Source: Candidatus Poribacteria bacterium
GTDB taxonomy: Bacteria; Poribacteria; WGA-4E; WGA-3G
Direction: 5' to 3'
DNA length: 64,000 nt
Assembly (NCBI GenBank): GCA_022827185.1
Contig: JAJDTM010000026.1
Coordinates: 27,964 to 91,963 of the forward strand
The notes under the pieces were generated by a model. That model saw nothing but the letters and a program-made list of their open reading frames with translations. It made no database searches and was not told the DNA's origin. Shown piece after piece: positions 1 through 64,000 of the stretch (position 1 is the first letter of the stretch; every line of letters begins with the position of its first letter). The translations under genes were made by a program, and so were the position numbers.

Positions 1-915
1 ATCGACTTCAGTGCCTAACCCGATAAGGTACCAGCGTACCTGGTCGTGCTGTTGGACTTCCAAACCTTGTAAGTTACCAAAGATAAATCCGTTAATGGCG
101 TGCTTAAGGTTTCCTTCTTCGGCTTCTTCAGGCGATTCATAAGCCTCGCTTTGTCCGCTTTCGACGATTTTTCGGTCATTTTCGTTGAATATTAAGAACA
201 GTGTCGTGAATGCTTTGTCAATATCTTTAGGGCGCGGATCATCCGGTGCGCGTTCCATCCCCTTTTTGGTGACGACAACGGTTCCGATTAAGCCGTCGTA
301 AACCTCTGTAACGGCATCGACATGTGAGTGATAAAGCCAGACAATAGACGACGGATCGTTCGGCCCCGGGGCGGCATCGCTATCTGCTTCCCAATGGTAA
401 GTAAAAGTACTACCCGGTTTTACGGCGGCACCGGAACCTTTCATATCTGCGCCTTCGTTTTCTTCGTCGTATTGTAACCCGTGAACGTGAATACTGAGCG
501 GCTTATCCGCGCGATTGAGAAAATGTACCTTCACGCTATCGCCTTCGACGACGTGCAGTTGTGGTCCGAGAATACCCATCCACGCGGGTTGTTCGACTTG
601 TGTCGTGTAGGTGTTATCGGTGTATTGAATGTAGCGGTATTTTTCATACACGAGTGCCTTACCCCAAACGTCCAATCCCATCTCTGGTCTGATGAGGTTT
701 TGTCCACTCGGTGCGTAGTTCCATTCAACTTTCTCGGCGGCGATCCAGTATTCCCGTGTTGCAGCTTCAGCAGTGCCAAGGGAGAGATACAATATAGCAC
801 TGACGCAGATAAGAAAGCGGAGAGATGTAAAAAATTGTGAGTTTCTTGTATTAGGGAAGGTAAATAGCCTGCGAGTGCCCTCTGTTAAGTTTAAATTAGT
901 GATATTGAGACTCAT
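1..915 (-). CDS. Multicopper oxidase, ceruloplasmin/hephaestin-like (3' part runs off the window)
   Basis: Not in the ORF track; translated by hand from ATG at 915. It reads signal peptide, then ATREYWIAAEKVEWNYAP...WMGILGPQLHVVEGDSVKVHFLNRADKPLSIHVHG...WLYHSHVDAVTEVYDGLIG...HAINGFIFGNLQGL...VRWYLIGLGTEVD, with HxH Cu-ligand motifs of cupredoxin domains. Confidence 0.9.
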   Translation of the reverse strand, partial: MSLNITNLNLTEGTRRLFTFPNTRNSQFFTSLRFLICVSAILYLSLGTAEAATREYWIAAEKVEWNYAPSGQNLIRPEMGLDVWGKALVYEKYRYIQYTDNTYTTQVEQPAWMGILGPQLHVVEGDSVKVHFLNRADKPLSIHVHGLQYDEENEGADMKGSGAAVKPGSTFTYHWEADSDAAPGPNDPSSIVWLYHSHVDAVTEVYDGLIGTVVVTKKGMERAPDDPRPKDIDKAFTTLFLIFNENDRKIVESGQSEAYESPEEAEEGNLKHAINGFIFGNLQGLEVQQHDQVRWYLIGLGTEVD

Positions 916-985
916 TTTCAAAACCTGAGACTGTAAAGCAAACCTCATAAAAGTATTAAACCTCAATAGGCTAAATTTGCATTCA

Positions 986-1014
986 ATTATACCACGAAAA
1001 ACAAGACGTGTCAA
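986..1014 (-). promoter_or_regulatory. sigma70 promoter for the multicopper oxidase
   Basis: Minus strand TTGACA-N17-TATAAT, a perfect consensus. Confidence 0.8.
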
Positions 1015-1073
1015 AAAAATCTGGTTGTGTAAGTCAAATTTCTGTTTTCGTGCTCAGCTTGAACGCGTTTTCT

Positions 1074-1928
1074 TCAATCTATTTGGGGATCAAGCGCGTC
1101 TCGGAGTGCATCGCCGAGGAGATTGAAGCCTAAGACGATCAAGAAAATGGCGACCCCCGGAGCGGTGACGGCTAAAGGCGCGCGACGGATGAGGTCCCTG
1201 TTTTCATTAAGCATCGCGCCCCATTCGGGTTCACCAATTTCTGCACCGAGTCCTAAGAAGCTAAGTCCTGCTGCATCTAAGATGGCTGCGCCGATCCCTA
1301 AGGTTGCTTGGACGATCAACGGCGCGATGCAATTCGGGAGAACGGTGGTAAGAAGAATACGACTGTTACTCGCACCGATCACCCTCGCGGCGGTGACATA
1401 GTCTAATTCTCGGACTTTAAGGACTGCAGCGCGCAAAATTCGGGCGTATTGCGGAATATAGACGATTGACACGGCGATAATCGCATTTGTGAGACTCTGA
1501 CCGAGAATTGTCACGATAACCATCGCGAGGAGGATACTCGGCATCGCAAGCATCATGTCCATCACGCGCATAATCAGGTTGTCAAGTTTTCCACCGTAAT
1601 AGCCAGCGATCGCGCCGAAGAGTGTACCGAACCCCACAGAAAAGGTCATTGCGATAAGCCCGACCTTTAGAGATATACGAGTGCCGTAGACAATCCTACT
1701 AAATATATCGCGTCCTACCTTATCGGTCCCGAGATAGTGTGAAGCCGATCCACCTTGGAGACGTTCAATGATATTGGCGTGTCTCGGATCGTGTGTTGCA
1801 ATGAGCGGTGCGAAAATGGCAATCACAATAAAGAATAGGATAATTGATGCACCGATAGTAGCAGAGCGGTGTCTTAAAAGTTTCCGAAAGATATGTTGTT
1901 GGCTACTGGCGGTTGTTGGCGTATTCAT
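1074..1928 (-). CDS. Peptide/nickel ABC transporter permease (DppC/OppC family)
   Basis: HYLGTDKVGRDIFSRIVYG, EAA-like loop DYVTAARVIGAS, GLSFLGLG...PEWG. Confidence 0.93.
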   Translation of the reverse strand: MNTPTTASSQQHIFRKLLRHRSATIGASIILFFIVIAIFAPLIATHDPRHANIIERLQGGSASHYLGTDKVGRDIFSRIVYGTRISLKVGLIAMTFSVGFGTLFGAIAGYYGGKLDNLIMRVMDMMLAMPSILLAMVIVTILGQSLTNAIIAVSIVYIPQYARILRAAVLKVRELDYVTAARVIGASNSRILLTTVLPNCIAPLIVQATLGIGAAILDAAGLSFLGLGAEIGEPEWGAMLNENRDLIRRAPLAVTAPGVAIFLIVLGFNLLGDALRDALDPQID

Positions 1929-2947
1929 TTGGTGTCGTCTCCTATTCGGATACGCGGGTCGAAGTAGGCGTATAACAGGTCCACAATAAGATTGACGAAC
2001 ATAAAGACTGTCGCGACGAAAAGCACACCACCTTGGACTGCCCGGATGTCACGAGCCTCGACTGCGGCGCGCAGCCATGAACCGAGTCCGGGCCAAGAGA
2101 AGATATGCTCAGTTAAAATCGCGCCACCCAGTAGGTAACCGAATTCTAAGCCGATAACTGTCAAGACTGGCACCATGCTATTCTTCATGGCGTGTTTGCT
2201 GATGACTTTCCAGCGAGTCAAGCCTTTCGCATAAGCCGTCGTAATATACGGCTGATTTAGCACTTCAAGGAGGCTGGAACGGGTCATCCGAGCAATAATC
2301 GCTAACGGGATGGTGCCTAATGTAATTGCGGGGAGGATTAGGTGGGCAACGGCACTTCGGAAGGCGGTAAAGTTTCCTGTAAGCAGTGTATCAATAAGAT
2401 AAAAGCCGGTGCGTGTTTGGATGTCTAAGTCTAAGAGGGTATCCAACCGACCACTGCTTGGTAATATTGGAAGAAAATAGGAAAAAAGCAGAATGAGCAT
2501 CAGTCCGAGCCAGAAGATCGGCATTGAGATTCCGGCGAGGGATACCGACATCGAAAAATAGTCCAAGAATTTTCCGCGAGAGATTGCGGCAATAACACCC
2601 GCAGCGATACCGAACAGCATTGAAAATGCCATCGCTGCGAGGGTTAATTCAGCCGTTGCTGGGAAATAGCGTCTGATTTCATCGACCACGGGTTGTTTCG
2701 TTTTGAAAGAGCGTCCGAAATCAAGATGCGCGGCATCCCACAGGAATTTGGCGTATTGGTGGTACAGCGGTTTATCAAGTCCCATCTCCTTTCGGAGTTC
2801 GGTAAGTGCAGCTTCGGTCGCGCGTTCTCCCAAGATAGCGACAGCGGCATCGCCCGGGATGAGATGCACCATGAGAAAAACAAGGAGCGACACCGCTAAC
2901 AGAGATAAACCGATCGAAAGAAAACGCTGGAGGAGATAAGAGAGCAA
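1925..2947 (-). CDS. Peptide/nickel ABC transporter permease (DppB/OppB family)
   Basis: LIPGDAA, GLDKPLYHQY, ARMTRSSLLEVL, LTEHIFSWPGLG, DLLYAYFDPRIR; 4-nt overlap with the DppC-like gene. Confidence 0.93.
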   Translation of the reverse strand: MLSYLLQRFLSIGLSLLAVSLLVFLMVHLIPGDAAVAILGERATEAALTELRKEMGLDKPLYHQYAKFLWDAAHLDFGRSFKTKQPVVDEIRRYFPATAELTLAAMAFSMLFGIAAGVIAAISRGKFLDYFSMSVSLAGISMPIFWLGLMLILLFSYFLPILPSSGRLDTLLDLDIQTRTGFYLIDTLLTGNFTAFRSAVAHLILPAITLGTIPLAIIARMTRSSLLEVLNQPYITTAYAKGLTRWKVISKHAMKNSMVPVLTVIGLEFGYLLGGAILTEHIFSWPGLGSWLRAAVEARDIRAVQGGVLFVATVFMFVNLIVDLLYAYFDPRIRIGDDTK

Positions 2948-2996
2948 AAGTCAACCTTCCGTGAAAAGCACTCTGTGGAGGCCCATGGTTTAAAAA

Positions 2997-3824
2997 TTAG
3001 AAAAATGGGTTGTGCAGTTTTTCCTCACCGACGGTGGTGGAAGGACCGTGTCCAGGAAAGAGTCTAACCGAATCTGGAAGGGACAATAGATTGTCACGAA
3101 CGCTTTCAATTTCATCCTGATAGGAGATGTTAGGTCCACCGACGGAACCCGCGAAGATCGCGTCGCCGACGAATGCTACATTCTGTGTGAGAAAACTGCA
3201 TCCACCGGTTGTATGTCCGGGCGTATTGACAACGGTTACCATCAGTTCACCGACAGAGAGGACATCACCATGAATGACTTCACGCAATGTGTTGTGGCTC
3301 TGCGGTTTCGGTTCGTTTTTGTGGATGTAGGTCTCGCATCCTGTTTCGGTTTGAAGTTTCGGTAATCCATTGGTATGATCGCCATGGGCGTGCGTCAGCA
3401 GGATCGCAGTCGGATTCACAGGACGCGCATCGAGTTGTTCTAAGATGAGGTCTGGATGCGCAGCAGTATCAATAACTGCGGCATCGTCGGTCGCTTTGCA
3501 GATCAAGAGATAGGCATTGACGGGCCACCCGCCGACGGGCGCGCTAATTGTGATGACCTCAAGATTTGCGTCGCTACCTTGTGAGGGCGATTCGGGTGCC
3601 CACTGTTCTGTTGCAATATCGAGTAGCTTGGCACCGTCCAAATTCAGGACCTCTGCGAGCCGAAAAACTTGCGTTTCTGTCGGTTTTAAGGTATACTGTT
3701 CCATACGACCGAGTTCTGCCTCTGTAATACCCGCAGCAGCTGCGATTTCACTTTGAGACAGATTTTGCCCACGTCGGGCTTTGCCGATAATATCACCAAA
3801 TTCATCTTCAAGTGCGTATGCCAT
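2997..3824 (-). CDS. MBL-fold metallo-hydrolase (glyoxalase II-like) with N-terminal XRE-like HTH
   Basis: THAHGDH, TPGHTTG, GDAIFAGSVG, PGHGPSTTVGEEKLHNPF; N-terminal ARRGQNLSQSEIAAAAGI...LAEVLNL helix-turn-helix. Confidence 0.88.
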   Translation of the reverse strand: MAYALEDEFGDIIGKARRGQNLSQSEIAAAAGITEAELGRMEQYTLKPTETQVFRLAEVLNLDGAKLLDIATEQWAPESPSQGSDANLEVITISAPVGGWPVNAYLLICKATDDAAVIDTAAHPDLILEQLDARPVNPTAILLTHAHGDHTNGLPKLQTETGCETYIHKNEPKPQSHNTLREVIHGDVLSVGELMVTVVNTPGHTTGGCSFLTQNVAFVGDAIFAGSVGGPNISYQDEIESVRDNLLSLPDSVRLFPGHGPSTTVGEEKLHNPFF

Positions 3825-3924
3825 GGTGGTGTTCTCCTTGCTGTGTTGATTTAAGGAACATTATAGCAAAAAACACAGTGTGATGCAATTGAAAATAGGT
3901 GGTATCGGAGAAGGAGAGGTTCTG

Positions 3925-4497
3925 ATGGACATTCCGAAAAATGGATATGAACAAGCGGCAATATCCCTCGCGCCGCTGGAAACCGATATGACGTTGGAAG
4001 ATTTTCTGGAAACCGATTTAGAGGGCTATGAATATGTGAAAGGAAAGTTAATACCGATGGCGCCTCCGACAATAGAACACGGTGAAATCAGTATGAATCT
4101 CAGTTTTCTTTTGGGTTTGCACGTTCGGGAGAATCAGCTGGGACGTTTGTATCCAGCTGATACAGACTTTAGATTAGGGGATCGATTGGTTAAACCGGAT
4201 GTAGCGTTTGTTTCATCGGCGAGGCTTCCCGCTGACAGACGCAAAGCGTTTTCCATCCCACCGGATCTGGCGGTTGAAGTTCTCTCACCATCGGATATTC
4301 AGTATCGTGTGCTTGAAAAGGTTTTTGCCTATCTGGACGCGGGAACGCGTCTTGTTTGGGTGATTGAACCAGTCGGACAAACGGTGACGGTGTATCGTTC
4401 TAAAGCAGACATCAAAACCCTCACTTATGACGACACACTGACGGGTGAAGATGTCGTTGAAGGTTTTTCGTGTCAAGTCGCACAACTTTTTGAATAA
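3925..4497 (+). CDS. Uma2-family (DUF820) putative endonuclease
   Basis: YEYVKGKL, KPDVAFV, PDLAVEVLSPSD, YLDAGTRLVWVIEP; ATG 3925 follows an AGGAG RBS. Confidence 0.9.
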   Translation: MDIPKNGYEQAAISLAPLETDMTLEDFLETDLEGYEYVKGKLIPMAPPTIEHGEISMNLSFLLGLHVRENQLGRLYPADTDFRLGDRLVKPDVAFVSSARLPADRRKAFSIPPDLAVEVLSPSDIQYRVLEKVFAYLDAGTRLVWVIEPVGQTVTVYRSKADIKTLTYDDTLTGEDVVEGFSCQVAQLFE

Positions 4498-5305
4498 GAA
4501 GGAGATTTTATGAAGCTTGGTTTAGTTACATATAATATGGCAAAAGATTGGGATGTTCCCACAATCATTGAACAGTGTGTGGAGACAGGATTTAAGGGCG
4601 TGGAATTGCGGACGACGCATGCCCACGGCGTTGAAGTTGAACTCTCCGCAAGCGAACGCGCAGCGGTAAAACAGCAATTTGACGATTCGCCGATTGAGAT
4701 TGCTGGCTTAGGTTCAGCATTTGACTATCATGCCGTGGATCAAGCCGTTGTTCGGGAAAATATAGAAGGAACGAAGGTATACTCGCAACTCGCAGCGGAT
4801 GTCGGGGCACCCGGTGTGAAAGTGCGTCCGAATGGACTTCCTGATGAAGTGCCTGTTGAAAAGACCCTTGAGCAAATTGGATTAGCGTTGCGCGAGTGTG
4901 GCGAATTCGCTGCCGACCTCGGCGTACAGATTCGGTTGGAAGTGCACGGCGGTGGCACCTCCGAACTCCGACATATCCGCACGATTATTGATGTCGCTGA
5001 TCACGACAACGTCTATGTCTGCTGGAATTCCAACTTCGGTGAAGTGGAAAACGGGTCGATTCAAAAGAATTTTGATCTCGTGAAAGGCAGAATCGGTTTG
5101 GTGCATATCACGGAGCTGCATCGGCGCGAGTATCCGTGGCGGGAACTTTTTACGTCGTTGAAAGTGTCTGGATATACAGGTTACACCCTTGCGGAAATCG
5201 CGGGAAGCTCTGATCCCGTGCGCGTGATGAATTTTTATCGGGCATTGTGGGAAGAATTAGCAAGATAAAAGCTTTTCGTGTCAAGTTTCACAGCTTTTTG
5301 AATGA
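4465..5305 (+). repeat. 33-bp imperfect direct repeat (4465-4497 and 5273-5305) flanking the TIM-barrel gene
   Basis: ttttcgtgtcaagtcgcacaactttttgaataa vs ttttcgtgtcaagtttcacagctttttgaatga (29/33 identical); both read FSCQVxQLFE-stop. Confidence 0.8.
4510..5268 (+). CDS. Sugar phosphate isomerase/epimerase (xylose isomerase-like TIM barrel)
   Basis: GFKGVELR, IRLEVHG, VHITEL, GYTGYTLAE metal-binding pattern. Confidence 0.85.
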   Translation: MKLGLVTYNMAKDWDVPTIIEQCVETGFKGVELRTTHAHGVEVELSASERAAVKQQFDDSPIEIAGLGSAFDYHAVDQAVVRENIEGTKVYSQLAADVGAPGVKVRPNGLPDEVPVEKTLEQIGLALRECGEFAADLGVQIRLEVHGGGTSELRHIRTIIDVADHDNVYVCWNSNFGEVENGSIQKNFDLVKGRIGLVHITELHRREYPWRELFTSLKVSGYTGYTLAEIAGSSDPVRVMNFYRALWEELAR

Positions 5306-5317
5306 GGATAGATACTA

Positions 5318-7636
5318 TTGCTCAGATCGCGAATTTACATTTTATCTATAGGGATACTTCTTTTGACCGCTATCAATATCGGTGCTGCGCCTGAAACGGT
5401 CTATCTTCGCAATGCTGTTTGGACAGTTGATATTGATCCCCAGTCGCTCGCTGTGGAGACATATCCGGCGGATTCGGAAATATCCTTGCCGATTTCATGG
5501 GAACAGACCGGTCTCGGCACTATAACGGAATTCTCTCAAGAAGGCAATACTGTCAGTTGGCGGATACCGGAGCGTTTTCTCACCGTCCGCTTTGAACTGA
5601 TAGACGATACGTTATCCGTTGAATTTATTCAAGATAAACGGACAAATGACGCATTAAGTGTAACATGGCCCGTTATTGAAGATTTCGAGTCGCTCCGCGG
5701 TTATATTTTCCCCTTTTTTGAGGGGAGTTATGTTCCGAAAGATGATGTTATGTGGCGGGACTTCTTATGCGAACGGGGACCGATAAACACAACCGCGGGT
5801 CTCTCAATGCCGTTCTGGGGGTTGCATCTCGCTGATCGAACGCTTACCTACATTTTAACCAATCCTTTCAACAACCAAATCCATTTCAATAAGACGTTAA
5901 CGCATGGGTTAGGCATGCAGGTATCGCATACCTTCACACCCAATTGGGAACAGAAAAGGTATGCGGTGCGTATCACTCTTGATGCAGCATCGCCGGTTGC
6001 CCCTGCCAAGCGTTACCGAAAATGGCTGAAACAGAATGCCGAATTTGTTTCTTTTACTGAAAAGATTCAAAAGACGCCTGCCGCGGAGAAGTTACTCGGT
6101 GCTGCACATATCTATCTCTGGGGGGGTAAACTCCTCAGCCAATACGATGTAACGGATTGGAAGGCGTTTGCAACAGGACTGAGTGGTGATACCAAGGTTA
6201 CGAAGCGGATCTGGACGCAACTGAACGTAGAGGTGCGGAAAGCAATTCTTGAAATTGTTCAGGTGGACTATCCGTCCAAGTACAGTTTACGCGTTGTCAG
6301 TCGTGCGATAAGTGAGCAACTTGAAAAGCAGCGTTTTTACGAGCCAATCACTTGGACAGAGATTCCCCTTACGTCAGAAGCAGAAGCGTTAATCTCGCGA
6401 GACGTATCCATGTTATCGCTGCCTGAGCTTTATCGCCGCAACTGCCTTCTATTCTACGCCGCGTTTTCTGACACATTACGGCACCCAGACGAGTGGGGCG
6501 ATGGACTCTCTGTGAAGTTGCTGGAGCAATTTGCTGAAAACGGATTGGATAGGCTCTGGCTCGGCGTGGATTCATGGCAAGAAGGGTTTCGGCATCCGAA
6601 GGCTGTAGCGAAGGCGAAAGCACTCGGTTATCTGATTGGACCGTATGACTCCTATCATAGTATCCATCATCCGAACGAAAAGGATACATGGGAGACTGCC
6701 CAGTTTGATCTGACGCTTTATGAGACCGGTGCGATTGTCAACGCCGACGGCACGAAGCGTCGGGGGTTTAAAAAGAAAGGGTACCACTTAAGCCCGATCA
6801 TGGCGCAGCCTTATGTCGAAAAGCGCGTCAACGGTATTGTTGAACAGATGCCGATAGATTTCAATACATGGTTTATTGATTGTGATGCTTACGGTGAACT
6901 CTACGACGATTATTCGGCATCCCATCCGGCAACACAGTTAGATGATATGAACGCACGACTTGCGCGGATCGTGTGGATTCGGGATACACACCATAAGGTT
7001 GTCGGTTCAGAGGGTGGTGCTGCCTATTCGGCATCGGTGCTTCATTTCGCACACGGGATGACGGTTCCTGTCATCGGGTGGGGTGATCCAGATATGAAGT
7101 CGAAGACCTCGCCTTATTATGTTGGTGGGTATTGGCCCCCGGAAGGGCCAGCGGTTCACATCAAGCAGGTGCCTCTCAAATCGAAATATCTGTATCACTA
7201 CTACGATCCGCGTTTCCGATTACCGCTCTACCAGATTGTATTTCACGACTCGGTGATAACAACGCATCATTGGGGGGCTGGTAGTCTCAAGTTTGAGAAT
7301 GCTATAGGAACGTTGGCATTGTTAGAGTTGCTCTACAATGTGCCACCGTTGTATCATCTGAACATAGCAGAATTTGAAAAGCATAAAGCGTGGATAAAGA
7401 AGTACTACGCATTCTTTTCCCCGTTGCATCGGCAGATCGGTGGACGGGCAATGACCGATTTTGCGTGGTTGAGTCATGACAAGCAAATCCAGCGCATTGA
7501 GTTTGGGAATATGGTTGAGATGTACGCGAACTTTGGAACGGATCGATTTAGGTATAAGGGCATGATAATTCCAGCGAGAAGCGTGGTTGCGAGATGGATT
7601 GACACCGGTAAAATTAAGGTGTTTTCTGTATTCTGA
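5318..7636 (+). CDS. Secreted glycoside hydrolase (GH129/GH101-like)
   Basis: Signal peptide; LSMPFWG, KLLGAAHIYLWG, GYLIGPYDSYHS, WFIDCDA, VGSEGG, RLPLYQIVFHDSVITTHHW. Confidence 0.7.
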   Translation: MLRSRIYILSIGILLLTAINIGAAPETVYLRNAVWTVDIDPQSLAVETYPADSEISLPISWEQTGLGTITEFSQEGNTVSWRIPERFLTVRFELIDDTLSVEFIQDKRTNDALSVTWPVIEDFESLRGYIFPFFEGSYVPKDDVMWRDFLCERGPINTTAGLSMPFWGLHLADRTLTYILTNPFNNQIHFNKTLTHGLGMQVSHTFTPNWEQKRYAVRITLDAASPVAPAKRYRKWLKQNAEFVSFTEKIQKTPAAEKLLGAAHIYLWGGKLLSQYDVTDWKAFATGLSGDTKVTKRIWTQLNVEVRKAILEIVQVDYPSKYSLRVVSRAISEQLEKQRFYEPITWTEIPLTSEAEALISRDVSMLSLPELYRRNCLLFYAAFSDTLRHPDEWGDGLSVKLLEQFAENGLDRLWLGVDSWQEGFRHPKAVAKAKALGYLIGPYDSYHSIHHPNEKDTWETAQFDLTLYETGAIVNADGTKRRGFKKKGYHLSPIMAQPYVEKRVNGIVEQMPIDFNTWFIDCDAYGELYDDYSASHPATQLDDMNARLARIVWIRDTHHKVVGSEGGAAYSASVLHFAHGMTVPVIGWGDPDMKSKTSPYYVGGYWPPEGPAVHIKQVPLKSKYLYHYYDPRFRLPLYQIVFHDSVITTHHWGAGSLKFENAIGTLALLELLYNVPPLYHLNIAEFEKHKAWIKKYYAFFSPLHRQIGGRAMTDFAWLSHDKQIQRIEFGNMVEMYANFGTDRFRYKGMIIPARSVVARWIDTGKIKVFSVF

Positions 7637-7652
7637 TAATGAAGGAAAAGTT

Positions 7653-8042
7653 ATGAATCAGATTGAATTTTATCAAGCTAAACTCAATTATGAAACAGAT
7701 TCTTGGGATCTTTATGAGGCACTCAATAACGGAGAACCTATCGTCGTCATAGATGCGCGTTCTCCAGAGGCTTACGCACTTGAACACATACCTACATCCA
7801 TAAATATACCGCATCGAACAATGTCTGAGACGACTACAAGTGAACTTGATAAATCAAAGGTGTATGTGACATACTGTGATGGTATCGGCTGTAATGCTTC
7901 TACCAAAGGTGCCTTGAATATGGCGAAGTTGGGGTTTCAGGTTAAGGAGCTGATGGGGGGTTTGGATTGGTGGAAGCGTGATGGCTATGAAACAAAAGGT
8001 AAGCAAGGCGTTTCGGGAACTGAAGTTGTGTGCGGATGCTAA
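7653..8042 (+). CDS. Rhodanese-like domain protein
   Basis: VIDARSPEAYALEHIP, VTYCDGIGCN, ELMGGLDWW; C-terminal CGC. Confidence 0.88.
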   Translation: MNQIEFYQAKLNYETDSWDLYEALNNGEPIVVIDARSPEAYALEHIPTSINIPHRTMSETTTSELDKSKVYVTYCDGIGCNASTKGALNMAKLGFQVKELMGGLDWWKRDGYETKGKQGVSGTEVVCGC

Positions 8043-8064
8043 AGACAGTAGTAAAAAATTTAAT

Positions 8065-8166
8065 TTGCAACAGCAGACAAGATACGGTATAATTAACGTC
8101 AGTCTATTTCGCGTACAGCAAAAAAGTAGTATTTAACTTGCAATTGCTGACGGGATAGGGTATAAT
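8065..8166 (+). promoter_or_regulatory. Two tandem sigma70 promoters upstream of tRNA-Asn
   Basis: TTGCAA-N17-TATAAT at 8065-8093 and again at 8138-8166. Confidence 0.8.
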
Positions 8167-8178
8167 TAATATTAATAT

Positions 8179-8251
8179 TCCCCCATAGCTCAGTCGGTAG
8201 AGCAGATGGCTGTTAACCATCGTGTCGGCGGTTCGAGTCCGTCTGGGGGAG
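8179..8251 (+). tRNA. tRNA-Asn(GTT)
   Basis: Acceptor stem TCCCCCA/TGGGGGA, D-arm GCTCAGTCGGTAGAGC, anticodon arm GATGG-CTGTTAA-CCATC, T-loop GTTCGAG; CCA not encoded. Confidence 0.97.
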
Positions 8252-8352
8252 TTTTCAATTTTGCTGGCGGGCTTTGGTGGTCAAGGTTCGTCAGCAAAAA
8301 TTTTTTAACATGCCTTGTTCAAACTTGCTCTATTTCTCCAATGGAGGTCAAC

Positions 8353-9177
8353 ATGCCTAAGAAATTTACCGATGCACAGCTGGATGAACTCTTAGCGAAA
8401 GGCTACTTAATTGTACCCGACTACTATTCAGGTGAACAACTTGCGGAGATGCAAGCTGCTCAACGCCGTGTACTCCCGACATGGGAAGAAGTTAAGGATG
8501 ACCCGCCCCCCGGTGGCGCGATTTTGACCGAATTCCCGCCCGCTGAAATGGCGTTACTGCGCGGCATCGTGGATCACGATGCATGGGAATTCGCACGTAA
8601 ATTTCTGAAAACGGAGCATATTCATTTCCGTGCTGGGTGTATGATTGCACGCTATCCCGGATTTAAAGGCCCGGGTGTTGATAGCGATCCGAGCAATTTG
8701 CACATTGATAACGGCAACAACTCACTGCTACCACAATCTGAGAGTGCTCGTGAATTTGGGCAACTCGGCTTTTGGGTACACCTTGAGGATGTAGACAAAG
8801 ACCAAGCACCGCTTAGACTTCTTGCGAAGGAATACGGACGGGATACCTCTAAATACGAACCTCTTGTTTGTAAAGGCGGAACTGTCTGTATTTTTAACAA
8901 CTATACACTGCATTCAGCGAGCGATTATCTACGGGAAGACGGACAACGTTTCACGTGGGGATTCGGTCTGGGACGCGCAGACCACTATTGGGAAGGTTTT
9001 CGGCACTACACAGATAAAGGGCGAAACGCGACATTCTCAAAATTCATCGGCACGCTAACGGCAGCGGAGCGTGAGGTTTTTCGATTTCCACCCGCGGGGC
9101 ACCCATACTACACACCGCAAACGCTTCAGGCGTTAGAAGAACAGTATCCCGGTTGGAACGCACGTGGAGAGTATTAG
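8353..9177 (+). CDS. Phytanoyl-CoA dioxygenase (PhyH) family Fe(II)/2OG oxygenase
   Basis: GYLIVPDY, HxD (LHIDNG), WVHLEDVD, distal His (YTLHSA). ATG 8353 follows GGAGG; the track's upstream extension overlaps the tRNA. Confidence 0.8.
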   Translation: MPKKFTDAQLDELLAKGYLIVPDYYSGEQLAEMQAAQRRVLPTWEEVKDDPPPGGAILTEFPPAEMALLRGIVDHDAWEFARKFLKTEHIHFRAGCMIARYPGFKGPGVDSDPSNLHIDNGNNSLLPQSESAREFGQLGFWVHLEDVDKDQAPLRLLAKEYGRDTSKYEPLVCKGGTVCIFNNYTLHSASDYLREDGQRFTWGFGLGRADHYWEGFRHYTDKGRNATFSKFIGTLTAAEREVFRFPPAGHPYYTPQTLQALEEQYPGWNARGEY

Positions 9178-9360
9178 TCGTATATTTGTTAAATGCCCCA
9201 ACTGATTACCTTTTCAGGCGTAAGTACCCTTAAAGCATATCAAGATTATTTTCGCACGCTTGAGCTCGTCCTCTCTGTTTTCCAATTCTACGTCTTTAGC
9301 TTGGAGTGTCGTGATGCTTCGTCATTGTGTAAGTCCTATTGAATATGAGGATTGTTTTTC

Positions 9361-10086
9361 ATGAAAAACATGGTGTTAATACCCGCTGGCAATCTTGAGA
9401 TCGGAAGCGTCAACGCTTTTTATATTGACACGTACCCCGTGAGAAATCTTGAATACCAGCAGTTTCTTGTTGAAAACCCCCAGTGGCGAAAATCGCATCT
9501 TAAAGATAGGTTTCACGACGGGGACTACCTAAAGCATTGGGATGGCAATACCTACCCCGAAGGAAAAGCGAATCACCCTGTTGTCTACATCAGTTGGTTT
9601 GCGGCGGTGGCTTACGCTTTGTGGGCAGGGAAGCGACTCCCTACAGAAGCTGAATGGGAATACGCTGCACGCGGCGGGCTTGCGAATCAGAACTATCCGT
9701 GGGGTGATACGAGCGATACTACCAAAGCGAACTATGATAGAAAAGTAGGAGATACCACCCCTGTGGGTAAGTATTCACCTAACGGCTACGGCTTGTATGA
9801 TATAACTGGTAACGTTTGGGAATGGTGTCTTGATCTTTACGACGATGATTTTTTCTTCGCCACGCCTCGCAAGAATCCGCGCGCAGGAACGAATGAGATT
9901 GGTTGGTTGATAGCCAATTTCACAGACATTGAAACGATCCCCATAAGGGCGTTACGCGGTGGGGGTTGGAGTGCCACCGAAAAAGGTATCTGCGTCACCC
10001 ATCGCTTATTGCTTTCACCGACAAACACAATCTACGATTACGGTTTCCGTTGTGCGCAGTCAACGTCAGGAACGACTACCCGGTAG
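9361..10086 (+). CDS. FGE-sulfatase (SUMF1/EgtB/PvdO family) domain protein
   Basis: NHPVVYISW, KRLPTEAEWEYAARGG, NGYGLYDITGNVWEWC, LRGGGW, YGFRCA. Confidence 0.88.
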   Translation: MKNMVLIPAGNLEIGSVNAFYIDTYPVRNLEYQQFLVENPQWRKSHLKDRFHDGDYLKHWDGNTYPEGKANHPVVYISWFAAVAYALWAGKRLPTEAEWEYAARGGLANQNYPWGDTSDTTKANYDRKVGDTTPVGKYSPNGYGLYDITGNVWEWCLDLYDDDFFFATPRKNPRAGTNEIGWLIANFTDIETIPIRALRGGGWSATEKGICVTHRLLLSPTNTIYDYGFRCAQSTSGTTTR

Positions 10087-10207
10087 GAACAAGACGCGCC
10101 ATAGTGGCCGGCTTTTTCGGCAGCAATACCACAGTTCCGCTACACAGAAAGGACATAAGGGACGGACAGGCTCCAGATTACTTTCCGCTGCATAAAGGAG
10201 ATTGCTT

Positions 10208-10723
10208 GTGAGATGCTTACTATATTTCTGTTGTTTGTCAATTGTTCTTATAGGCTGCGGTTCTAAACGTTATGAGAATATACCGCAGGATCCCATACAT
10301 CTTCAGGCGAAAGTGGATGCTGAATCGGATGCCAAACACGATGTCAATTTACCGGCTTATTTTGGCGCAGGCATGAGTGTACCTCTCGCCGCAGGGATGT
10401 GCGCTTTGACGACTGGATGTATTGCTGACTTGCATTTTGGACATAGTCAGCCCGAACCTTCATACATAATTGCTGCAGTGAGTGCTGCAACGGTCTTCAG
10501 TCTGCTGACTCGATATTATACCCGTCTCCATCCACCGAATCCGCCACCTGAAAGATTGATCGGAAAATCGCCTGAATACGTCAAGTTTTACGCCGATGCT
10601 TATCGGGCGAAAATGCGATCGTATCAGATTAAATCAGGTGCCGCAGGATCCGTTTTCGGTTGCCTGACCCTAACCGGTGGGACCATTATTATTTTTTTCG
10701 GTGCGGTTGGTATAGATGAGTAA
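10208..10723 (+). CDS. Hypothetical membrane lipoprotein
   Basis: AAGGAG RBS, lipobox LIGC, three hydrophobic segments, PPPERLIGKSPEYV motif. Confidence 0.65.
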   Translation: MRCLLYFCCLSIVLIGCGSKRYENIPQDPIHLQAKVDAESDAKHDVNLPAYFGAGMSVPLAAGMCALTTGCIADLHFGHSQPEPSYIIAAVSAATVFSLLTRYYTRLHPPNPPPERLIGKSPEYVKFYADAYRAKMRSYQIKSGAAGSVFGCLTLTGGTIIIFFGAVGIDE

Positions 10724-10833
10724 AGCGGCAAACGAAACGCTGTCCCTGAAGCTGGTACTTCGAGGTTACGAACTGACTAAGCTGTCCGACGACACACCAA
10801 TCCGAGCGGAGATCATCAAGATTGGAGGATTCC

Positions 10834-11361
10834 ATGGCTTTATTTAGGAGAAGGCAGAAAATGTGTGTGTTAGCCGTTTTTTGTTTGGCTATTACCATCT
10901 TATCTTCATGTGGCGATTTTCAAGACGAAACACCTGATCCCGAAACACTCGACCTCTTTGAGGTGTTTTTTCGCTATAAATTTGAAAATAATGCCTCCGC
11001 ACAACAACAAGATGCCGAGGCGTATTTCTTGGAAATTGAGGGAGAAGACCCTTCGCCCGAATTTCTTGCGCGATTTAAGGGACACTCGCCACCTATAAAG
11101 AAAGGTTCGGAATTTGTAATGGGAGGCATCGTGGTTGAGGGAGAGGCTCCAACGGAGGAGAATGGTCTTCTCTTCCGAGAGGGGAACGGTCTTCTCTTCC
11201 GAATTGATAGTTATAGATGGGTTGGTGTGTTTGGAAATTGTGTTAAAATTTCTGGCGGATACTCTGAAGGCGATCTTAGCGCGTCTTGGGGTGCATACAT
11301 TTGGATCCGAAGAAAAGGGAAGTGGGAATTGGAATTTATTGGTGCCAGAGCGATCGCATAG
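10834..11361 (+). CDS. Hypothetical lipoprotein
   Basis: GGAGG RBS, basic n-region RRRQK, lipobox LSSC; contains a 24-bp-period duplication (NGLLFR x2, 11160-11202). Confidence 0.65.
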   Translation: MALFRRRQKMCVLAVFCLAITILSSCGDFQDETPDPETLDLFEVFFRYKFENNASAQQQDAEAYFLEIEGEDPSPEFLARFKGHSPPIKKGSEFVMGGIVVEGEAPTEENGLLFREGNGLLFRIDSYRWVGVFGNCVKISGGYSEGDLSASWGAYIWIRRKGKWELEFIGARAIA

Positions 11362-11389
11362 ATTGGTGTCGTGAAATTGGAGGGAAATG

Positions 11390-13024
11390 TTAAAAACCGG
11401 TTTTTCGGAGCGGTTCGGACATCAACCATCCGATAGCGTTGATAATATCGTCTTGGCGTTCCTGCAGCATGACTTCAATGAGTGCAGGTTGCTCAGCGGC
11501 GAGTGCGTCGCGTAAGGTTTCCTTGAAATCACCTAAATCCTCAACCCGTTTGGCATACGCACCGAAAGATTTTGCGAATTCAACGAAATCAGGATTAACA
11601 AGGTCTGTATCAATCGTGCGTCCCTCACATCCCTTTACTTGAGACCCTTTAATCGCTGACAGCGCACCGTCATTCACCACAATCGCTACGACGTTGATAC
11701 CGTATTTCATGGCGGTTGCCATCTCCACTGCCCCCATCAAAAACCCACCATCGCCGCTGAAACAGATAACCGGACGATCAGGGTAGGCGACTTTGGCACC
11801 GATGGCGGCTGGATAGGCGTGTCCTAACGCTACGCCGATATTCGGATAGAGGAAGGTTCTCGGATCGTAGATCGGAAATTCCGCAAAGGAAGCATAGCCG
11901 AGTGCGTGGACATCAATTGCGTAGATAGTATCTCGTGGAAGCACATCCTGTAATTCGTGGATGACCGGTAATGACGGTTGTGCATCAAATTTAGTGCGGA
12001 GTTCTGTCAGCACCTCGTTCCATCCATTTTGCCCGGGGACAACATCCTCAATGAGTGCCTGCAACGTCAATTTCATATCACCGACGACCCCCACATCACA
12101 CGGGTATTCACGTCCAATCTCGTCTGCATCTTCGTCAATTTGGATGAAGGGTTGCGGCAGTTGGAGGCTCCAATTACGGGTATCAATAGAGGTAAAGCGT
12201 GGTCCGATGCCGATGAGACAGTCGGCGCGTTGGAGTGCCTCACGTCCGAGATAGCCGTAGCAGATTTGGAGTGCCAACGGATGGTCCTCAGACAATACAC
12301 CCTTTCCATTGCGGGTAACAATGACAGGCGCGTTCAATTTTTCGGCAAGGAGACGTAACTCGTTTCGGGCATCTGCGTGGAAAACGGCAGATCCAGCGAA
12401 GATCAGCGGCATTTTGGCGTTGCGGATTGTTTCAACAGCGGTGCTGAGGTCTGTATCGTCGGGTGGCGGTAATTCCGCACGTTCCACACGCGGCGGGATT
12501 CGTACCTCTCCTTCTCCTGTAACGACATCCATCGGGAATTCCAGCACCGTCGGTCCGGGTCTCCCGTTCCGCATTGCTTTAAAGGCGTTTTCCACAACGA
12601 CAGGAATCTCAGCGACGGTATGGGCGATGGCGCAGTACTTGGTGAGCGATTCAAAGAACCGCATCTGATCCAAGCCGTGGAACATCTTGCTTGGATGCTT
12701 GCTATAGAGGCTGGAATCGCTCTGTCCGGTGATTAGCATCACAGGCGCGCAATCGGTAAATGCCTCTAAAATTCCAGTTGATGCGTTACTGGCACCTGGT
12801 CCCGGGACGGTGATAGCGACACCCACTTCACCCGTCGCGCGGGCGAAACCGTCTGCCATCTGCGTTGCTGCGTATTCGTGTCGGACGAGGTAGTGGTCAA
12901 TCGTGTCTTTCCCACGGCGCAGCAGGGCATCGTAGATCTGAATATTTTGGGTACCGGGCATTCCGAAAACCGCTGAGACGCCCTGTGCTTTCAAGCATTC
13001 GATGAGAATATCTCCGCCTCTCAC
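11390..13024 (-). CDS. Thiamine pyrophosphate-binding protein (acetolactate synthase large-subunit family)
   Basis: VFGMPG, VRHE, TVPGPGASN, GDGGFLM...NDG TPP motif, NPDFVEFAKSFG. Confidence 0.92.
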   Translation of the reverse strand: MRGGDILIECLKAQGVSAVFGMPGTQNIQIYDALLRRGKDTIDHYLVRHEYAATQMADGFARATGEVGVAITVPGPGASNASTGILEAFTDCAPVMLITGQSDSSLYSKHPSKMFHGLDQMRFFESLTKYCAIAHTVAEIPVVVENAFKAMRNGRPGPTVLEFPMDVVTGEGEVRIPPRVERAELPPPDDTDLSTAVETIRNAKMPLIFAGSAVFHADARNELRLLAEKLNAPVIVTRNGKGVLSEDHPLALQICYGYLGREALQRADCLIGIGPRFTSIDTRNWSLQLPQPFIQIDEDADEIGREYPCDVGVVGDMKLTLQALIEDVVPGQNGWNEVLTELRTKFDAQPSLPVIHELQDVLPRDTIYAIDVHALGYASFAEFPIYDPRTFLYPNIGVALGHAYPAAIGAKVAYPDRPVICFSGDGGFLMGAVEMATAMKYGINVVAIVVNDGALSAIKGSQVKGCEGRTIDTDLVNPDFVEFAKSFGAYAKRVEDLGDFKETLRDALAAEQPALIEVMLQERQDDIINAIGWLMSEPLRKTGF

Positions 13025-13027
13025 GTG

Positions 13028-13162
13028 TTAGTCTCCTTTGTGTTTACTGAGAAAATTTTCTAACCATGCATCGGGATCGTAGCCGAGTCGGCGTAGCAAT
13101 TGACATCCGATGCGTTTTAGAAAATTGGGCATGAGGTTAAAGAGTTTAAGTTGCCAATTCAT
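13028..13162 (-). CDS. Possible 44-aa small protein
   Basis: MNWQLKLFNLMPNFLKRIGCQLLRRLGYDPDAWLENFLSKHKGD; fills the gap and stops 3 nt before the TPP-gene start; no clear RBS. Confidence 0.35.
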   Translation of the reverse strand: MNWQLKLFNLMPNFLKRIGCQLLRRLGYDPDAWLENFLSKHKGD

Positions 13163-13178
13163 AATTAGTTATGCGCTT

Positions 13179-13265
13179 AAGGCATCAGGATTACAAATCC
13201 CTCCTACAAGATAGCGTTGCCAAAGGCATCGGGATTACAAATCCTTCCTACAGGATAGCGTTGCC
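13179..13265 (-). repeat. Tandem 44-bp-period duplication carrying GTAG-type REP-like palindromes
   Basis: Units 13179-13221 and 13223-13265 are 40/43 identical; the minus strand reads GTAGGA(G/A)GGATTTGTAATCC(T/C)GATGCC. Confidence 0.8.
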
Positions 13266-14375
13266 GGTGGTTTTGTCGAAAAAATGCATCCGGTCCTGGA
13301 CAAACGACACATGAAGATGTTGTCCGATGTCTGCTTTAAAGTTCGGGGCTGTGCATGCCTTGAGAATCGTATGTGTGCCTGTGGCATCCGTGCCGAGTGT
13401 CAGTTCGACGATCGTTTCCGCACCAAGCGGTTCAGCGCTATAAACTTCAGCCTGAAATGCATTTGGGATAGACTGATGACTTACAAGGACATCCTCAGCG
13501 TGTGCACCAAAGATGGCGTCGCTGTTTGAGATGTTGTCGTTCAGTGCTTTAGCAATTCGTGCGTCTTGGATTGTCACGGAATTACTGTTTCCAGTGTCGC
13601 CTGCTAATTTCAATTGAAGTTCGCCATTGGCACTGGCGATGTCGCATGGGATGCAATTCATGCTCGGGTTACCTATGAAACCGGCGACAAATAAGTTGGC
13701 GGGGTGATTGTAGATTTCAGCGGGTGTCCCTAATTGTTGGATGCTGCCTGCTTCGAGGACGGCGATCCGATCCGCCATTGACATTGCTTCGATCTGGTCG
13801 TGTGTTACATAAAAGGTCGTTGTACCGAGTTCACGTTGCCGCCAGCGGATTTCAGCGCGCATTTCCGTACGGAGTTTCGCATCCAGATTCGATATCGGCT
13901 CGTCCATGAGAAAGACTTGCGGACGACGCACCATCGCTCGTCCAAGTCCGACACGTTGTGTTTCACCGCCGCTTAACTGATTCGGGGTACGCATGAGCAG
14001 ATGTTCGATGTGGAGCATCTGGGCAATATCTCTAACGCGCCGGTCGATTTCCTCAGTAGAGAGTTTTCTCGGATGTAATGGAAACGCCATATTCTCGTAG
14101 ACGCTCAGGTGCGGATAGAGGATATGGGATTGGAAGACGAAAGCGACATCCCGTTCTGCAGGGGTTTTATCGTTGACGCTGACCGCATCCAAATAGATTG
14201 TGCCTTCTTCCGGTTTGTCTAAGCCAGCGATACAGCGAAGTGTTGTCGTCTTTCCCGCACCTGTCTGACCAAGGAGCACGAAGAATTCTTGGTCTTGGAT
14301 ATCAAGGGTGATGTCGTCGAGCGCGATAAGATCGCCGAAGCGTTTTGTGATGTTTTCGAGTTTTACTGTTGCCAT
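13248..14375 (-). CDS. ABC transporter ATP-binding protein (MalK/UgpC-like, TOBE C-terminus)
   Basis: Walker A GQTGAGKTT, LSGGETQRV, FLMDEPISNLDAKLR, YVTHDQ. Confidence 0.93.
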   Translation of the reverse strand: MATVKLENITKRFGDLIALDDITLDIQDQEFFVLLGQTGAGKTTTLRCIAGLDKPEEGTIYLDAVSVNDKTPAERDVAFVFQSHILYPHLSVYENMAFPLHPRKLSTEEIDRRVRDIAQMLHIEHLLMRTPNQLSGGETQRVGLGRAMVRRPQVFLMDEPISNLDAKLRTEMRAEIRWRQRELGTTTFYVTHDQIEAMSMADRIAVLEAGSIQQLGTPAEIYNHPANLFVAGFIGNPSMNCIPCDIASANGELQLKLAGDTGNSNSVTIQDARIAKALNDNISNSDAIFGAHAEDVLVSHQSIPNAFQAEVYSAEPLGAETIVELTLGTDATGTHTILKACTAPNFKADIGQHLHVSFVQDRMHFFDKTTGNAIL

Positions 14376-14564
14376 AAATAATGCTACGATTCTCTATTGT
14401 GGATATTGATTTAGTATAGCATGAATAGTGTTTAGCGGTCAATAAGAATTCGTTTTCAGTTTAAAAAAATATATGCAATTCGGTAGTGGATAGGGTATAA
14501 TTAAGGAATAGCCTGCAAACCCGATGCCGTTGAAGGCACATAAAAGGTTGGAGAAAGAAAAGAG

Positions 14565-16364
14565 ATGCTGAATCAGTCAGAGACAGAAAAGAATCCATAT
14601 ACGAATCTGTCTTTAATGGACAAAATTAAACGAAAATACGATTTAACACCCTCAATCACACTTGTGCTCGGATTGACGACCCTGTTTTTTGTTGTTTTCC
14701 TTATATACCCGCTTCTCTATGTCTTCAAAGAGGCGTTCTGGATTGAAAATAGGTTCACGCTTGCCTACTTTAAACTGATGGTGACCGATCCGAATATCCG
14801 GGAACTGGTTGTCAACAGTTTCAATATCGGTGTAATGGTCACCATAGTGACGAGCATCATCAGTCTTCCACTCGCATATTTCTTGACACGCTATCGGTAT
14901 CCGGGACGGAATATGTTACGCTCTGTTATCCTAATCCCGATGATTATGCCACCTTTTGTCGGGGCGCTTGGCATGCAGAAGTTGTTCGGGTTATATGGAA
15001 GCGTCAATATGCTTCTCGTCAAACTTGGGCTGATTGATATGGCGGGAACTATTGACTGGTTCCGTGGCGGCTTTTGGGGTGTGGTGATGTTATCAACATT
15101 GCACCTGTATCCGATAATGTATCTCAATATCGTAGCGGCACTTTCAAACGTTGATCCGAGTCTGGAGGAAGCCGCGGAAAATATGGGGGCATCACGGTTC
15201 CAAGTTTTCCGTCAGATAACACTCCCCTTGATGATGCCCGGTTATTTCGCAGGCGCGATTCTCGTCTTTATCTGGGCGTTCACGGACCTCGGTACACCGC
15301 TAATCTTTAATTATAATGAAGTTGTAGCGGTGCAAATTTTTCGACAAGTGACTGAGGCGAACACAAACCCGATGGGATACGCGCTCGTTGTCCTAATTAT
15401 CGTTCTAACAGCGCTCGCCTTTTATGTTTCTAAACGCTGGACAGGGAGTAAGCACTATGAGATGCTCGGTAGGGGGCATGTGACATCCCGTGAGACGGAT
15501 GCAAGATGGGGTATGCGGACGATCATCTATCTGTTTATCGGTGGATTGACGTTTATGGCATTGTTACCACATATCAGTGTCATCCTTGTCTCCTTAACGC
15601 CGGATGCAAGCCAGTGGCGGTTGAGTATCTTACCGCAATCCTGGACCTTCGCACATTATATTGAGACCTTCACACATGACGATACACTGCCGAGTATCTT
15701 TAACAGTCTCAAATACAGTATTTTCAGCACGCTGTTGGCACTCTTGGTCGGTATCGTGATATCGTACCTATTAACCCGGAAACGTCTCCCGTTCCAAAAC
15801 CTATTGGATGCTGTCGCAATGTTACCGTTAGCGTTACCGGGGGTTGCAATCGCGTTTGGGTATATGGGCAGCTTCGCAGATACGACGCTTCTACTGAGGT
15901 ATTTCCCTGATGGGTTCGTTTCTGTCATAGACCCTCGGAAGAACCCGACGTTTCTTCTGATTATTAGTTATGCGGTACGACGGTTGCCATATATGTTGCG
16001 CTCTATCTACGCCGGACTCCAACAGACAAGTGTGAGTTACGAAGAAGCATCACAAAACATGGGGGCGACACCGATCCGAACTTTGTATAAGATAACCTTA
16101 CCCTTGGTTATCGCGAATATCCTCGCGGGTGCGATTCTCGTTTTTTCCTTCTCTATGTTAGAAGTCAGTGATAGTTTAATTTTAGCGATGAAAGACGATT
16201 ACTATCCGATTACAAAAGCGATTTGGTCACTCTCTCAACGTCCCGACCACGGTGCATATACGGCGAGTGCGCTCGGTGTGGTAGGGATGTTAATCTTAAT
16301 TGCGTGTCTGCTCGGTGCCGGACGCGTGCTTGGCGGAAAGTTAGGCGAAATTTTCCGGATTTAA
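14565..16364 (+). CDS. Iron(III)/thiamine-type ABC transporter permease (FbpB-like, fused double domain)
   Basis: Two EAA loops (LEEAAENMGAS, YEEASQNMGATP), DLGTPLI, about 12 hydrophobic segments. Confidence 0.88.
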   Translation: MLNQSETEKNPYTNLSLMDKIKRKYDLTPSITLVLGLTTLFFVVFLIYPLLYVFKEAFWIENRFTLAYFKLMVTDPNIRELVVNSFNIGVMVTIVTSIISLPLAYFLTRYRYPGRNMLRSVILIPMIMPPFVGALGMQKLFGLYGSVNMLLVKLGLIDMAGTIDWFRGGFWGVVMLSTLHLYPIMYLNIVAALSNVDPSLEEAAENMGASRFQVFRQITLPLMMPGYFAGAILVFIWAFTDLGTPLIFNYNEVVAVQIFRQVTEANTNPMGYALVVLIIVLTALAFYVSKRWTGSKHYEMLGRGHVTSRETDARWGMRTIIYLFIGGLTFMALLPHISVILVSLTPDASQWRLSILPQSWTFAHYIETFTHDDTLPSIFNSLKYSIFSTLLALLVGIVISYLLTRKRLPFQNLLDAVAMLPLALPGVAIAFGYMGSFADTTLLLRYFPDGFVSVIDPRKNPTFLLIISYAVRRLPYMLRSIYAGLQQTSVSYEEASQNMGATPIRTLYKITLPLVIANILAGAILVFSFSMLEVSDSLILAMKDDYYPITKAIWSLSQRPDHGAYTASALGVVGMLILIACLLGAGRVLGGKLGEIFRI

Positions 16365-16416
16365 GAAAATTAAAATCATTAACACCTAACAGTTAAACCC
16401 AAGGGAGTCCTTCACT

Positions 16417-18549
16417 ATGAAAATAATCTTGGCTTTATTACTTCTTTTAACTATTCTTTCACTAAACACCTTCGCCGAAGATTGGTCCTATATCACCCTT
16501 GAAGGGCATGAAGGCGATATCGGTACTATTGCCTACAGGCCTGATGGTGCAACACTTGCAAGTGGCAGTTCAGATGCTACAGTTCGCTTATGGGATGTGA
16601 CAACCGGTGAACACAAAGAGACTCTCATGGGACACACGGGGCCGATTATGAAGGTTGTTTTTAGCCCGGATGGGTTGATACTCGCAAGCGGGAGTTGGGA
16701 TGGCACAATCCGTTTATGGGATGCGATGACTGGTGAACACAGAGTGACCCTCACCGGACATACGGATGCTATCTTAAGGATCGTCTTTAGTCCAGATGGA
16801 ACGATCCTCGCAAGTGCGGGGCGTAGGGATCAAACTATCCACTTGTGGGATGTTGAGACAGGCGAGAACAAGCACACACTCACGGAACATAAGGATCGGA
16901 TCGGGGATATTGTTTTCAGTCCTGATGGATTGAAACTCGCAACGGGCAGTGGGGACGGGATTATCCACTTGTGGGACCCAATTACAGGCACGCTCCAGAA
17001 AACAATCATAGAGGATGTTGGAAGTTTCATGAGTATCAATAACGTTGAGTTCAGTCCTGATGGGCAGACACTTGCGAGTGGTGCAGGAGGGCTAGGTCCC
17101 AGCGATGTTCACCTGTGGGATGTGGGGACAGGAAATCTTAAAAAAGGACTCACAGGGCATTCGTGGTTTATTGCCAGTCTCGCGTTCAGTCCTGATGGGC
17201 GGACGCTCGTGAGTGGGAGTGCGGACAGTACAATCCGATTTTGGGATGCAAAGACAGGTACTCATAAAAGAACAATCGTTGCGCATCGAGAGAAGGACGG
17301 TAGCGATACAAGTATCTCTCATCTCGCGTTCAGTCCAAATGGACGTGCCCTCGTAAGCGAGACTTTTTTGGATATGCGCTTGTGGGATACGGTCACAGGT
17401 GAACACCAAAAAACATTCCGAGGGTATGGTGCTGCTATCTTTAGTCCGGATGGACGCACTCTCGCGAGTGTAGGTGATAGTTTCACGAAGGATGACAGGT
17501 TTATTAGATTGTGGCAATTACCATCGGCGTTACGCACTACTTCTATTCGTATGACTTCATCTACAGGCTCCGCTCTTTCTATTGGTGAGCAATTTATTAT
17601 TAACATTAACATTGCCGATAGGCGAGAGACGCAAAACTATCAACTCGCTGTGGAATACGATAACGAGACGTTCCATTATGTCTCTCACAGCCCGGGCGAT
17701 GATCTGTCTGGCGAGGCATTTATTAGTCCCAAGGTCAGTCCACCAGGACTTCTGTCTTTTGACCTAACTTCTCCTGCCGAAATTGGAACTGGAAAAGACA
17801 CTGTTGTTAAGATAACATTTCAAGTTATTGCTCGGAATCCGTCCATTTTTACGCTGTCAGCAATTCTCTCTGATGCGAATGGTCAGTCTTTGTCCACTGC
17901 TATGAAAAGTGGAAGAGTAGTTGAACCCTTATTAGATGTAAATGGTGACGGTTCTGTAAACATTTTGGACTTGTCGTTTGTTGCCTTGCATTTTGGAGAA
18001 ACCGGGCACACTGCGGCGGATATCAACAAAGATGGTATTGTTGACATCAGGGATCTTGTTTTAGTTGCTGGCGGATTAGATGTTGGAATAGCCGCACCTT
18101 CTACATGGTATCGTGACCTTGAGGCAGGACCTACAAAAACGGACGTTGAACATTGGCTCACTGAAGCACAACAACTAAACTTGGCAGATCCAACATCACA
18201 AAGGGGCATGCTTTTCTTAGAATATCTCTTAGCATCATTGACACCGAAAGAGACTGCACTTCTACCAAACTATCCGAATCCGTTTAACCCAGAGACATGG
18301 ATACCATATCAGTTAGCGCAATCGGCAGATGTAACTATTTCCATTTATACGATAGACGGGGCTGTGATACGTACTCTTAATCTCGGACACAAACCATCTG
18401 GGGTCTATCAAGACAAAACCGTTGCTGCGTATTGGGATGGCAGAAATGAAGTCGGTGAATTTGTCGCAAGTGGTATCTATTTCTATACATTAACAGCAGG
18501 AACAGCAGGAAAATTCAAATCCACGCGGAAGATGTTAATTCTGAAATAA
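16417..18549 (+). CDS. Secreted WD40-repeat protein with cohesin-like, dockerin-like and FlgD/T9SS-CTD-like C-terminal domains
   Basis: About 8 'FSPDG.xLASGS.DxTIRLWD' repeats; DVNGDGSVNILDL / DINKDGIVDIRDL dockerin; ETALLPNYPNPFNPETWIPYQL...YFYTL...RKMLILK. Confidence 0.88.
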   Translation: MKIILALLLLLTILSLNTFAEDWSYITLEGHEGDIGTIAYRPDGATLASGSSDATVRLWDVTTGEHKETLMGHTGPIMKVVFSPDGLILASGSWDGTIRLWDAMTGEHRVTLTGHTDAILRIVFSPDGTILASAGRRDQTIHLWDVETGENKHTLTEHKDRIGDIVFSPDGLKLATGSGDGIIHLWDPITGTLQKTIIEDVGSFMSINNVEFSPDGQTLASGAGGLGPSDVHLWDVGTGNLKKGLTGHSWFIASLAFSPDGRTLVSGSADSTIRFWDAKTGTHKRTIVAHREKDGSDTSISHLAFSPNGRALVSETFLDMRLWDTVTGEHQKTFRGYGAAIFSPDGRTLASVGDSFTKDDRFIRLWQLPSALRTTSIRMTSSTGSALSIGEQFIININIADRRETQNYQLAVEYDNETFHYVSHSPGDDLSGEAFISPKVSPPGLLSFDLTSPAEIGTGKDTVVKITFQVIARNPSIFTLSAILSDANGQSLSTAMKSGRVVEPLLDVNGDGSVNILDLSFVALHFGETGHTAADINKDGIVDIRDLVLVAGGLDVGIAAPSTWYRDLEAGPTKTDVEHWLTEAQQLNLADPTSQRGMLFLEYLLASLTPKETALLPNYPNPFNPETWIPYQLAQSADVTISIYTIDGAVIRTLNLGHKPSGVYQDKTVAAYWDGRNEVGEFVASGIYFYTLTAGTAGKFKSTRKMLILK

Positions 18550-18585
18550 TTACTTCTTCTATTTTTGCGCAGAGGATAAGAAATT

Positions 18586-19173
18586 ATGGACATCGTACAT
18601 AGCATTCGCGATGCGTTGTTGGAAGCGCAGGACGTACTTGATCGGTTTATCCGAAATCCTGAGAATATCGCAACCATCGCGGAGACGGCAGAGATGATGC
18701 GTGACGTATTTGAACAGCAAGGTAGGGTCTTCACGTGTGGAAATGGTGGAAGTCTGTGCGATGCTATTCATTTTGCTGAGGAATGCACCGGAAGGTTTCG
18801 GGACGATCGGAGACCGCTTCCCGCAATTGCACTCAGCGATGCTGGACATATCACTTGCACAGCAAACGATTTTGGATTTGCCGAGATTTTCGCACGTCCA
18901 CTTTCGGCACTCGGCCACCCGGGGGATCTACTCGTAGTGCTTTCAACCAGCGGAAATTCTGAGAATGTTATTCGTGCGGCAGCGGTAGCGAAATCGCGTG
19001 GGGTGCGGGTGTTTGGGATGCTTGGTGGTGATGGCGGGAATCTTAAGCAACATTGCGATATTTATCTGATTGCACCCGGTAACACTGCAGACCGCATACA
19101 GGAGATCCATATTAAAGTGTTGCACATTTTGATTGAACATGTTGAGCGGTTGATGTTTCCAGAGAATTATTAG
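18586..19173 (+). CDS. gmhA: Phosphoheptose isomerase
   Basis: CGNGGSLCDAIHFAEE, ANDFGF, STSGNSENV, ADRIQEIHIKVLH. Confidence 0.93.
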   Translation: MDIVHSIRDALLEAQDVLDRFIRNPENIATIAETAEMMRDVFEQQGRVFTCGNGGSLCDAIHFAEECTGRFRDDRRPLPAIALSDAGHITCTANDFGFAEIFARPLSALGHPGDLLVVLSTSGNSENVIRAAAVAKSRGVRVFGMLGGDGGNLKQHCDIYLIAPGNTADRIQEIHIKVLHILIEHVERLMFPENY

Positions 19174-19257
19174 CCGCGTGCTTCATAAACTTGAAAAATT
19201 AACGATGGACTTTCACGGGATGATATGATAGAATAGGTGGCAGGGGAGGATTGGAAA

Positions 19258-20877
19258 ATGAGAAGTTTTGGCACTACGGGCCGCGTGCGACCCGAGCAAC
19301 ACTATATTGTCCCCCGCACTAAGGAGATCGCGGATTTCATTCATCGCGTCGAAGATGGAAAGTACATCGTCCTTTTCGCACCACGGCAGACCGGCAAAAC
19401 GACCTTCTTCCGATTGGCACTTGAAGCACTTAGCACGGAAGACCCGACCTATTTTCCGATTCAATTGGATTTCCAGACGATGCGCAACGCCGCACCTGTC
19501 ACTTTTTATGAACAGCTCTATTACCAGATTAACAGGCAAATTAAGAGCGTGTTCCAAAAACGAGGCGAGGTGCCTTCTGAAGCATTGACACAATTTTTAC
19601 AGAACACAACACTAACTGACCATTTTTCGATGGAAGCGTTCTTTGAAAACCTTAAAAGTTTTCTGGACAACGATTTTCGCAATCAAAGACTCGCTTCTAC
19701 GAAGGTTGTGATCCTCATCGACGAGTTTGATGGTATTCCCCAAACAGTCGTCAGTGATTTTCTATACGCACTTCGGCAGATTTATCTCTCTGATGAATTG
19801 ACCTGTCCGCACAGCGTCGGCATCGTGGGTGTCAAAAGCATCGCCCAGCTGGACTATGATAGGTCTGTCTCGCCGTTTAATATCCAAGACGAATTTCGTT
19901 TGCCGAACTTCACCTTTAAACAGATACAGGGGCTGTTGGGACAGTATACAGATGAAGTCGGACAAGCCTTTGCACCCGAAGTCGTTGAATCCATTCATAA
20001 ACAGACAGCCGGTCAGCCGGTACTTGTCAATCGCTTCGCGCAGATACTCACGGAAGAGTTAGACATCCCGAAAACTCAGACGATTACCCCGGACCACTTT
20101 CTACAAGCACGTACGCAACTGCTACGCGAACGAAATATCAATATCCAGCATCTCACGACCAATATCCGCAGGAACTGGCGCTTTGAAAGAATACTAATAG
20201 ACATTATGTCTTACGAGGAAGGAGTCCTCTTCAACCTCCGTGATCCCTTGATTGATGAACTCGCGACTTACGGTGTTATCGCCCGAGACAGCGACGGCAT
20301 GTGCCAAATTGCCAATCCGATTTACCTCTATTGCATCTTGCAAGCGTTCAAACCGACAATGAACGGGCTTGAACGGGAATACTTCCACGAAGATAATGTT
20401 GAAGGCTTTCAGGGCTACCTTACCACTACCGGACACATAGATATGGAACGGCTGCTGGATAACTTCCGCGACTTTATCGCCCGCGCAGGTTTCAAAATTC
20501 TACAGGTACCGGATACACCACAAGAATCCGTCGGGCGGCACCTTCTGCTCACCTATCTCGACCTATTCGCGCGGAGTGTTGGTGGGGTCTTGTCTTTTGA
20601 TGTCGAAACAGGACGCGGTAGGATGGATCTCCTCATTACGCGCGCGGGGCGAAAATATATTGTTGAGACAAAGATTTGGCGGGGCAACATCCGCTATCAG
20701 ATGGGCAAAAAGCCGCTCGCCGCTTACCTCAAATTGGAAGGTGAGACACAAGGCTACTACGTCGTTTTCGATCATCGGAGGACGCCAGAACCGCGGGTAG
20801 AGACAGAAACAATAGAAGATGTAAGGCTTCGGAGTTACGTGATCCCTGTCGTACAAGAACAGCCTTCAACGCAATAA
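19258..20877 (+). CDS. AAA-like P-loop ATPase with C-terminal PD-(D/E)XK-like nuclease domain
   Basis: APRQTGKTT, ILIDEFD, SPFNI; C-terminal GRGRMDLLI...YIVETKIW...GYYVVFD. Confidence 0.75.
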   Translation: MRSFGTTGRVRPEQHYIVPRTKEIADFIHRVEDGKYIVLFAPRQTGKTTFFRLALEALSTEDPTYFPIQLDFQTMRNAAPVTFYEQLYYQINRQIKSVFQKRGEVPSEALTQFLQNTTLTDHFSMEAFFENLKSFLDNDFRNQRLASTKVVILIDEFDGIPQTVVSDFLYALRQIYLSDELTCPHSVGIVGVKSIAQLDYDRSVSPFNIQDEFRLPNFTFKQIQGLLGQYTDEVGQAFAPEVVESIHKQTAGQPVLVNRFAQILTEELDIPKTQTITPDHFLQARTQLLRERNINIQHLTTNIRRNWRFERILIDIMSYEEGVLFNLRDPLIDELATYGVIARDSDGMCQIANPIYLYCILQAFKPTMNGLEREYFHEDNVEGFQGYLTTTGHIDMERLLDNFRDFIARAGFKILQVPDTPQESVGRHLLLTYLDLFARSVGGVLSFDVETGRGRMDLLITRAGRKYIVETKIWRGNIRYQMGKKPLAAYLKLEGETQGYYVVFDHRRTPEPRVETETIEDVRLRSYVIPVVQEQPSTQ

Positions 20878-20890
20878 AGGAGGATAACCT

Positions 20891-21172
20891 ATGGAAACAT
20901 CGGAAAAAAATAAAGCATATTGGCGAAAGAATCTGCAATACCTCGCTATCTTATTAGGTATTTGGTTCGTCACTTCGTATCTCTGTTCAATTGTGTTCGT
21001 GGAACAACTCGATAAGATCCAATTCTGGGGATACCGACTCGGTTTCTATTTTGCGCAACAGGCATCCATCTGGATTTTTGTTGAGCTTATCTTTGTTTAT
21101 GCGTGGTTGATGAACCGTTTGGAGAAAAAATATGCGCAAACCGAAGATGAGGAGGACCCTGAACAATCATGA
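20891..21172 (+). CDS. DUF4212-family small subunit of a solute:sodium symporter
   Basis: AYWRKNL, GFYFAQQASI, YAWLMNRLE; overlaps the actP start (ATGA). Confidence 0.85.
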   Translation: METSEKNKAYWRKNLQYLAILLGIWFVTSYLCSIVFVEQLDKIQFWGYRLGFYFAQQASIWIFVELIFVYAWLMNRLEKKYAQTEDEEDPEQS

Positions 21173-22866
21173 GCGTACAAGCATGGACATTTGTGATGGT
21201 GGCACTCTCCTTCGCTTTATATATCGGTGTTGCGCTCTGGTCGAAAGCGCGTTCTACGGGTGATTTCTATGTTGCAGGAAGTAATGTGCATCCGGTTGTC
21301 AATGGCATGGCGACAGCGGCGGATTGGATGAGTGCCGCCTCTTTTATCTCGATGGCAGGACTTATATCGTTTATGGGGCGCGACGGTTCCGTTTATCTGC
21401 TCGGTTGGACGGGGGGGTACGTACTGCTGGCATTGTTGTTGGCACCGTATCTCCGAAAATTCGGTAAATACACTGTTCCTGATTTCGTAGGCGACCGGTA
21501 TTATTCGCACTTGGCTCGAATCGTCGCCGTGGTGTGTGCAATTTTTGTCTCGTTTACTTACGTGGCGGGACAGATGCGCGGTGTCGGTATCGTCTTTTCC
21601 CGGTTTCTGAGCGTCAATGTTGAGACGGGGGTCCTTATCGGGATGGGAATTGTGTTCTTTTACGCCGTGCTTGGCGGTATGAAGGGGATTACCTACACAC
21701 AGGTCGCACAATACTGTGTGCTGATTTTTGCGTTTCTCGTGCCTGCTATTTTTATCTCTATCCTGATTACAGGTAACGCTATTCCTCAACTTGGATTGAT
21801 GGGAAAAGTTGCAGATGGCTCAGGGTTATATCTTCTGGATCGCCTTAACGGCTTGAGTGAAGAACTGGGATTTAACTTATATACGGACGGAAGTAAAAGC
21901 ACTATTGATGTCTTTTTCATTACGGCGGCGTTGATGTTAGGAACAGCCGGACTTCCGCACGTGATTATTCGGTTTTATACTGTCCGAAAAGCTTCTGAAG
22001 CACGAATTTCTGCTGGATGGGCACTCCTGTTTATTGCGTTTCTCTATACCACAGCACCAGCAGTTGCAGTGTTTGCAAGGACGAATCTCCTTAAAACTGT
22101 CAGGTATGAACAGAATGGTGAGTTAACAGATGTCAGGTATGAGGATGTGCCGGAGTGGTTTAAGAATTGGGAGGCAACAGGTCTAATTGCGTTCGACGAT
22201 TTGAATAGCGATGGGAAGATACAGTACCGAGGTCCGAAATCAGATATACCCAATGAACTCGAAATTGATCCGGACATCATGGTATTGGCGAATCCAGAGA
22301 TCGCGAAACTCCCCAATTGGGTTGTCGGATTAGTTGCTGCTGGCGGATTGGCTGCTGCATTGTCAACGGCTGCGGGGTTGTTATTGGTAATTTCCACGGC
22401 GATTGCGCATGACTTACTCAAGGGTAGCATTGTGCCTGGGCTGTCAGAGAAACGCGAGTTAGCCGCTGCGCGCATTGCAGCCGGTGTTGCTGTCTGTATT
22501 GCGGGGTATTTCGGAATAAATCCACCCGGGTTTGTAGGGCAAGTCGTTGCATTCGCCTTCGGGCTTGCAGCGAGTTCATTCTTCCCTGCGATCGTCATGG
22601 GAATTTTCTCCAAACGGATGAACAAGGCAGGGGCGGTCAGCGGTATGATTGTCGGTATCACTTTTACTGCGGCGTATATTATCTATTTCAAATTTATCAA
22701 TCCAGATCACAACACATCAGAGTACTGGTTATGGGGCATTTCACCTGAAGGGATTGGGACGCTCGGCATGGTGCTGAACTTTATTGTTGCTATTACTGTA
22801 TCAGCATTGACGCCACCACCACCTGATGAGGTGCAGGCACTCGTTGAGGACATCCGGGTTCCATAA
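21169..22866 (+). CDS. actP: Cation:acetate symporter (SSS family)
   Basis: NGMATAADWMSAASF, LRKFGKYTVPDF, GGMKGITYTQVAQY, GTAGLPHVIIRF, AAALSTAAGLL. Confidence 0.85.
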   Translation: MSVQAWTFVMVALSFALYIGVALWSKARSTGDFYVAGSNVHPVVNGMATAADWMSAASFISMAGLISFMGRDGSVYLLGWTGGYVLLALLLAPYLRKFGKYTVPDFVGDRYYSHLARIVAVVCAIFVSFTYVAGQMRGVGIVFSRFLSVNVETGVLIGMGIVFFYAVLGGMKGITYTQVAQYCVLIFAFLVPAIFISILITGNAIPQLGLMGKVADGSGLYLLDRLNGLSEELGFNLYTDGSKSTIDVFFITAALMLGTAGLPHVIIRFYTVRKASEARISAGWALLFIAFLYTTAPAVAVFARTNLLKTVRYEQNGELTDVRYEDVPEWFKNWEATGLIAFDDLNSDGKIQYRGPKSDIPNELEIDPDIMVLANPEIAKLPNWVVGLVAAGGLAAALSTAAGLLLVISTAIAHDLLKGSIVPGLSEKRELAAARIAAGVAVCIAGYFGINPPGFVGQVVAFAFGLAASSFFPAIVMGIFSKRMNKAGAVSGMIVGITFTAAYIIYFKFINPDHNTSEYWLWGISPEGIGTLGMVLNFIVAITVSALTPPPPDEVQALVEDIRVP

Positions 22867-22908
22867 AAAACATTCGGCGTACTTTGGAGGCACACATAGA
22901 GGTATCTC

Positions 22909-24564
22909 ATGAGACACACATTGAAAACAACCATTTTTGTTCTTTTTCTTATCGGTATTGCTTTTTCGGCGAATGCCGCGAGGGTTGAAGACTTCATGCC
23001 AGAGGAGAGTGTTCTGTATGTGCAACTCCAGCATATAGATGAGGTCTACGGCGAAATTGAGACTTCCGAAACTTGGCAAAAAGCGTTCGCCTTGTTGCCA
23101 AGCGAGTCAGAGGACATTCGGAACGGAATCAGGATGGCAGAAGCTTTTCTGAGTACAGATCTGCTAAGTGTACTTGAAACGATCGGATACCAGACCGCAT
23201 TAGCCGTTTGGTTAGACGAAACGGGGGCTTCGCAAGTTGGATTCGTCGTCCATTCAGGTGGAAATCTCAGTGAACTCCAACGGTTTACCAAAATCGCAGA
23301 GGGTGCTATCGGATTGACTGGCGGAAATACTTTACGCTTAGATGCAGGTGTGTACCAGCGGGCTCGCTACAACGTTATGGAGATGAACCAAAATATTGCC
23401 AAGTACGGATTTGTTGGCGATTTTCTTGTGCTTGGTGTGGGTGAAGGTGCTTTCGAGAAATTGATGGATACCTATCGGAAAGACGCGCCATCTATTCGGC
23501 ATAACGAGGAATTTGCCGGAATGGTAAAGAAAATAGAGTCAGGAGAGGTTATCATATTTGCTGACGTGGAACACGCATTATCTTTGGTAGAGATAGACGA
23601 TTTAGACGAATGGAGACGGACACGATTTCCTATCTTTCAATCTGTATATGTACGGTTTAATTTGTTGGAACCCGGTCCTTTCTATCAGATGGCTGCGCAA
23701 TTCAATCCTAATGCACCAGATTTTTCAGAAAACGAGATCGGTTTGTTTTTGGAGAAAGGTAAAGAACTCGAAATTTTAAACGCATTGTCGGGTGAAGAGG
23801 ATCTGTTTGTTACTGTAGCCCCGAATGTCGTGAACGGTGTATGGAAAATCGTTCGGTCCGAGATGGAGAAAAATCTGACAGATGACGTAATCGAAGGTGT
23901 CTCTTATTTGGAGGGGTTGTTGAATCTTGACTTGGAAGATGACGTTATGACAGGACTCACTGGGGAGCTCGCTTTGTCGGTGTCTGATTTATCTCAATTT
24001 GACCCCACATCCTTTGAGGGGCTCGAGATTAACGCTGATAACTCGTTTACAATAGATGCCACTGCAGTAGAAACACACGGTGGTTTAATCTTCAAGCCTA
24101 CCAGTCTCCTGAAATGGAATCAATTCATCAATAGTCTATCTAACTTACAAAATATTTCTGTCTCTCAAACGGTTTATAATGAGGTAATGCTGTCGACGTT
24201 CGCAACAAATATCTATTATGGTGAAGCAGCCGGGCTGTTTCTTTTAAGTTTTTCAGAGGAGCAGATGTACACACTCATAGATGGAATAAAGGAGAAAAAG
24301 AGACCCACCCATTTGAAGCAAGTACCAAAAAACCCAATAGTATTCGCACAAGTGAATTTAGCACGGGTTTTGGAGGCAGCAGGGGAAGAAATACCACCTG
24401 CTAACGAAGTGATTGTCAGTTCCGAAGAAATTGCACCATTGCTCGCGTGGATTTCGGTGGAAGATAATGAGGTATCGTTAGAAATGACCTTATTGGGAAA
24501 AGAGGCACCACTTGAAGTACTTGCGAAACTCGTTCCGTTCTACGTTTGGGCTATGGAGAATTAG
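22909..24564 (+). CDS. Secreted hypothetical protein (DUF3352-like)
   Basis: Signal peptide ending ANA; 'DFMPEESVLYV' start; two-fold alpha/beta repeat with LTGELAL. Confidence 0.55.
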   Translation: MRHTLKTTIFVLFLIGIAFSANAARVEDFMPEESVLYVQLQHIDEVYGEIETSETWQKAFALLPSESEDIRNGIRMAEAFLSTDLLSVLETIGYQTALAVWLDETGASQVGFVVHSGGNLSELQRFTKIAEGAIGLTGGNTLRLDAGVYQRARYNVMEMNQNIAKYGFVGDFLVLGVGEGAFEKLMDTYRKDAPSIRHNEEFAGMVKKIESGEVIIFADVEHALSLVEIDDLDEWRRTRFPIFQSVYVRFNLLEPGPFYQMAAQFNPNAPDFSENEIGLFLEKGKELEILNALSGEEDLFVTVAPNVVNGVWKIVRSEMEKNLTDDVIEGVSYLEGLLNLDLEDDVMTGLTGELALSVSDLSQFDPTSFEGLEINADNSFTIDATAVETHGGLIFKPTSLLKWNQFINSLSNLQNISVSQTVYNEVMLSTFATNIYYGEAAGLFLLSFSEEQMYTLIDGIKEKKRPTHLKQVPKNPIVFAQVNLARVLEAAGEEIPPANEVIVSSEEIAPLLAWISVEDNEVSLEMTLLGKEAPLEVLAKLVPFYVWAMEN

Positions 24565-24611
24565 TAGACGCTATCTTATTCGGTTAGGTTTAACCGATCA
24601 AGGGGGTAATA

Positions 24612-25793
24612 ATGTTGATCCAGAAACGACTTATACAGAATGCAAACGCTAAACGATGGTTTTGGATAATAACAGTGGTTACTACGCTGTTGCTCGGTTT
24701 TGGAATTAGCCAGATGGTCCAGTTTCAGGAGGCGACGGCGCAAGCACAGGAGGATCCGTTTGCACAACTCACAGCGGAACTCGAGACACTCAAAGCGCAA
24801 CATAGAATAATGCAGGCGAAGTGGCAATCCGAATTACTCGCACAGATCGCACCCACTTTAAAGAACGAGCCAGACGCTGTAAAGCGTCAATTTGTTGATT
24901 TCCTTGAAGAAATTGGAAGTCCGGGGACCGCTGCGCTTGTCTTCATGATGCATGATCCAGCGAAAAGTGTGCGCAGAAAGGCAGTTGAAGCGTTAGGTGA
25001 AATCGGTGAGGATGAGCGGAAAGCGGGTAAGAATTATGATGCTGCGGCGATCGCTTTGGCGGCGGCACTTCAAGACACCTCTGATGAAGTTTTTCGTGAG
25101 GCAGTTCAAGAATTAGATGATGTCGCTCCGACATCTGCAGAGTCCCTTTCCTTTGTTGTGCCTGCACTCATTGAGGTTAGGACCAGAGGTTCATCAAATA
25201 CGCGTGACGACATCATTGATGCTTTAGGACGGATCGGCGAGGCACTCGCAAAAAATGGACAAGGGACTGACACCATCCGCGATGCTTTAATTCTGAGTAT
25301 GGATGACGATTCAACAAAAGTCCGAACGAATGTAATCGTTGAGTTGTCTGATATACGAGCGGCTTCTCCTGAGACGTTCGCTGCGTTGATACCTGCACTG
25401 TCAGATGATGCTAAGTCCGTGCGGGCACGTGCTGAGGATGTGTTGATTAAACTCGGTAGAAACCACGCTCTGAGCATCACGCCTATGTTGGCAAATGCGC
25501 TGGCGAATAATCAATCAGCTACGACGCGTGGACGTATTGTTGATGTGCTCGGAGAAATCGGTAAAGCAGTCGTAAAGAAGGGTGAATCCGATGAGATGAT
25601 TGTAAAACCGCTCCTTGTGGCATTGACGGATACCGACGCGGATGTCCGACGCAACGCCGCTGACGAATTAGGTGAGATGCGCACGAAATCAGCCGACGCG
25701 GTAACCGCATTGACACATGCACTGGAGGATAGTTCTAAAAACGTTCGTAGTGCTGCCCAAAAGGCGATTCGACGGATTGCGGCAGCAAAATAA
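24612..25793 (+). CDS. Membrane-anchored HEAT-repeat protein
   Basis: N-terminal TM plus coiled coil, then repeated 'ALxDxxxxVRxxAxxALGxIG' units. Confidence 0.85.
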   Translation: MLIQKRLIQNANAKRWFWIITVVTTLLLGFGISQMVQFQEATAQAQEDPFAQLTAELETLKAQHRIMQAKWQSELLAQIAPTLKNEPDAVKRQFVDFLEEIGSPGTAALVFMMHDPAKSVRRKAVEALGEIGEDERKAGKNYDAAAIALAAALQDTSDEVFREAVQELDDVAPTSAESLSFVVPALIEVRTRGSSNTRDDIIDALGRIGEALAKNGQGTDTIRDALILSMDDDSTKVRTNVIVELSDIRAASPETFAALIPALSDDAKSVRARAEDVLIKLGRNHALSITPMLANALANNQSATTRGRIVDVLGEIGKAVVKKGESDEMIVKPLLVALTDTDADVRRNAADELGEMRTKSADAVTALTHALEDSSKNVRSAAQKAIRRIAAAK

Positions 25794-25840
25794 CGTATAG
25801 CGTAAATGTTGTAGCAGTGAAAACTAATTTTTTGTTCATA

Positions 25841-25982
25841 TTTGTCGAACAAATAGGTTTTTTATACGTCTAATACTATTAATAAGTATTTTATAGTAGT
25901 ATATGCTGGGATGTTTCTGAACAGAGGGTCAGACATAAATTGTTAGGTAATTTGTTAAACTTATTTGTGGTTGATGCGTCTT
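25841..25982 (+). promoter_or_regulatory. Two tandem ECF-sigma-like promoters upstream of the T2SS operon
   Basis: tttgtcGAAC-N16-CGTCta (25841-25872) and tttgttAAAC-N16-CGTCtt (25951-25982). Confidence 0.55.
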
Positions 25983-26088
25983 AATTAGCAACTGAGAGAA
26001 AAACTAAGACAGATTTATCAAAAAAACACCACAAAATTTACGGCTTGCGCGAGGACTAAACCTCCGCTGACAAAAGAGCAATTACACT

Positions 26089-27858
26089 ATGCAACAGATA
26101 CAAGATACGGTTTCGGTTGTTGAGGTGATGCGCCAGGCATCTCTCATCTCGGAACAGGACTATACGGATATTATTGCAGAATTAGAAGAGACCGGTGCCT
26201 CCGAAGCAGCTGTGCTTTCCAAGCATGGTGTGTCACCCAACCTCCTTGCACTTGCTACAAAGAGCGTCGAATCCGGGACCCCTCTTGTCCAATTGGAGGG
26301 GATTAATCCTGACGACGCCACACTTGAAAAGGTATCCCCAGGGTTCGCATATCGCAGCAAAATTGTTCCTATTGAATTAAACGGTGATGAACTCACGGTA
26401 GCAATGGCGGATGTCCTGGATGTCGTTCTCATAGACGAGATTGAGCTTATCACGGATTGTCGGGTAATCCCGATCCTTGCTGATGAGGCAGATATTGACG
26501 AAGCGATTATCCGTCTCTATGGACGTACTGCTGAAAGTCTTCTGAGTGCTGGTATCAAGGGCCCCGTCGGTGCGACTGAGACCCTTGAACGTGAAACCAT
26601 TGAAGACTTCGGCATTGATGAGAAAGACCTCAGCCAAGATCCGACAGTCATCCACGCTGTTGATCAGATGATTATTGATGCTGTCCGGATGGGCGCAAGT
26701 GATATCCATATTGAACCGTATCCGACACAACTCAAGATCCGATTTCGTGTTGACGGCGTGCTTGAGGATCAACCACAGCCGCCCGCCTATTTGCAATCTG
26801 CAATCACCTCCCGTATCAAAATTATGGCGGAGATGGATGTCGCCGAGCGTAGACGTCCACAGGATGGAAAGATCAGTAGGCAAATTGGCAGCGTCGGAAA
26901 CCGACAAATAGACCTTCGGGTTTCTACTGTCCCCACTGTTGCAACCCAGCATGGCGAGAGTGTTGTTCTGCGTATCCTTGACCGGCAATCTATTGAGTTT
27001 GGGCTTGCAGAACTCGGATTAACTGAAGACAACCTCGAACTCTTTCAGCGCATGATTCGCAAACCGCACGGTATTATCCTCGCGACCGGTCCCACAGGTA
27101 GTGGAAAGACGACATCACTTTATGCCTGTCTGAAAGAGATTAACTCGCCTGACGTTAAGATCATCACCCTTGAAGACCCCGTTGAGTATGAGTTAGAAGG
27201 GATCAACCAAATCCAGGTGAATTCCGACATTGAGTTCACCTTTGCGGTTGGGCTTCGTCATATTCTGCGTCAGGACCCGGATAAAGTTTTAGTCGGTGAG
27301 ATTCGCGACTACGAAACCGCAGAGATGGCGGTTCATACGTCACTGACGGGGCACCTTGTCTTTAGTACGCTCCATACCAACGATGCCCCCGGTGCTATCA
27401 CACGGCTGATTGATATGAACGTTGAACCGTATCTTGTCGCTTCCACGGTGGAAGGTATCATCGCACAAAGGCTTGCGCGTCGTGTTTGTCGGGCGTGTTG
27501 TGAGATGTATGCACCCAATATGCAAGAATTGGCTGGGTTGATAGGGAGCGGTAATGGCAATCATGTCGCGATTCCGTCCGACCTTGAAATTCCGCGGGCA
27601 GTCGGATGTAAGGAGTGTAGAGGGCGAGGTTACAAAGGTAGGATTGGTATCTTTGAAGTCTTGTTCATGACTGACGAGCTTCGGTCAATGACACTCAAAC
27701 AGTCATCTACCAGTGAGATTCGCCGCCTTGCGGTCCAAATGGGCATGAAAGGCTTACGTGAAGATGGCTGGCGCAAAGTCGCTGCTGGATTGACAACTGT
27801 TGACGAAGTCGTCCGGTTGACTCAGGAAGATGAATTTGATTTCGGAGAAGCTATCTAA
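26089..27858 (+). CDS. gspE: Type II secretion ATPase GspE/PilB family
   Basis: ASDIHIEP, RFRVDGVL, AERRRPQDG, TGPTGSGKTT, LEDPVEY, LRQDPD, GHLVFSTLHTND, two CxxC motifs. Confidence 0.95.
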   Translation: MQQIQDTVSVVEVMRQASLISEQDYTDIIAELEETGASEAAVLSKHGVSPNLLALATKSVESGTPLVQLEGINPDDATLEKVSPGFAYRSKIVPIELNGDELTVAMADVLDVVLIDEIELITDCRVIPILADEADIDEAIIRLYGRTAESLLSAGIKGPVGATETLERETIEDFGIDEKDLSQDPTVIHAVDQMIIDAVRMGASDIHIEPYPTQLKIRFRVDGVLEDQPQPPAYLQSAITSRIKIMAEMDVAERRRPQDGKISRQIGSVGNRQIDLRVSTVPTVATQHGESVVLRILDRQSIEFGLAELGLTEDNLELFQRMIRKPHGIILATGPTGSGKTTSLYACLKEINSPDVKIITLEDPVEYELEGINQIQVNSDIEFTFAVGLRHILRQDPDKVLVGEIRDYETAEMAVHTSLTGHLVFSTLHTNDAPGAITRLIDMNVEPYLVASTVEGIIAQRLARRVCRACCEMYAPNMQELAGLIGSGNGNHVAIPSDLEIPRAVGCKECRGRGYKGRIGIFEVLFMTDELRSMTLKQSSTSEIRRLAVQMGMKGLREDGWRKVAAGLTTVDEVVRLTQEDEFDFGEAI

Positions 27859-27912
27859 AGTATCTGCTGTTTTATAGGTTAATCTTGTGGGGCCGATTGT
27901 GGAGGCGAAGGA

Positions 27913-29139
27913 ATGCCGTTATTCCGATATGAAGCACTCACGCATAGTGGCGGTAGTGTAAAAAATACACTGGAAGCAGATTCTAAAGCCGAACTCGTTT
28001 CTCGGTTACGGCAGATGGGTTATTGGCCTACAGACATTATTGAGGAGACGGAGGAAGATGCCGCAAACGATGTCCGTAAATGGCTTAAAATCGGTAGTGG
28101 CGGCGTTAAAGCGGCAGACGTTGAGTTTTTCACGTATCAATTAGCGACGTTGGTGAATGCACATGTTCCGTTACCTCGTGCCTTGGAGGTTACCCTCGGG
28201 CAGATCCAGAATCCAGCACTCAACCGTATCGTCTCACAAGTCAAATATGATGTTGAACATGGCGCGACTTTTAACGATGCCCTAACACAGCATCCAAAGG
28301 CATTTTCCGACCTCTACATTAATATGGTAAAAGCCGGAGAGAGTGGTGGTGTACTCGGTTTAGTCCTCGAACGGCTTGCCGAATTTGCAGAACGCCAAAG
28401 GCTCCTAAAAAACGATGTTATCTCAGCACTCTTTTATCCCATTATTCTGTTGACGCTCAGCATTTCTGCTGTAGCCGTACTCATGATTCTTGTGATACCA
28501 AAATTCACGGCAATGTTCAACGATCTCGGGGTCGTATTGCCGCTGCCAACACGCATCCTCATCGGGGCAACCGATGCCTTCCAAACCTACTGGTGGGTGG
28601 GACTTCTCATCATCATCTTAGGTGTGGCTGGGTTAAGGCAATATCTCCGGCTCGAAACTGGCAGAGTCTGGTTTGACCGGTTGAAACTCAAAATACCACT
28701 TATCGGACCAATAATCAGCACGTTTGCCATTGTCCGTTTTACCCGAACGATGGCGACACTTTTGGAAAATGGCGTACGTATGCTGCCTGCCCTCCAGGTC
28801 GTCAAAGACACGATTGGAAACAGGGTATACAGTAATGTTGTCGCCGAAGCAGAAATAGAGGTTGAGCAAGGTTCTACACTCTCTCGGGAACTCAACAAAA
28901 GTAAGGATTTTCCTGAATTCGTCACGCACATGGTGGCTGTCGGTGAGGAGTCTGGTGAACCTGTCCACATGCTCAGTAAACTCTCTGAATACTATGATGT
29001 AGAAATAAAAAAGAGCCTCGAACGCTTAACAAGTTCAATCGGACCTCTTGTCATTCTACTGATGGGGGTGATTATCGGTTTTATCGCTGTTGCGATGATA
29101 CTTCCGATCTTTGAGGCGAACCAATTACTAAGTGGCTAA
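27913..29139 (+). CDS. gspF: Type II secretion inner-membrane platform protein
   Basis: MPLFRYEAL, YINMVKAGESGG, LPLPTRIL, HMVAVGEESG, AMILPIF. Confidence 0.95.
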   Translation: MPLFRYEALTHSGGSVKNTLEADSKAELVSRLRQMGYWPTDIIEETEEDAANDVRKWLKIGSGGVKAADVEFFTYQLATLVNAHVPLPRALEVTLGQIQNPALNRIVSQVKYDVEHGATFNDALTQHPKAFSDLYINMVKAGESGGVLGLVLERLAEFAERQRLLKNDVISALFYPIILLTLSISAVAVLMILVIPKFTAMFNDLGVVLPLPTRILIGATDAFQTYWWVGLLIIILGVAGLRQYLRLETGRVWFDRLKLKIPLIGPIISTFAIVRFTRTMATLLENGVRMLPALQVVKDTIGNRVYSNVVAEAEIEVEQGSTLSRELNKSKDFPEFVTHMVAVGEESGEPVHMLSKLSEYYDVEIKKSLERLTSSIGPLVILLMGVIIGFIAVAMILPIFEANQLLSG

Positions 29140-29194
29140 TATGCATAGGTGCAAAACGCGCCTTATGATTTTATATACATAGGAGTAAAATTAA

Positions 29195-29650
29195 ATGTTC
29201 AAGCAACTAAAATCCGATGAATCGGGATTAACGCTAATTGAGCTGACGATTGTTATTGTTATCTTAGGGATTTTAGCAGCCTTTATCGCACCACGGGTTA
29301 TGAATGCGCCGCAGAAAGCCAATGTTGCGAAGGCTCAAACAGAAATTGGTGGTCTCAAAACCGCGTTAGAACAATATTACTTGGCAACAGGTGAATATCC
29401 GACAACCGAACAGGGGTTAAGTGCCTTGTGGCGTGCACCGAGTCCAGCACCAGCAAACTGGGATGGTCCGTATATTGATAGCCCGAATTTTGTGGATCCG
29501 TGGGGTAACGCATACGTCTACCGCCAACCGAGTACGCATTACGGCTACGAATATGATCTCTCTTCAATGGGGAAAGATGGCAAGGTTGGGGGTACCGAAT
29601 TGGATGCGGACATCACCAATTGGGTTGAAGAATCAACCGCAGTATATTAA
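29195..29650 (+). CDS. gspG: Major pseudopilin
   Basis: Prepilin site G|LTLIE; YPTTEQGLSAL, NWDGPYI, DPWGNAYVY, SMGKDGKVGG..DADITNW. Confidence 0.95.
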   Translation: MFKQLKSDESGLTLIELTIVIVILGILAAFIAPRVMNAPQKANVAKAQTEIGGLKTALEQYYLATGEYPTTEQGLSALWRAPSPAPANWDGPYIDSPNFVDPWGNAYVYRQPSTHYGYEYDLSSMGKDGKVGGTELDADITNWVEESTAVY

Positions 29651-29656
29651 AAAACA

Positions 29657-30358
29657 GTGAAACAGATGACAGGTAGGCGAGGTGTTTTCATCTCGCCTAT
29701 TTCTCAACCGCAAAGTGGTTTCACGATCACTGAATTACTGCTCGTCTTGGTGCTTATCGGCATATTATCCGCAATTTCGATGCCGACGCTGAAGGGATTT
29801 GCGACAACGCGTCGATTAAAAGCATCCGCCTCTACAATCCGCAATCTCCTCACGTTCGCACGGGATATGGCAATCACTGATCAAACGACACATTTGGTTG
29901 TCTTTGATATTGACAACGGTCGGTGTTGGCTTGCTTCCAGTGAAACGTTTAACCCAAGTACGCCACTTGCATCGGCACTGACTGCCCGAAATTCTACGGT
30001 CGGGGCGGCACCCCAGAATAATACAAACGTAAACCCACAGGCGACAACCAATTCTGTTCAACAGGGGACGTTAGGGCGCGCAAGCGGTATTTTGGGTGTA
30101 CCTTATCCGATGGAGCAGGGCGTTACGTTAGCTGCGCTGGAGACCAACCACAACGGCCATACGCTTCAAAGTGATTCGGGCGCGGCGTACATCCACTTCT
30201 CACCGAATGCAACTTCCGGGGAGGCACTTGTGTACCTCCAAAACACGCGAAATCAGGTTATGTCTGTTTCTGTTGAAGCTGCGAGCGGTCGCGTTACTGT
30301 GCGACAACTCGCGTCTGAAGAGGTTGAAATATTAGGCTTTGAAATCGGACAAAATTAA
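29657..30358 (+). CDS. gspH: Minor pseudopilin GspH/FimT-like
   Basis: G|FTITELLLV; ARDMAI; IHFSPNA...SGRV; position after gspG. Confidence 0.85.
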   Translation: MKQMTGRRGVFISPISQPQSGFTITELLLVLVLIGILSAISMPTLKGFATTRRLKASASTIRNLLTFARDMAITDQTTHLVVFDIDNGRCWLASSETFNPSTPLASALTARNSTVGAAPQNNTNVNPQATTNSVQQGTLGRASGILGVPYPMEQGVTLAALETNHNGHTLQSDSGAAYIHFSPNATSGEALVYLQNTRNQVMSVSVEAASGRVTVRQLASEEVEILGFEIGQN

Positions 30359-30364
30359 TTTGCT

Positions 30365-30440
30365 TAGGACTTACGCATCGCCTCTTGCAGGCGGGGTTTC
30401 TATGGGAAACACCCAAGCAAAAACACCCCGCCTGCAGTGC
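30365..30440 (+). repeat. Dispersed MITE-like repeat (TAGGACTTACGCA family) inside the T2SS operon
   Basis: taggacttacgca(tc)gcctcttgcaggcggggtttc...accccgcctgcag matches the reverse complement of the right part of 58792-58886. Confidence 0.7.
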
Positions 30441-30451
30441 AACATAAAAGT

Positions 30452-30889
30452 ATGAAATTACGAATTAAACACTCGGTATCAGCAGAAAAAAACGGTTTTA
30501 CGCTCGTTGAGATACTCGTAACCTTAGCAATTTTGGCGGCGGTACTCCCCGCGCTTTTACACGCCTTTGCGTCTGCGGCACGGAATCAAGGGCTTTCAGA
30601 CAACACTACCACTGCGCTCTATCTCCTCAAATTTCGGATGGCAGAAATTGAGATGGGCGGCTATCCGGATGTCGGTGAGGATAGCGGTGAATTCGGTAAT
30701 AATACACGCTACCGCTGGAGTTCTATGGTTGAGGATATAGAATCTGAAGAGGTTGAAAACGTTCGGCGGGTTCAAGTGACCGTCACATGGCAACATAGAA
30801 ATCGGGAACGTTCTATGTCTATGAGCACCTTTATGGCTGACCGACAAAATTCGCAAACGCAGCAAGGGCAACAGCCTGGTGGCGGTTGA
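30452..30889 (+). CDS. gspI: Minor pseudopilin
   Basis: G|FTLVEILV; RYRW...VRRVQVTVTW. Confidence 0.85.
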   Translation: MKLRIKHSVSAEKNGFTLVEILVTLAILAAVLPALLHAFASAARNQGLSDNTTTALYLLKFRMAEIEMGGYPDVGEDSGEFGNNTRYRWSSMVEDIESEEVENVRRVQVTVTWQHRNRERSMSMSTFMADRQNSQTQQGQQPGGG

Positions 30890-30925
30890 TAGCCGTTTCC
30901 ACGGCATTCAACAAGCATTGCAGAC

Positions 30926-31843
30926 ATGAAAATTCAAAAAATATCCGCATATACAGCAAGCGAGAATGGGTTGACGCTCATTGAAATGCTTATGGCGGTT
31001 AGTATCCTCGTCATCATCGGTGGGTCAGCGTATTTTGCTTTCAAGACGGCTGTGGATGCATACCAACAGACTGAAGAAAAAATATTGTCTGCGCAGAGGA
31101 GTCGTTTCGCTATGGATCGCCTTGTAACGGACTTGGGGAACATGCAAATTTCACTTCAAGAGCCAGAACTTGCACTCTACACGCAAGATGAACCCAGCCA
31201 ATTGGGCGATAGGGATATGCTCAGTTTTGTCACGCTCGTGAAGACAGATCCCGATCCTTTTATAGAGCAGCTTTCAAGTTTCCAATCTCAAAATGCTTCA
31301 CAAGTGCCTTTGCCACTTTTAAGCGACGTTCAGCGTGTGGCGTACTTTGTCGCTGCAGAGCCTCAGCCTGGTGAATCGATTCTGAACTCCGGTAATTTCC
31401 GAGGTGCTTCTACAGAAGATATAGGTGCCGAAGAGAATAGTAGATACGCTCTCTTTCGTCTTACAACCACAACCCTCGATCCGGAAGCTGTGATCGGTCC
31501 GTTCTTACAAGGTGGAGCAGTCCCGGAGACAGACGAAAACGGGGCACCCATTTACGTTAATGTCGCGACACTCATTACGGGACTTGCTAATTTTGATCTG
31601 CAGTATTTTGACGGTGAGGCAGAAGTGTGGAACTCCTCTTGGGATGACCCTGAAAGTGTTCCAAGTGCTGTCCAAATCCTAATAACTGTCCAAGGGGGCG
31701 CGCAGAGAGCCGTAAATACAAATACCACACAGTTTGCGTCCCAAAATCAACCTATGGTGCCGTCAAATAGTATGACACAATCAACGATGGTGTATCTCCC
31801 AGGAAGTGCAACCGCTGGTGGCGGCGCGGAGGGTGGACAATAA
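30926..31843 (+). CDS. gspJ: Minor pseudopilin
   Basis: G|LTLIEMLM; C-terminal FDLQYFDG...WNSSWD...PSAVQI. Confidence 0.85.
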   Translation: MKIQKISAYTASENGLTLIEMLMAVSILVIIGGSAYFAFKTAVDAYQQTEEKILSAQRSRFAMDRLVTDLGNMQISLQEPELALYTQDEPSQLGDRDMLSFVTLVKTDPDPFIEQLSSFQSQNASQVPLPLLSDVQRVAYFVAAEPQPGESILNSGNFRGASTEDIGAEENSRYALFRLTTTTLDPEAVIGPFLQGGAVPETDENGAPIYVNVATLITGLANFDLQYFDGEAEVWNSSWDDPESVPSAVQILITVQGGAQRAVNTNTTQFASQNQPMVPSNSMTQSTMVYLPGSATAGGGAEGGQ

Positions 31844-33424
31844 ATGATGCTATTTACAAAGCGGTTTACCTATCCATTCTACAAGGAACAGCGTGGGTTA
31901 TCCCTCGTTTCAACGCTCTGGATACTCACGATTCTCTCTATTTTGGCGGCCCAACTGCTCTATTCGATCCATATAGAACAGCGTACGCAACGGAATTTCT
32001 TGGATAGAGGGAAGTATCACTACGCTGCAAAGGCAGGATTTGAGTGGGCACTCGCTGTCATGCGAACGGACCAGACACCCTTCGATTCGCTCGGTGAGAG
32101 TTGGGCAGCACCTATCACGGGGCAAGTTGAAGATGGGGTTCAAATCGGAAAATTCCTAAACTACAGTGTAACGGTCACCGATGAAGCATCGAGGGTTAAT
32201 ATCAATGTCGCTGATGTTGGACTCTTCACTAATTTGCTCGCACAGGTAGGGGCTTCACCGGATGATGCCCAGACAGAGGAACTCGCTAATGCAATCGTAG
32301 AAGGTCAACCGTACCGGACCGTTCGAGATCTTGCGAGAGTGGCGGGGATGACATCTGAACTCCTTTACGGGACCCAACAAATGGCGGCGTTTACACAGGG
32401 CATGGCAAATACACAAGGCGCGTCTACGAGCACAACCCCTGAGCTTTCAACAGCGAGTTTGGGAAGTCCACAGGGAACATCAATAGAGGCGCGACCCGGG
32501 CTTGTGGATTTAGCAACCATATATTCACTTGATGCGAGCACAGATCCAGACGGACAAGCACTCGTAAATGTCAATACAGCGGATGCAGATCAGTTGACGC
32601 AAATTGAGACGCAGTCCGGTCAAGGTGGGGGGCAATCTGTCTTTTCACAGGCTGAGGCGGAATCACTGATTCAGCAGCGTGAGTTTGACAGATTTTCTGA
32701 CCTCATAGATGTAAAAGCCGTCTCTGATGAACTTTTTAACAACATCCGAGACCGAATTACGACTGAAGATTCCGGCGGAAATCAAGACGATGAAGACGGG
32801 GAAGACGATGAAGAATGGACCGGACCTCAACAGGGACAGGGCGAGGATGGACAGATCAATATCAATACTGCTGATGTTGAAACCTTGGAATCCCTGGACG
32901 GTATTGACCAAGGCATTGCCGAACGTATTGTCGACCATCGCGACTCACAAGGATTTTTTCAGAACATAGACGCTATTAAAGATGTCACACTGTTAACGCA
33001 GCAAGAATTCATCGGTATCGTTGACAAAATAACCCTTAAAGATGGAGATACCCGCAGCGGACTGATTAACATAAACACTGCGTCTGCTGAAATCTTAGCA
33101 CTGCTACCGGGAATGGATGGAGAAAGGGCGCAAGCGATCGTCACGCGCCGCGAACAAGATCCGCCAGATGATGCGCCAGTACTGAGTTTTACCGAAGAGG
33201 AGATAACGGGTCATCCGTTCACCACCATCTCACAACTCTCAGAACTTGAGGAGATTGACTTTAATACGTTCCGTGAAGTTGTTGATTGGGTAACTTACCG
33301 TTCACACGGCTATCGTATCGAGGCAACCGGCGTTGATGCCACAGGTAAGGTTGTTTCAACCTGTATCGGTGTCATTGATCGGACGGGTGACCAAGTCATC
33401 GTTCAATATTGGAGACAGGATTAG
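31844..33424 (+). CDS. gspK: Minor pseudopilin GspK with four ComEA/HhH-like modules
   Basis: QRG|LSLVSTLW (no Glu5, typical of GspK), DSLGESWA, DEASRVNIN; repeated (V/I)N(I/V)N(T/V)A modules; C-terminal YRIEATG...VQYWRQ. Confidence 0.85.
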   Translation: MMLFTKRFTYPFYKEQRGLSLVSTLWILTILSILAAQLLYSIHIEQRTQRNFLDRGKYHYAAKAGFEWALAVMRTDQTPFDSLGESWAAPITGQVEDGVQIGKFLNYSVTVTDEASRVNINVADVGLFTNLLAQVGASPDDAQTEELANAIVEGQPYRTVRDLARVAGMTSELLYGTQQMAAFTQGMANTQGASTSTTPELSTASLGSPQGTSIEARPGLVDLATIYSLDASTDPDGQALVNVNTADADQLTQIETQSGQGGGQSVFSQAEAESLIQQREFDRFSDLIDVKAVSDELFNNIRDRITTEDSGGNQDDEDGEDDEEWTGPQQGQGEDGQININTADVETLESLDGIDQGIAERIVDHRDSQGFFQNIDAIKDVTLLTQQEFIGIVDKITLKDGDTRSGLININTASAEILALLPGMDGERAQAIVTRREQDPPDDAPVLSFTEEEITGHPFTTISQLSELEEIDFNTFREVVDWVTYRSHGYRIEATGVDATGKVVSTCIGVIDRTGDQVIVQYWRQD

Positions 33425-33454
33425 AGGAGTGGCTTTCAGTTAGCTAGCGAAAAA

Positions 33455-35239
33455 ATGGCAAAAAAACGAGTTGTAGCGATAGATATCGGCACGCATACAG
33501 CGAAAATGGTTCAGCTTGAACAGTCATCCGGGACTTTGCGTCTCACGAATGCGGGGGTCGTTACATACACTGACAAGGATGATAAGCAACAGGTCGCTGA
33601 ATCGATAAGACACCTTTGGGCATCCTTAGGAAGTCCGGCACAGAAAGGAAATCTGCTTTCGCTATTCAATAGGAGTGACCTTGAGGTTGTTCTCGCGCTG
33701 CCGAGATCTTTGGTAAACACAAAACGTTTAGCCAACTTGCCTACCGCAACCGATGATCAACTCGCGAATATCGTCACAATTGCGGCGGAGTCGGAACTTC
33801 CCTTTCGGATTGAAGAAGCAATCTTTACTTACCACGATGTGAGACAAACAGCAGATGCCACTTCGGTGGAATTGATATCCACCCGACGCGCGTCCGTCAC
33901 AAGTTATCTGGATTTCCTTGAACGGATCGGTGTGTCAGCTTCTGCTGTCACGCCTTCAATGATCGCTATTGCAGAGACAGTAGCAAATAGCGGATGTACC
34001 AAACCTACATTTGTTGTTGACATCGGTGCTTCGCAAACCGACTTTTGTTTTGTTGAGGGCGGTGTGCTACGGTTTTCTCGGAGTTTCCGTTTAGGGGGTG
34101 ACAATCTATCTGCGCATATCAGCCAAGCCTTGAATGTTGATAGTGAGACAGCAGCGGAAGAAAAGCGACATATTCCGGCGGATGAAGCACCTACATCTAC
34201 GTGGACAGCCGAGTTGATTGGTGAACTACAGCGTTCTATTGCTGCTGCAACTGCCCATCGAGCATCGGACGATTTTGACCCTACGGAAGAAACTGATGGG
34301 ACGGAAAGTTTCACACCGACCGAAATAGAAACGGAACTCTGGTTATGTGGTGGTGGTGCACGTGTCCCTGACCTCGCAGCGGCTTTAGAACAAGAACTTG
34401 ACATCCCGACATCCTTCTGGAATCCACTTCGTGCCATTGAGCAACAGTCAGATATTAAAATTGAGCCGCAACGGGCAGAAGTTAGTGCTGTACTTGCGGA
34501 ATGGGGAGATACCCTTGCGGTGCCGCTCGGTGTTGGATTTAGTGCTTTGGACTCGACACCCCAACCTTCTTTGCTACCGAAAGAGGCTGCCGAGACGCTG
34601 ACACAAACAACACGGCAACGCCAAATTTTTGCTACCGCGGGGTTGGGTGTTTTGATTGTTGGGGGTGTCCTCTTTGGGGGGTATACGCTTCAACGTTCGC
34701 AAAAGCACAGAACGGAAATGGTTGATGCGCGACTCGCGAGTTACGCGCAACCGGTGGCAGCCGCGCAAGCGCAGCTTGGACGTGAACTGGCACTCACAGA
34801 GATGTTAGCGCATAACATATCGCCGCTTGATATTTTGCATGCCCTCAGCGAGATGTTTCGCGATAGAACACAGGTCGCTTGGACCAATTTCAGTATTATC
34901 AATCTTCACGAGCCTGAGACGGCGAGAATTACTTTCAATTTGGAGGGCGCGTCCCATAACGCTATAAATACGCTTTTGCGCGCACTTGAACGGTCCGGGG
35001 TCTTTACAAATGTTCGACCGGGTGAGGTTACAACAATTTCTCAAAATAGAAAACAGATTTTCCAAGTACAGGTGCGGTGTAACTTAACGGCATCTGCTGT
35101 TCGGGCATTCGCTAAGAAACGCTATCCAATGCCTCAACCACAGATTGATAAATCGGCAACGGCGGCAGAATTACAACTTGATCCGCCTGCGTCTAAAATC
35201 CTTGAACTTGAAAATGAGGAAACCGAGAAAGACGAATAA
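33455..35239 (+). CDS. GspL-position protein: PilM-like actin-fold domain fused to TM and a PilN-like domain
   Basis: VAIDIGTHTAK, VVDIGASQT, LWLCGGGARVPDL; one TM; C-terminal ferredoxin-like segment LEGAS...LERSGVFTNV. Confidence 0.8.
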   Translation: MAKKRVVAIDIGTHTAKMVQLEQSSGTLRLTNAGVVTYTDKDDKQQVAESIRHLWASLGSPAQKGNLLSLFNRSDLEVVLALPRSLVNTKRLANLPTATDDQLANIVTIAAESELPFRIEEAIFTYHDVRQTADATSVELISTRRASVTSYLDFLERIGVSASAVTPSMIAIAETVANSGCTKPTFVVDIGASQTDFCFVEGGVLRFSRSFRLGGDNLSAHISQALNVDSETAAEEKRHIPADEAPTSTWTAELIGELQRSIAAATAHRASDDFDPTEETDGTESFTPTEIETELWLCGGGARVPDLAAALEQELDIPTSFWNPLRAIEQQSDIKIEPQRAEVSAVLAEWGDTLAVPLGVGFSALDSTPQPSLLPKEAAETLTQTTRQRQIFATAGLGVLIVGGVLFGGYTLQRSQKHRTEMVDARLASYAQPVAAAQAQLGRELALTEMLAHNISPLDILHALSEMFRDRTQVAWTNFSIINLHEPETARITFNLEGASHNAINTLLRALERSGVFTNVRPGEVTTISQNRKQIFQVQVRCNLTASAVRAFAKKRYPMPQPQIDKSATAAELQLDPPASKILELENEETEKDE

Positions 35240-35241
35240 TA

Positions 35242-35488
35242 TAATAGTTGTTAGTTAATAGTTGTTAGTTATAAGTTAAGAGGTTTCCGATGATTTAAGC
35301 CTCTTTTGATAACGGTCGGTACTTCAATTGGGTAACAACCTTTACAAAGCACCGTCAAACATCAGAAACAAAACGGTAATAGTTGTTAGTTCTTAGTACG
35401 CTTCGCTTTAGGTTATAAGTTAAGAGGTGTTGGGATTATCAAAAACCTTTTGTAACTTATAACTTATAACTTATAACTTATAACTATT
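35242..35488. repeat. Heptamer-armed palindromic intergenic repeat(s)
   Basis: Left arms aatagttgttagtt...aagagg (about 35243 and 35378); right arm (TAACTTA)x4+TAACTAT at 35453-35487. Confidence 0.8.
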
Positions 35489-35513
35489 TAGGACTTTTAT
35501 AGAGGATGAATTC

Positions 35514-36797
35514 ATGGAACTGGATCTTGAATTAACGCCCAGGAGCCGAGTTTTACTTGGCATTTTAGGTGCTGTGCTGCTGGTTTTGATCGCAGTACAG
35601 GGTGTCCCTGCCATTTATCGCTTATTTGTAAATCAAGGTGCCAAAGCTAAACAGGAACAGTTAATGCAAACTGAGAATTTGGTACATGCTGCAGAGGTGC
35701 TTAAACCGATTGAGTCCGAGATTTACAAAGCAACGGGATTGGCACAAGAAGAACAGCCAGTGCGAACGGGTGCTCAGGGTGCTGGAACACTTTTTGACAC
35801 TGAACCTCCAGAGACGGTCATTCGGGCACGTGTTGATGCGCTCATAAGGCGTGCGGGTATCCAACAGAATTACCAACTTTTGACGAAGCCCGGTAGCGGA
35901 AAACAGACCCAAAAATTGACGATACAAAATCGGGAGAGACTGGTTCTCTATCTCTATTTCAAGCATATAGAAACAGAGGAAACGGAGCTTGCGGAGATAG
36001 CAGAACAGGCGGCTGAAGCTGAAACGTTTGACATGTTGATGGATGCTTGGCTGTCAGAAGATACAGAATCCGATACAGCTGAAAAAATGGAAGATACAGA
36101 CGAGGCATCATCTGGTGCGGAACAGTCCATAGAAAAATCAGCATCTACGGACAAAGCGCAGTCAGCGGATTCAACAGCGACTGTGGAGGCGTGGAGATTC
36201 GCCTCACTTCCAGAAACGATACCTGTCACACACCGGGTTAAACTTGCTGCATATATCAAGGATATGGTGATACAACAGCTCCGCGGGGCAACAAATTTCA
36301 GACAAGGTTTCTTTGAATCTCAAGTTCACAGCGTTAAAACCGCTGCGACCCCTGGTATCTTCGGCATTGGTGCTAAACCTGCTACTGTCGAAATCCAGTT
36401 ACGAAGAAATAGTGGGCTTTTGAGTATTCTCGCGCAATCAGAGGATGAATATGCTGAAGAGGTCCCAAACACTGGTGAACTTCAAGCGGCATTGATCAAG
36501 TACATTGAGGAGATTCAGGCGCAGCGTGCAACGCTTTTGGAGGAGCTCGCGTTGGCACCATCGACTTATGAAACGCAACTTTACACCGTTGAAATGAAAT
36601 TCAAAACAGATCTTGAAAAACTTGTTAACTTAAACCATCTCATTGAAACAAACGCTAAATGGCTAACTGTCCGCGATTTGCGGATCTCGGCTGATAAGCA
36701 GGCGTCGCGTTCTGAAGGACAACGCGGTCGGAATCGCGAAGGAGCGGATGGGGCGAACTTGAACGTTGAAATACTTCTCCTCGCTCGAATCTTTTAA
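35514..36797 (+). CDS. GspM/PilO-like protein with a large acidic insertion
   Basis: LTPRSRVLL plus TM; C-terminal YTVEMKFKTDLEKLVNL..LIET..WLTVRDLRIS...LNVEILL; lies between gspL and gspD. Confidence 0.6.
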   Translation: MELDLELTPRSRVLLGILGAVLLVLIAVQGVPAIYRLFVNQGAKAKQEQLMQTENLVHAAEVLKPIESEIYKATGLAQEEQPVRTGAQGAGTLFDTEPPETVIRARVDALIRRAGIQQNYQLLTKPGSGKQTQKLTIQNRERLVLYLYFKHIETEETELAEIAEQAAEAETFDMLMDAWLSEDTESDTAEKMEDTDEASSGAEQSIEKSASTDKAQSADSTATVEAWRFASLPETIPVTHRVKLAAYIKDMVIQQLRGATNFRQGFFESQVHSVKTAATPGIFGIGAKPATVEIQLRRNSGLLSILAQSEDEYAEEVPNTGELQAALIKYIEEIQAQRATLLEELALAPSTYETQLYTVEMKFKTDLEKLVNLNHLIETNAKWLTVRDLRISADKQASRSEGQRGRNREGADGANLNVEILLLARIF

Positions 36798-36939
36798 CTT
36801 TATTGAGATCCGTGAATCGGTTTCAGGGCTTAAAAAAACTGTCTAAACCTCGCTGAGGCCCCTCTGTGGAATTCGTACTTCAGAGAACTCTCGTGAGGTT
36901 TGCAGGAAAATGTGATTAAATCAAAAAGGATCGGATGTT

Positions 36940-39882
36940 ATGCAAGGACGCAGACTCTTATTTTTTATTTTCTTCCTCTGTTTCGGATTGCTTGTTATGG
37001 GGCTTGTCGAGTTACAAGCACAGCAACAACCAACTATGCGTGTCGCACAGACCGACGAAGAAGGTCGCGCAATCCGTTTCGACTTTAACTTTACCAGCGA
37101 AGATCTGAAAGCGGTACTTGAATGGCTTTCGCGAGAAACAGATCTAACAATTATCGCGAGTGAAGAAGATACTCGAGATAAAAGGTTCGCGCTCATTAAT
37201 CTGACGAATGTGACGATTGAAGAGGTTATCGAACAAATCAAAACTGTCCTCACACAATATGACCTCACGCTCATCCAAACCGATAGCACGCTCTTGGTTA
37301 CAACCTTCTCGCGTGCTATGCGTACAAAAGGTATTGTCAAAAGCATTACACCGGATCCGGATCTTGTTGATATGACCGATGAGATTCAAACATATATTAT
37401 TCGATTAACAAACGTTGTTGCCTCAGAACAGGTGGATCGTCTGAAACCGCTACTCAATTCACAGGCACATATTTTTGTGGATACGGCAACAAATTCACTG
37501 GTCATCACCGATGTCTCCTCCAATATACGCCGAATCGTCACAATTCTACAAGTCGCTGACGAAGGTGAAAGATTCCCATTAAAGATTCTCATTGTTCCAC
37601 TCGCTTATGCGGATGCCAACAGCTTGGCACAAGCACTCACAAATATTTTTCAGCAAGGAGAAGGGCGTGACGAAAGGCGATCTGATGGCGGAGGTGGCCG
37701 TATTAGTGCGGAAGAGGCGAAAACCGCAGCAGAGCAGATGAAGGTGGACGGCACTGGCTATGAAGTCCTTGACGGGACCATCAAAATTATCGCTGAAACC
37801 AATTCAAATTCACTTGTCCTCAAAGCCTCTGAGGCAAATTTGGTTTTCCTACAAGAAATTATCAAAGACCTGGATGTCTCATCCACCGCACAAACCCAGA
37901 TACGTACCTTCAAACTTAATTATGCCTCTGCCGAAGATGTCGCACAAACCCTACAGCAAGTACTCACCGGTGAAAGTGGAAATGACCGTCGCAGAATGGA
38001 CGCTTGGGATCGAGCAAAATTAAGAAACTGGCAACGCGAACAGGGGCTCAACCAGGAGGGGATTGTCGGAACTATTAACGTCTCGCACAATGCTCGACTC
38101 AATGTCGTTGTCGTCTCCTCAGATCCACGTAACTTTTCCATTATTGAGAAAGTTATCCAAGAGCTTGATCAAGAAATAACGCAAGAAGAAATTAAACTCT
38201 ATTTCCTCAAACATGCGGATGCTCAAACCCTTGTGCCGAGTCTACAGGACCTTTTTGAAGGCGGAAGTACCGGTCGCGACAGAAACCGTCCATGGTGGGA
38301 TCGCAGATATAGGGAACCCTCTGAAGGTGGCGGTGGATTTGGTGTACAAGGTGAGGTTCACCTTGTCGCTGATGGACGCCTCAACGCCATCCTGATTTCA
38401 ACAAGTTCACAGAATTTTGAAACGATTGATAGCCTCATCGAAAAGCTGGATGTCAACATGCCGGATCAAGAGTGGGGCACCCGCATGTATCACCTCAAGT
38501 ACGCCGATGCTACAAATGTCGCCGCTGTTATTAATAATACGTATCAAGGCAGTTCTGGGAGTAGCAGAGATTTTTTCTATTATCTACCGCGTAGTAGTCT
38601 ACGTAATCAGACCCAAGGTTCATTGGCAGGCAACGTTACTGCTGAAGCGTATCCTACGTTGAACGCTGTGATCATCTCAACGGCTACCCAACGGAACTTT
38701 GAACTCATCACACAGTTTATCAACTCTATGGATGTCCCTACACCCGAAGGGCAAAAAGAGATAACAAAAGCAATTCGGCTTGAGTATGCAGAGGCGACGC
38801 AACTTGAGCAAGTCCTTCAACAAGTTTGGGAAGGTGAAGATCAGGGGGGCTTTAGTAGTTTTAGATTCTTCGTTATGAATGCCGGCAGACAGCAGCAGCA
38901 AGATATTAACTCCTTGCGTGGTAAAGTCACTGTCTTCGCTGATGCGGATACCAACTCTCTGATTATCACGACACGCCAGCGATACCTTGGTGATGTGATG
39001 GCACTTATTAAAGAGTTAGATTTTGTGCGAGGGCAGGTCTGGATAGATATTCAGATTCTTGAAGTCACGCTTGATGAGACCACCAAACTCGGCATTGAAC
39101 TTACCGCACAAGAAAATAAACTCTTCGGCGTATCCCCAGTTCCCGGCAACCCGCTTATCGGTAGTCTTGAGGGAAAACTCGGGCTCGAGCAGGAAATCTC
39201 TGGATTTAATCTCGGTTTAGCGACCAAGGAATATATGGCACTTCTTCACGCTCTGATGCGTGAAAACAAGGTCCAAACCCTTTCAACACCGTCGCTTTTA
39301 ACAAGGGATTCCAGAACTGCCACATGGAGCAGTGGTCGTCGCATTCCATATCTCCAAAGCGTTGATACCACGAGTATTTTGGGCGAAGCCGTCTCACAAC
39401 CGCTCTTTAACTACGATTTTATTGATCCACCGGTGGGCATCAATATTGATCTCACCCCTTACATCGCTAAATCGAAAGCAGGTGAGGACGGTAAGCGCAC
39501 CATCGGCTTGGATATTAATAACATCAGTGCCAGCAATTTCATTGAGTTTACTGACTTCAATGCACCTATTACCGATGACAACTCGATCAGCGTCTATATT
39601 GATGTGGAGGACGGACAACGGATTGTTGTCGGTGGTATCATCCGTAAGAAACAGAAACAGGTAGAGAATAAACTCCCAATCTTAGGCGACATTCCGTTGC
39701 TTGGTAGGCTCTTCAAAAGCACCGAAACCGCTGTTGAAGATACTGAGATTGTGATCATTATTACGCCGCACATCGTCGATATTAAAAATCCTGACGACCT
39801 TGAGAAACTTAAGGAAAAGGCTGATAATTGGCAGAGCAACGGGAGCACCGAAATGGAGAAGGAAACGGAAACAGGAAAATAA
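36940..39882 (+). CDS. gspD: Secretin with an expanded N-domain array
   Basis: QVWIDIQILEV, LSTPSLLT, VGINIDLTP, DGQRIVVGGI, KLPILGDIPLLGRLFKS, IIITPHIV; six Secretin_N-like repeats. Confidence 0.93.
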   Translation: MQGRRLLFFIFFLCFGLLVMGLVELQAQQQPTMRVAQTDEEGRAIRFDFNFTSEDLKAVLEWLSRETDLTIIASEEDTRDKRFALINLTNVTIEEVIEQIKTVLTQYDLTLIQTDSTLLVTTFSRAMRTKGIVKSITPDPDLVDMTDEIQTYIIRLTNVVASEQVDRLKPLLNSQAHIFVDTATNSLVITDVSSNIRRIVTILQVADEGERFPLKILIVPLAYADANSLAQALTNIFQQGEGRDERRSDGGGGRISAEEAKTAAEQMKVDGTGYEVLDGTIKIIAETNSNSLVLKASEANLVFLQEIIKDLDVSSTAQTQIRTFKLNYASAEDVAQTLQQVLTGESGNDRRRMDAWDRAKLRNWQREQGLNQEGIVGTINVSHNARLNVVVVSSDPRNFSIIEKVIQELDQEITQEEIKLYFLKHADAQTLVPSLQDLFEGGSTGRDRNRPWWDRRYREPSEGGGGFGVQGEVHLVADGRLNAILISTSSQNFETIDSLIEKLDVNMPDQEWGTRMYHLKYADATNVAAVINNTYQGSSGSSRDFFYYLPRSSLRNQTQGSLAGNVTAEAYPTLNAVIISTATQRNFELITQFINSMDVPTPEGQKEITKAIRLEYAEATQLEQVLQQVWEGEDQGGFSSFRFFVMNAGRQQQQDINSLRGKVTVFADADTNSLIITTRQRYLGDVMALIKELDFVRGQVWIDIQILEVTLDETTKLGIELTAQENKLFGVSPVPGNPLIGSLEGKLGLEQEISGFNLGLATKEYMALLHALMRENKVQTLSTPSLLTRDSRTATWSSGRRIPYLQSVDTTSILGEAVSQPLFNYDFIDPPVGINIDLTPYIAKSKAGEDGKRTIGLDINNISASNFIEFTDFNAPITDDNSISVYIDVEDGQRIVVGGIIRKKQKQVENKLPILGDIPLLGRLFKSTETAVEDTEIVIIITPHIVDIKNPDDLEKLKEKADNWQSNGSTEMEKETETGK

Positions 39883-39889
39883 CGCATAC

Positions 39890-39940
39890 TTGCCCCGCAC
39901 AAAGCCCTAATTGAATTTTATGGGCTTTGTACGCGGGCAA
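39890..39940 (+). terminator. Long hairpin at the end of the T2SS operon
   Basis: ttgccccgcacaaagccc...gggctttgtacgcgggcaa imperfect stem; no U-tract. Confidence 0.5.
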
Positions 39941-40060
39941 CGCCTCTCTAACTTTTCAGGATTCTATTGCTCAGGTCCTACCTACCATCTATTTGGCTGC
40001 TAAATCTCTTAATTTTCTCCATCCTGTTACAGACATTCCCATTTTTTTTCTAAAAAAGTC

Positions 40061-40089
40061 TTGACAAATTTTTAATAAATAGATACGAT
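40061..40089 (+). promoter_or_regulatory. sigma70 promoter
   Basis: TTGACA-N17-TACGAT. Confidence 0.65.
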
Positions 40090-40124
40090 GCAAACAGACT
40101 CTCATTTAAACAGAGGTGGCTGCT

Positions 40125-40853
40125 ATGCGAACAATCGTTATTCTCGGTGTTCTGATTATATCAGCACTGCTGTTATGTCAGATGAGTTATGCCGAACTTC
40201 TTGTAGCGGATGACTTTAAAGGCAAACTCAAAGATAAGTACTGGAAAGGGCAGAAAGAATCTTGGGATATCAAAAACGAACATTTGGAAATCCACCGCGT
40301 CGCTGGTGATGGGAATGGAGCGGTTGATTTTGGGTATGGCGTGGTAGAATTTGAAGATTTTGGGCTTCGTCTGGATTTCTACCTTTTTGCGGATCCGCAG
40401 CCGAGTAAGATGGAACTCCTGTTCCGGGCAAACGAAGATCTACATTTCTATCAGTTGATTATTACACCCGCTGATGGTTTTGGTCGCCCTAATTCTGCAC
40501 GTTGGTACAAACGACAAGGTGAAGATCGGGGGACGTGGAATGAGTACATTGACTTCAGAGACGAATTTCCGATCCAGATTAATACAAAAGAGTGGTACAC
40601 CCTTGCTTTGCTCGGTGATGGTAGTACTTTTAATCTCTACATCAAGAAGCAAGGCGAACTCTCCTTTGAAAAGGTTTCAGATTTGAGCGATGTCAAGAAT
40701 CTGCATCCAAAGGGGGTCCTCGGTTTTCATACCAATCAGCTCCAACACTACTATATTGATAACCTTTTCCTTTACGACAATCCGCGTGAGGTGAGCCTTG
40801 CTGTTGAACCTCAAGGTAAACTTGCTGTAACGTGGGCGGCACTTAAACAGTAG
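40125..40853 (+). CDS. Secreted jelly-roll (DUF1080/LamG-like) protein with C-terminal TW motif
   Basis: Signal peptide (SYA); DDF, ELLFR, EWYTL, KGVLGF, YYIDNL; ends AVEPQGKLAVTWAALKQ. Confidence 0.7.
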   Translation: MRTIVILGVLIISALLLCQMSYAELLVADDFKGKLKDKYWKGQKESWDIKNEHLEIHRVAGDGNGAVDFGYGVVEFEDFGLRLDFYLFADPQPSKMELLFRANEDLHFYQLIITPADGFGRPNSARWYKRQGEDRGTWNEYIDFRDEFPIQINTKEWYTLALLGDGSTFNLYIKKQGELSFEKVSDLSDVKNLHPKGVLGFHTNQLQHYYIDNLFLYDNPREVSLAVEPQGKLAVTWAALKQ

Positions 40854-41066
40854 TCGTTCTAAATGTTAGGCAAAGTATATTTGTGAATCACCGTGCGGCA
40901 GAGGTGACTTTTAATCTTTGCTAATCTTTGCGATTTTCAAAAAAAATATTGACTTCAATTTGCCTTTTAAGGTATATTTGTGTTAAATGTGTTGGAATGG
41001 TATTTTAACGTGCCATCCAGAAATAACTAACGTATTGATGGTAACTAAAAAGGAGAATTGCACATC

Positions 41067-41936
41067 ATGAGAAAAACTTATTTTGTTATAGCCATCTTGG
41101 CACTTTTCAGTTTTGTGACGATGGTTTCAGCCAACGATTTGGCTTTTTATTCAGGTCCCACCAACCCTGGCTGGATTTCCGATAAGGCTGTCCAAGAGAA
41201 CGTCAAGGTCATTAAAGATGATGCGGGTATCAAAAGTCTGTTTGAGAACATTGAAGATTTTGGCGATGGCGACGAAGTCGGTGACAATTCGCCACTCGCT
41301 AAGTGGACCAAGGAACATACCGGTAACGGGCAACAAGATGTTATTATTTTGGCTTGTGGAACGTGTCCAAGCGGACTTTACGAGTTCCCGAATAAAGACC
41401 CGGACGGTTCCAATGTTGAGAACTTCGTTGAAGCCGGTAATATCGTCATTAACGTTGCGGACTGGATTTTCTATATGAGTTACGAGGGCGGTGTCCGAAG
41501 CCCGAATAACGGTCCTACGGGGGCTGCCAATGTCTTTGATATTGACGGACTCAGTTTCGGGGCTCGGGTAGGTGCTATGAAACCGACGGACATCGGCAAA
41601 AGAATCATTCCGTCAATGAAGGCTTTCAACTCTGATCGTCCGTGGCACGTAGAGCAATTTGATGGTTCTGATTGGGACCTCGTCATTTTCGCAGAGGCTG
41701 ACAAAAATAACGCCGATCCAGCCGTCGCTATTAGCAAGTCACCGGGTGACGATGGAACGGGTATGATCGCCGCTATGTGGCAGTCCGCCAGACCCGCATG
41801 GCCCGAAAAGCCTGACATTCGTGGTATCGGTGTTGTTGAATTCATCAACAACTGGCTCGCAGACGAAGCCGAATTCAATGTTGAAGCCAAGAACAAGTTA
41901 GCGACAACTTGGGGGACAATCAAGCAGACTCGCTAA
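41067..41936 (+). CDS. Secreted hypothetical protein with C-terminal TW motif
   Basis: AAGGAG RBS; signal peptide (VSA); ends NVEAKNKLATTWGTIKQTR; own promoter TTGACT-N18-TATATT at 40949-40978. Confidence 0.75.
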   Translation: MRKTYFVIAILALFSFVTMVSANDLAFYSGPTNPGWISDKAVQENVKVIKDDAGIKSLFENIEDFGDGDEVGDNSPLAKWTKEHTGNGQQDVIILACGTCPSGLYEFPNKDPDGSNVENFVEAGNIVINVADWIFYMSYEGGVRSPNNGPTGAANVFDIDGLSFGARVGAMKPTDIGKRIIPSMKAFNSDRPWHVEQFDGSDWDLVIFAEADKNNADPAVAISKSPGDDGTGMIAAMWQSARPAWPEKPDIRGIGVVEFINNWLADEAEFNVEAKNKLATTWGTIKQTR

Positions 41937-41989
41937 TTGCACAAGTTTTATCGTCGAAATAGCAATCAGTTATCTCGGCATCTTCATAT

Positions 41990-42040
41990 AGGGAATTTTC
42001 TGTTGCTGTTTGAGGCAGCGCAGGAAGTTCCCTTTTTTAT
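41990..42040. terminator. Intrinsic terminator between convergent genes
   Basis: agggaattttctgttgc...gcagcgcaggaagttccct followed by a T-run. Confidence 0.65.
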
Positions 42041-42044
42041 TTCG

Positions 42045-42734
42045 TTATCGGATATGTCGATAGAGTTTGGCAAGTTGTTCTGGTGAGAATTTCAAGAAAT
42101 AGAGAAGTGTTATCAACCAGTTGTTTGCTGTCGTTCGGATAATGCCCTTCGTCTCCCAGCGCCGTGCAGAGATATGAATGTGAGGAGTAACCAGTGTCGT
42201 TTTGCCGAGTTGGCGTAACGCTTTTGAAAATTCCATTTCCTCCAGAATCGGCATCTCAGGAAAGCCTCCGATCTGCTCGAAAGCTGCGCGCGATAGAAAG
42301 ATACCGCTATCTCCATAAAACACCTTCAGATATTTCCCGCGAATGTTCCCTGCGATCTCGATGGCTCGGTAGAGCATATTTTTTCCGTCAATTTTCTGTC
42401 GAAACCCACCGCCAACGTATCCTGAAGAGAGTGCCGTTTCTACCGCCGCCAATGCGCCCAGTTCAAGCCAAATGTCGGCGTGTAAGAAGATAAGGATATT
42501 GCCTGATGCAGCCGCTGCCCCGGCATTTAACTGCTTAGAGCGTCCGCGTTCTGATATAAGCACCTTCCCATACTTCTCCGCAATGCAAGTGGAACCATCG
42601 GTACTGCCACCGTCTACAATGATAAGTTCGTGGTGTCCAAGTTCGGAATGAAGTCGGGAAAGTGTCTGCTCCAGAATCTTTGCTTCGTTCAGCACCGGGA
42701 TAATAATTGATACTTTATCCAACGTTGGCATCAT
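42045..42734 (-). CDS. GT2 glycosyltransferase (TIGR04283-like)
   Basis: SIIIPVLNEA, VDGGSTD, GRSKQLNAGA, FLHAD, FYGDSGIF, GGFPEMPILEE, SARRW. Confidence 0.85.
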   Translation of the reverse strand: MMPTLDKVSIIIPVLNEAKILEQTLSRLHSELGHHELIIVDGGSTDGSTCIAEKYGKVLISERGRSKQLNAGAAAASGNILIFLHADIWLELGALAAVETALSSGYVGGGFRQKIDGKNMLYRAIEIAGNIRGKYLKVFYGDSGIFLSRAAFEQIGGFPEMPILEEMEFSKALRQLGKTTLVTPHIHISARRWETKGIIRTTANNWLITLLYFLKFSPEQLAKLYRHIR

Positions 42735-44478
42735 GAACTTGAGAGAGTATTTGCGATAACTGATTCAGGGCAAGTATCGGAAACACAGATGCATAAATCG
42801 GATCTGCATATCCGCCGATGATTTCCCAGTATATACCGACACACGCTGCTTGCCATGAACCGTCTTCTCGCTGATGTTTGAGTAGGAACTTTATACCGTT
42901 TTGAGCCGCTCGGTTTTCAGGGTTTGCCAGTAGAAGGGCATAAGTACTCCATGCTGTCTGTTCCACTGTGCTTTCAGTCGGATTTCCGAACATATCTTCG
43001 CCCCAACCACCGTCTGTATTTTGGCTGCGTTCTAACCATGCGATGCCGCGATGGACTTCTGTTGTGTCTGCTAAACCTGCTTTCACCAGTGCAGCAATAG
43101 CACAAGCGGTGCCGTACGTATCTTTTGCCAACCAGAGGTCTCGCCAGTAACCCTCACGCTGAATTTGACGGCGAAGCCAATTGAGACCGCGTTGTATTTC
43201 GTTTTGGACATTCGGTTTATCAATAACATCACTTTTACCAAGCGCGAGTAGGGCTTCAATTGCATGTGCGGTGATACTGACGCATCCGACATCTCCTTGT
43301 CCGGGTTGATATGTGCTCCAGCTTCCATCGCGTACTTGTTGTGTCTTTAACCATGTAATCCCGCGAAGGATCGCTGCATCTAAAGTCGGTGGGTTAGCGG
43401 AGGTATCCGGACGGCGTGAACGTATGAGTGCGAGGGTGCCGAGTGCTGTATCGTCCGCGTCGCTTGGAAGGGTGCTATCGCCTAATCCTGAAAATGCCCA
43501 ACCACCATCCGCGTTTTGATGTTCGACGAGCCATTGGGCTGCACGTTTCACCTTATCCGTGAGTTCATCGTTGGGCGGCGCGGTTTTCTCGTCTACGGAA
43601 TATACTTCTGTCAGGGCAATGATGCTCAACGCAGTATCCCAGACATTGAGGTTTAATGCCTCTCGGCATCCGCCATCAGAATTGCGAGTCTTCTGGAGCC
43701 AGGCAATGCTGCCTTCAATGAGTCTACTGATCTCGTCGTTCGCTTCCCACTTTTCTTGGAGTTCAATGAGTGCCAAGACCGAAAGCGCAGTGATATAGTT
43801 CACCCGAAACCAACTGCCATCGCTGAGAACATGTGCTTTCAACCACGCAAATAGTGCCGCGATCATTTCAGGACGTTTTGCGGTGTTCAATTCAATCATA
43901 ATGAAAACAGGGACAAGTGTATGTTGTTCGGCAATGAACAGCGCGTCAAACATAGATGTATTGAACAGCGCGACGGGCGGTAAACGGTGTCTCGGCGGTT
44001 TCAATCGACTGCCAAGTAGCGGTATCTTTGTCAATTGCCTCGCGAGTTTCATGAGTGGCAAGGCGTTTTCTGACAAGGTCAACTCGTTCCAGTCAAATTG
44101 GTTAAAAGCCGCGTAAGCCAATTTGACTAAGGCAAGATCGGGGGCTGATTTTGGAATAGATGCCAGTAGTTTTTGGAGGGATAGGTGTGGTGTTCGTTGG
44201 TGAACTTGATCCAGAATTAGATGGACAAATCGGGTCGCTTCTGCGTTTGATATGTTCGCAGTGTCTAATCCCCAGCCACCCTCTTCGTTCTGGTTTTCAA
44301 TAAACCACTCGGTGAGTGTAGGTTCTGGAGTTTCGCCGCGTGCGAGTTGGATCCAGGCGTATGCACAACTCGGGAATGTACTTGAGGAGAGTTGTCCCTC
44401 AAAATTTCCGTCTTTGTGTTGTTGCGTAAGCAGAAACGCAGTACTGCGCGTTAATGCAGATGAAACTTCTTCTTTCAT
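42715..44478 (-). CDS. Squalene-hopene-cyclase-like class II terpene cyclase (divergent)
   Basis: DxDD motif (SDADDTA), NVWDTA, GGWAF, about 8 QW repeats (QNEEGGW, QNADGGW, QNTDGGWGED, QREDGSW), YASVFPILAL. Confidence 0.85.
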   Translation of the reverse strand: MKEEVSSALTRSTAFLLTQQHKDGNFEGQLSSSTFPSCAYAWIQLARGETPEPTLTEWFIENQNEEGGWGLDTANISNAEATRFVHLILDQVHQRTPHLSLQKLLASIPKSAPDLALVKLAYAAFNQFDWNELTLSENALPLMKLARQLTKIPLLGSRLKPPRHRLPPVALFNTSMFDALFIAEQHTLVPVFIMIELNTAKRPEMIAALFAWLKAHVLSDGSWFRVNYITALSVLALIELQEKWEANDEISRLIEGSIAWLQKTRNSDGGCREALNLNVWDTALSIIALTEVYSVDEKTAPPNDELTDKVKRAAQWLVEHQNADGGWAFSGLGDSTLPSDADDTALGTLALIRSRRPDTSANPPTLDAAILRGITWLKTQQVRDGSWSTYQPGQGDVGCVSITAHAIEALLALGKSDVIDKPNVQNEIQRGLNWLRRQIQREGYWRDLWLAKDTYGTACAIAALVKAGLADTTEVHRGIAWLERSQNTDGGWGEDMFGNPTESTVEQTAWSTYALLLANPENRAAQNGIKFLLKHQREDGSWQAACVGIYWEIIGGYADPIYASVFPILALNQLSQILSQVHDANVG

Positions 44479-44526
44479 AGTACTTTGGAAATCTATGAGC
44501 TGCCCAAAAGCAGTCTGTTGGTTACT

Positions 44527-45315
44527 TTACTTATTCGTTTTAAGGTAACCCCATAGGGTTGGCAACGTGAATTCGGAATATTCAACTGCTTGTGGCGCGT
44601 CCAAATTTGGGCTCAGTACATCAGCCTCTCTGGCAATATTACTGATTCGGACTTCGTCGATTAATCCTTTCCACTTAAACTGGCGAGTGTTCTTGCTGCC
44701 GATGATGACATCAAATCCTGCTGCACCTGCGAGTTTACCGCCATGGTTCGTTGAACCGACCTCTTTTCCGTCAATATAGAGTTTGACCTGATTGGAATCG
44801 TAGGTGCCAGCGACGTGCTGCCACTGCTCTAATTCTAACGCGTCTGTCGCGCCAGCGAACGCAGTTCCTTTTTCCGTGTTAAGGTGAAATTTAGCGATGC
44901 CGTTCTGAACACCTAAATGGTAGGCACCCGGTGGTCCATCCCAGTTCGTGAAGATGAGTCGCCATCCAGTCAAATCTTCGGGATAGACCCAGGCTTCGAT
45001 TGTAATTTCGAGTTTCGGTATAAGAATATCTGCTTCGCCGAGCGAGATCACCGTATTTCCGTCAAAGACAAACGATTTACCGGGTTTATTCTCTTTATTC
45101 CATGTTTGATTCGCGTCCCACGCCGCTTTTCCTTCCACCTCACCTTTGACTTTGTTATCGGAGGTATCTACGATATTACCCCCGTCAAAATGCCACAAAC
45201 CGAGGGTTGATTCATCGGGTAGATACTCAAATCCACCAGCAGCGAAACTGATAATTGCTGGAAGGATGAGAAACACGTATAATAAAAACGTATATTGCCA
45301 TTTTATCAGATCCAT
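44527..45315 (-). CDS. Secreted LamG-domain protein with a variant C-terminal motif
   Basis: TLGLWHFD, ITIEAWVYP, WQHVAGTYD, LYIDG, GLIDEVRISNIAR; ends AVEYSEFTLPTLWGYLKTNK. Confidence 0.88.
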   Translation of the reverse strand: MDLIKWQYTFLLYVFLILPAIISFAAGGFEYLPDESTLGLWHFDGGNIVDTSDNKVKGEVEGKAAWDANQTWNKENKPGKSFVFDGNTVISLGEADILIPKLEITIEAWVYPEDLTGWRLIFTNWDGPPGAYHLGVQNGIAKFHLNTEKGTAFAGATDALELEQWQHVAGTYDSNQVKLYIDGKEVGSTNHGGKLAGAAGFDVIIGSKNTRQFKWKGLIDEVRISNIAREADVLSPNLDAPQAVEYSEFTLPTLWGYLKTNK

Positions 45316-45482
45316 GTTTTACTCCTTCTGTATGACTCAATTTTGATGAATAGTTTAGCACACAAGAACCGCCGAAGTCAATGTTTTTAGTCGAGAATTC
45401 GTAAAGGGTCTCCGTCGCTCTACATTTAGTAACTACGCCTTTCACGAACTAAATGTTCTAAAGATTGTCCGATCTTACATAA

Positions 45483-45511
45483 TTGACTGCAACTCCAAAA
45501 TGTGCTATAAT
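45483..45511 (+). promoter_or_regulatory. sigma70 promoter
   Basis: TTGACT-N17-TATAAT with extended TG. Confidence 0.7.
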
Positions 45512-45554
45512 AACCATATAGAAGTGGATATATCATACTTTGAGGTGCATCTGA

Positions 45555-47561
45555 ATGTTTAGTTCCAATTTTCGGAAGCTGGTATATCTAATTTTTTCCA
45601 CGCTGTTTTTAGGATTAACGAGTCTGGTTGCGATTTTCGCTGAGGAGCGTACCACGCCTATAGAATTGGAAAAGATTGTTGTGACACCGGGGCGTTTTAC
45701 AATTTATGAGGGAGCATCAGCGCGGATTTCCCTATCTAAGCAGGAGATTGAACGTTTTCCGTTGGTTGACAATGATGTGATGCGCGCGGGACATGTTTTT
45801 CCGGGCGTGATCTCAAGCGACTATAGCGCGCGATTCAGTGTGCGAGGGGGCGAGAAGGACGATATTTCAGTTAGATTGGATGGCATGGAACTCTACAATC
45901 CGTATCATCTACAGGACTTCGGCGGCGCGGTTTCACTTATCGGTTTGGATCTCGTTCAGGACACGCAATTATTGATGGGCGGATTTCCTGCCGCGTATGG
46001 GGAAAAGATGTCCGGCGTTTTTGACATCACAACAAGGGAACCGAATACTGAACAATTCTCCGCAAATTTTGGGCTAGATCTGGTTAACGCGACGGCAACT
46101 CTGGAGGGACCGCTCACGGAAAAAGGCAGTTGGATCCTATCTGCACGACGTGGGTATATTGATCTCATTCTCGCACTCATTGACCTTGATGAAGACTATA
46201 ATCCGCAGTATGCCGATGTCTATGGGAAGTTCATATACCGACTGACCCCATCAGACACACTCACGCTTAATGGATTATACGGTTGGGACAAGAATCATCA
46301 ACGTTTGGATGATGTAGACAGTAACTTGGATTCCCTGTATAACAATTCAACAGCTTGGGCAAAATGGCGACATGCCTTTAATGATTCATACTGGACAGAT
46401 GTGTTTGTTTTCGGTGGTATTTCTGATCAGGATAGAATGAGCGGGAGGGCGGACTCTGACAATCGAAATTTCAGGTTTTTCGGCACAAAAACGGAATTTA
46501 CAGCAAACTTTTTTGATGATCACACCGTTCGTACAGGTGTAACGTGGCGATGGTTGACAGCGCAATATCAATATAACGTCCAAGAACGGCAAGCGGGTAT
46601 AAATGTATACAAACCGATTCTTGCGGATGTTGACGAGAGTGGCAGCGAATTCAGCGCGTTCCTACAAGATGAGTGGCAGCTTCACTCGAAACTTGCGCTC
46701 AATGTCGGCGGGCGTTACGTCTACCAGCAGTATCGAGAAGAAGGTATCCAGCGTTATGAAATTGGACCGCGAATCGCACTTGCAGTAAAACCGACGCGCA
46801 ACTTTATCTTACGCGGGGCTTGGGGCATTTACCATCAGCCCGTTAGCCTCATGGGAGTCCCTGTGGAGGATGGTATCGAAACGGTGGGACGTGCCGAAAG
46901 TGCTGGACATTACGTCATTGGTGCTGAATATACGCCTACCGATAATTTCTTTATGCGTGTAGAAGGCTATTACAATACATTTGATAATCTTGTTGGACGG
47001 CTTCGCGAATTCGGACGGCAAAATCAGATTTTCGTCCCGCCGCAATCCGGGGATGCAAAAGGACTTGATGTGTTCATGACACATGCGGTTTCAAATCGTT
47101 TAACATGGACACTCGGTTATGCTTACGGCGTTGCCAAAGAGGTCGCTGGTGGCACAAATATCTTTCGCCAATATGACCGACGGCACTCCTTTGCTATTAG
47201 CAGTAACTATCAGTTTGCACCGATGTGGCATCTCTATCTCAGTTGGCGTTTTCATACTGGTCAGCCGAGAACACCTCTTATTCACACGGAAGTTCTGCAA
47301 CCTGATGGGAGTATCCTTTGTGACCGGCAGTTTGGTGCTATCCACTCAGAACGGATGCCCGCTTATCATAGCCTCGATTTTCGCATTACAAAGCGGAGTT
47401 CGTATCAGCGATGGGAACTGTCTTGGTATTTCCAAATTTTAAACTTATATAACCGGAGGAACTTGGATCAATATGCCTTTAGTGAAGTCGAGGGATGCAC
47501 TGTTGAAGGAGAACCCCTGTTACCAATCCTTCCGACCCTGGGAGTGACGATGCGTTTCTAA
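45555..47561 (+). CDS. TonB-dependent receptor
   Basis: EKIVVTP TonB-box-like segment, SVRGG, LDGMELYNPYH, GGFPAAYGEKMSGV, LQDEW, NLYNRRN, C-terminal Phe. Confidence 0.88.
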   Translation: MFSSNFRKLVYLIFSTLFLGLTSLVAIFAEERTTPIELEKIVVTPGRFTIYEGASARISLSKQEIERFPLVDNDVMRAGHVFPGVISSDYSARFSVRGGEKDDISVRLDGMELYNPYHLQDFGGAVSLIGLDLVQDTQLLMGGFPAAYGEKMSGVFDITTREPNTEQFSANFGLDLVNATATLEGPLTEKGSWILSARRGYIDLILALIDLDEDYNPQYADVYGKFIYRLTPSDTLTLNGLYGWDKNHQRLDDVDSNLDSLYNNSTAWAKWRHAFNDSYWTDVFVFGGISDQDRMSGRADSDNRNFRFFGTKTEFTANFFDDHTVRTGVTWRWLTAQYQYNVQERQAGINVYKPILADVDESGSEFSAFLQDEWQLHSKLALNVGGRYVYQQYREEGIQRYEIGPRIALAVKPTRNFILRGAWGIYHQPVSLMGVPVEDGIETVGRAESAGHYVIGAEYTPTDNFFMRVEGYYNTFDNLVGRLREFGRQNQIFVPPQSGDAKGLDVFMTHAVSNRLTWTLGYAYGVAKEVAGGTNIFRQYDRRHSFAISSNYQFAPMWHLYLSWRFHTGQPRTPLIHTEVLQPDGSILCDRQFGAIHSERMPAYHSLDFRITKRSSYQRWELSWYFQILNLYNRRNLDQYAFSEVEGCTVEGEPLLPILPTLGVTMRF

Positions 47562-47693
47562 CAACACGCAGTTCCTTTTCTGTAGGCGCGGATTGTACGT
47601 GCAGTTTCGGCGTGATGGTGTATTGTATTCGCGACCTCCAAACAATTTTTTCAAGTTTCAAGGTCCTCACTGGTTTGCAAGAGAGATGAAAAG

Positions 47694-48137
47694 ATGTTTA
47701 GACATATCAAAAAACTTCTAAAAAAGATACGGCAGCAGTATATAAGAAATTTACAGGGACGGAATTTACCGAAGGCTGCGCCCAGTGTGTCGGAAGCGAT
47801 TCTTCCGTTGGACGCGGACACTTACACGCTTACGCCGAATCAACTCAAAGAGATGATGGACGAAGGTAAACCGTTTATTTTGTTGGATGTACGAGAGAAA
47901 TGGGAGTATGAAATGGTGCACCTTGAAGGCGCGATGTTGATCCCTTTGGGTGAGCTGCCGAGACGGTTTAGGGAAGTTACCCCAGCGGTTGAGGTTATCG
48001 TATATTGCCACTGGGGGATGCGAAGCCTTGATGCAGCATTTCTTTTACAACAACTCGGTTTTAAATCGGTGAAGAGTTTGGTCGGTGGTATTGATCGGTG
48101 GGCGCAGGAAATTGATGCGCGAATCCTTCGGTATTAG
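47694..48137 (+). CDS. Rhodanese-like domain protein (MoeZ C-terminus-like)
   Basis: LLDVREKWE, VYCHWGMRS, LVGGIDRWAQEID..ILRY. Confidence 0.88.
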   Translation: MFRHIKKLLKKIRQQYIRNLQGRNLPKAAPSVSEAILPLDADTYTLTPNQLKEMMDEGKPFILLDVREKWEYEMVHLEGAMLIPLGELPRRFREVTPAVEVIVYCHWGMRSLDAAFLLQQLGFKSVKSLVGGIDRWAQEIDARILRY

Positions 48138-48160
48138 TCCGGAGCAGTAATTTCTGTTCT

Positions 48161-48244
48161 TTAAACCCCCTAAAGAATCAGAATCAGAATCAACGGTATG
48201 AATGCCTTATGGGCATTCCCCGCCCCTTATCAGGGGGACTTTAA
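48161..48244. repeat. Nested small palindromes and a hexamer repeat between convergent genes
   Basis: ccccctaa, (agaatc)x3, gaatgcc-ttat-gggcattc, ccccttatcagggg. Confidence 0.5.
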
Positions 48245-48260
48245 TGAGAAATATTTCCGG

Positions 48261-49652
48261 CTACGGTTCTGTTTTGAAGTCTTGGCTCTGGAGTTCATAT
48301 TTCTGCATCCGGTGTTGGAGTTTACGACGCGAAATACCGAGCAGTTTTGCGGCTTGAATTTGGTTCCCATTGCTTTTCGTCAACGCGCTGCACACATATT
48401 CCTTAATAATATCGTCAAGCGAAACCCCTTCCTCTGGAATATCAAATTCAACGTCGGTGGTTGGCAGCGATGTATCTAAAATCTCCGGCGGCAATTCATC
48501 TTTATCTATCACCTCATTTTCTGAGAGCACAAAGATCCGGCGTAGATAGTTTTCTAATTGCCGAATGTTGCCGGGCCACTCGTAACGTCGGAGTGCTGAC
48601 ATTGCTTGCGGCGTAACCTGCTTCGGTAACGCCTCCGCATACTCGTTACTGAATTTCTGGATGAGGAAATTCACGAGCATGGGAATATCCTCAGGGTGTT
48701 CTCGAAGCGGTGGGACGTGAAGCGGAATCACATTCAAACGAAAATAGAGATCGTCTCGGAATGTTCCGTCTCGGACTGCCTGAATGAGGTCCTTGTTCGT
48801 GGCGGCAATTACACAAACATCAATTTTAATACTCTGAGTGCCGCCGACTCGGCGTATCTCGCGTTCTTCAAGGACTTGTAAGAGTTTGCTCTGTGTCTGC
48901 GTCGGAAGGTCGCCGATCTCATCAAGGAAGAGGATTCCTTCATTTGCGACTTCAAACAGCCCTTTCTTCTGCTGTGCAGCGTCTGTAAATGCTCCTTTTT
49001 CGTGTCCAAAGAGTTCGCTTTCAATCAGCGTATCTGGAATCGCACCACAGTTAACAGCGATGAAAGGTTTATCTTTTCTAAGTCCGTGTTTATGGAGTGC
49101 TCGTGCAACTAAACTTTTCCCGGAGCCTGTTTCTCCAGTGATGAGAACTTGCGTGACACCACGATGCAAGATCCGAGCCATCTTTTTGAAAAGTTCCTGC
49201 ATCTGCTCACTTTCACCTACAATTTCATCAATCTGAATTTCAGGCGTTGGATCATCGGTCCCGCTTTCGGGTTCTCCGAGCGCGCCGCGCGTCTGCAAGG
49301 CGTGCTTTACTTCTCGTTTTAGAACATCAACTTGAATCGGTTTTTCGAGGTAATAGAACGCCCCTTCATGTGCCACAAGATTAACAGCATCGTTCAATTC
49401 GGCGTACGCTGTCATGATAAGGACCGGCAGGTCTGGATCGGTACGCTTTATTTCGCGAAGCAGATCTCGACCTTCAAACCGTGAAGACATCCACATGTCG
49501 CTGATAACGAGGTCAAACATTTGCTGCGCTAAGCTTTCAAGTGCGGCTTTGCTGTCTTCAACGATTTCAACCGAATAGCCTTCACGTTTTAAAATACGCT
49601 GTAAAATTGTCAGTTGTGCTTGGTCGTCGTCTACGATTAGTATTGATGCCAT
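48261..49652 (-). CDS. sigma54-dependent response regulator (NtrC/AtoC family)
   Basis: Receiver domain (ILIVDDD, ISDMWM), GETGSGKS, ESELFGHEKGAFTDA, LFLDEIG, WPGNIRQL, Fis-type HTH. Confidence 0.93.
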   Translation of the reverse strand: MASILIVDDDQAQLTILQRILKREGYSVEIVEDSKAALESLAQQMFDLVISDMWMSSRFEGRDLLREIKRTDPDLPVLIMTAYAELNDAVNLVAHEGAFYYLEKPIQVDVLKREVKHALQTRGALGEPESGTDDPTPEIQIDEIVGESEQMQELFKKMARILHRGVTQVLITGETGSGKSLVARALHKHGLRKDKPFIAVNCGAIPDTLIESELFGHEKGAFTDAAQQKKGLFEVANEGILFLDEIGDLPTQTQSKLLQVLEEREIRRVGGTQSIKIDVCVIAATNKDLIQAVRDGTFRDDLYFRLNVIPLHVPPLREHPEDIPMLVNFLIQKFSNEYAEALPKQVTPQAMSALRRYEWPGNIRQLENYLRRIFVLSENEVIDKDELPPEILDTSLPTTDVEFDIPEEGVSLDDIIKEYVCSALTKSNGNQIQAAKLLGISRRKLQHRMQKYELQSQDFKTEP

Positions 49653-49687
49653 TTTTTTCTCCTTGTTGAGCCGTTGACTTGGTAAAT

Positions 49688-51244
49688 TTATGCGAGTTTA
49701 TTCACATTGCGTGGAAGACTGATTTTAAAAGCCGTTCCCATTCCCATTTTGCTTCTGACTTCGATCGTGCCTTTATGCGCAGTGATGATCTGGTGCGAAA
49801 TGGCAAGTCCAAGTCCTATGCCGCCGGTAGCATCTTTTGTTGTAAAATATGCATCGTAAATCTGTTCCTGAATTTCCTCGGGGATGCCGATACCGGTATC
49901 CCGAATTTCGATCGCTGCACGATCCATCTCATCCGCTATCTCCTCAATTAAGGTGGTAATGTAAATGCTACCACCCTTCGGCATTGCTTGGATGCTGTTT
50001 TGCACAAAGTTGAAGAGGGTTTGCCGCATTAATGCTGTATCCAATGGGACATCCGGTAGATTTTCGTCATAATTTTTAATGACTTGCACCTTGGCTTCTT
50101 CGGTGACGAGTGCGAATTCCGATAAAACCTGCTCTACAAGCGCATTAAGGTTTACCGATTCTATATTCAATTTTCTCGGTCGGTTTAGGGTGAGGAACTG
50201 CTGTGAAGTCTGCTTTAATTCCCCTATTTTTTTATCAACGATCTCTAAAAGTTCTTTCGCTTCTTCAATATCGTCGGGACTCACCTTTCGTTGTGAGAAA
50301 ACAGATTTTAGATGCTGGGCAGTCATTCCAATTGAATTAAGTGGATTCCGAATTTCGTGTGCCACGCCTGCAGCAAATTGCCCTAAGGCAGTGATCCTTT
50401 TTGAATGAGAATCTCGCAGTTGCCACAGCATCCGGACGAGGTTATGGGTTGCCCTTCCGATTTCATCCGAGGAATAAGTCTGATCGAGAGATAAATCGCC
50501 ACTTTCTGCGCTCTGAATAATACGCGTCATGCGTTCTAACGGCTTCATAATCAGGTGATTCGTCGTTAGATCAATCAGAATTACGAGGAGTGCCCCGACA
50601 ATCACGATCAGTATCGCGTGCATCAACAACGAGTTTCGGATTGACCTGTCAATATAAGGGACGTCGAAAAGCACTTGTATGTAGCCGGTGACTTCCCATC
50701 GAACATCAGGCAGTAGCAATCCTTCATCAAGGGTTGGTTCGTATGCAGGATCACTGGGTTCTAATCCGCTCGGCTTTGGCTCACTCAAGGGGACGGCGTA
50801 TTTAATAACAATAGCCGTTGCGTTCTGACCCTCAACTGCGGCTATCGTTGCCCCTTTTGTCGCAATTTGCTCCAAGGCTGCTGCGTCAAGGTTTATATTG
50901 ACAGTATCTTCACCGGCGAGTAGACTCGAACGGATGCGGGTATTACTTAAAGAGACATGAACATTTAACACATCCTGCATATCCGGGTGTTCCCGTTTGA
51001 GTTCATTGAGTACCTGATCCAGCCGGTCTGCGTCAAATACCTTTGTCGTTTCAATCTCTCTCACAATAGCATCAAGGATTGTGTTTTCAGTGATTTTCTT
51101 CAGTTCCGCACCGCGTTCTGCCCCCAAGGCATGAAGCGCGTTCATCTCACTTCGGACACGAATGCTGTCGAAAAAGTAGAATGCCACAAGGACGGCTATT
51201 ACGGAGAGGTTGATAACGAGAGAATACTTCCATTGGAGTCGCAT
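49688..51244 (-). CDS. Sensor histidine kinase (2 TM, HAMP)
   Basis: AAGVAHEIRNPL, NSIQAM, DTGIGI, FTTK, GIGLGLAI. Confidence 0.93.
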   Translation of the reverse strand: MRLQWKYSLVINLSVIAVLVAFYFFDSIRVRSEMNALHALGAERGAELKKITENTILDAIVREIETTKVFDADRLDQVLNELKREHPDMQDVLNVHVSLSNTRIRSSLLAGEDTVNINLDAAALEQIATKGATIAAVEGQNATAIVIKYAVPLSEPKPSGLEPSDPAYEPTLDEGLLLPDVRWEVTGYIQVLFDVPYIDRSIRNSLLMHAILIVIVGALLVILIDLTTNHLIMKPLERMTRIIQSAESGDLSLDQTYSSDEIGRATHNLVRMLWQLRDSHSKRITALGQFAAGVAHEIRNPLNSIGMTAQHLKSVFSQRKVSPDDIEEAKELLEIVDKKIGELKQTSQQFLTLNRPRKLNIESVNLNALVEQVLSEFALVTEEAKVQVIKNYDENLPDVPLDTALMRQTLFNFVQNSIQAMPKGGSIYITTLIEEIADEMDRAAIEIRDTGIGIPEEIQEQIYDAYFTTKDATGGIGLGLAISHQIITAHKGTIEVRSKMGMGTAFKISLPRNVNKLA

Positions 51245-51245
51245 T

Positions 51246-52787
51246 TTAGCTCATAACCCGTTGCACTGCCGCTTTCCATTGCGAGAGTTTCTGATTCCGT
51301 TCGTTTGGGTCAATCTGTGGTGAAAAGACGCGAGCCGTAGAAACTTCATCTGCCGGTGCAGCTTGTGCAGAGCGATACGTCTCCAGTTCAGCAATGTCGT
51401 TCCACATTCCGGTTGTTATACCGGCAAGGTACGCTGCACCCAGTCCTGTTGACTCGATTTGCGCGGGACGTTCTACATCTATCCCCAGAATATCGGCTTG
51501 GAACTGCATGAGAAAGTCATTTGCGGTTGCCCCACCGTCAACACGCAACCGATCCATCGTCATTTCTGCATCTGTCAACATCGCAGTGACGACATCTGCG
51601 GATTGATAGGCGATTGATTCTAAAGTGGCACGGATAATCTGTGTGCGGGTACTTCCGCGTGTTAAACCGAGAATAGCACCGCGCGCCTCAGCGTCCCAAT
51701 AGGGGGCACCAAGTCCAGTAAATGCAGGAACAACAAAGATACCGCCTGAATCTGGGATACTAGCTGCGATTTCTTCCGTTTCTGCTGCGTTCTCAATAAT
51801 CTGGATACCATCACGAAGCCATTGGACAGCAGCACCTGCGACAAATACACTACCTTCCAGGGCATAAACGGGGTTTTCATCTAAACTACAAGCAAGCGTT
51901 GTCAGAAGACCTGTCTCCGTCTCTATTTTTTCATTCCCTGTATTTAGCATGAGGAAACAACCTGTCCCGTATGTGTTTTTCACCATGCCGGGTTTGGTAC
52001 ACAATTGCCCGAAAAGGGCTGCTTGCTGATCCCCCGCAATTCCCGCAATTGGAATGCCATCTAAACATATATTTTTCTCGAAGGTTTCAAGCCAAAAATT
52101 GCGGTAGAAACTCGCTGTACCGAAGTTGTTCGCTGACGGATACACTTCCGGTAATATTGCTTTTGGAACGTTGAAGATTTCCAAAAGCGTATCGTCCCAT
52201 GAAAGGGTGTTGATATTAAAGAGTAACGTGCGCGATGCGTTTGTATAATCAGTTTTATGTACGGTACCGTCTGTTAATTTCCACAAGAGCCACGTGTCAA
52301 CAGTTCCGAAGGCGAGTTCACCGCGTTCGGCTTGTTCCCTTGCCCCGTTAACATGATCAAGAATCCACGCCACCTTTGTTGCTGAAAAGTAGGCATCTAA
52401 GACAAGCCCTGTTTTCGCTGTTATCTCTTTCACAACCCCCTGTTTTTCAAGGGAAGTACATCTATCAGCAGTGCGCCGACACTGCCACACAATTGCAGGG
52501 TAGATCGGTTTTCCTGTTTTCCGATCCCAGACGAGCGTTGTTTCGCGTTGATTGGTAATTCCGAGTGCTATAATGTTTGGAGCGGTATCTCCAAAAAGTG
52601 CCTCTATTGCCTGTAGTGTAGCGTTCCAAATCTCTTCTGGATCATGTTCTACCCAACCGGGGTGTGGGTAATATTGTGTGAATTCTTGGTATCCCCGCGC
52701 AACGATGTTGCCGTGTACGTCAACGAGCAGAGTAGTGGTGCCTGTTGTCCCTTGATCGATTGCGAGGATACAAGCGGTATTCGACAT
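51246..52787 (-). CDS. glpK: Glycerol kinase
   Basis: AIDQGTT, GITNQRET, AIVWQCRRT, YFSATK, NASRT, GDQQAALFGQ, KNTYGTG, YALEGS. Confidence 0.95.
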   Translation of the reverse strand: MSNTACILAIDQGTTGTTTLLVDVHGNIVARGYQEFTQYYPHPGWVEHDPEEIWNATLQAIEALFGDTAPNIIALGITNQRETTLVWDRKTGKPIYPAIVWQCRRTADRCTSLEKQGVVKEITAKTGLVLDAYFSATKVAWILDHVNGAREQAERGELAFGTVDTWLLWKLTDGTVHKTDYTNASRTLLFNINTLSWDDTLLEIFNVPKAILPEVYPSANNFGTASFYRNFWLETFEKNICLDGIPIAGIAGDQQAALFGQLCTKPGMVKNTYGTGCFLMLNTGNEKIETETGLLTTLACSLDENPVYALEGSVFVAGAAVQWLRDGIQIIENAAETEEIAASIPDSGGIFVVPAFTGLGAPYWDAEARGAILGLTRGSTRTQIIRATLESIAYQSADVVTAMLTDAEMTMDRLRVDGGATANDFLMQFQADILGIDVERPAQIESTGLGAAYLAGITTGMWNDIAELETYRSAQAAPADEVSTARVFSPQIDPNERNQKLSQWKAAVQRVMS

Positions 52788-52903
52788 ATTAGGGGTGCTG
52801 CTCCTGGTTGTTTTATTTAAGCATAACATGGATGGGAAAAAATATCAATTGAAAATCAGGTCTTGGCTAACGAGAGAATTTTGAAATTTTTTATTAATTC
52901 GGG

Positions 52904-52933
52904 TTGACATCGGATTTGTTGTTTTGGTATAAT
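52904..52933 (+). promoter_or_regulatory. sigma70 promoter
   Basis: TTGACA-N18-TATAAT. Confidence 0.65.
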
Positions 52934-53194
52934 ATACCATTATGTCTTAACTGTATTGTACAGTGCTGCATTACGCAGAACCGCTTTCGTTTGCCTTCAG
53001 TGTCCTAATATATCTGCCCCGTTGGAACTGATAAATCAAAACTTGTATATGGCTCCTATCAGACAAAGACTTGGCTTCCAGAAAAAGGCTGCGGGTGGAC
53101 GGATGAGATGGCTCTACATCTCAATCAATGTATGATTGAGATTGTTATCGCGAACATAAAACAGATTTCTGATAGTTCAGAGAGGAGTAAAGTT

Positions 53195-55081
53195 GTGAAA
53201 AAGGTTTGGATTTGCGCGCTGATCGTGTTCTGCTTGGCTGCATATCATAGCCATGCACAGATTAAGTGGGACGCTGAAAAGTTTATGCCGTTGTCCGAAG
53301 TGGAACCGGGCATGAAAGGGAAAGGTTACACTGTCTTCTCAGGAATAACGGTAGACGCGTTTGAATGTGAAGTTGTGAGTGTTGAATACAATTATTACCC
53401 GGGCTGGCACGTGGTATGGTTTGAAGGTCTCAGCGACAACTTTAAACGCAGCGGTCCTGCAGGCGGTATGAGCGGTAGCCCGGTATATATTAATGGACGG
53501 CTCCTGGGCGCACTCGCGCTTGGGTTTATCAATCAGCGTGAACATTCCAATCTCTTTGGTGTCACACCGTTGGAATTGATGGTTAAAGTGGCACAGCGTG
53601 GGATGGAGCCCAATTTAAGCTACCAAGGCACGCAACTCTTTAACCTTGGCACTGCAGCTGCGTCGCAGGAATCCGGTTTGGATATGGGACCGTCACTGCT
53701 TCGGGATGGTAAGGTCGGACAAATTCCCCGTAGTTTTGATGAAATATGGTTTGAGAGCATTTCCAGTACGCCTTCCCGAACGCGATCTGCACAGTTGTCT
53801 ATACCGATTGCGCATCCACCACTGAGTCCTGAACTCATGCGTTTTGTCAAGCCGCTTTTTGACAAATACAATTATACGCCTGTTCAGGCTGCGGGCGGCG
53901 GCGGTCGTTTTAAAAAATCACCCGTTGAGGAGGGACAAATCATCGGGACGGAAGCCGTGCGTGGTGATGTCTCGTTTTTTGGCTATGGCACTATTACTTA
54001 CGTGGATGGGAATGAGTTAGTCGCTTATGGGCATCCTGCTGGTGCAGCGGAAGGACACGTCAATCTGCCCCTTTCTGGTGGTTATGTCCATTTTATTTAT
54101 CCGAGTCGATCCCGTTCCTCCAAAATCGCGGCACCGACACAACCGATCGGCACCTTAGTCCAAAATCGGGAGCCAGCAATCGCCGGTCTTATTGGAAAGC
54201 ATCCGAGTTATATTCCCGTCAATGTCAATGTCCAAACAGTTGATGGGAAACGGCACCAAAAGTTCTATGAAGTCGTAAGAGACCGCGGAATATCTGGTGC
54301 CTATGTTGGGATAGGGGCATCCTTCATCCTTGATGCGCTTGAGTTTTATTTTCACGACCACACGGTCAACATGAACGCGACCATCACCTTAAAAGAACAT
54401 GCCGACCTAAAAACCCAAGAATTGACGTACAAAAACGTCTTTTCCTCCAGCGGTTCACCCGCGTTTGGTATTATGCAAACGCTAAGTTTTCCAATGGCAT
54501 TGTTAGATAGTAACCCTTACACAAGGGTTCAAGTTGAAGGCGTTGATCTTGACATCAAAGTTGAAGATAAACGGCGAACAGCAAGGATTCAGAGCCTTCG
54601 GGTAGATAAACTTCGATATCGCCCGGGCGATACCGTCGCCGTTGAAGTAACTTTGCAGCCTTATCTTGAGGCACCTATAGTCCAGACGGCAACGATTACG
54701 GTTCCCAACGATGCCCCAGATGGACTTGTTATGCTCCTCGCTTCTAACGCAGGTTTTTACGAGTCTTGGCAGCGTTCCCGCGCCCCCTTTAATTTTCGAT
54801 ATAAAGACATCAACCAGTTAGTTGAGCTCTTGAAACGGGAGGAGAATAATTCCAATATTATTTTGGAACTTTCTGTGCCTCAGCCGGGCCTCACCGTTCA
54901 GGGTCAAGAATTCTCAAATCTTCCGCCTTCGGTTATGTCTGTGATGAACACTGCAAAGCAGGTGGTCGGTAATAGTGGGTATACTTCGGGGACAGCCTTG
55001 CATGTTAACAAAATGTCCACGAACTATGTCGTTTCTGGCAGTGGCATCATTCGCTTTGTTGTTGATAGGAATGCCGAATAA
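53195..55081 (+). CDS. Secreted SpoIVB-like (S55) peptidase domain protein
   Basis: GAGGAG RBS plus GTG; signal peptide; PGMKGKGYTVF, GGMSGSPVYINGRLLGA, GTITYVDG..VAYGHP. Confidence 0.8.
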   Translation: MKKVWICALIVFCLAAYHSHAQIKWDAEKFMPLSEVEPGMKGKGYTVFSGITVDAFECEVVSVEYNYYPGWHVVWFEGLSDNFKRSGPAGGMSGSPVYINGRLLGALALGFINQREHSNLFGVTPLELMVKVAQRGMEPNLSYQGTQLFNLGTAAASQESGLDMGPSLLRDGKVGQIPRSFDEIWFESISSTPSRTRSAQLSIPIAHPPLSPELMRFVKPLFDKYNYTPVQAAGGGGRFKKSPVEEGQIIGTEAVRGDVSFFGYGTITYVDGNELVAYGHPAGAAEGHVNLPLSGGYVHFIYPSRSRSSKIAAPTQPIGTLVQNREPAIAGLIGKHPSYIPVNVNVQTVDGKRHQKFYEVVRDRGISGAYVGIGASFILDALEFYFHDHTVNMNATITLKEHADLKTQELTYKNVFSSSGSPAFGIMQTLSFPMALLDSNPYTRVQVEGVDLDIKVEDKRRTARIQSLRVDKLRYRPGDTVAVEVTLQPYLEAPIVQTATITVPNDAPDGLVMLLASNAGFYESWQRSRAPFNFRYKDINQLVELLKREENNSNIILELSVPQPGLTVQGQEFSNLPPSVMSVMNTAKQVVGNSGYTSGTALHVNKMSTNYVVSGSGIIRFVVDRNAE

Positions 55082-55082
55082 A

Positions 55083-55197
55083 AAGTTGTCAGTTTTCAGT
55101 ACGATTTTTTCTGCGAAAAAATCTTTCAGTTTTCAGAAAGAGACTTTCGGATTATTAGAAACCTCTTGTAACTGGTAACTGGTAACTGATAACTATT
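55083..55197. repeat. Heptamer-armed palindromic intergenic repeat (same family as 35378-35488)
   Basis: agttgtcagttttcagtacg...ggattattagaaacctcttg-TAACTGG-TAACTGG-TAACTGA-TAACTAT. Confidence 0.75.
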
Positions 55198-55230
55198 CTC
55201 TCTAAACAACCCTACAGGAGGGTATTTTCA

Positions 55231-57375
55231 ATGCGCCGTGTCATCTCCTTTTGGAGTTTTATCTTAACCATCCTTATTTTCGCGGGTGTCGCATCTGCAG
55301 TAAAAACTTCGTTGTGGGAACAGCAACATCGTGCGGATTTCGAGTCTGGTAAGCCCAAGGACCTTTCACTGACAAGTACCGGAGACGTTATGCTGTCTCT
55401 GAAAATTGATGCCTTCACGAAAATGAAGGAGACCCAAGTCTGGGCACTTGCTGAGGATTCAGCAGGAAACCTTTACGCTGGTACTGGGAACGAAGGGAAA
55501 ATCTATAAAATTAGTGCCGGTGGCGACACTGCTGAACTCTACTATAATTCACCCGAAGTCACCATTTACAGTCTCGCTATCGGCCCTGACGATGTCCTCT
55601 ACGCTGGTACGGGACCCGACGGATTGATTTACAAGATCACTGATGCAACAACCCCCCCAACAACGCTTCTCAATGAGGGCGATAAATATGTGTGGGCATT
55701 GCAGTTTGATGATGCGGGTAATCTCTATGCTGCAACTGGCACCGATGGAAAGATTTACAAGATCACGCCAGAGGGTGAATCGAGTGTCCTCTTTGATGCC
55801 GAAGAAAAAAATATTATGACGCTCCTTCTGCACGAAAACAATTTCTATGCGGGAAGCGGTGACAACGGTATTATCTACCACATTATGGATGATGGCACTG
55901 CAAAGGTCGTTTATCAAGCCAAAGAGAAAGAAATCCGCGCCCTTAAGATGGATAGCAAAGGTAATCTTTACACTGCAGCCGTTACATCTCAACCTGCAGA
56001 ACCTTCAAGAGGTCGACGCGGTGCAAGCAGCGGACCGCCTACGCCCAGTGGACCGCCGCCACCGGGTGGTGGACCGCCGCAAGAAAATAAATCCAATATC
56101 TACAAAATTCGACCGGATGGGACTGCCGTATCAATTTGGAATTCTCCAGAACCTCTTATCTTAGCAATTATGCTGGAAAGCGAATCCCAAATTCTTGTCG
56201 GTACCGGAAATGAAGGGAAAATTTACCGGGTTAACCCGATGAGTGGCGACTCTACTGAAATTGGGAAATGCTCAGCCGATCAGGTCGTCGCGATACATCA
56301 GAAAGCGGTCGATGGAAAAACCAAAACCTTCTTAGCAACTGGGAATCCGGGTAAACTTTTTACGCTTACGACCGATCATGTTGATGAAGGAACGCTTGAG
56401 TCGAAGGTTCACGACGCAAAGAGCCTTTCTCGTTGGGGGAAACTTTCCTGGGAAGGTGAGATGGAAGAAGGGACCGCCATCGCTTTCTCAACGCGTACCG
56501 GTAACACCAAAAAGCCTGATGATACATGGAACGACTGGTCAGAAGAACTCACCACTGCGGAAGGCTCCCAAGTTCCGAATGGAGACGCACAGTACATCCA
56601 GTGGCGCGCGAAATTCACAACCAGCGACGCAGCGAAAACACCTGTCTTGAAGAAGGTTACGCTCGCTTCTGTGCAGGCTAATGTTGAACCACGATTTACC
56701 AGTATTAACGTAGATGATGGCAGCGGCAGCGGTAATCAAGAAACACGGCGTCGTTCTTCTGGTGGAAACGTACCACCGCCAGGCGCGCGAAGTGGAAGTA
56801 GCGGCGGATCCGGGGGTGGAGACAGTGCACCCTCTAAAAAATGGAAGGTTACTTGGAAGGTTGAGGATGCAAATGCCGATACGCTCCAGTATACGCTCTA
56901 CTATAAATCTGTAACGGAAGAAAACTGGCGGCTCCTGAAAAAGGAATTAACCAAAGCCGAATTTGAGTGGGATATCACTACCGTCGCAGATGGACGATAT
57001 AAGGTAAAAGTTGTCGCTACTGACAAATTGAGCAATCCGGTCGGTTGGGCAAAATCCGCTGATAAAGTGAGTATGCCGTTTGATGTTGATAATACCCAAC
57101 CTTCTGTCGGGGAAATTCAGGTCACTCCGAATGGCAATGGCACCTTCAAAATCGCTTGTGCCGTTACGGATATGGGCACGCCCATCCAGAAAGCCGTCTA
57201 TAAAATTGACAACGATGAGAACTGGAAGGCTATCTTCCCCGAAGACGGTATCTTCGATTCTAAAAGCGAGCAGCTGCTCTTAGAAACCGGTGAACTTCCC
57301 GAAGGCGGACATGCCATTACCATTCAGGTAACAGATAGGGCACAAAATACGGCAGTCGGTCGTACGGGTTTCTAA
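55231..57375 (+). CDS. Secreted beta-propeller (NHL/WD-like) protein with C-terminal FN3/Ig domains
   Basis: Repeats of 'VWAL..D..GNLYAGTG..GKIYKI'; Pro/Gly-rich linkers; TRTGNT..PDDTW; DGRYKVKVVATD; DRAQN. Confidence 0.75.
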   Translation: MRRVISFWSFILTILIFAGVASAVKTSLWEQQHRADFESGKPKDLSLTSTGDVMLSLKIDAFTKMKETQVWALAEDSAGNLYAGTGNEGKIYKISAGGDTAELYYNSPEVTIYSLAIGPDDVLYAGTGPDGLIYKITDATTPPTTLLNEGDKYVWALQFDDAGNLYAATGTDGKIYKITPEGESSVLFDAEEKNIMTLLLHENNFYAGSGDNGIIYHIMDDGTAKVVYQAKEKEIRALKMDSKGNLYTAAVTSQPAEPSRGRRGASSGPPTPSGPPPPGGGPPQENKSNIYKIRPDGTAVSIWNSPEPLILAIMLESESQILVGTGNEGKIYRVNPMSGDSTEIGKCSADQVVAIHQKAVDGKTKTFLATGNPGKLFTLTTDHVDEGTLESKVHDAKSLSRWGKLSWEGEMEEGTAIAFSTRTGNTKKPDDTWNDWSEELTTAEGSQVPNGDAQYIQWRAKFTTSDAAKTPVLKKVTLASVQANVEPRFTSINVDDGSGSGNQETRRRSSGGNVPPPGARSGSSGGSGGGDSAPSKKWKVTWKVEDANADTLQYTLYYKSVTEENWRLLKKELTKAEFEWDITTVADGRYKVKVVATDKLSNPVGWAKSADKVSMPFDVDNTQPSVGEIQVTPNGNGTFKIACAVTDMGTPIQKAVYKIDNDENWKAIFPEDGIFDSKSEQLLLETGELPEGGHAITIQVTDRAQNTAVGRTGF

Positions 57376-57388
57376 CCAAATCGGTTCA

Positions 57389-57420
57389 AGGGCGGGTTTA
57401 AATACCCGCCCTATTTTTTT
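57389..57420. terminator. Intrinsic terminator hairpin between convergent genes
   Basis: agggcgggt-ttaaat-acccgccct then attttttt. Confidence 0.75.
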
Positions 57421-58775
57421 GTAACCGTCTCAATTGAACTATAAACGATGTCCAACAGGGTGTCTAACTCTGAAATCGTGATTTGCAACGGCGGCATCAA
57501 GACAATAGTATTCACAAGAGGTCGGAGCATCGCTCCACGTGTGAGTGCCGCTTTGCAAACCCGGATACCTACCTTTTCTTCAAATGGATAAGGTGCGCGT
57601 GTGTCTGGGTTTTTCATGAGTTCAACACCGGCGGCGAGACCACACACCCGCACATCGCCAACGTGCGGTAGCGCGTAGAAATCCTGAAGCCGATTTCTGA
57701 AATGATCAATAGTGGGTTGAATTTGGGATAAGAGGTTCTCACGTTCAAAAATAGCGATATTTTCTAATGCAACGGCGCATGCTAACGGATTTCCTGTGAA
57801 TGTATGACCGTGGAAGAAAGTTTTGAGGTCGCTATATTCGCCGAGGAAGGCGTCGTAGATGTCGTCAGTCGTTAGCGTTGCAGCAAGCGGAAGGTAGCCC
57901 GCGGCAAGTCCCTTTGCTGTGCATAAGATGTCGGGTGTAACGTCCTCGTGCTCACATGCCCACATTTTGCCGGTCCGCCCAAATCCAGTCATCACCTCAT
58001 CGGCAATGAGAAGCACTTTCCACGCTTTCGCAAGCGTACTAAGTGCCTTCAGGAACCCTTTTGGCGCGACAAGCATCCCACCCGCGCCTTGAATTAACGG
58101 CTCTAAAATAATACCAGCAATCTGTCCGGCATTTTCGGAGAGTGCGGCTTCTACTGCACGAATCCAATCGGTTATTGTTGAAGCGTTGTTAGCAGACGTG
58201 TCAACATTGCGAGAGGGATGATAAGTTTCAGCAGTAGATACACGCACGCCCTTAAAAAGGAGAGAATCAAAAGTAGTGTGAAAACTATCAATACCACCGA
58301 CACTCATAGCCCCTATCGTGTCTCCGTGGTATGCCTTATCGAAATGAATAAACAGTTTTCGGTGCGATTCTCCTTTGTGTTGCCAGTACTGGTACACCAT
58401 CTTCAAGGCGATTTCGACAGCGGTTGAACCGTTATCAGAATAAAATACCTTGTTGAGTCCTACCGGCGTGGTTTCTACCAGTTTTTGTGCAAGTTGAATC
58501 GCAGGAATGTTGCTGTAGCCGAGCAGTGTCGTGTGTGCGATTTTACCCAGCTGCGTCTTGAGGGCTGTGTTCAGTTGTGGGTGATTGTGTCCGTGGACAT
58601 TCGTCCACATGGAGGCGGTTCCGTCAATATACCGATTTCCGTCGATAGCAATGAGGTAGCATCCCTCACCACGTTCAATAATGACGGGATCTTCTGCCAA
58701 CCAATCCTGCATTTGCGTGAACGGGTGCCAGAGGTAACGCTTATCCCAAGCCACAAGCGTCTCTTTATCCAACAT
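57411..58775 (-). CDS. bioA: Adenosylmethionine-8-amino-7-oxononanoate transaminase
   Basis: LWHPFTQM, SDNGSTAVEIALK, YHGDTIG, EPLIQGAGGM, DEVMTGFGRTG, AKGL, FFHGHTFTGNP. Confidence 0.93.
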   Translation of the reverse strand: MLDKETLVAWDKRYLWHPFTQMQDWLAEDPVIIERGEGCYLIAIDGNRYIDGTASMWTNVHGHNHPQLNTALKTQLGKIAHTTLLGYSNIPAIQLAQKLVETTPVGLNKVFYSDNGSTAVEIALKMVYQYWQHKGESHRKLFIHFDKAYHGDTIGAMSVGGIDSFHTTFDSLLFKGVRVSTAETYHPSRNVDTSANNASTITDWIRAVEAALSENAGQIAGIILEPLIQGAGGMLVAPKGFLKALSTLAKAWKVLLIADEVMTGFGRTGKMWACEHEDVTPDILCTAKGLAAGYLPLAATLTTDDIYDAFLGEYSDLKTFFHGHTFTGNPLACAVALENIAIFERENLLSQIQPTIDHFRNRLQDFYALPHVGDVRVCGLAAGVELMKNPDTRAPYPFEEKVGIRVCKAALTRGAMLRPLVNTIVLMPPLQITISELDTLLDIVYSSIETVTKK

Positions 58776-58791
58776 GAGACTTACCCGCCAT

Positions 58792-58886
58792 TATTGGACT
58801 TGCGCATTTTTCCATGATAACGAACGTCCTACGCGCTGCAGTCGGGGTTTGAAACCCCGCCAGCAAGAGGCTGCGTAAGTCCTATA
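58792..58886. mobile_element. 95-bp MITE-like element with terminal inverted repeats
   Basis: tattggacttgcgca ... tgcgtaagtcctata (13/15 inverted match); internal hairpin cggggttt-g-aaaccccg. Confidence 0.6.
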
Positions 58887-58946
58887 ATTGTAAGGACAAC
58901 GTTTTTGCGTATCCATTGGACTTTGGTCACAGCGAACCGTTAAAAC

Positions 58947-60233
58947 CTATCCCTTGAGTTTTGCATAGTGAACGGGCGGTTCCAAGGCAAGTGCCTCGTA
59001 TGTCCCTATCTTCGGTACAATAATTTCAAGCACCCTGTTCCGATAAATTGTATGGAAATCCTCAGGTTGTGCTTGAATCGGGAAGATGCTTGTAAAGCCG
59101 TTAGGGAAGGAACTTGTACGTCCGACGACCTTTTCAAACCTCGGATCTTCCATTTGTCCAGTCTTAGGATCCACAGGGAGCTGTGTCTGAACCGTCACGG
59201 TGGTTTCGGGTGATGGTGTCGTATCTATAGCACATGGCGAACTTAGGCAAACTTCATAGTCATAGTGTGGCATTCTATCAGGAAGATCATACGTTTGCTT
59301 CGCAGCAGAGTTCGGTACCCATCGTGGGAATTCAATCTCGATTCGGTAATAATCCGCCATTTCTGAGACTTGATTGACCATTCCGTAGCGCCGGTATCGT
59401 TCTTTTATGTCATCGGCGTAAATCGCACCATCTGTCTCTACTGCTCCCGGCATCGTTGTCCGGTGTGCTGCAGTGGCATCAACCAGGGCGGGACGCAGAC
59501 CAATAAGCAGTGGAGTCGCTACAAGTGACGCGAACCAACCGTAGAATGCCGCTCCGTAACGCGGTTGCTCAGTTGTTGAACTAAATTCGTCTTTAAACCG
59601 GTAGATACCTTCGGTTATCGCGATGACGATCCCGAGAAAAATCATCAAGTTGCCTCTACTTGAAAAAAGGTCGGGCGCTTGTCCTTGGAATCCGATAAAG
59701 AAAAGGATGAGCGGATAGAGGGTTAGATTGATTAGACTGTTGATGCCTGTAGATACGGCGGCACTAAAGACGCGCGTGTTCCCTGCCATCTCTTCAAGCC
59801 GTGTTTTAAAATTTGCTGAGAACGCACCGAGAATAGGTTGTCCAAGCATCACTAATAAGTTGTACGGTGTTCGCAGTCTTGAATCTGGTGCCTCTGGTAT
59901 CTGTACAAATTCTTCCGGAATACCTTGTTGTTTTTTTTGTTTGGTTTTTCCGGCCTCGTCGGTTCCTTCAGCCGCAACTTCAGGTTTAACAAAGGTCTCA
60001 AAAAACTTGCTGTTTATTTCAATATATGATTCCCACTCACTTGGAACATCACTTTGCATAAAAATCGCGGTAACCGGACACTCGGGTTCACACGCGGCGC
60101 AATCTATACACACATCTGGGTCGATGTAAAGTTGATTTTCACCTTCGCTGGTATGTATGCAGTCCACGGGACAGACATCAACACATGCTGTGTCCTTTAC
60201 GTCGACACACGGTTCACAAATTATATAAGCCAT
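58947..60233 (-). CDS. 7Fe-type ferredoxin fused to a membrane domain and an HSP20/alpha-crystallin-like C-terminal domain
   Basis: MAYIICEPCVDVKDTACVDVCPVDCIH...YIDPDVCIDCAACEPECPV; about 3 TMs; EMADYYRIEIEFP...YRNRVLEIIVPK. Confidence 0.75.
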   Translation of the reverse strand: MAYIICEPCVDVKDTACVDVCPVDCIHTSEGENQLYIDPDVCIDCAACEPECPVTAIFMQSDVPSEWESYIEINSKFFETFVKPEVAAEGTDEAGKTKQKKQQGIPEEFVQIPEAPDSRLRTPYNLLVMLGQPILGAFSANFKTRLEEMAGNTRVFSAAVSTGINSLINLTLYPLILFFIGFQGQAPDLFSSRGNLMIFLGIVIAITEGIYRFKDEFSSTTEQPRYGAAFYGWFASLVATPLLIGLRPALVDATAAHRTTMPGAVETDGAIYADDIKERYRRYGMVNQVSEMADYYRIEIEFPRWVPNSAAKQTYDLPDRMPHYDYEVCLSSPCAIDTTPSPETTVTVQTQLPVDPKTGQMEDPRFEKVVGRTSSFPNGFTSIFPIQAQPEDFHTIYRNRVLEIIVPKIGTYEALALEPPVHYAKLKG

Positions 60234-60266
60234 TTTTCCCTCCTTTTTATGGATGTTTCACTGTTA

Positions 60267-60347
60267 AGTATACCACAATTTTGTGTTGATGGCAAGCAAT
60301 ATTTCTATTTTTCACAGTTTGACAAATAGGCGGATCGTGCTTATAAT
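60267..60347. promoter_or_regulatory. Divergent sigma70 promoters (ferredoxin fusion / truD)
   Basis: Minus strand TTGCCA-N17-TATACT (60267-60295); plus strand TTGACA-N17-TATAAT (60319-60347). Confidence 0.75.
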
Positions 60348-60350
60348 AGC

Positions 60351-61478
60351 GTGATGACTAAGACACATCAGGAAGATCGAATGTTTAAGGAACCGGAAGA
60401 TTTTATCGTTGAAGAACTACCGCTTTATGAACCCTCTGGAGCAGGGGCACATACCTATTTTGCTATTCGGAAACGGAATCTTAGCACGTTGGAGGCTATT
60501 AACCGTATTGCCCGGGAACTACAAGTGTCAACACGAGATTTCGGGTATGCGGGCTTAAAGGATAAACATGCCATTACAACACAGGTATTGTCTGTTGAAG
60601 GTGTAACACCGGAACGGGTTTTGGAGATTGAACAGCCGGGTGTTGAAGTCTTATGGGCAGAGAGGCACACACATAAATTGCGAGTGGGACACCTTCGCGG
60701 CAACCGCTTTGCGCTAACGCTGCACGATATGCCTCACGATACATTGTCTCTTGTTAAAGCGGTGATAGAGCGATTGGTAACTGAAGGTGTACCGAATCGG
60801 TTTGGCGCGCAACGGTTTGGGAACAAAAATGATTCACATCTGATCGGAAAAGCGTTGCTGAAAGCAGAATGGGAAACGGTGCTGCATTATATGCTCACAG
60901 CGGACGCACTGCAAGTGGACGCTGTCGCGCGGCGTATGCAGCGCGAATTAGCACGGAAGCCTGTTGAAAAGGTGATAACTTCTATTCCGCATCGGTTGCG
61001 CAAGTTATATCTGTCAGCGTATCAAGCGCATCTCTTCAACAGTATCTTGGAGAAGCGGATGCCGCATTTAGGCAAATTCCTTGAGGGTGACATTGCCGTG
61101 AAACATAGCAACGGTGCCCCCTTTCTTGTTCCGAATCCAACGATTGAACAACGGCGTGCAGATACGTTTGAGATTAGTCCTTCGGGACCGATCTTCGGGT
61201 ACAAGATGCGGCTGCCGACGGGCGATGTACTAACTTTAGAGATGTCGCTTCTCGCAGATGAAGGCGTACGTTTTGAACAATTTCGTAAGGGCGTGGGGGT
61301 TCGGTTACCGGGGACGCGTAGACCGTTGCGGATGCCGATACAATCACATGAAGTGTCTGCTGTTGACAATGATTTGGGAATCCGTCTCGGTTTTACGCTT
61401 CCTGCAGGTGGATATGCGACAGTGGTTGTGGAGGAACTCTTGGCAGGAATACCGTCTTCGGAGAGGGTTAGCTCTTAA
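60351..61478 (+). CDS. truD: tRNA pseudouridine(13) synthase
   Basis: PEDFIVEE, GYAGLKDKHAITTQ, GHLRGNRF, PNRFGAQRFG, SAYQAHLFN, FTLPAGGYAT. Confidence 0.95.
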   Translation: MMTKTHQEDRMFKEPEDFIVEELPLYEPSGAGAHTYFAIRKRNLSTLEAINRIARELQVSTRDFGYAGLKDKHAITTQVLSVEGVTPERVLEIEQPGVEVLWAERHTHKLRVGHLRGNRFALTLHDMPHDTLSLVKAVIERLVTEGVPNRFGAQRFGNKNDSHLIGKALLKAEWETVLHYMLTADALQVDAVARRMQRELARKPVEKVITSIPHRLRKLYLSAYQAHLFNSILEKRMPHLGKFLEGDIAVKHSNGAPFLVPNPTIEQRRADTFEISPSGPIFGYKMRLPTGDVLTLEMSLLADEGVRFEQFRKGVGVRLPGTRRPLRMPIQSHEVSAVDNDLGIRLGFTLPAGGYATVVVEELLAGIPSSERVSS

Positions 61479-61526
61479 GTTTTATTTCCGATGCTATTCC
61501 GGCGCGAGAAGTCAATTTTGATGGTT

Positions 61527-63170
61527 TTAGTCTTCTTGTGCCGTTTGTCTGGATTTTCGGAATCTGTAAAACGTCCACGCTCCGGAGGCAAGTAACATAA
61601 CTAACAGCACAACGAGACCGATATTGAGGAGATAACGACCCCGATTGAGGTGCAACAACCGTTGGTTTGCCAATTGCGCGGCAGGCGTTCCCTTTTCTGC
61701 CTTCGTTTTTACCTCTTCCCAATACTTTTTTGCGAGGGCAATCTGACCGAGCTGTTCCGCCAGTTTCGCTGTAACTACCAGATAGGTAACATCCTGAACG
61801 TCTTGTCTTTCTAACGCATCGGCGAACGAACTCAGGAGTAAGACTGTTAAATCTTGCGACATTTGCGGGAAATCGGTCGTGCGCTCAATTCCGTTCTGGA
61901 AAGCGGTGACAGCCCCTTGGTGGTTATTTCGATCAAACTCAAGTTGCGACACCTCAAACCATGTCCGCTTAATAAGTTGGATCGGTTGTGCTATGTCGCT
62001 ATAACCGTCAAAGGTGAAGGTCGCCGAACCGTAATTCAAGCTTTCCTGTTTCGCGTAGAGTGTATAGGTCTCACCGAGAGTCAGTGAATCTGAATCTTTC
62101 CACTCATCAAAGCGAAAAATCCCATTTGCGCCCACAGTCTGTTGGTGTGTTGTTCCATCGATCCAAACGATAGTACCGGCAGCCGATTCACCCGGAACCG
62201 CTGTAATAGTACCGTGAACAGCAATAGGATCAAGTACCCAACTCAGGTAAACGGACTCGCCAAGTATCAGTTGTAAATCAACGGTCTTGGAGGCAGGAAT
62301 AATGTACCCAGTTTTCTTTACAGATATTATGGACGTACCTTGGTGGAGGTTCTCTGTGATGAGTCTGGGGGTATTTCCGACTTCTCTATCGTTGATAGAA
62401 ATTTGCGCGCCTTCGGGAAGTGTTGTGATCTTAAGTGCTGGACTCAGTTTAAGCAGTGCTATTTCGACATCACCGGTTGGGGCGAGGATCCCGTCCACAA
62501 ATTTGGCGTTCGTCCGCAACAATTCATAGGTTTCAAGGATGCTCAGCTGCCGATTATCGTCCGAATCGGTTGTATCTGTCGTGAGTGCAGCGTGGAGTTC
62601 TTGAAGGAGTGCTGTAGCGTCTGCTTTTTCTGCGGATTGAATCACGTTCAGTGCGGCGGTGCCGAGCGTCTCGCGGTTGGCATAGTAAGCACTTAAGTTT
62701 GTATCCTCTGTATAACCATCAACAATAACAACGGTTTGTTCTCTTTGCGTCTGTCTAAACCATTCATTGAGGGTAGCATCTTGAACGCCATCTTCATCTC
62801 CCTGCGTCAACAGGTGCATCGTCGGCATCCCCTTCGGTTTAGTGACCATCCCGTGATATAAAAAGATTAAAGTATCTTGTACCTGTGTCTGCCCTCCAAT
62901 TTCTTGGAGAAGTGATTGAATCTCTTCGGTTGTTGCACGCTCGCCTTCAATATGATGGATTTGTGCACTCGGTACCTTTCCGCGTGATGTTAGGAGTTCG
63001 GTAAGCGAATTCAGTTGTTCATGTGCACGGGCATCCGGTGTTGCGTCTACAAGCAACCAATACGTCCCAGCGTCATCCGAAAACACCGGTGGCGAGGTGA
63101 TGACAATAGATACGACACAGATAAAAATGGATATGAAAATGGAATTCCGAAGTGACATATTTCTACCCAC
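61527..63170 (-). CDS. Secreted/membrane-anchored protein: caspase-like domain + PEGA + Ig-like + TPR-like + C-terminal TM
   Basis: Signal peptide (start possibly ATG 63158); EGERATTEEI...DTLIFLYHG...VIVDG; LKITTLPEGAQISIND..GNTP (PEGA); C-terminal hydrophobic helix plus RFRKSR. Confidence 0.65.
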   Translation of the reverse strand: MGRNMSLRNSIFISIFICVVSIVITSPPVFSDDAGTYWLLVDATPDARAHEQLNSLTELLTSRGKVPSAQIHHIEGERATTEEIQSLLQEIGGQTQVQDTLIFLYHGMVTKPKGMPTMHLLTQGDEDGVQDATLNEWFRQTQREQTVVIVDGYTEDTNLSAYYANRETLGTAALNVIQSAEKADATALLQELHAALTTDTTDSDDNRQLSILETYELLRTNAKFVDGILAPTGDVEIALLKLSPALKITTLPEGAQISINDREVGNTPRLITENLHQGTSIISVKKTGYIIPASKTVDLQLILGESVYLSWVLDPIAVHGTITAVPGESAAGTIVWIDGTTHQQTVGANGIFRFDEWKDSDSLTLGETYTLYAKQESLNYGSATFTFDGYSDIAQPIQLIKRTWFEVSQLEFDRNNHQGAVTAFQNGIERTTDFPQMSQDLTVLLLSSFADALERQDVQDVTYLVVTAKLAEQLGQIALAKKYWEEVKTKAEKGTPAAQLANQRLLHLNRGRYLLNIGLVVLLVMLLASGAWTFYRFRKSRQTAQED

Positions 63171-63255
63171 AAATTATCTTCTACGACATTTTAAGAGAGT
63201 AGTTTAACATAAAACCTAAATATTTGCAAGAAAATGAACCAGTTTAGGGGTCAAA

Positions 63256-63287
63256 ATGTCTAAACTTTTAATGAAGAATTGCGTCAA
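63256..63287 (+). promoter_or_regulatory. ECF-sigma-like promoter upstream of the TolC-family gene
   Basis: atgtctAAAC-N16-CGTCaa; a weaker tgttGAAC-N16-CATC lies at 63488-63515. Confidence 0.45.
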
Positions 63288-63537
63288 AATACATAAATGA
63301 GGTATTTTGGTGTTGCTTGCAAATTAAAATCTGCCCTTAAGAAATTAGGTGAATGTCTCTGGTTTAAAGCGTGTTTGGAAGTTGGGCTATCACCAGACGA
63401 AACTAAAGAGAGACATAGACTTTATAATCTATATAATAATGCGGTTTTGGTGAAATTTACAATTTCTCAAAACTGATTATCAGAACGTGTTGAACCGACA
63501 TAAGGTGTATACATCGGAATTGGACAAGGAGATGTTA

Positions 63538-64000
63538 ATGATTGACGGGAAAATAAAGTTAACTATTTTATCAAGACTCACGGCTTCGCCAAAAGCACGG
63601 CGTAAAAATTTTTCAAATGTGCTTTTAAAAACTGTTCTTATGCTTCAGTTCGCAGTGGTTCTTTGTGTCGGGGCACAAGAACCTGTCGGCGAAGTTGACT
63701 TATCGCAACCTTTAACGCTTGAACAGTGTATCCAGATAGGTTTAGAAAGATCAACAAGCATGCGAAATGCACGGCTGAATCTCGCTATACAGGAACTCCG
63801 CGTAAAAAATGCGCGCGCCCAGTATTTTCCACAAATTTTTTCAAACGGCAACTACGATTTTTCTGACCGCATTGACTTCGGTTTTGAACCGGAAAACTAT
63901 AATTTAGGCCTACGTGGACAATATACAATTTGGGACAACGGGCAGCGAGAGGGAAGTTTCGCACAAGCGAAGGAGAGCCGGAGTGCTACCGTCAGCCGCA
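63538..64000 (+). CDS. TolC-family outer-membrane protein (3' part runs off the window)
   Basis: Not in the ORF track; AAGGAG RBS; translation gives a signal peptide, then PLTLEQCIQIGLERS...ARAQYFP...GQYTIWDNG. Confidence 0.8.
   Translation, partial: MIDGKIKLTILSRLTASPKARRKNFSNVLLKTVLMLQFAVVLCVGAQEPVGEVDLSQPLTLEQCIQIGLERSTSMRNARLNLAIQELRVKNARAQYFPQIFSNGNYDFSDRIDFGFEPENYNLGLRGQYTIWDNGQREGSFAQAKESRSATVSR

Follow-up and report, generated by a model that had tools for sequence, protein, structure and literature searches.

Several bacterial systems place a C-terminal signal on many unrelated exported proteins. In the LPXTG/sortase, PEP-CTERM/exosortase and GlyGly-CTERM/rhombosortase systems, the signal is a short motif followed by a disposable end. 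The type A CTD of the T9SS (TIGR04183/PF18962 Por_Secre_tail and PF13860 FlgD_ig-like) is likewise found on many Sec-exported families, but forms a folded beta-sandwich of ~60-100 residues. In cohesin-dockerin systems, diverse proteins are attached to the surface by a portable C-terminal module, the dockerin, which is folded, ~70 residues long and composed of duplicated calcium-binding repeats. For the substrates of the T2SS, which are Sec-exported, small, soluble, folded proteins encoded beside the T2SS operon, no linear signal is known. In the T9SS, cargo is shuttled by PorV, the signal is removed by PorU, and the new C-terminus is attached to a surface glycolipid. According to PMC4560394, the CTD is essential for outer-membrane translocation by the T9SS and PorU is a sortase-like transpeptidase acting at X/(GSA)(VLI). 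PorU cleavage in P. gingivalis is described as sequence-independent (PMC4804311). In short Bacteroidota CTDs, a cleavage-site motif is located 6-11 aa before motif B (PMC11969387).

We analyzed a window of 64,000 nt, the whole stretch of DNA considered here, from a Poribacteria sponge symbiont with a genome of 6.1 Mb (92.7% complete). The window contains a T2SS operon followed by three genes for exported proteins (P1, P2 and P3) that share a C-terminal peptide, hereafter the tail.

26089-39882, plus strand: T2SS operon encoding GspE, F, G, three N-methyl minor pseudopilins, K, an L/PilM-like protein, an M-like protein and D
40116-40853, plus strand: P1, exported protein of 245 aa
40800-40850 (40800-40853 with stop), plus strand: tail of P1, AVEPQGKLAVTWAALKQ, tail HMM 29.5 bits
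41067-41936, plus strand: P2, exported alpha/beta protein of 289 aa with weak similarity to the GATase1/ThuA-like fold
41877-41933 (41877-41936 with stop), plus strand: tail of P2, NVEAKNKLATTWGTIKQTR, tail HMM 27.6 bits
44527-45315, minus strand: P3, exported LamG-domain protein of 262 aa (Pfam Laminin_G_3, 1.8e-29)
44530-44589 (44527-44589 with stop), minus strand: tail of P3, AVEYSEFTLPTLWGYLKTNK, a diverged and weak member with a tail HMM score of only 11.3 bits

The assignment of the upstream operon to a T2SS in the preliminary description was confirmed by profile matches from GspE to GspD (T2SSE, 432 bits; T2SSF; T2SSG; GspK NF037980, 104 bits; GspD TIGR02517, 387 bits and over the cut-off). 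GspK carries HhH inserts, the GspM-like protein is 427 aa long, and the 980 aa GspD has six Secretin_N stretches and is the only secretin match in the whole genome. Translation of the three downstream ORFs, together with the tail HMM, also bore out the claim that dissimilar Sec-signal proteins end in a common motif. Their N-termini, as read from the translations, contain hydrophobic, signal-like segments. Translation of P1 and P2 likely starts at ATG 40125 and ATG 41067, respectively, and not at the GTG/TTG codons given by the ORF finder, because homologues begin at the corresponding Met. The three bodies belong to different families: P1 stands alone in its family, that of P2 has 4 members, and P3 falls in a LamG family of 93 members. 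Neither P1 nor P2 was assigned to a family in the Pfam scan, nor P1 in NCBIfam, and the fold comparison of P2 returned best TM scores of 0.35-0.43 and no match at E≤0.001. The P3 gene is located on the opposite strand, past two unrelated genes encoding a GT2 protein and a squalene-hopene cyclase (SHC).

An HMM built from the tails was searched against stop-to-stop ORFs with a threshold of 10 bits. In the source genome 193 ORFs matched, 190 of which carry the motif within 16 residues of the C-terminus and three internally; this is far beyond chance. The 190 tail genes are arranged in 116 clusters and represent 36 body families. The motif in this genome reads L-A-V-E-P-x-G-K-L-[AT]-T-T-W-[GA]-x-[LI]-K followed by 1-6 unconserved residues, and the phylum-wide core is V-[ED]-P-x-G-[KR]-x4-W-[GA]-x-[LIV]-[KR]. 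The residues past Lys+4 are mostly R, K, Q, S or T; the free tail stops 1-6 residues beyond this Lys in 183/190 proteins (overall range 1-12) and exactly at it in none of the 190. An end of such variable length speaks against recognition that depends on the distance to the free carboxylate, as by PDZ domains. Tripartite sorting signals (LPXTG, PEP-CTERM, GlyGly-CTERM and MYXO-CTERM) contain a transmembrane segment and a basic cluster, whereas the tail has neither a transmembrane helix nor a defined basic cluster. In agreement with the earlier statement that the tail lacks PEP-CTERM, GlyGly-CTERM or LPXTG architecture, only 1-12 mostly polar or basic residues follow the motif, and none of the NCBIfam sorting-signal models matches the three window proteins at E≤1. 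The tail itself matches no Pfam or NCBIfam model in scans of the window proteins and representatives, and we found no published description of the peptide in the literature. About 3-4% of the genes in a whole uncultivated sponge-symbiont phylum end in one 17-residue peptide that is unnamed in curated libraries.

A crude test for a Met followed by a hydrophobic segment was passed by 174/190 tail ORFs versus 31% of 2229 background ORFs, and the 16 failing ORFs include three short fragments. When 20 tail-bearing representatives were scanned with Pfam, 9 contained LamG, PD40 propeller, 3keto-disac_hyd, NPCBM, CBM9-like, DUF4960 or ConA-like domains, 11 had no family, and a catalytic domain was found in none. 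Tail carriers are small, Sec-exported, mostly single-domain and mostly non-catalytic binding-module proteins, ~190 per genome.

The tail was found in 150/151 sampled genomes of the phylum and in every sampled genus, and in the genus g15 a diverged version is retained by 17 ORFs at 12 loci. The earlier statement that such tails are frequent in Poribacteria is consistent with these counts; their supposed occurrence in FCB candidate phyla was not seen among the matches listed. The search for P2 homologues returned 335 sequences. Among 46 P2 orthologues of 60-92% identity, V272, K277, T280 and W282 are invariant, and the tail is conserved as strongly as the protein core. AF2 modeled the P2 body with a pLDDT of about 85-95 and residues 272-289 below 50; in a fusion of the tail to a CTD, residues 512-542 were also below 50. 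The tail is thus predicted to be a disordered end in P2 and a flexible linker before the CTD, outside the fold in both, and these two models speak against its folding back as an integral strand. Two P2 orthologues, P0068 and P0071 (70-71% identical to P2), provide a natural swap: a decayed internal tail is followed by Dockerin_1 and then by a linker-type CTD. Judging from these sequences, the tail decays once it becomes internal. The dockerin (PF00404) is present only in these extended orthologues and was not matched in P1, P2 or P3. The dockerin comes after the tail and apparently supersedes it; the dockerin is a folded module, whereas the tail is a 17-residue linear peptide without a known acceptor.

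The preliminary description interpreted the tail as a targeting or docking peptide handled by the adjacent T2SS. A portable label fits the C-terminal position, the range of body families, the conservation, the disorder and the internal decay described above; handling by the T2SS is not supported. Such a linear secretion or docking signal would be recognized by the GspD N-domains, the GspK modules or the GspM-like protein of this atypical T2SS, which would export and perhaps dock the tagged proteins. In favor of this explanation, gspD is followed on its own strand by two tail genes, with starts 234 bp and about 1.2 kb downstream, and a third tail gene is located less than 5.5 kb away; for a random point, the probability that at least two tail genes start in the 5.5 kb on one side is 0.032, and that of at least three is 0.007. 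Moreover, the sole secretin of the genome belongs to this operon, T2SS secretin is present in 150/151 genomes of the phylum as is the tail, and the T2SS would be the obvious known route for tail-only proteins without a CTD if they leave the periplasm. The adjacency is nevertheless not conserved. In 16 other genomes, of which 15 have usable flanks, the gene next to gspD on the downstream side is never a tail gene, and the T2SS operon is conserved across the phylum without adjoining tail genes. In G113, a genome of the same genus, the GT2 and SHC genes directly follow gspD, and an 87% identical P3 orthologue with the same diverged tail retains its position beyond them, while G108 encodes the P1 and P2 orthologues ~10 kb from gspD, the former being 74% identical and carrying the tail. 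With 190 tail genes in 116 clusters, some machine gene is expected to have tail-gene neighbors, and the SprA-like gene of the source genome is indeed flanked by one, an adjacency that is equally unconserved. The original caveat that adjacency could be chance for an abundant motif thus applies. The proposed profiling against the secretin discriminates nothing: as the tail, the secretin and the CTD are all (nearly) universal in the phylum, co-occurrence cannot single out a reader. In addition, the only conserved physical link of the motif is to the CTD of another system. In a gene class as abundant as this one, the T2SS-tail adjacency is a lineage-specific accident, and we regard a T2SS-specific signal as very unlikely; the T2SS would be at most an outer-membrane export route for CTD-less tail proteins, not the specific reader of the tail.

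This physical link involves a 90-aa T9SS-type CTD that is present in nearly all or all of the 151 sampled genomes and scores as T9SS-type (Por_Secre_tail, 28.0 bits with a cut-off of 27; FlgD_ig, 45.9 bits). The source genome encodes 66 CTD proteins matching T9SS-type models. The tail motif lies ≤22 aa before N[YF]PNPFN in 98 of the best 120 matches to the fusion C-terminus, a figure biased by the presence of the tail in the search query. At these junctions, which span several body families, the motif is still conserved and the spacing from Lys+4 to NYPNPF is exactly 6 residues in 97/98 cases; linker-type CTDs here have P-x-x-T-[AV]-L-L at the pre-CTD position. Strict junctions number 0-3 per genome, occur in 31/61 genomes and are almost confined to family f1, so that fused forms are far rarer than free tails. 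The fixed-spacing motif before the CTD is a new observation. Its position, 6 residues before the CTD core, corresponds to the region of the cleavage-site motif in Bacteroidota (PMC11969387). The literature examined on the Bacteroidota T9SS describes no conserved 17-residue motif upstream of the cut. The free tail differs from type A CTDs in its length of 17-20 residues, its disorder in models and its lack of motifs B, D and E, and type A CTD models do not match P1, P2 or P3.

The organism is outside Bacteroidota. Its genome encodes homologues of the T9SS translocon, shuttle and sortase. A SprA/Sov homologue matched TIGR04189 with 154 bits (E 2.7e-45; cut-off 200), and three PorU-like proteins scored 406, 346 and 400 bits against NF033707 (cut-off 420) and 285-293 bits against Peptidase_C25 (cut-off 23); the SprA and PorU matches are thus below the NCBIfam equivalog cut-offs. 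Three PorV/PorQ-family barrels (NF033709; 203, 182 and 110 bits) all exceed the subfamily cut-off of 90. SprA-, PorU- and PorV/PorQ-like components are all present in 37/37 sampled genomes of the phylum, one sortase/PorV2-like gene pair is conserved, and His271 and Cys305 of a C25 fragment are invariant in 30 sequences. The motor and ring of the T9SS consist of PorL/GldL, PorM/GldM, PorK and PorN. GldM (PF12080, TIGR03517), GldL (TIGR03513) and PorP/SprF had no match in the 92.7% complete genome in searches run without a positive control. As with LPXTG/sortase and related sorting signals, a cysteine transpeptidase is a candidate reader of the tail, here a PorU-like protein of clan CD.

The three window tails are best explained as ordinary instances of a short linear motif that occurs at C-termini throughout Poribacteria. 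As the pre-CTD position is the site of the PorU cleavage-site motif in Bacteroidota CTDs, we infer, tentatively and with somewhat less than even confidence, that the body-CTD junction motif also exists by itself, in the form of the tail, and that T9SS-type sorting machinery reads the tail so that proteins are retained at the surface. The free tail would be the same element that a minority of cargo carries at fixed spacing before the CTD, a flexible peptide read in trans and functional only as a C-terminus, whether present from the start or generated later. PorU-like C25 sortases and/or PorV/PorQ-family barrels encoded by the phylum would be the readers, and the binding modules would be retained or anchored at the cell surface. 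Several points temper this proposal. The CTD is essential for T9SS translocation and the free tail has none of the T9SS-signal features, so tail-only proteins should not pass the T9SS translocon. Because junctions are rare and free tails are phylum-wide, the junction may have arisen secondarily by fusion, in which case the tail would not stem from it. As T9SS cargo also traverse the periplasm, the junction does not fix the compartment in which the tail would be read. A 17-residue recognition motif would lack precedent, given the sequence-independent PorU cleavage described in PMC4804311.

Other explanations dispense with a T9SS-type reader. The tail could be a non-covalent docking peptide, resembling a minimal dockerin, that decorates the surface with binding modules. 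Its partner would be an abundant receptor or scaffold of the envelope outside both secretion systems, such as a cohesin-like module, an S-layer or outer-membrane protein, or an acceptor domain repeated in large surface proteins. Small non-catalytic binding modules, which nearly all carriers are, need attachment to something; a conserved yet disordered peptide is as expected for folding upon binding; the residues past Lys+4 are unconserved; and in P0068 and P0071 the dockerin and CTD cassette apparently takes over the function of the tail, which decays. No candidate acceptor was found, however, among the families enriched beside tail genes, which resemble metabolic expansions and a transposase family (eight representatives, judged by reading), and neither gene neighborhood nor co-occurrence identified a reader. 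Docking alone also leaves the fixed 6-residue spacing to the CTD unexplained, and we consider this explanation rather unlikely. Alternatively, the tail might act within the periplasm, for instance as a chaperone or holdase handle, a protease-control element or a cell-wall tether, with a reader that tail-only proteins and transiting CTD cargo alike would encounter there. The two classes share Sec export and a passage through this compartment, no outer-membrane export signal is recognized in tail-only proteins, and the end of the tail is rich in Lys/Arg. Carbohydrate-binding modules are more often surface or extracellular, however, and in some species a dockerin and a CTD direct the P2 body to the surface; a periplasmic role is distinctly improbable. 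Finally, the tail might be a functionless relic of CTD loss, since free tails stop, as expected from truncation, within the segment found between Lys+4 and the CTD core of fused proteins. This is hardly credible for a peptide that is invariant or nearly so in orthologues of 60-92% identity, is kept on 190 paralogues of 36 families in every sampled genus, including the diverged form of g15, decays when internal and is far more frequent free than fused.

Within the favored reading by T9SS-type machinery, a more specific variant, which we hold to be improbable, is that PorU-type C25 transpeptidases use the tail by itself as a sorting tag. This would make it the first short linear C-terminal signal of a type IX-style sorting system, and one outside Bacteroidota. 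One of the three sortase/PorV-family sets would recognize the motif and cut after the invariant Lys/Arg, with the terminal 1-6 residues or the whole CTD as leaving group, and ~190 binding modules would be coupled to a surface glycolipid. CTD-less substrates would arrive via the single T2SS, two secretion systems thus feeding one attachment system. If the tail is a surface-anchoring tag read by T9SS-type sortases, type IX-style sorting would extend beyond Bacteroidota and would be able to use a short linear motif instead of a folded domain. This would also explain how the symbionts acquire a coat of numerous, fast-evolving glycan-binding modules, and the tail could serve as a compact natural tag in surface display.

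Apart from the three tail proteins, the window also contains an example of the second class of C-terminal signal, a WD40-repeat protein with a linker-type CTD.

16417-18549, plus strand: WD40-repeat protein, 719-aa ORF (C5) containing LTPKETALLPNYPNPFNPETWIPY, WD40 213 bits, with a linker-type 90-aa T9SS-type CTD
about 18265-18531, plus strand: CTD of the WD40-repeat protein, where the CTD part of the T9SS sortase model matches C5:46228-46494

Translation confirmed the three open reading frames that had been described as ending in a shared C-terminal tail containing Trp, and Pfam and NCBIfam matches identified the genes 5′ of them as a complete T2SS operon:

26089-39882, forward strand: T2SS operon encoding GspE, GspF, GspG, three further N-methyl pseudopilins, GspK, a PilM/GspL-like protein, a 427-aa protein and GspD
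40116-40853, forward strand: P1, tail AVEPQGKLAVTWAALKQ at 40800-40853
41067-41936, forward strand: P2, tail NVEAKNKLATTWGTIKQTR at 41877-41936
42045-44478, reverse strand: glycosyltransferase (GT2) and squalene-hopene cyclase genes
44527-45315, reverse strand: P3, tail AVEYSEFTLPTLWGYLKTNK at 44527-44589

The bodies of the three proteins are indeed dissimilar and fall into three separate clusters, with P3 matching Laminin_G_3 in Pfam and P1 and P2 matching no family. P3 is encoded on the strand opposite to the other two genes, from which it is separated by the GT2 and cyclase genes, and its tail is a weak member of the family (11.3 bits against 29.5 and 27.6 bits in the tail HMM). An AF2 model of P2 (46 sequences; mean pLDDT 77.4) consists of an alpha/beta domain (pLDDT ~85-95) that ends in a helix at residues 251-267, with only weak GATase1/ThuA-like similarity in structure comparison. 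Residues 272-289 have pLDDT < 50; thus the tail is not predicted to fold back as an integral strand, a possibility raised in the preliminary description.

The T2SS itself is atypical. GspK (31844-33424) contains two helix-hairpin-helix inserts of ComEA-like type (HHH_3, 110 bits), and the 980 aa GspD (36940-39882) contains six Secretin_N stretches and is the sole secretin match in the genome. The 427-aa protein (35514-36797), whose gene is flanked by the gspL-like gene and gspD, shows one hydrophobic segment near its N-terminus, followed by a low-complexity acidic stretch and an end with weak similarity to GspM (NF040576, 16.7 bits), and could be a stand-in for GspC/M/N.

We searched the whole assembly (6.1 Mb, 65 contigs, 92.7% complete; the window is C5:27964-91963) with a profile trained on 147 regex-selected tails at a threshold of ≥10 bits. 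All counts derive from stop-to-stop ORFs and simple patterns rather than curated gene calls. The profile matched 193 ORFs, 190 of them no more than 16 residues from the C-terminus and three internally, and the consensus in this genome is L-A-V-E-P-x-G-K-L-[AT]-T-T-W-[GA]-x-[LI]-K. Every tail continues beyond the consensus end, by 1-12 residues (1-6 in 183/190), which are not conserved and are mainly R, K, Q, S or T. By a crude test for Met plus a hydrophobic stretch, 174 of the 190 tail ORFs passed, compared with 31% of 2229 background ORFs comparable in size; three short fragments are among the 16 that failed. The tail-bearing ORFs have a median length of ~260 residues, and their bodies, after removal of the tails, form 36 single-linkage families (sizes 93, 25, 18, 5, 5, 4 and smaller, with 24 singletons). 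A Pfam scan covered 21 proteins, namely 19 family representatives, one more tail-bearing ORF and a protein in which the tail is fused to a CTD. Among the 20 tail-bearing proteins, nine matched LamG, PD40 propeller, 3-keto-disaccharide-hydrolase/DUF1080, NPCBM, CBM9-like, DUF4960 or ConA-like domains, 11 had no Pfam match and none showed a catalytic domain. The LamG proteins with tails are single-domain, in contrast to two ORFs of 5766 and 7444 aa in another sampled genome of the phylum (G104, contigs C36 and C37), each with >10 tandem LamG domains.

The preliminary description had proposed that this T2SS handles the tail. The 190 tail genes form 116 clusters in the genome, and the probability of finding tail gene starts in the 5.5 kb to one side of a random point is 0.032 for at least two genes and 0.007 for at least three. 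These odds are suggestive for one pre-chosen locus and weak if any one of many machines might have drawn attention in this way. We compared the gspD regions of 16 other genomes from 14 genera, one locus being too short for judgement, and in 0/16 was the downstream neighbor of gspD a tail gene, either by the tail HMM or by a relaxed C-terminal pattern that matched 24/7939 non-tail ORFs in this genome. In G113, a genome of the same genus, the genes directly after gspD are GT2, the cyclase and the orthologue of P3. In G108, orthologues of P1 and P2 (74-75% identical) lie ~10 kb from gspD. Since GT2 and the cyclase also directly follow gspD in genus g2, P1 and P2 have the appearance of genes inserted between gspD and the GT2/cyclase pair in the lineage of the window. 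In genus g2 (G023 and others) gspD itself is present as a tandem duplicate ahead of this pair. Two further genomes (G001 and G139) have unrelated tail genes 6-9 kb from gspD.

Adjacency is equally uninformative for a second machine. The SprA-like gene of this genome has a tail-bearing LamG gene 323 bp upstream. This arrangement is likewise unconserved, being found again in one congener, G016 (on the other strand), but in 0/28 other genomes. The region of the SprA-like gene is flanked by two IS605-type TnpB genes (OrfB_IS605 plus Cas12f1-like TNB; L004:2606-4982 and 14992-16284), and this TnpB family recurs near tail genes. Enrichment analysis of the families beside tail genes, with eight representatives judged by eye, revealed no machine. 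The mildly enriched families look like metabolic expansions (FGE-sulfatase-like, PhyH-like and Gfo/Idh/MocA-like) and a transposase family.

Nor did the phyletic profile of tag against secretin discriminate. The DNA pattern T-T-W-[GA]-x-[LIMF]-K, for which 99/101 matches in this genome are true tails, was found in 150/151 sampled genomes of the phylum (0-3 matches for reversed-pattern controls), the secretin in 150/151, with a 73%-complete genome as the exception, and the CTD pattern in 151/151. These genomes are relatives and not independent observations. As tag, secretin and CTD are all universal, no reader can be distinguished within the phylum, and with gspD/tail adjacency in 0/16 other genomes the T2SS is not supported as the tail handler.

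A different connection emerged from the T9SS-type CTD, a 90-residue domain starting with N[YF]PNPFNPETW that ends 66 ORFs in this genome and matches Por_Secre_tail (28.0 bits, cut-off 27) and FlgD_ig (45.9 bits). Most CTDs are preceded by a helical linker ending in L-x-P-[KE]-[EK]-T-[AV]-L-L-x (Pro in 59/63, Thr in 58/63). An FG-GAP/ASPIC protein on contig C35, the one such protein found in this genome, instead has its CTD immediately preceded by a complete tail. We used the C-terminal 130 residues of this protein as the query against a protein collection; because this query includes the tail, the ranking is biased. Of the best 120 among 7894 matches, 98 carry the motif no more than 22 residues ahead of the CTD core, and in 97 of these 98 exactly six residues separate Lys+4 of the tag from the Asn of NYPNPF (K-[TA]-A-E-V-F-Q). 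The highest-ranking ~77 are orthologues of the query protein; by precomputed Pfam assignments the other motif-bearing matches are mostly WD40-type propellers, plus a small number of alpha/beta-hydrolases and a single protein containing ECF-sigma domains. PF14312 (FG-GAP_2) proteins have, at the corresponding position, no more than a tail-like segment that lacks Trp. A strict DNA pattern for the junction is present in 31/61 genomes (28/36 in family f1, 1/6 in f2, 1/2 in f8 and none in the others) at 0-3 copies per genome, so the fused form is rare and the free form dominant.

In an AF2 model of the fusion (49 sequences; mean pLDDT 79.7), residues 512-542, comprising tail and junction, score < 50, and the CTD strands start from residue 544. 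The tail in the fusion is thus a conserved flexible linker by this model, its disorder being an AF2 prediction. We had considered that free tails might donate an extra strand in trans to linker-type CTDs; this is unsupported, as the corresponding segment of the fusion is a low-confidence linker. Two P2 orthologues, P0068 and P0071, 70-71% identical to P2 across the body, read ...EDQLATTWNEIKEG... and continue into Dockerin_1 and, after a linker helix, a linker-type CTD. Their tail has lost Lys-5 and Gly+1, and would stay internal if the protein were cut at the CTD boundary. Together with the tail-CTD fusions, this decay suggests from sequence comparison that the tail is retained only where it is C-terminal or able to become so. 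The P2 body, with either a short tail alone or a decayed internal tail plus dockerin, linker helix and CTD, represents a natural swap of display modules.

The genome also encodes homologues of T9SS components:

L004:6457-13089: SprA-like protein
L216:1614-7871: PorU-like protein (sortase-like gene #1)
L216:7897-9000: PorV/PorQ-family barrel, directly 3′ of sortase-like gene #1
L217:2457-8915, reverse strand: PorU-like protein
L218:2415-7514, reverse strand: PorU-like protein
L005:9685-10734: PorV/PorQ-family barrel
L006:10620-11762: PorV/PorQ-family barrel

The SprA/Sov homologue (2210 aa) matches TIGR04189 with 154 bits (E 2.7e-45), below the cut-off of 200. The PorU-like proteins (1699-2152 aa) each contain Propeptide_C25, Peptidase_C25 (285-293 bits) and their own CTD, and score 406, 346 and 400 bits with NF033707, all under the cut-off of 420. 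The barrels score 203, 182 and 110 bits with NF033709 (cut-off 90), and the best NCBIfam model of the one beside the sortase-like gene is 'PorV2', at a score under that model's cut-off. His271 and Cys305 of the C25 fragment, which we take to be the catalytic pair, do not vary among 30 sequences. Sortase-like, PorV2-like and SprA-like genes are each present in 37/37 sampled genomes of the phylum, and the sortase/PorV2-like pair is conserved, 3-4 kb apart in most of them. Models of GldL, GldM and PorP/SprF had no match in this genome, in searches run without a positive control. A T9SS-type gene set for outer-membrane passage and attachment is thus encoded by a phylum outside Bacteroidota. The literature searched contained no description of the tag or of T9SS in Poribacteria; PMC7313196 mentions both Poribacteria and T9SS in unrelated places.

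According to PMC4560394, the CTD of T9SS cargo is required for crossing the outer membrane and is then removed in a sortase-like reaction that joins the new C-terminus to a surface glycolipid, and PorU cleavage sites conform to X/(G,S,A)(V,L,I). In Prevotella intermedia, a cleavage-site motif (consensus PT/GI) precedes motif B by 6-11 residues when the CTD is short and by 19-30 when it is long (PMC11969387). At the place of this motif, the linker-type CTDs described here have P-x-x-T-[AV]-L-L and the tail-type CTDs have the tail, and we infer that the cleavage or junction position is the one filled by the tail. Tail-type cargo would then end, after CTD removal, much like the free-tail proteins, and the free tail may be a stand-alone version of the junction element, read by PorU-like and/or PorV/PorQ-like parts. 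Such reading by sorting and attachment parts would retain binding modules at the surface. The absence of tails ending exactly at Lys+4 (0/190) fits a scissile bond there and is no proof of cutting. Gingipain specificity suggests Lys as a P1 residue. A role for Lys+4 as P1 residue at a clan-CD peptidase site, suggested only by this specificity and the same 0/190, is speculation. It stays so because the P. gingivalis PorU sites published in PMC4560394 end in Thr, Asp, Glu or Asn. A complex prediction for the C25 domain of sortase-like #1, the adjacent PorV2-like barrel and P2 residues 245-289, run without controls, gave a score of 0.00 and a mark of 0.32, and speaks neither for nor against binding.

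We tentatively favor this T9SS-type reading of the tag, as possible rather than probable. The tag might instead be read by an unrelated docking receptor, which is unlikely, and the families beside tail genes offered no reader of any kind. That it acts in the periplasm appears distinctly improbable. The T2SS as the reader is more improbable still: its proximity to three tail genes in the window is set against the lack of a tail gene as downstream neighbor of gspD in the 16 other genomes. Part of the original idea survives, as the T2SS, with the only secretin of the genome, would be the obvious candidate route across the outer membrane for the proteins lacking a CTD. A functionless relic is scarcely credible for an element carried by 190 ORFs.

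Outside the phylum, the pattern G-K-L-x-T-T-W-[GA]-x-[LIMF]-K, which is tuned to the tag form of this family, matched at least 126 stretches in a species-level collection. The 80 matches listed comprise 73 from Poribacteria, five from 'uncultured bacterium', one from a Pseudomonadota MAG and one from a Planctomycetota MAG, and none of them points to a tail-rich genome of another phylum. Whole-genome counts were 41-85 in three unlabelled genomes and 2, equal to background, in the Planctomycetota genome. The Pseudomonadota MAG (1.9 Mb) has six matches, every one on small contigs, and our guess is that these may reflect mis-binning.

Within the phylum, two genomes of genus g15 (G008 and G013) with 0-1 pattern matches had seemed natural tail-less controls that keep the T2SS and the CTD; we withdrew them as such because their LamG genes bear a diverged tag. 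All 12 LamG loci inspected hold ORFs of this kind (17 ORFs in total), for example ...SVDPRGKMAAAWASLKRAN. Across loci L035-L063 of this genus, both Thr residues before the Trp have drifted to A, V, S or Q, and Arg frequently takes the place of Lys+4, while the frame V-[DE]-P-x-G-[KR] ... W-[GA]-x-[LV]-[KR] is retained.
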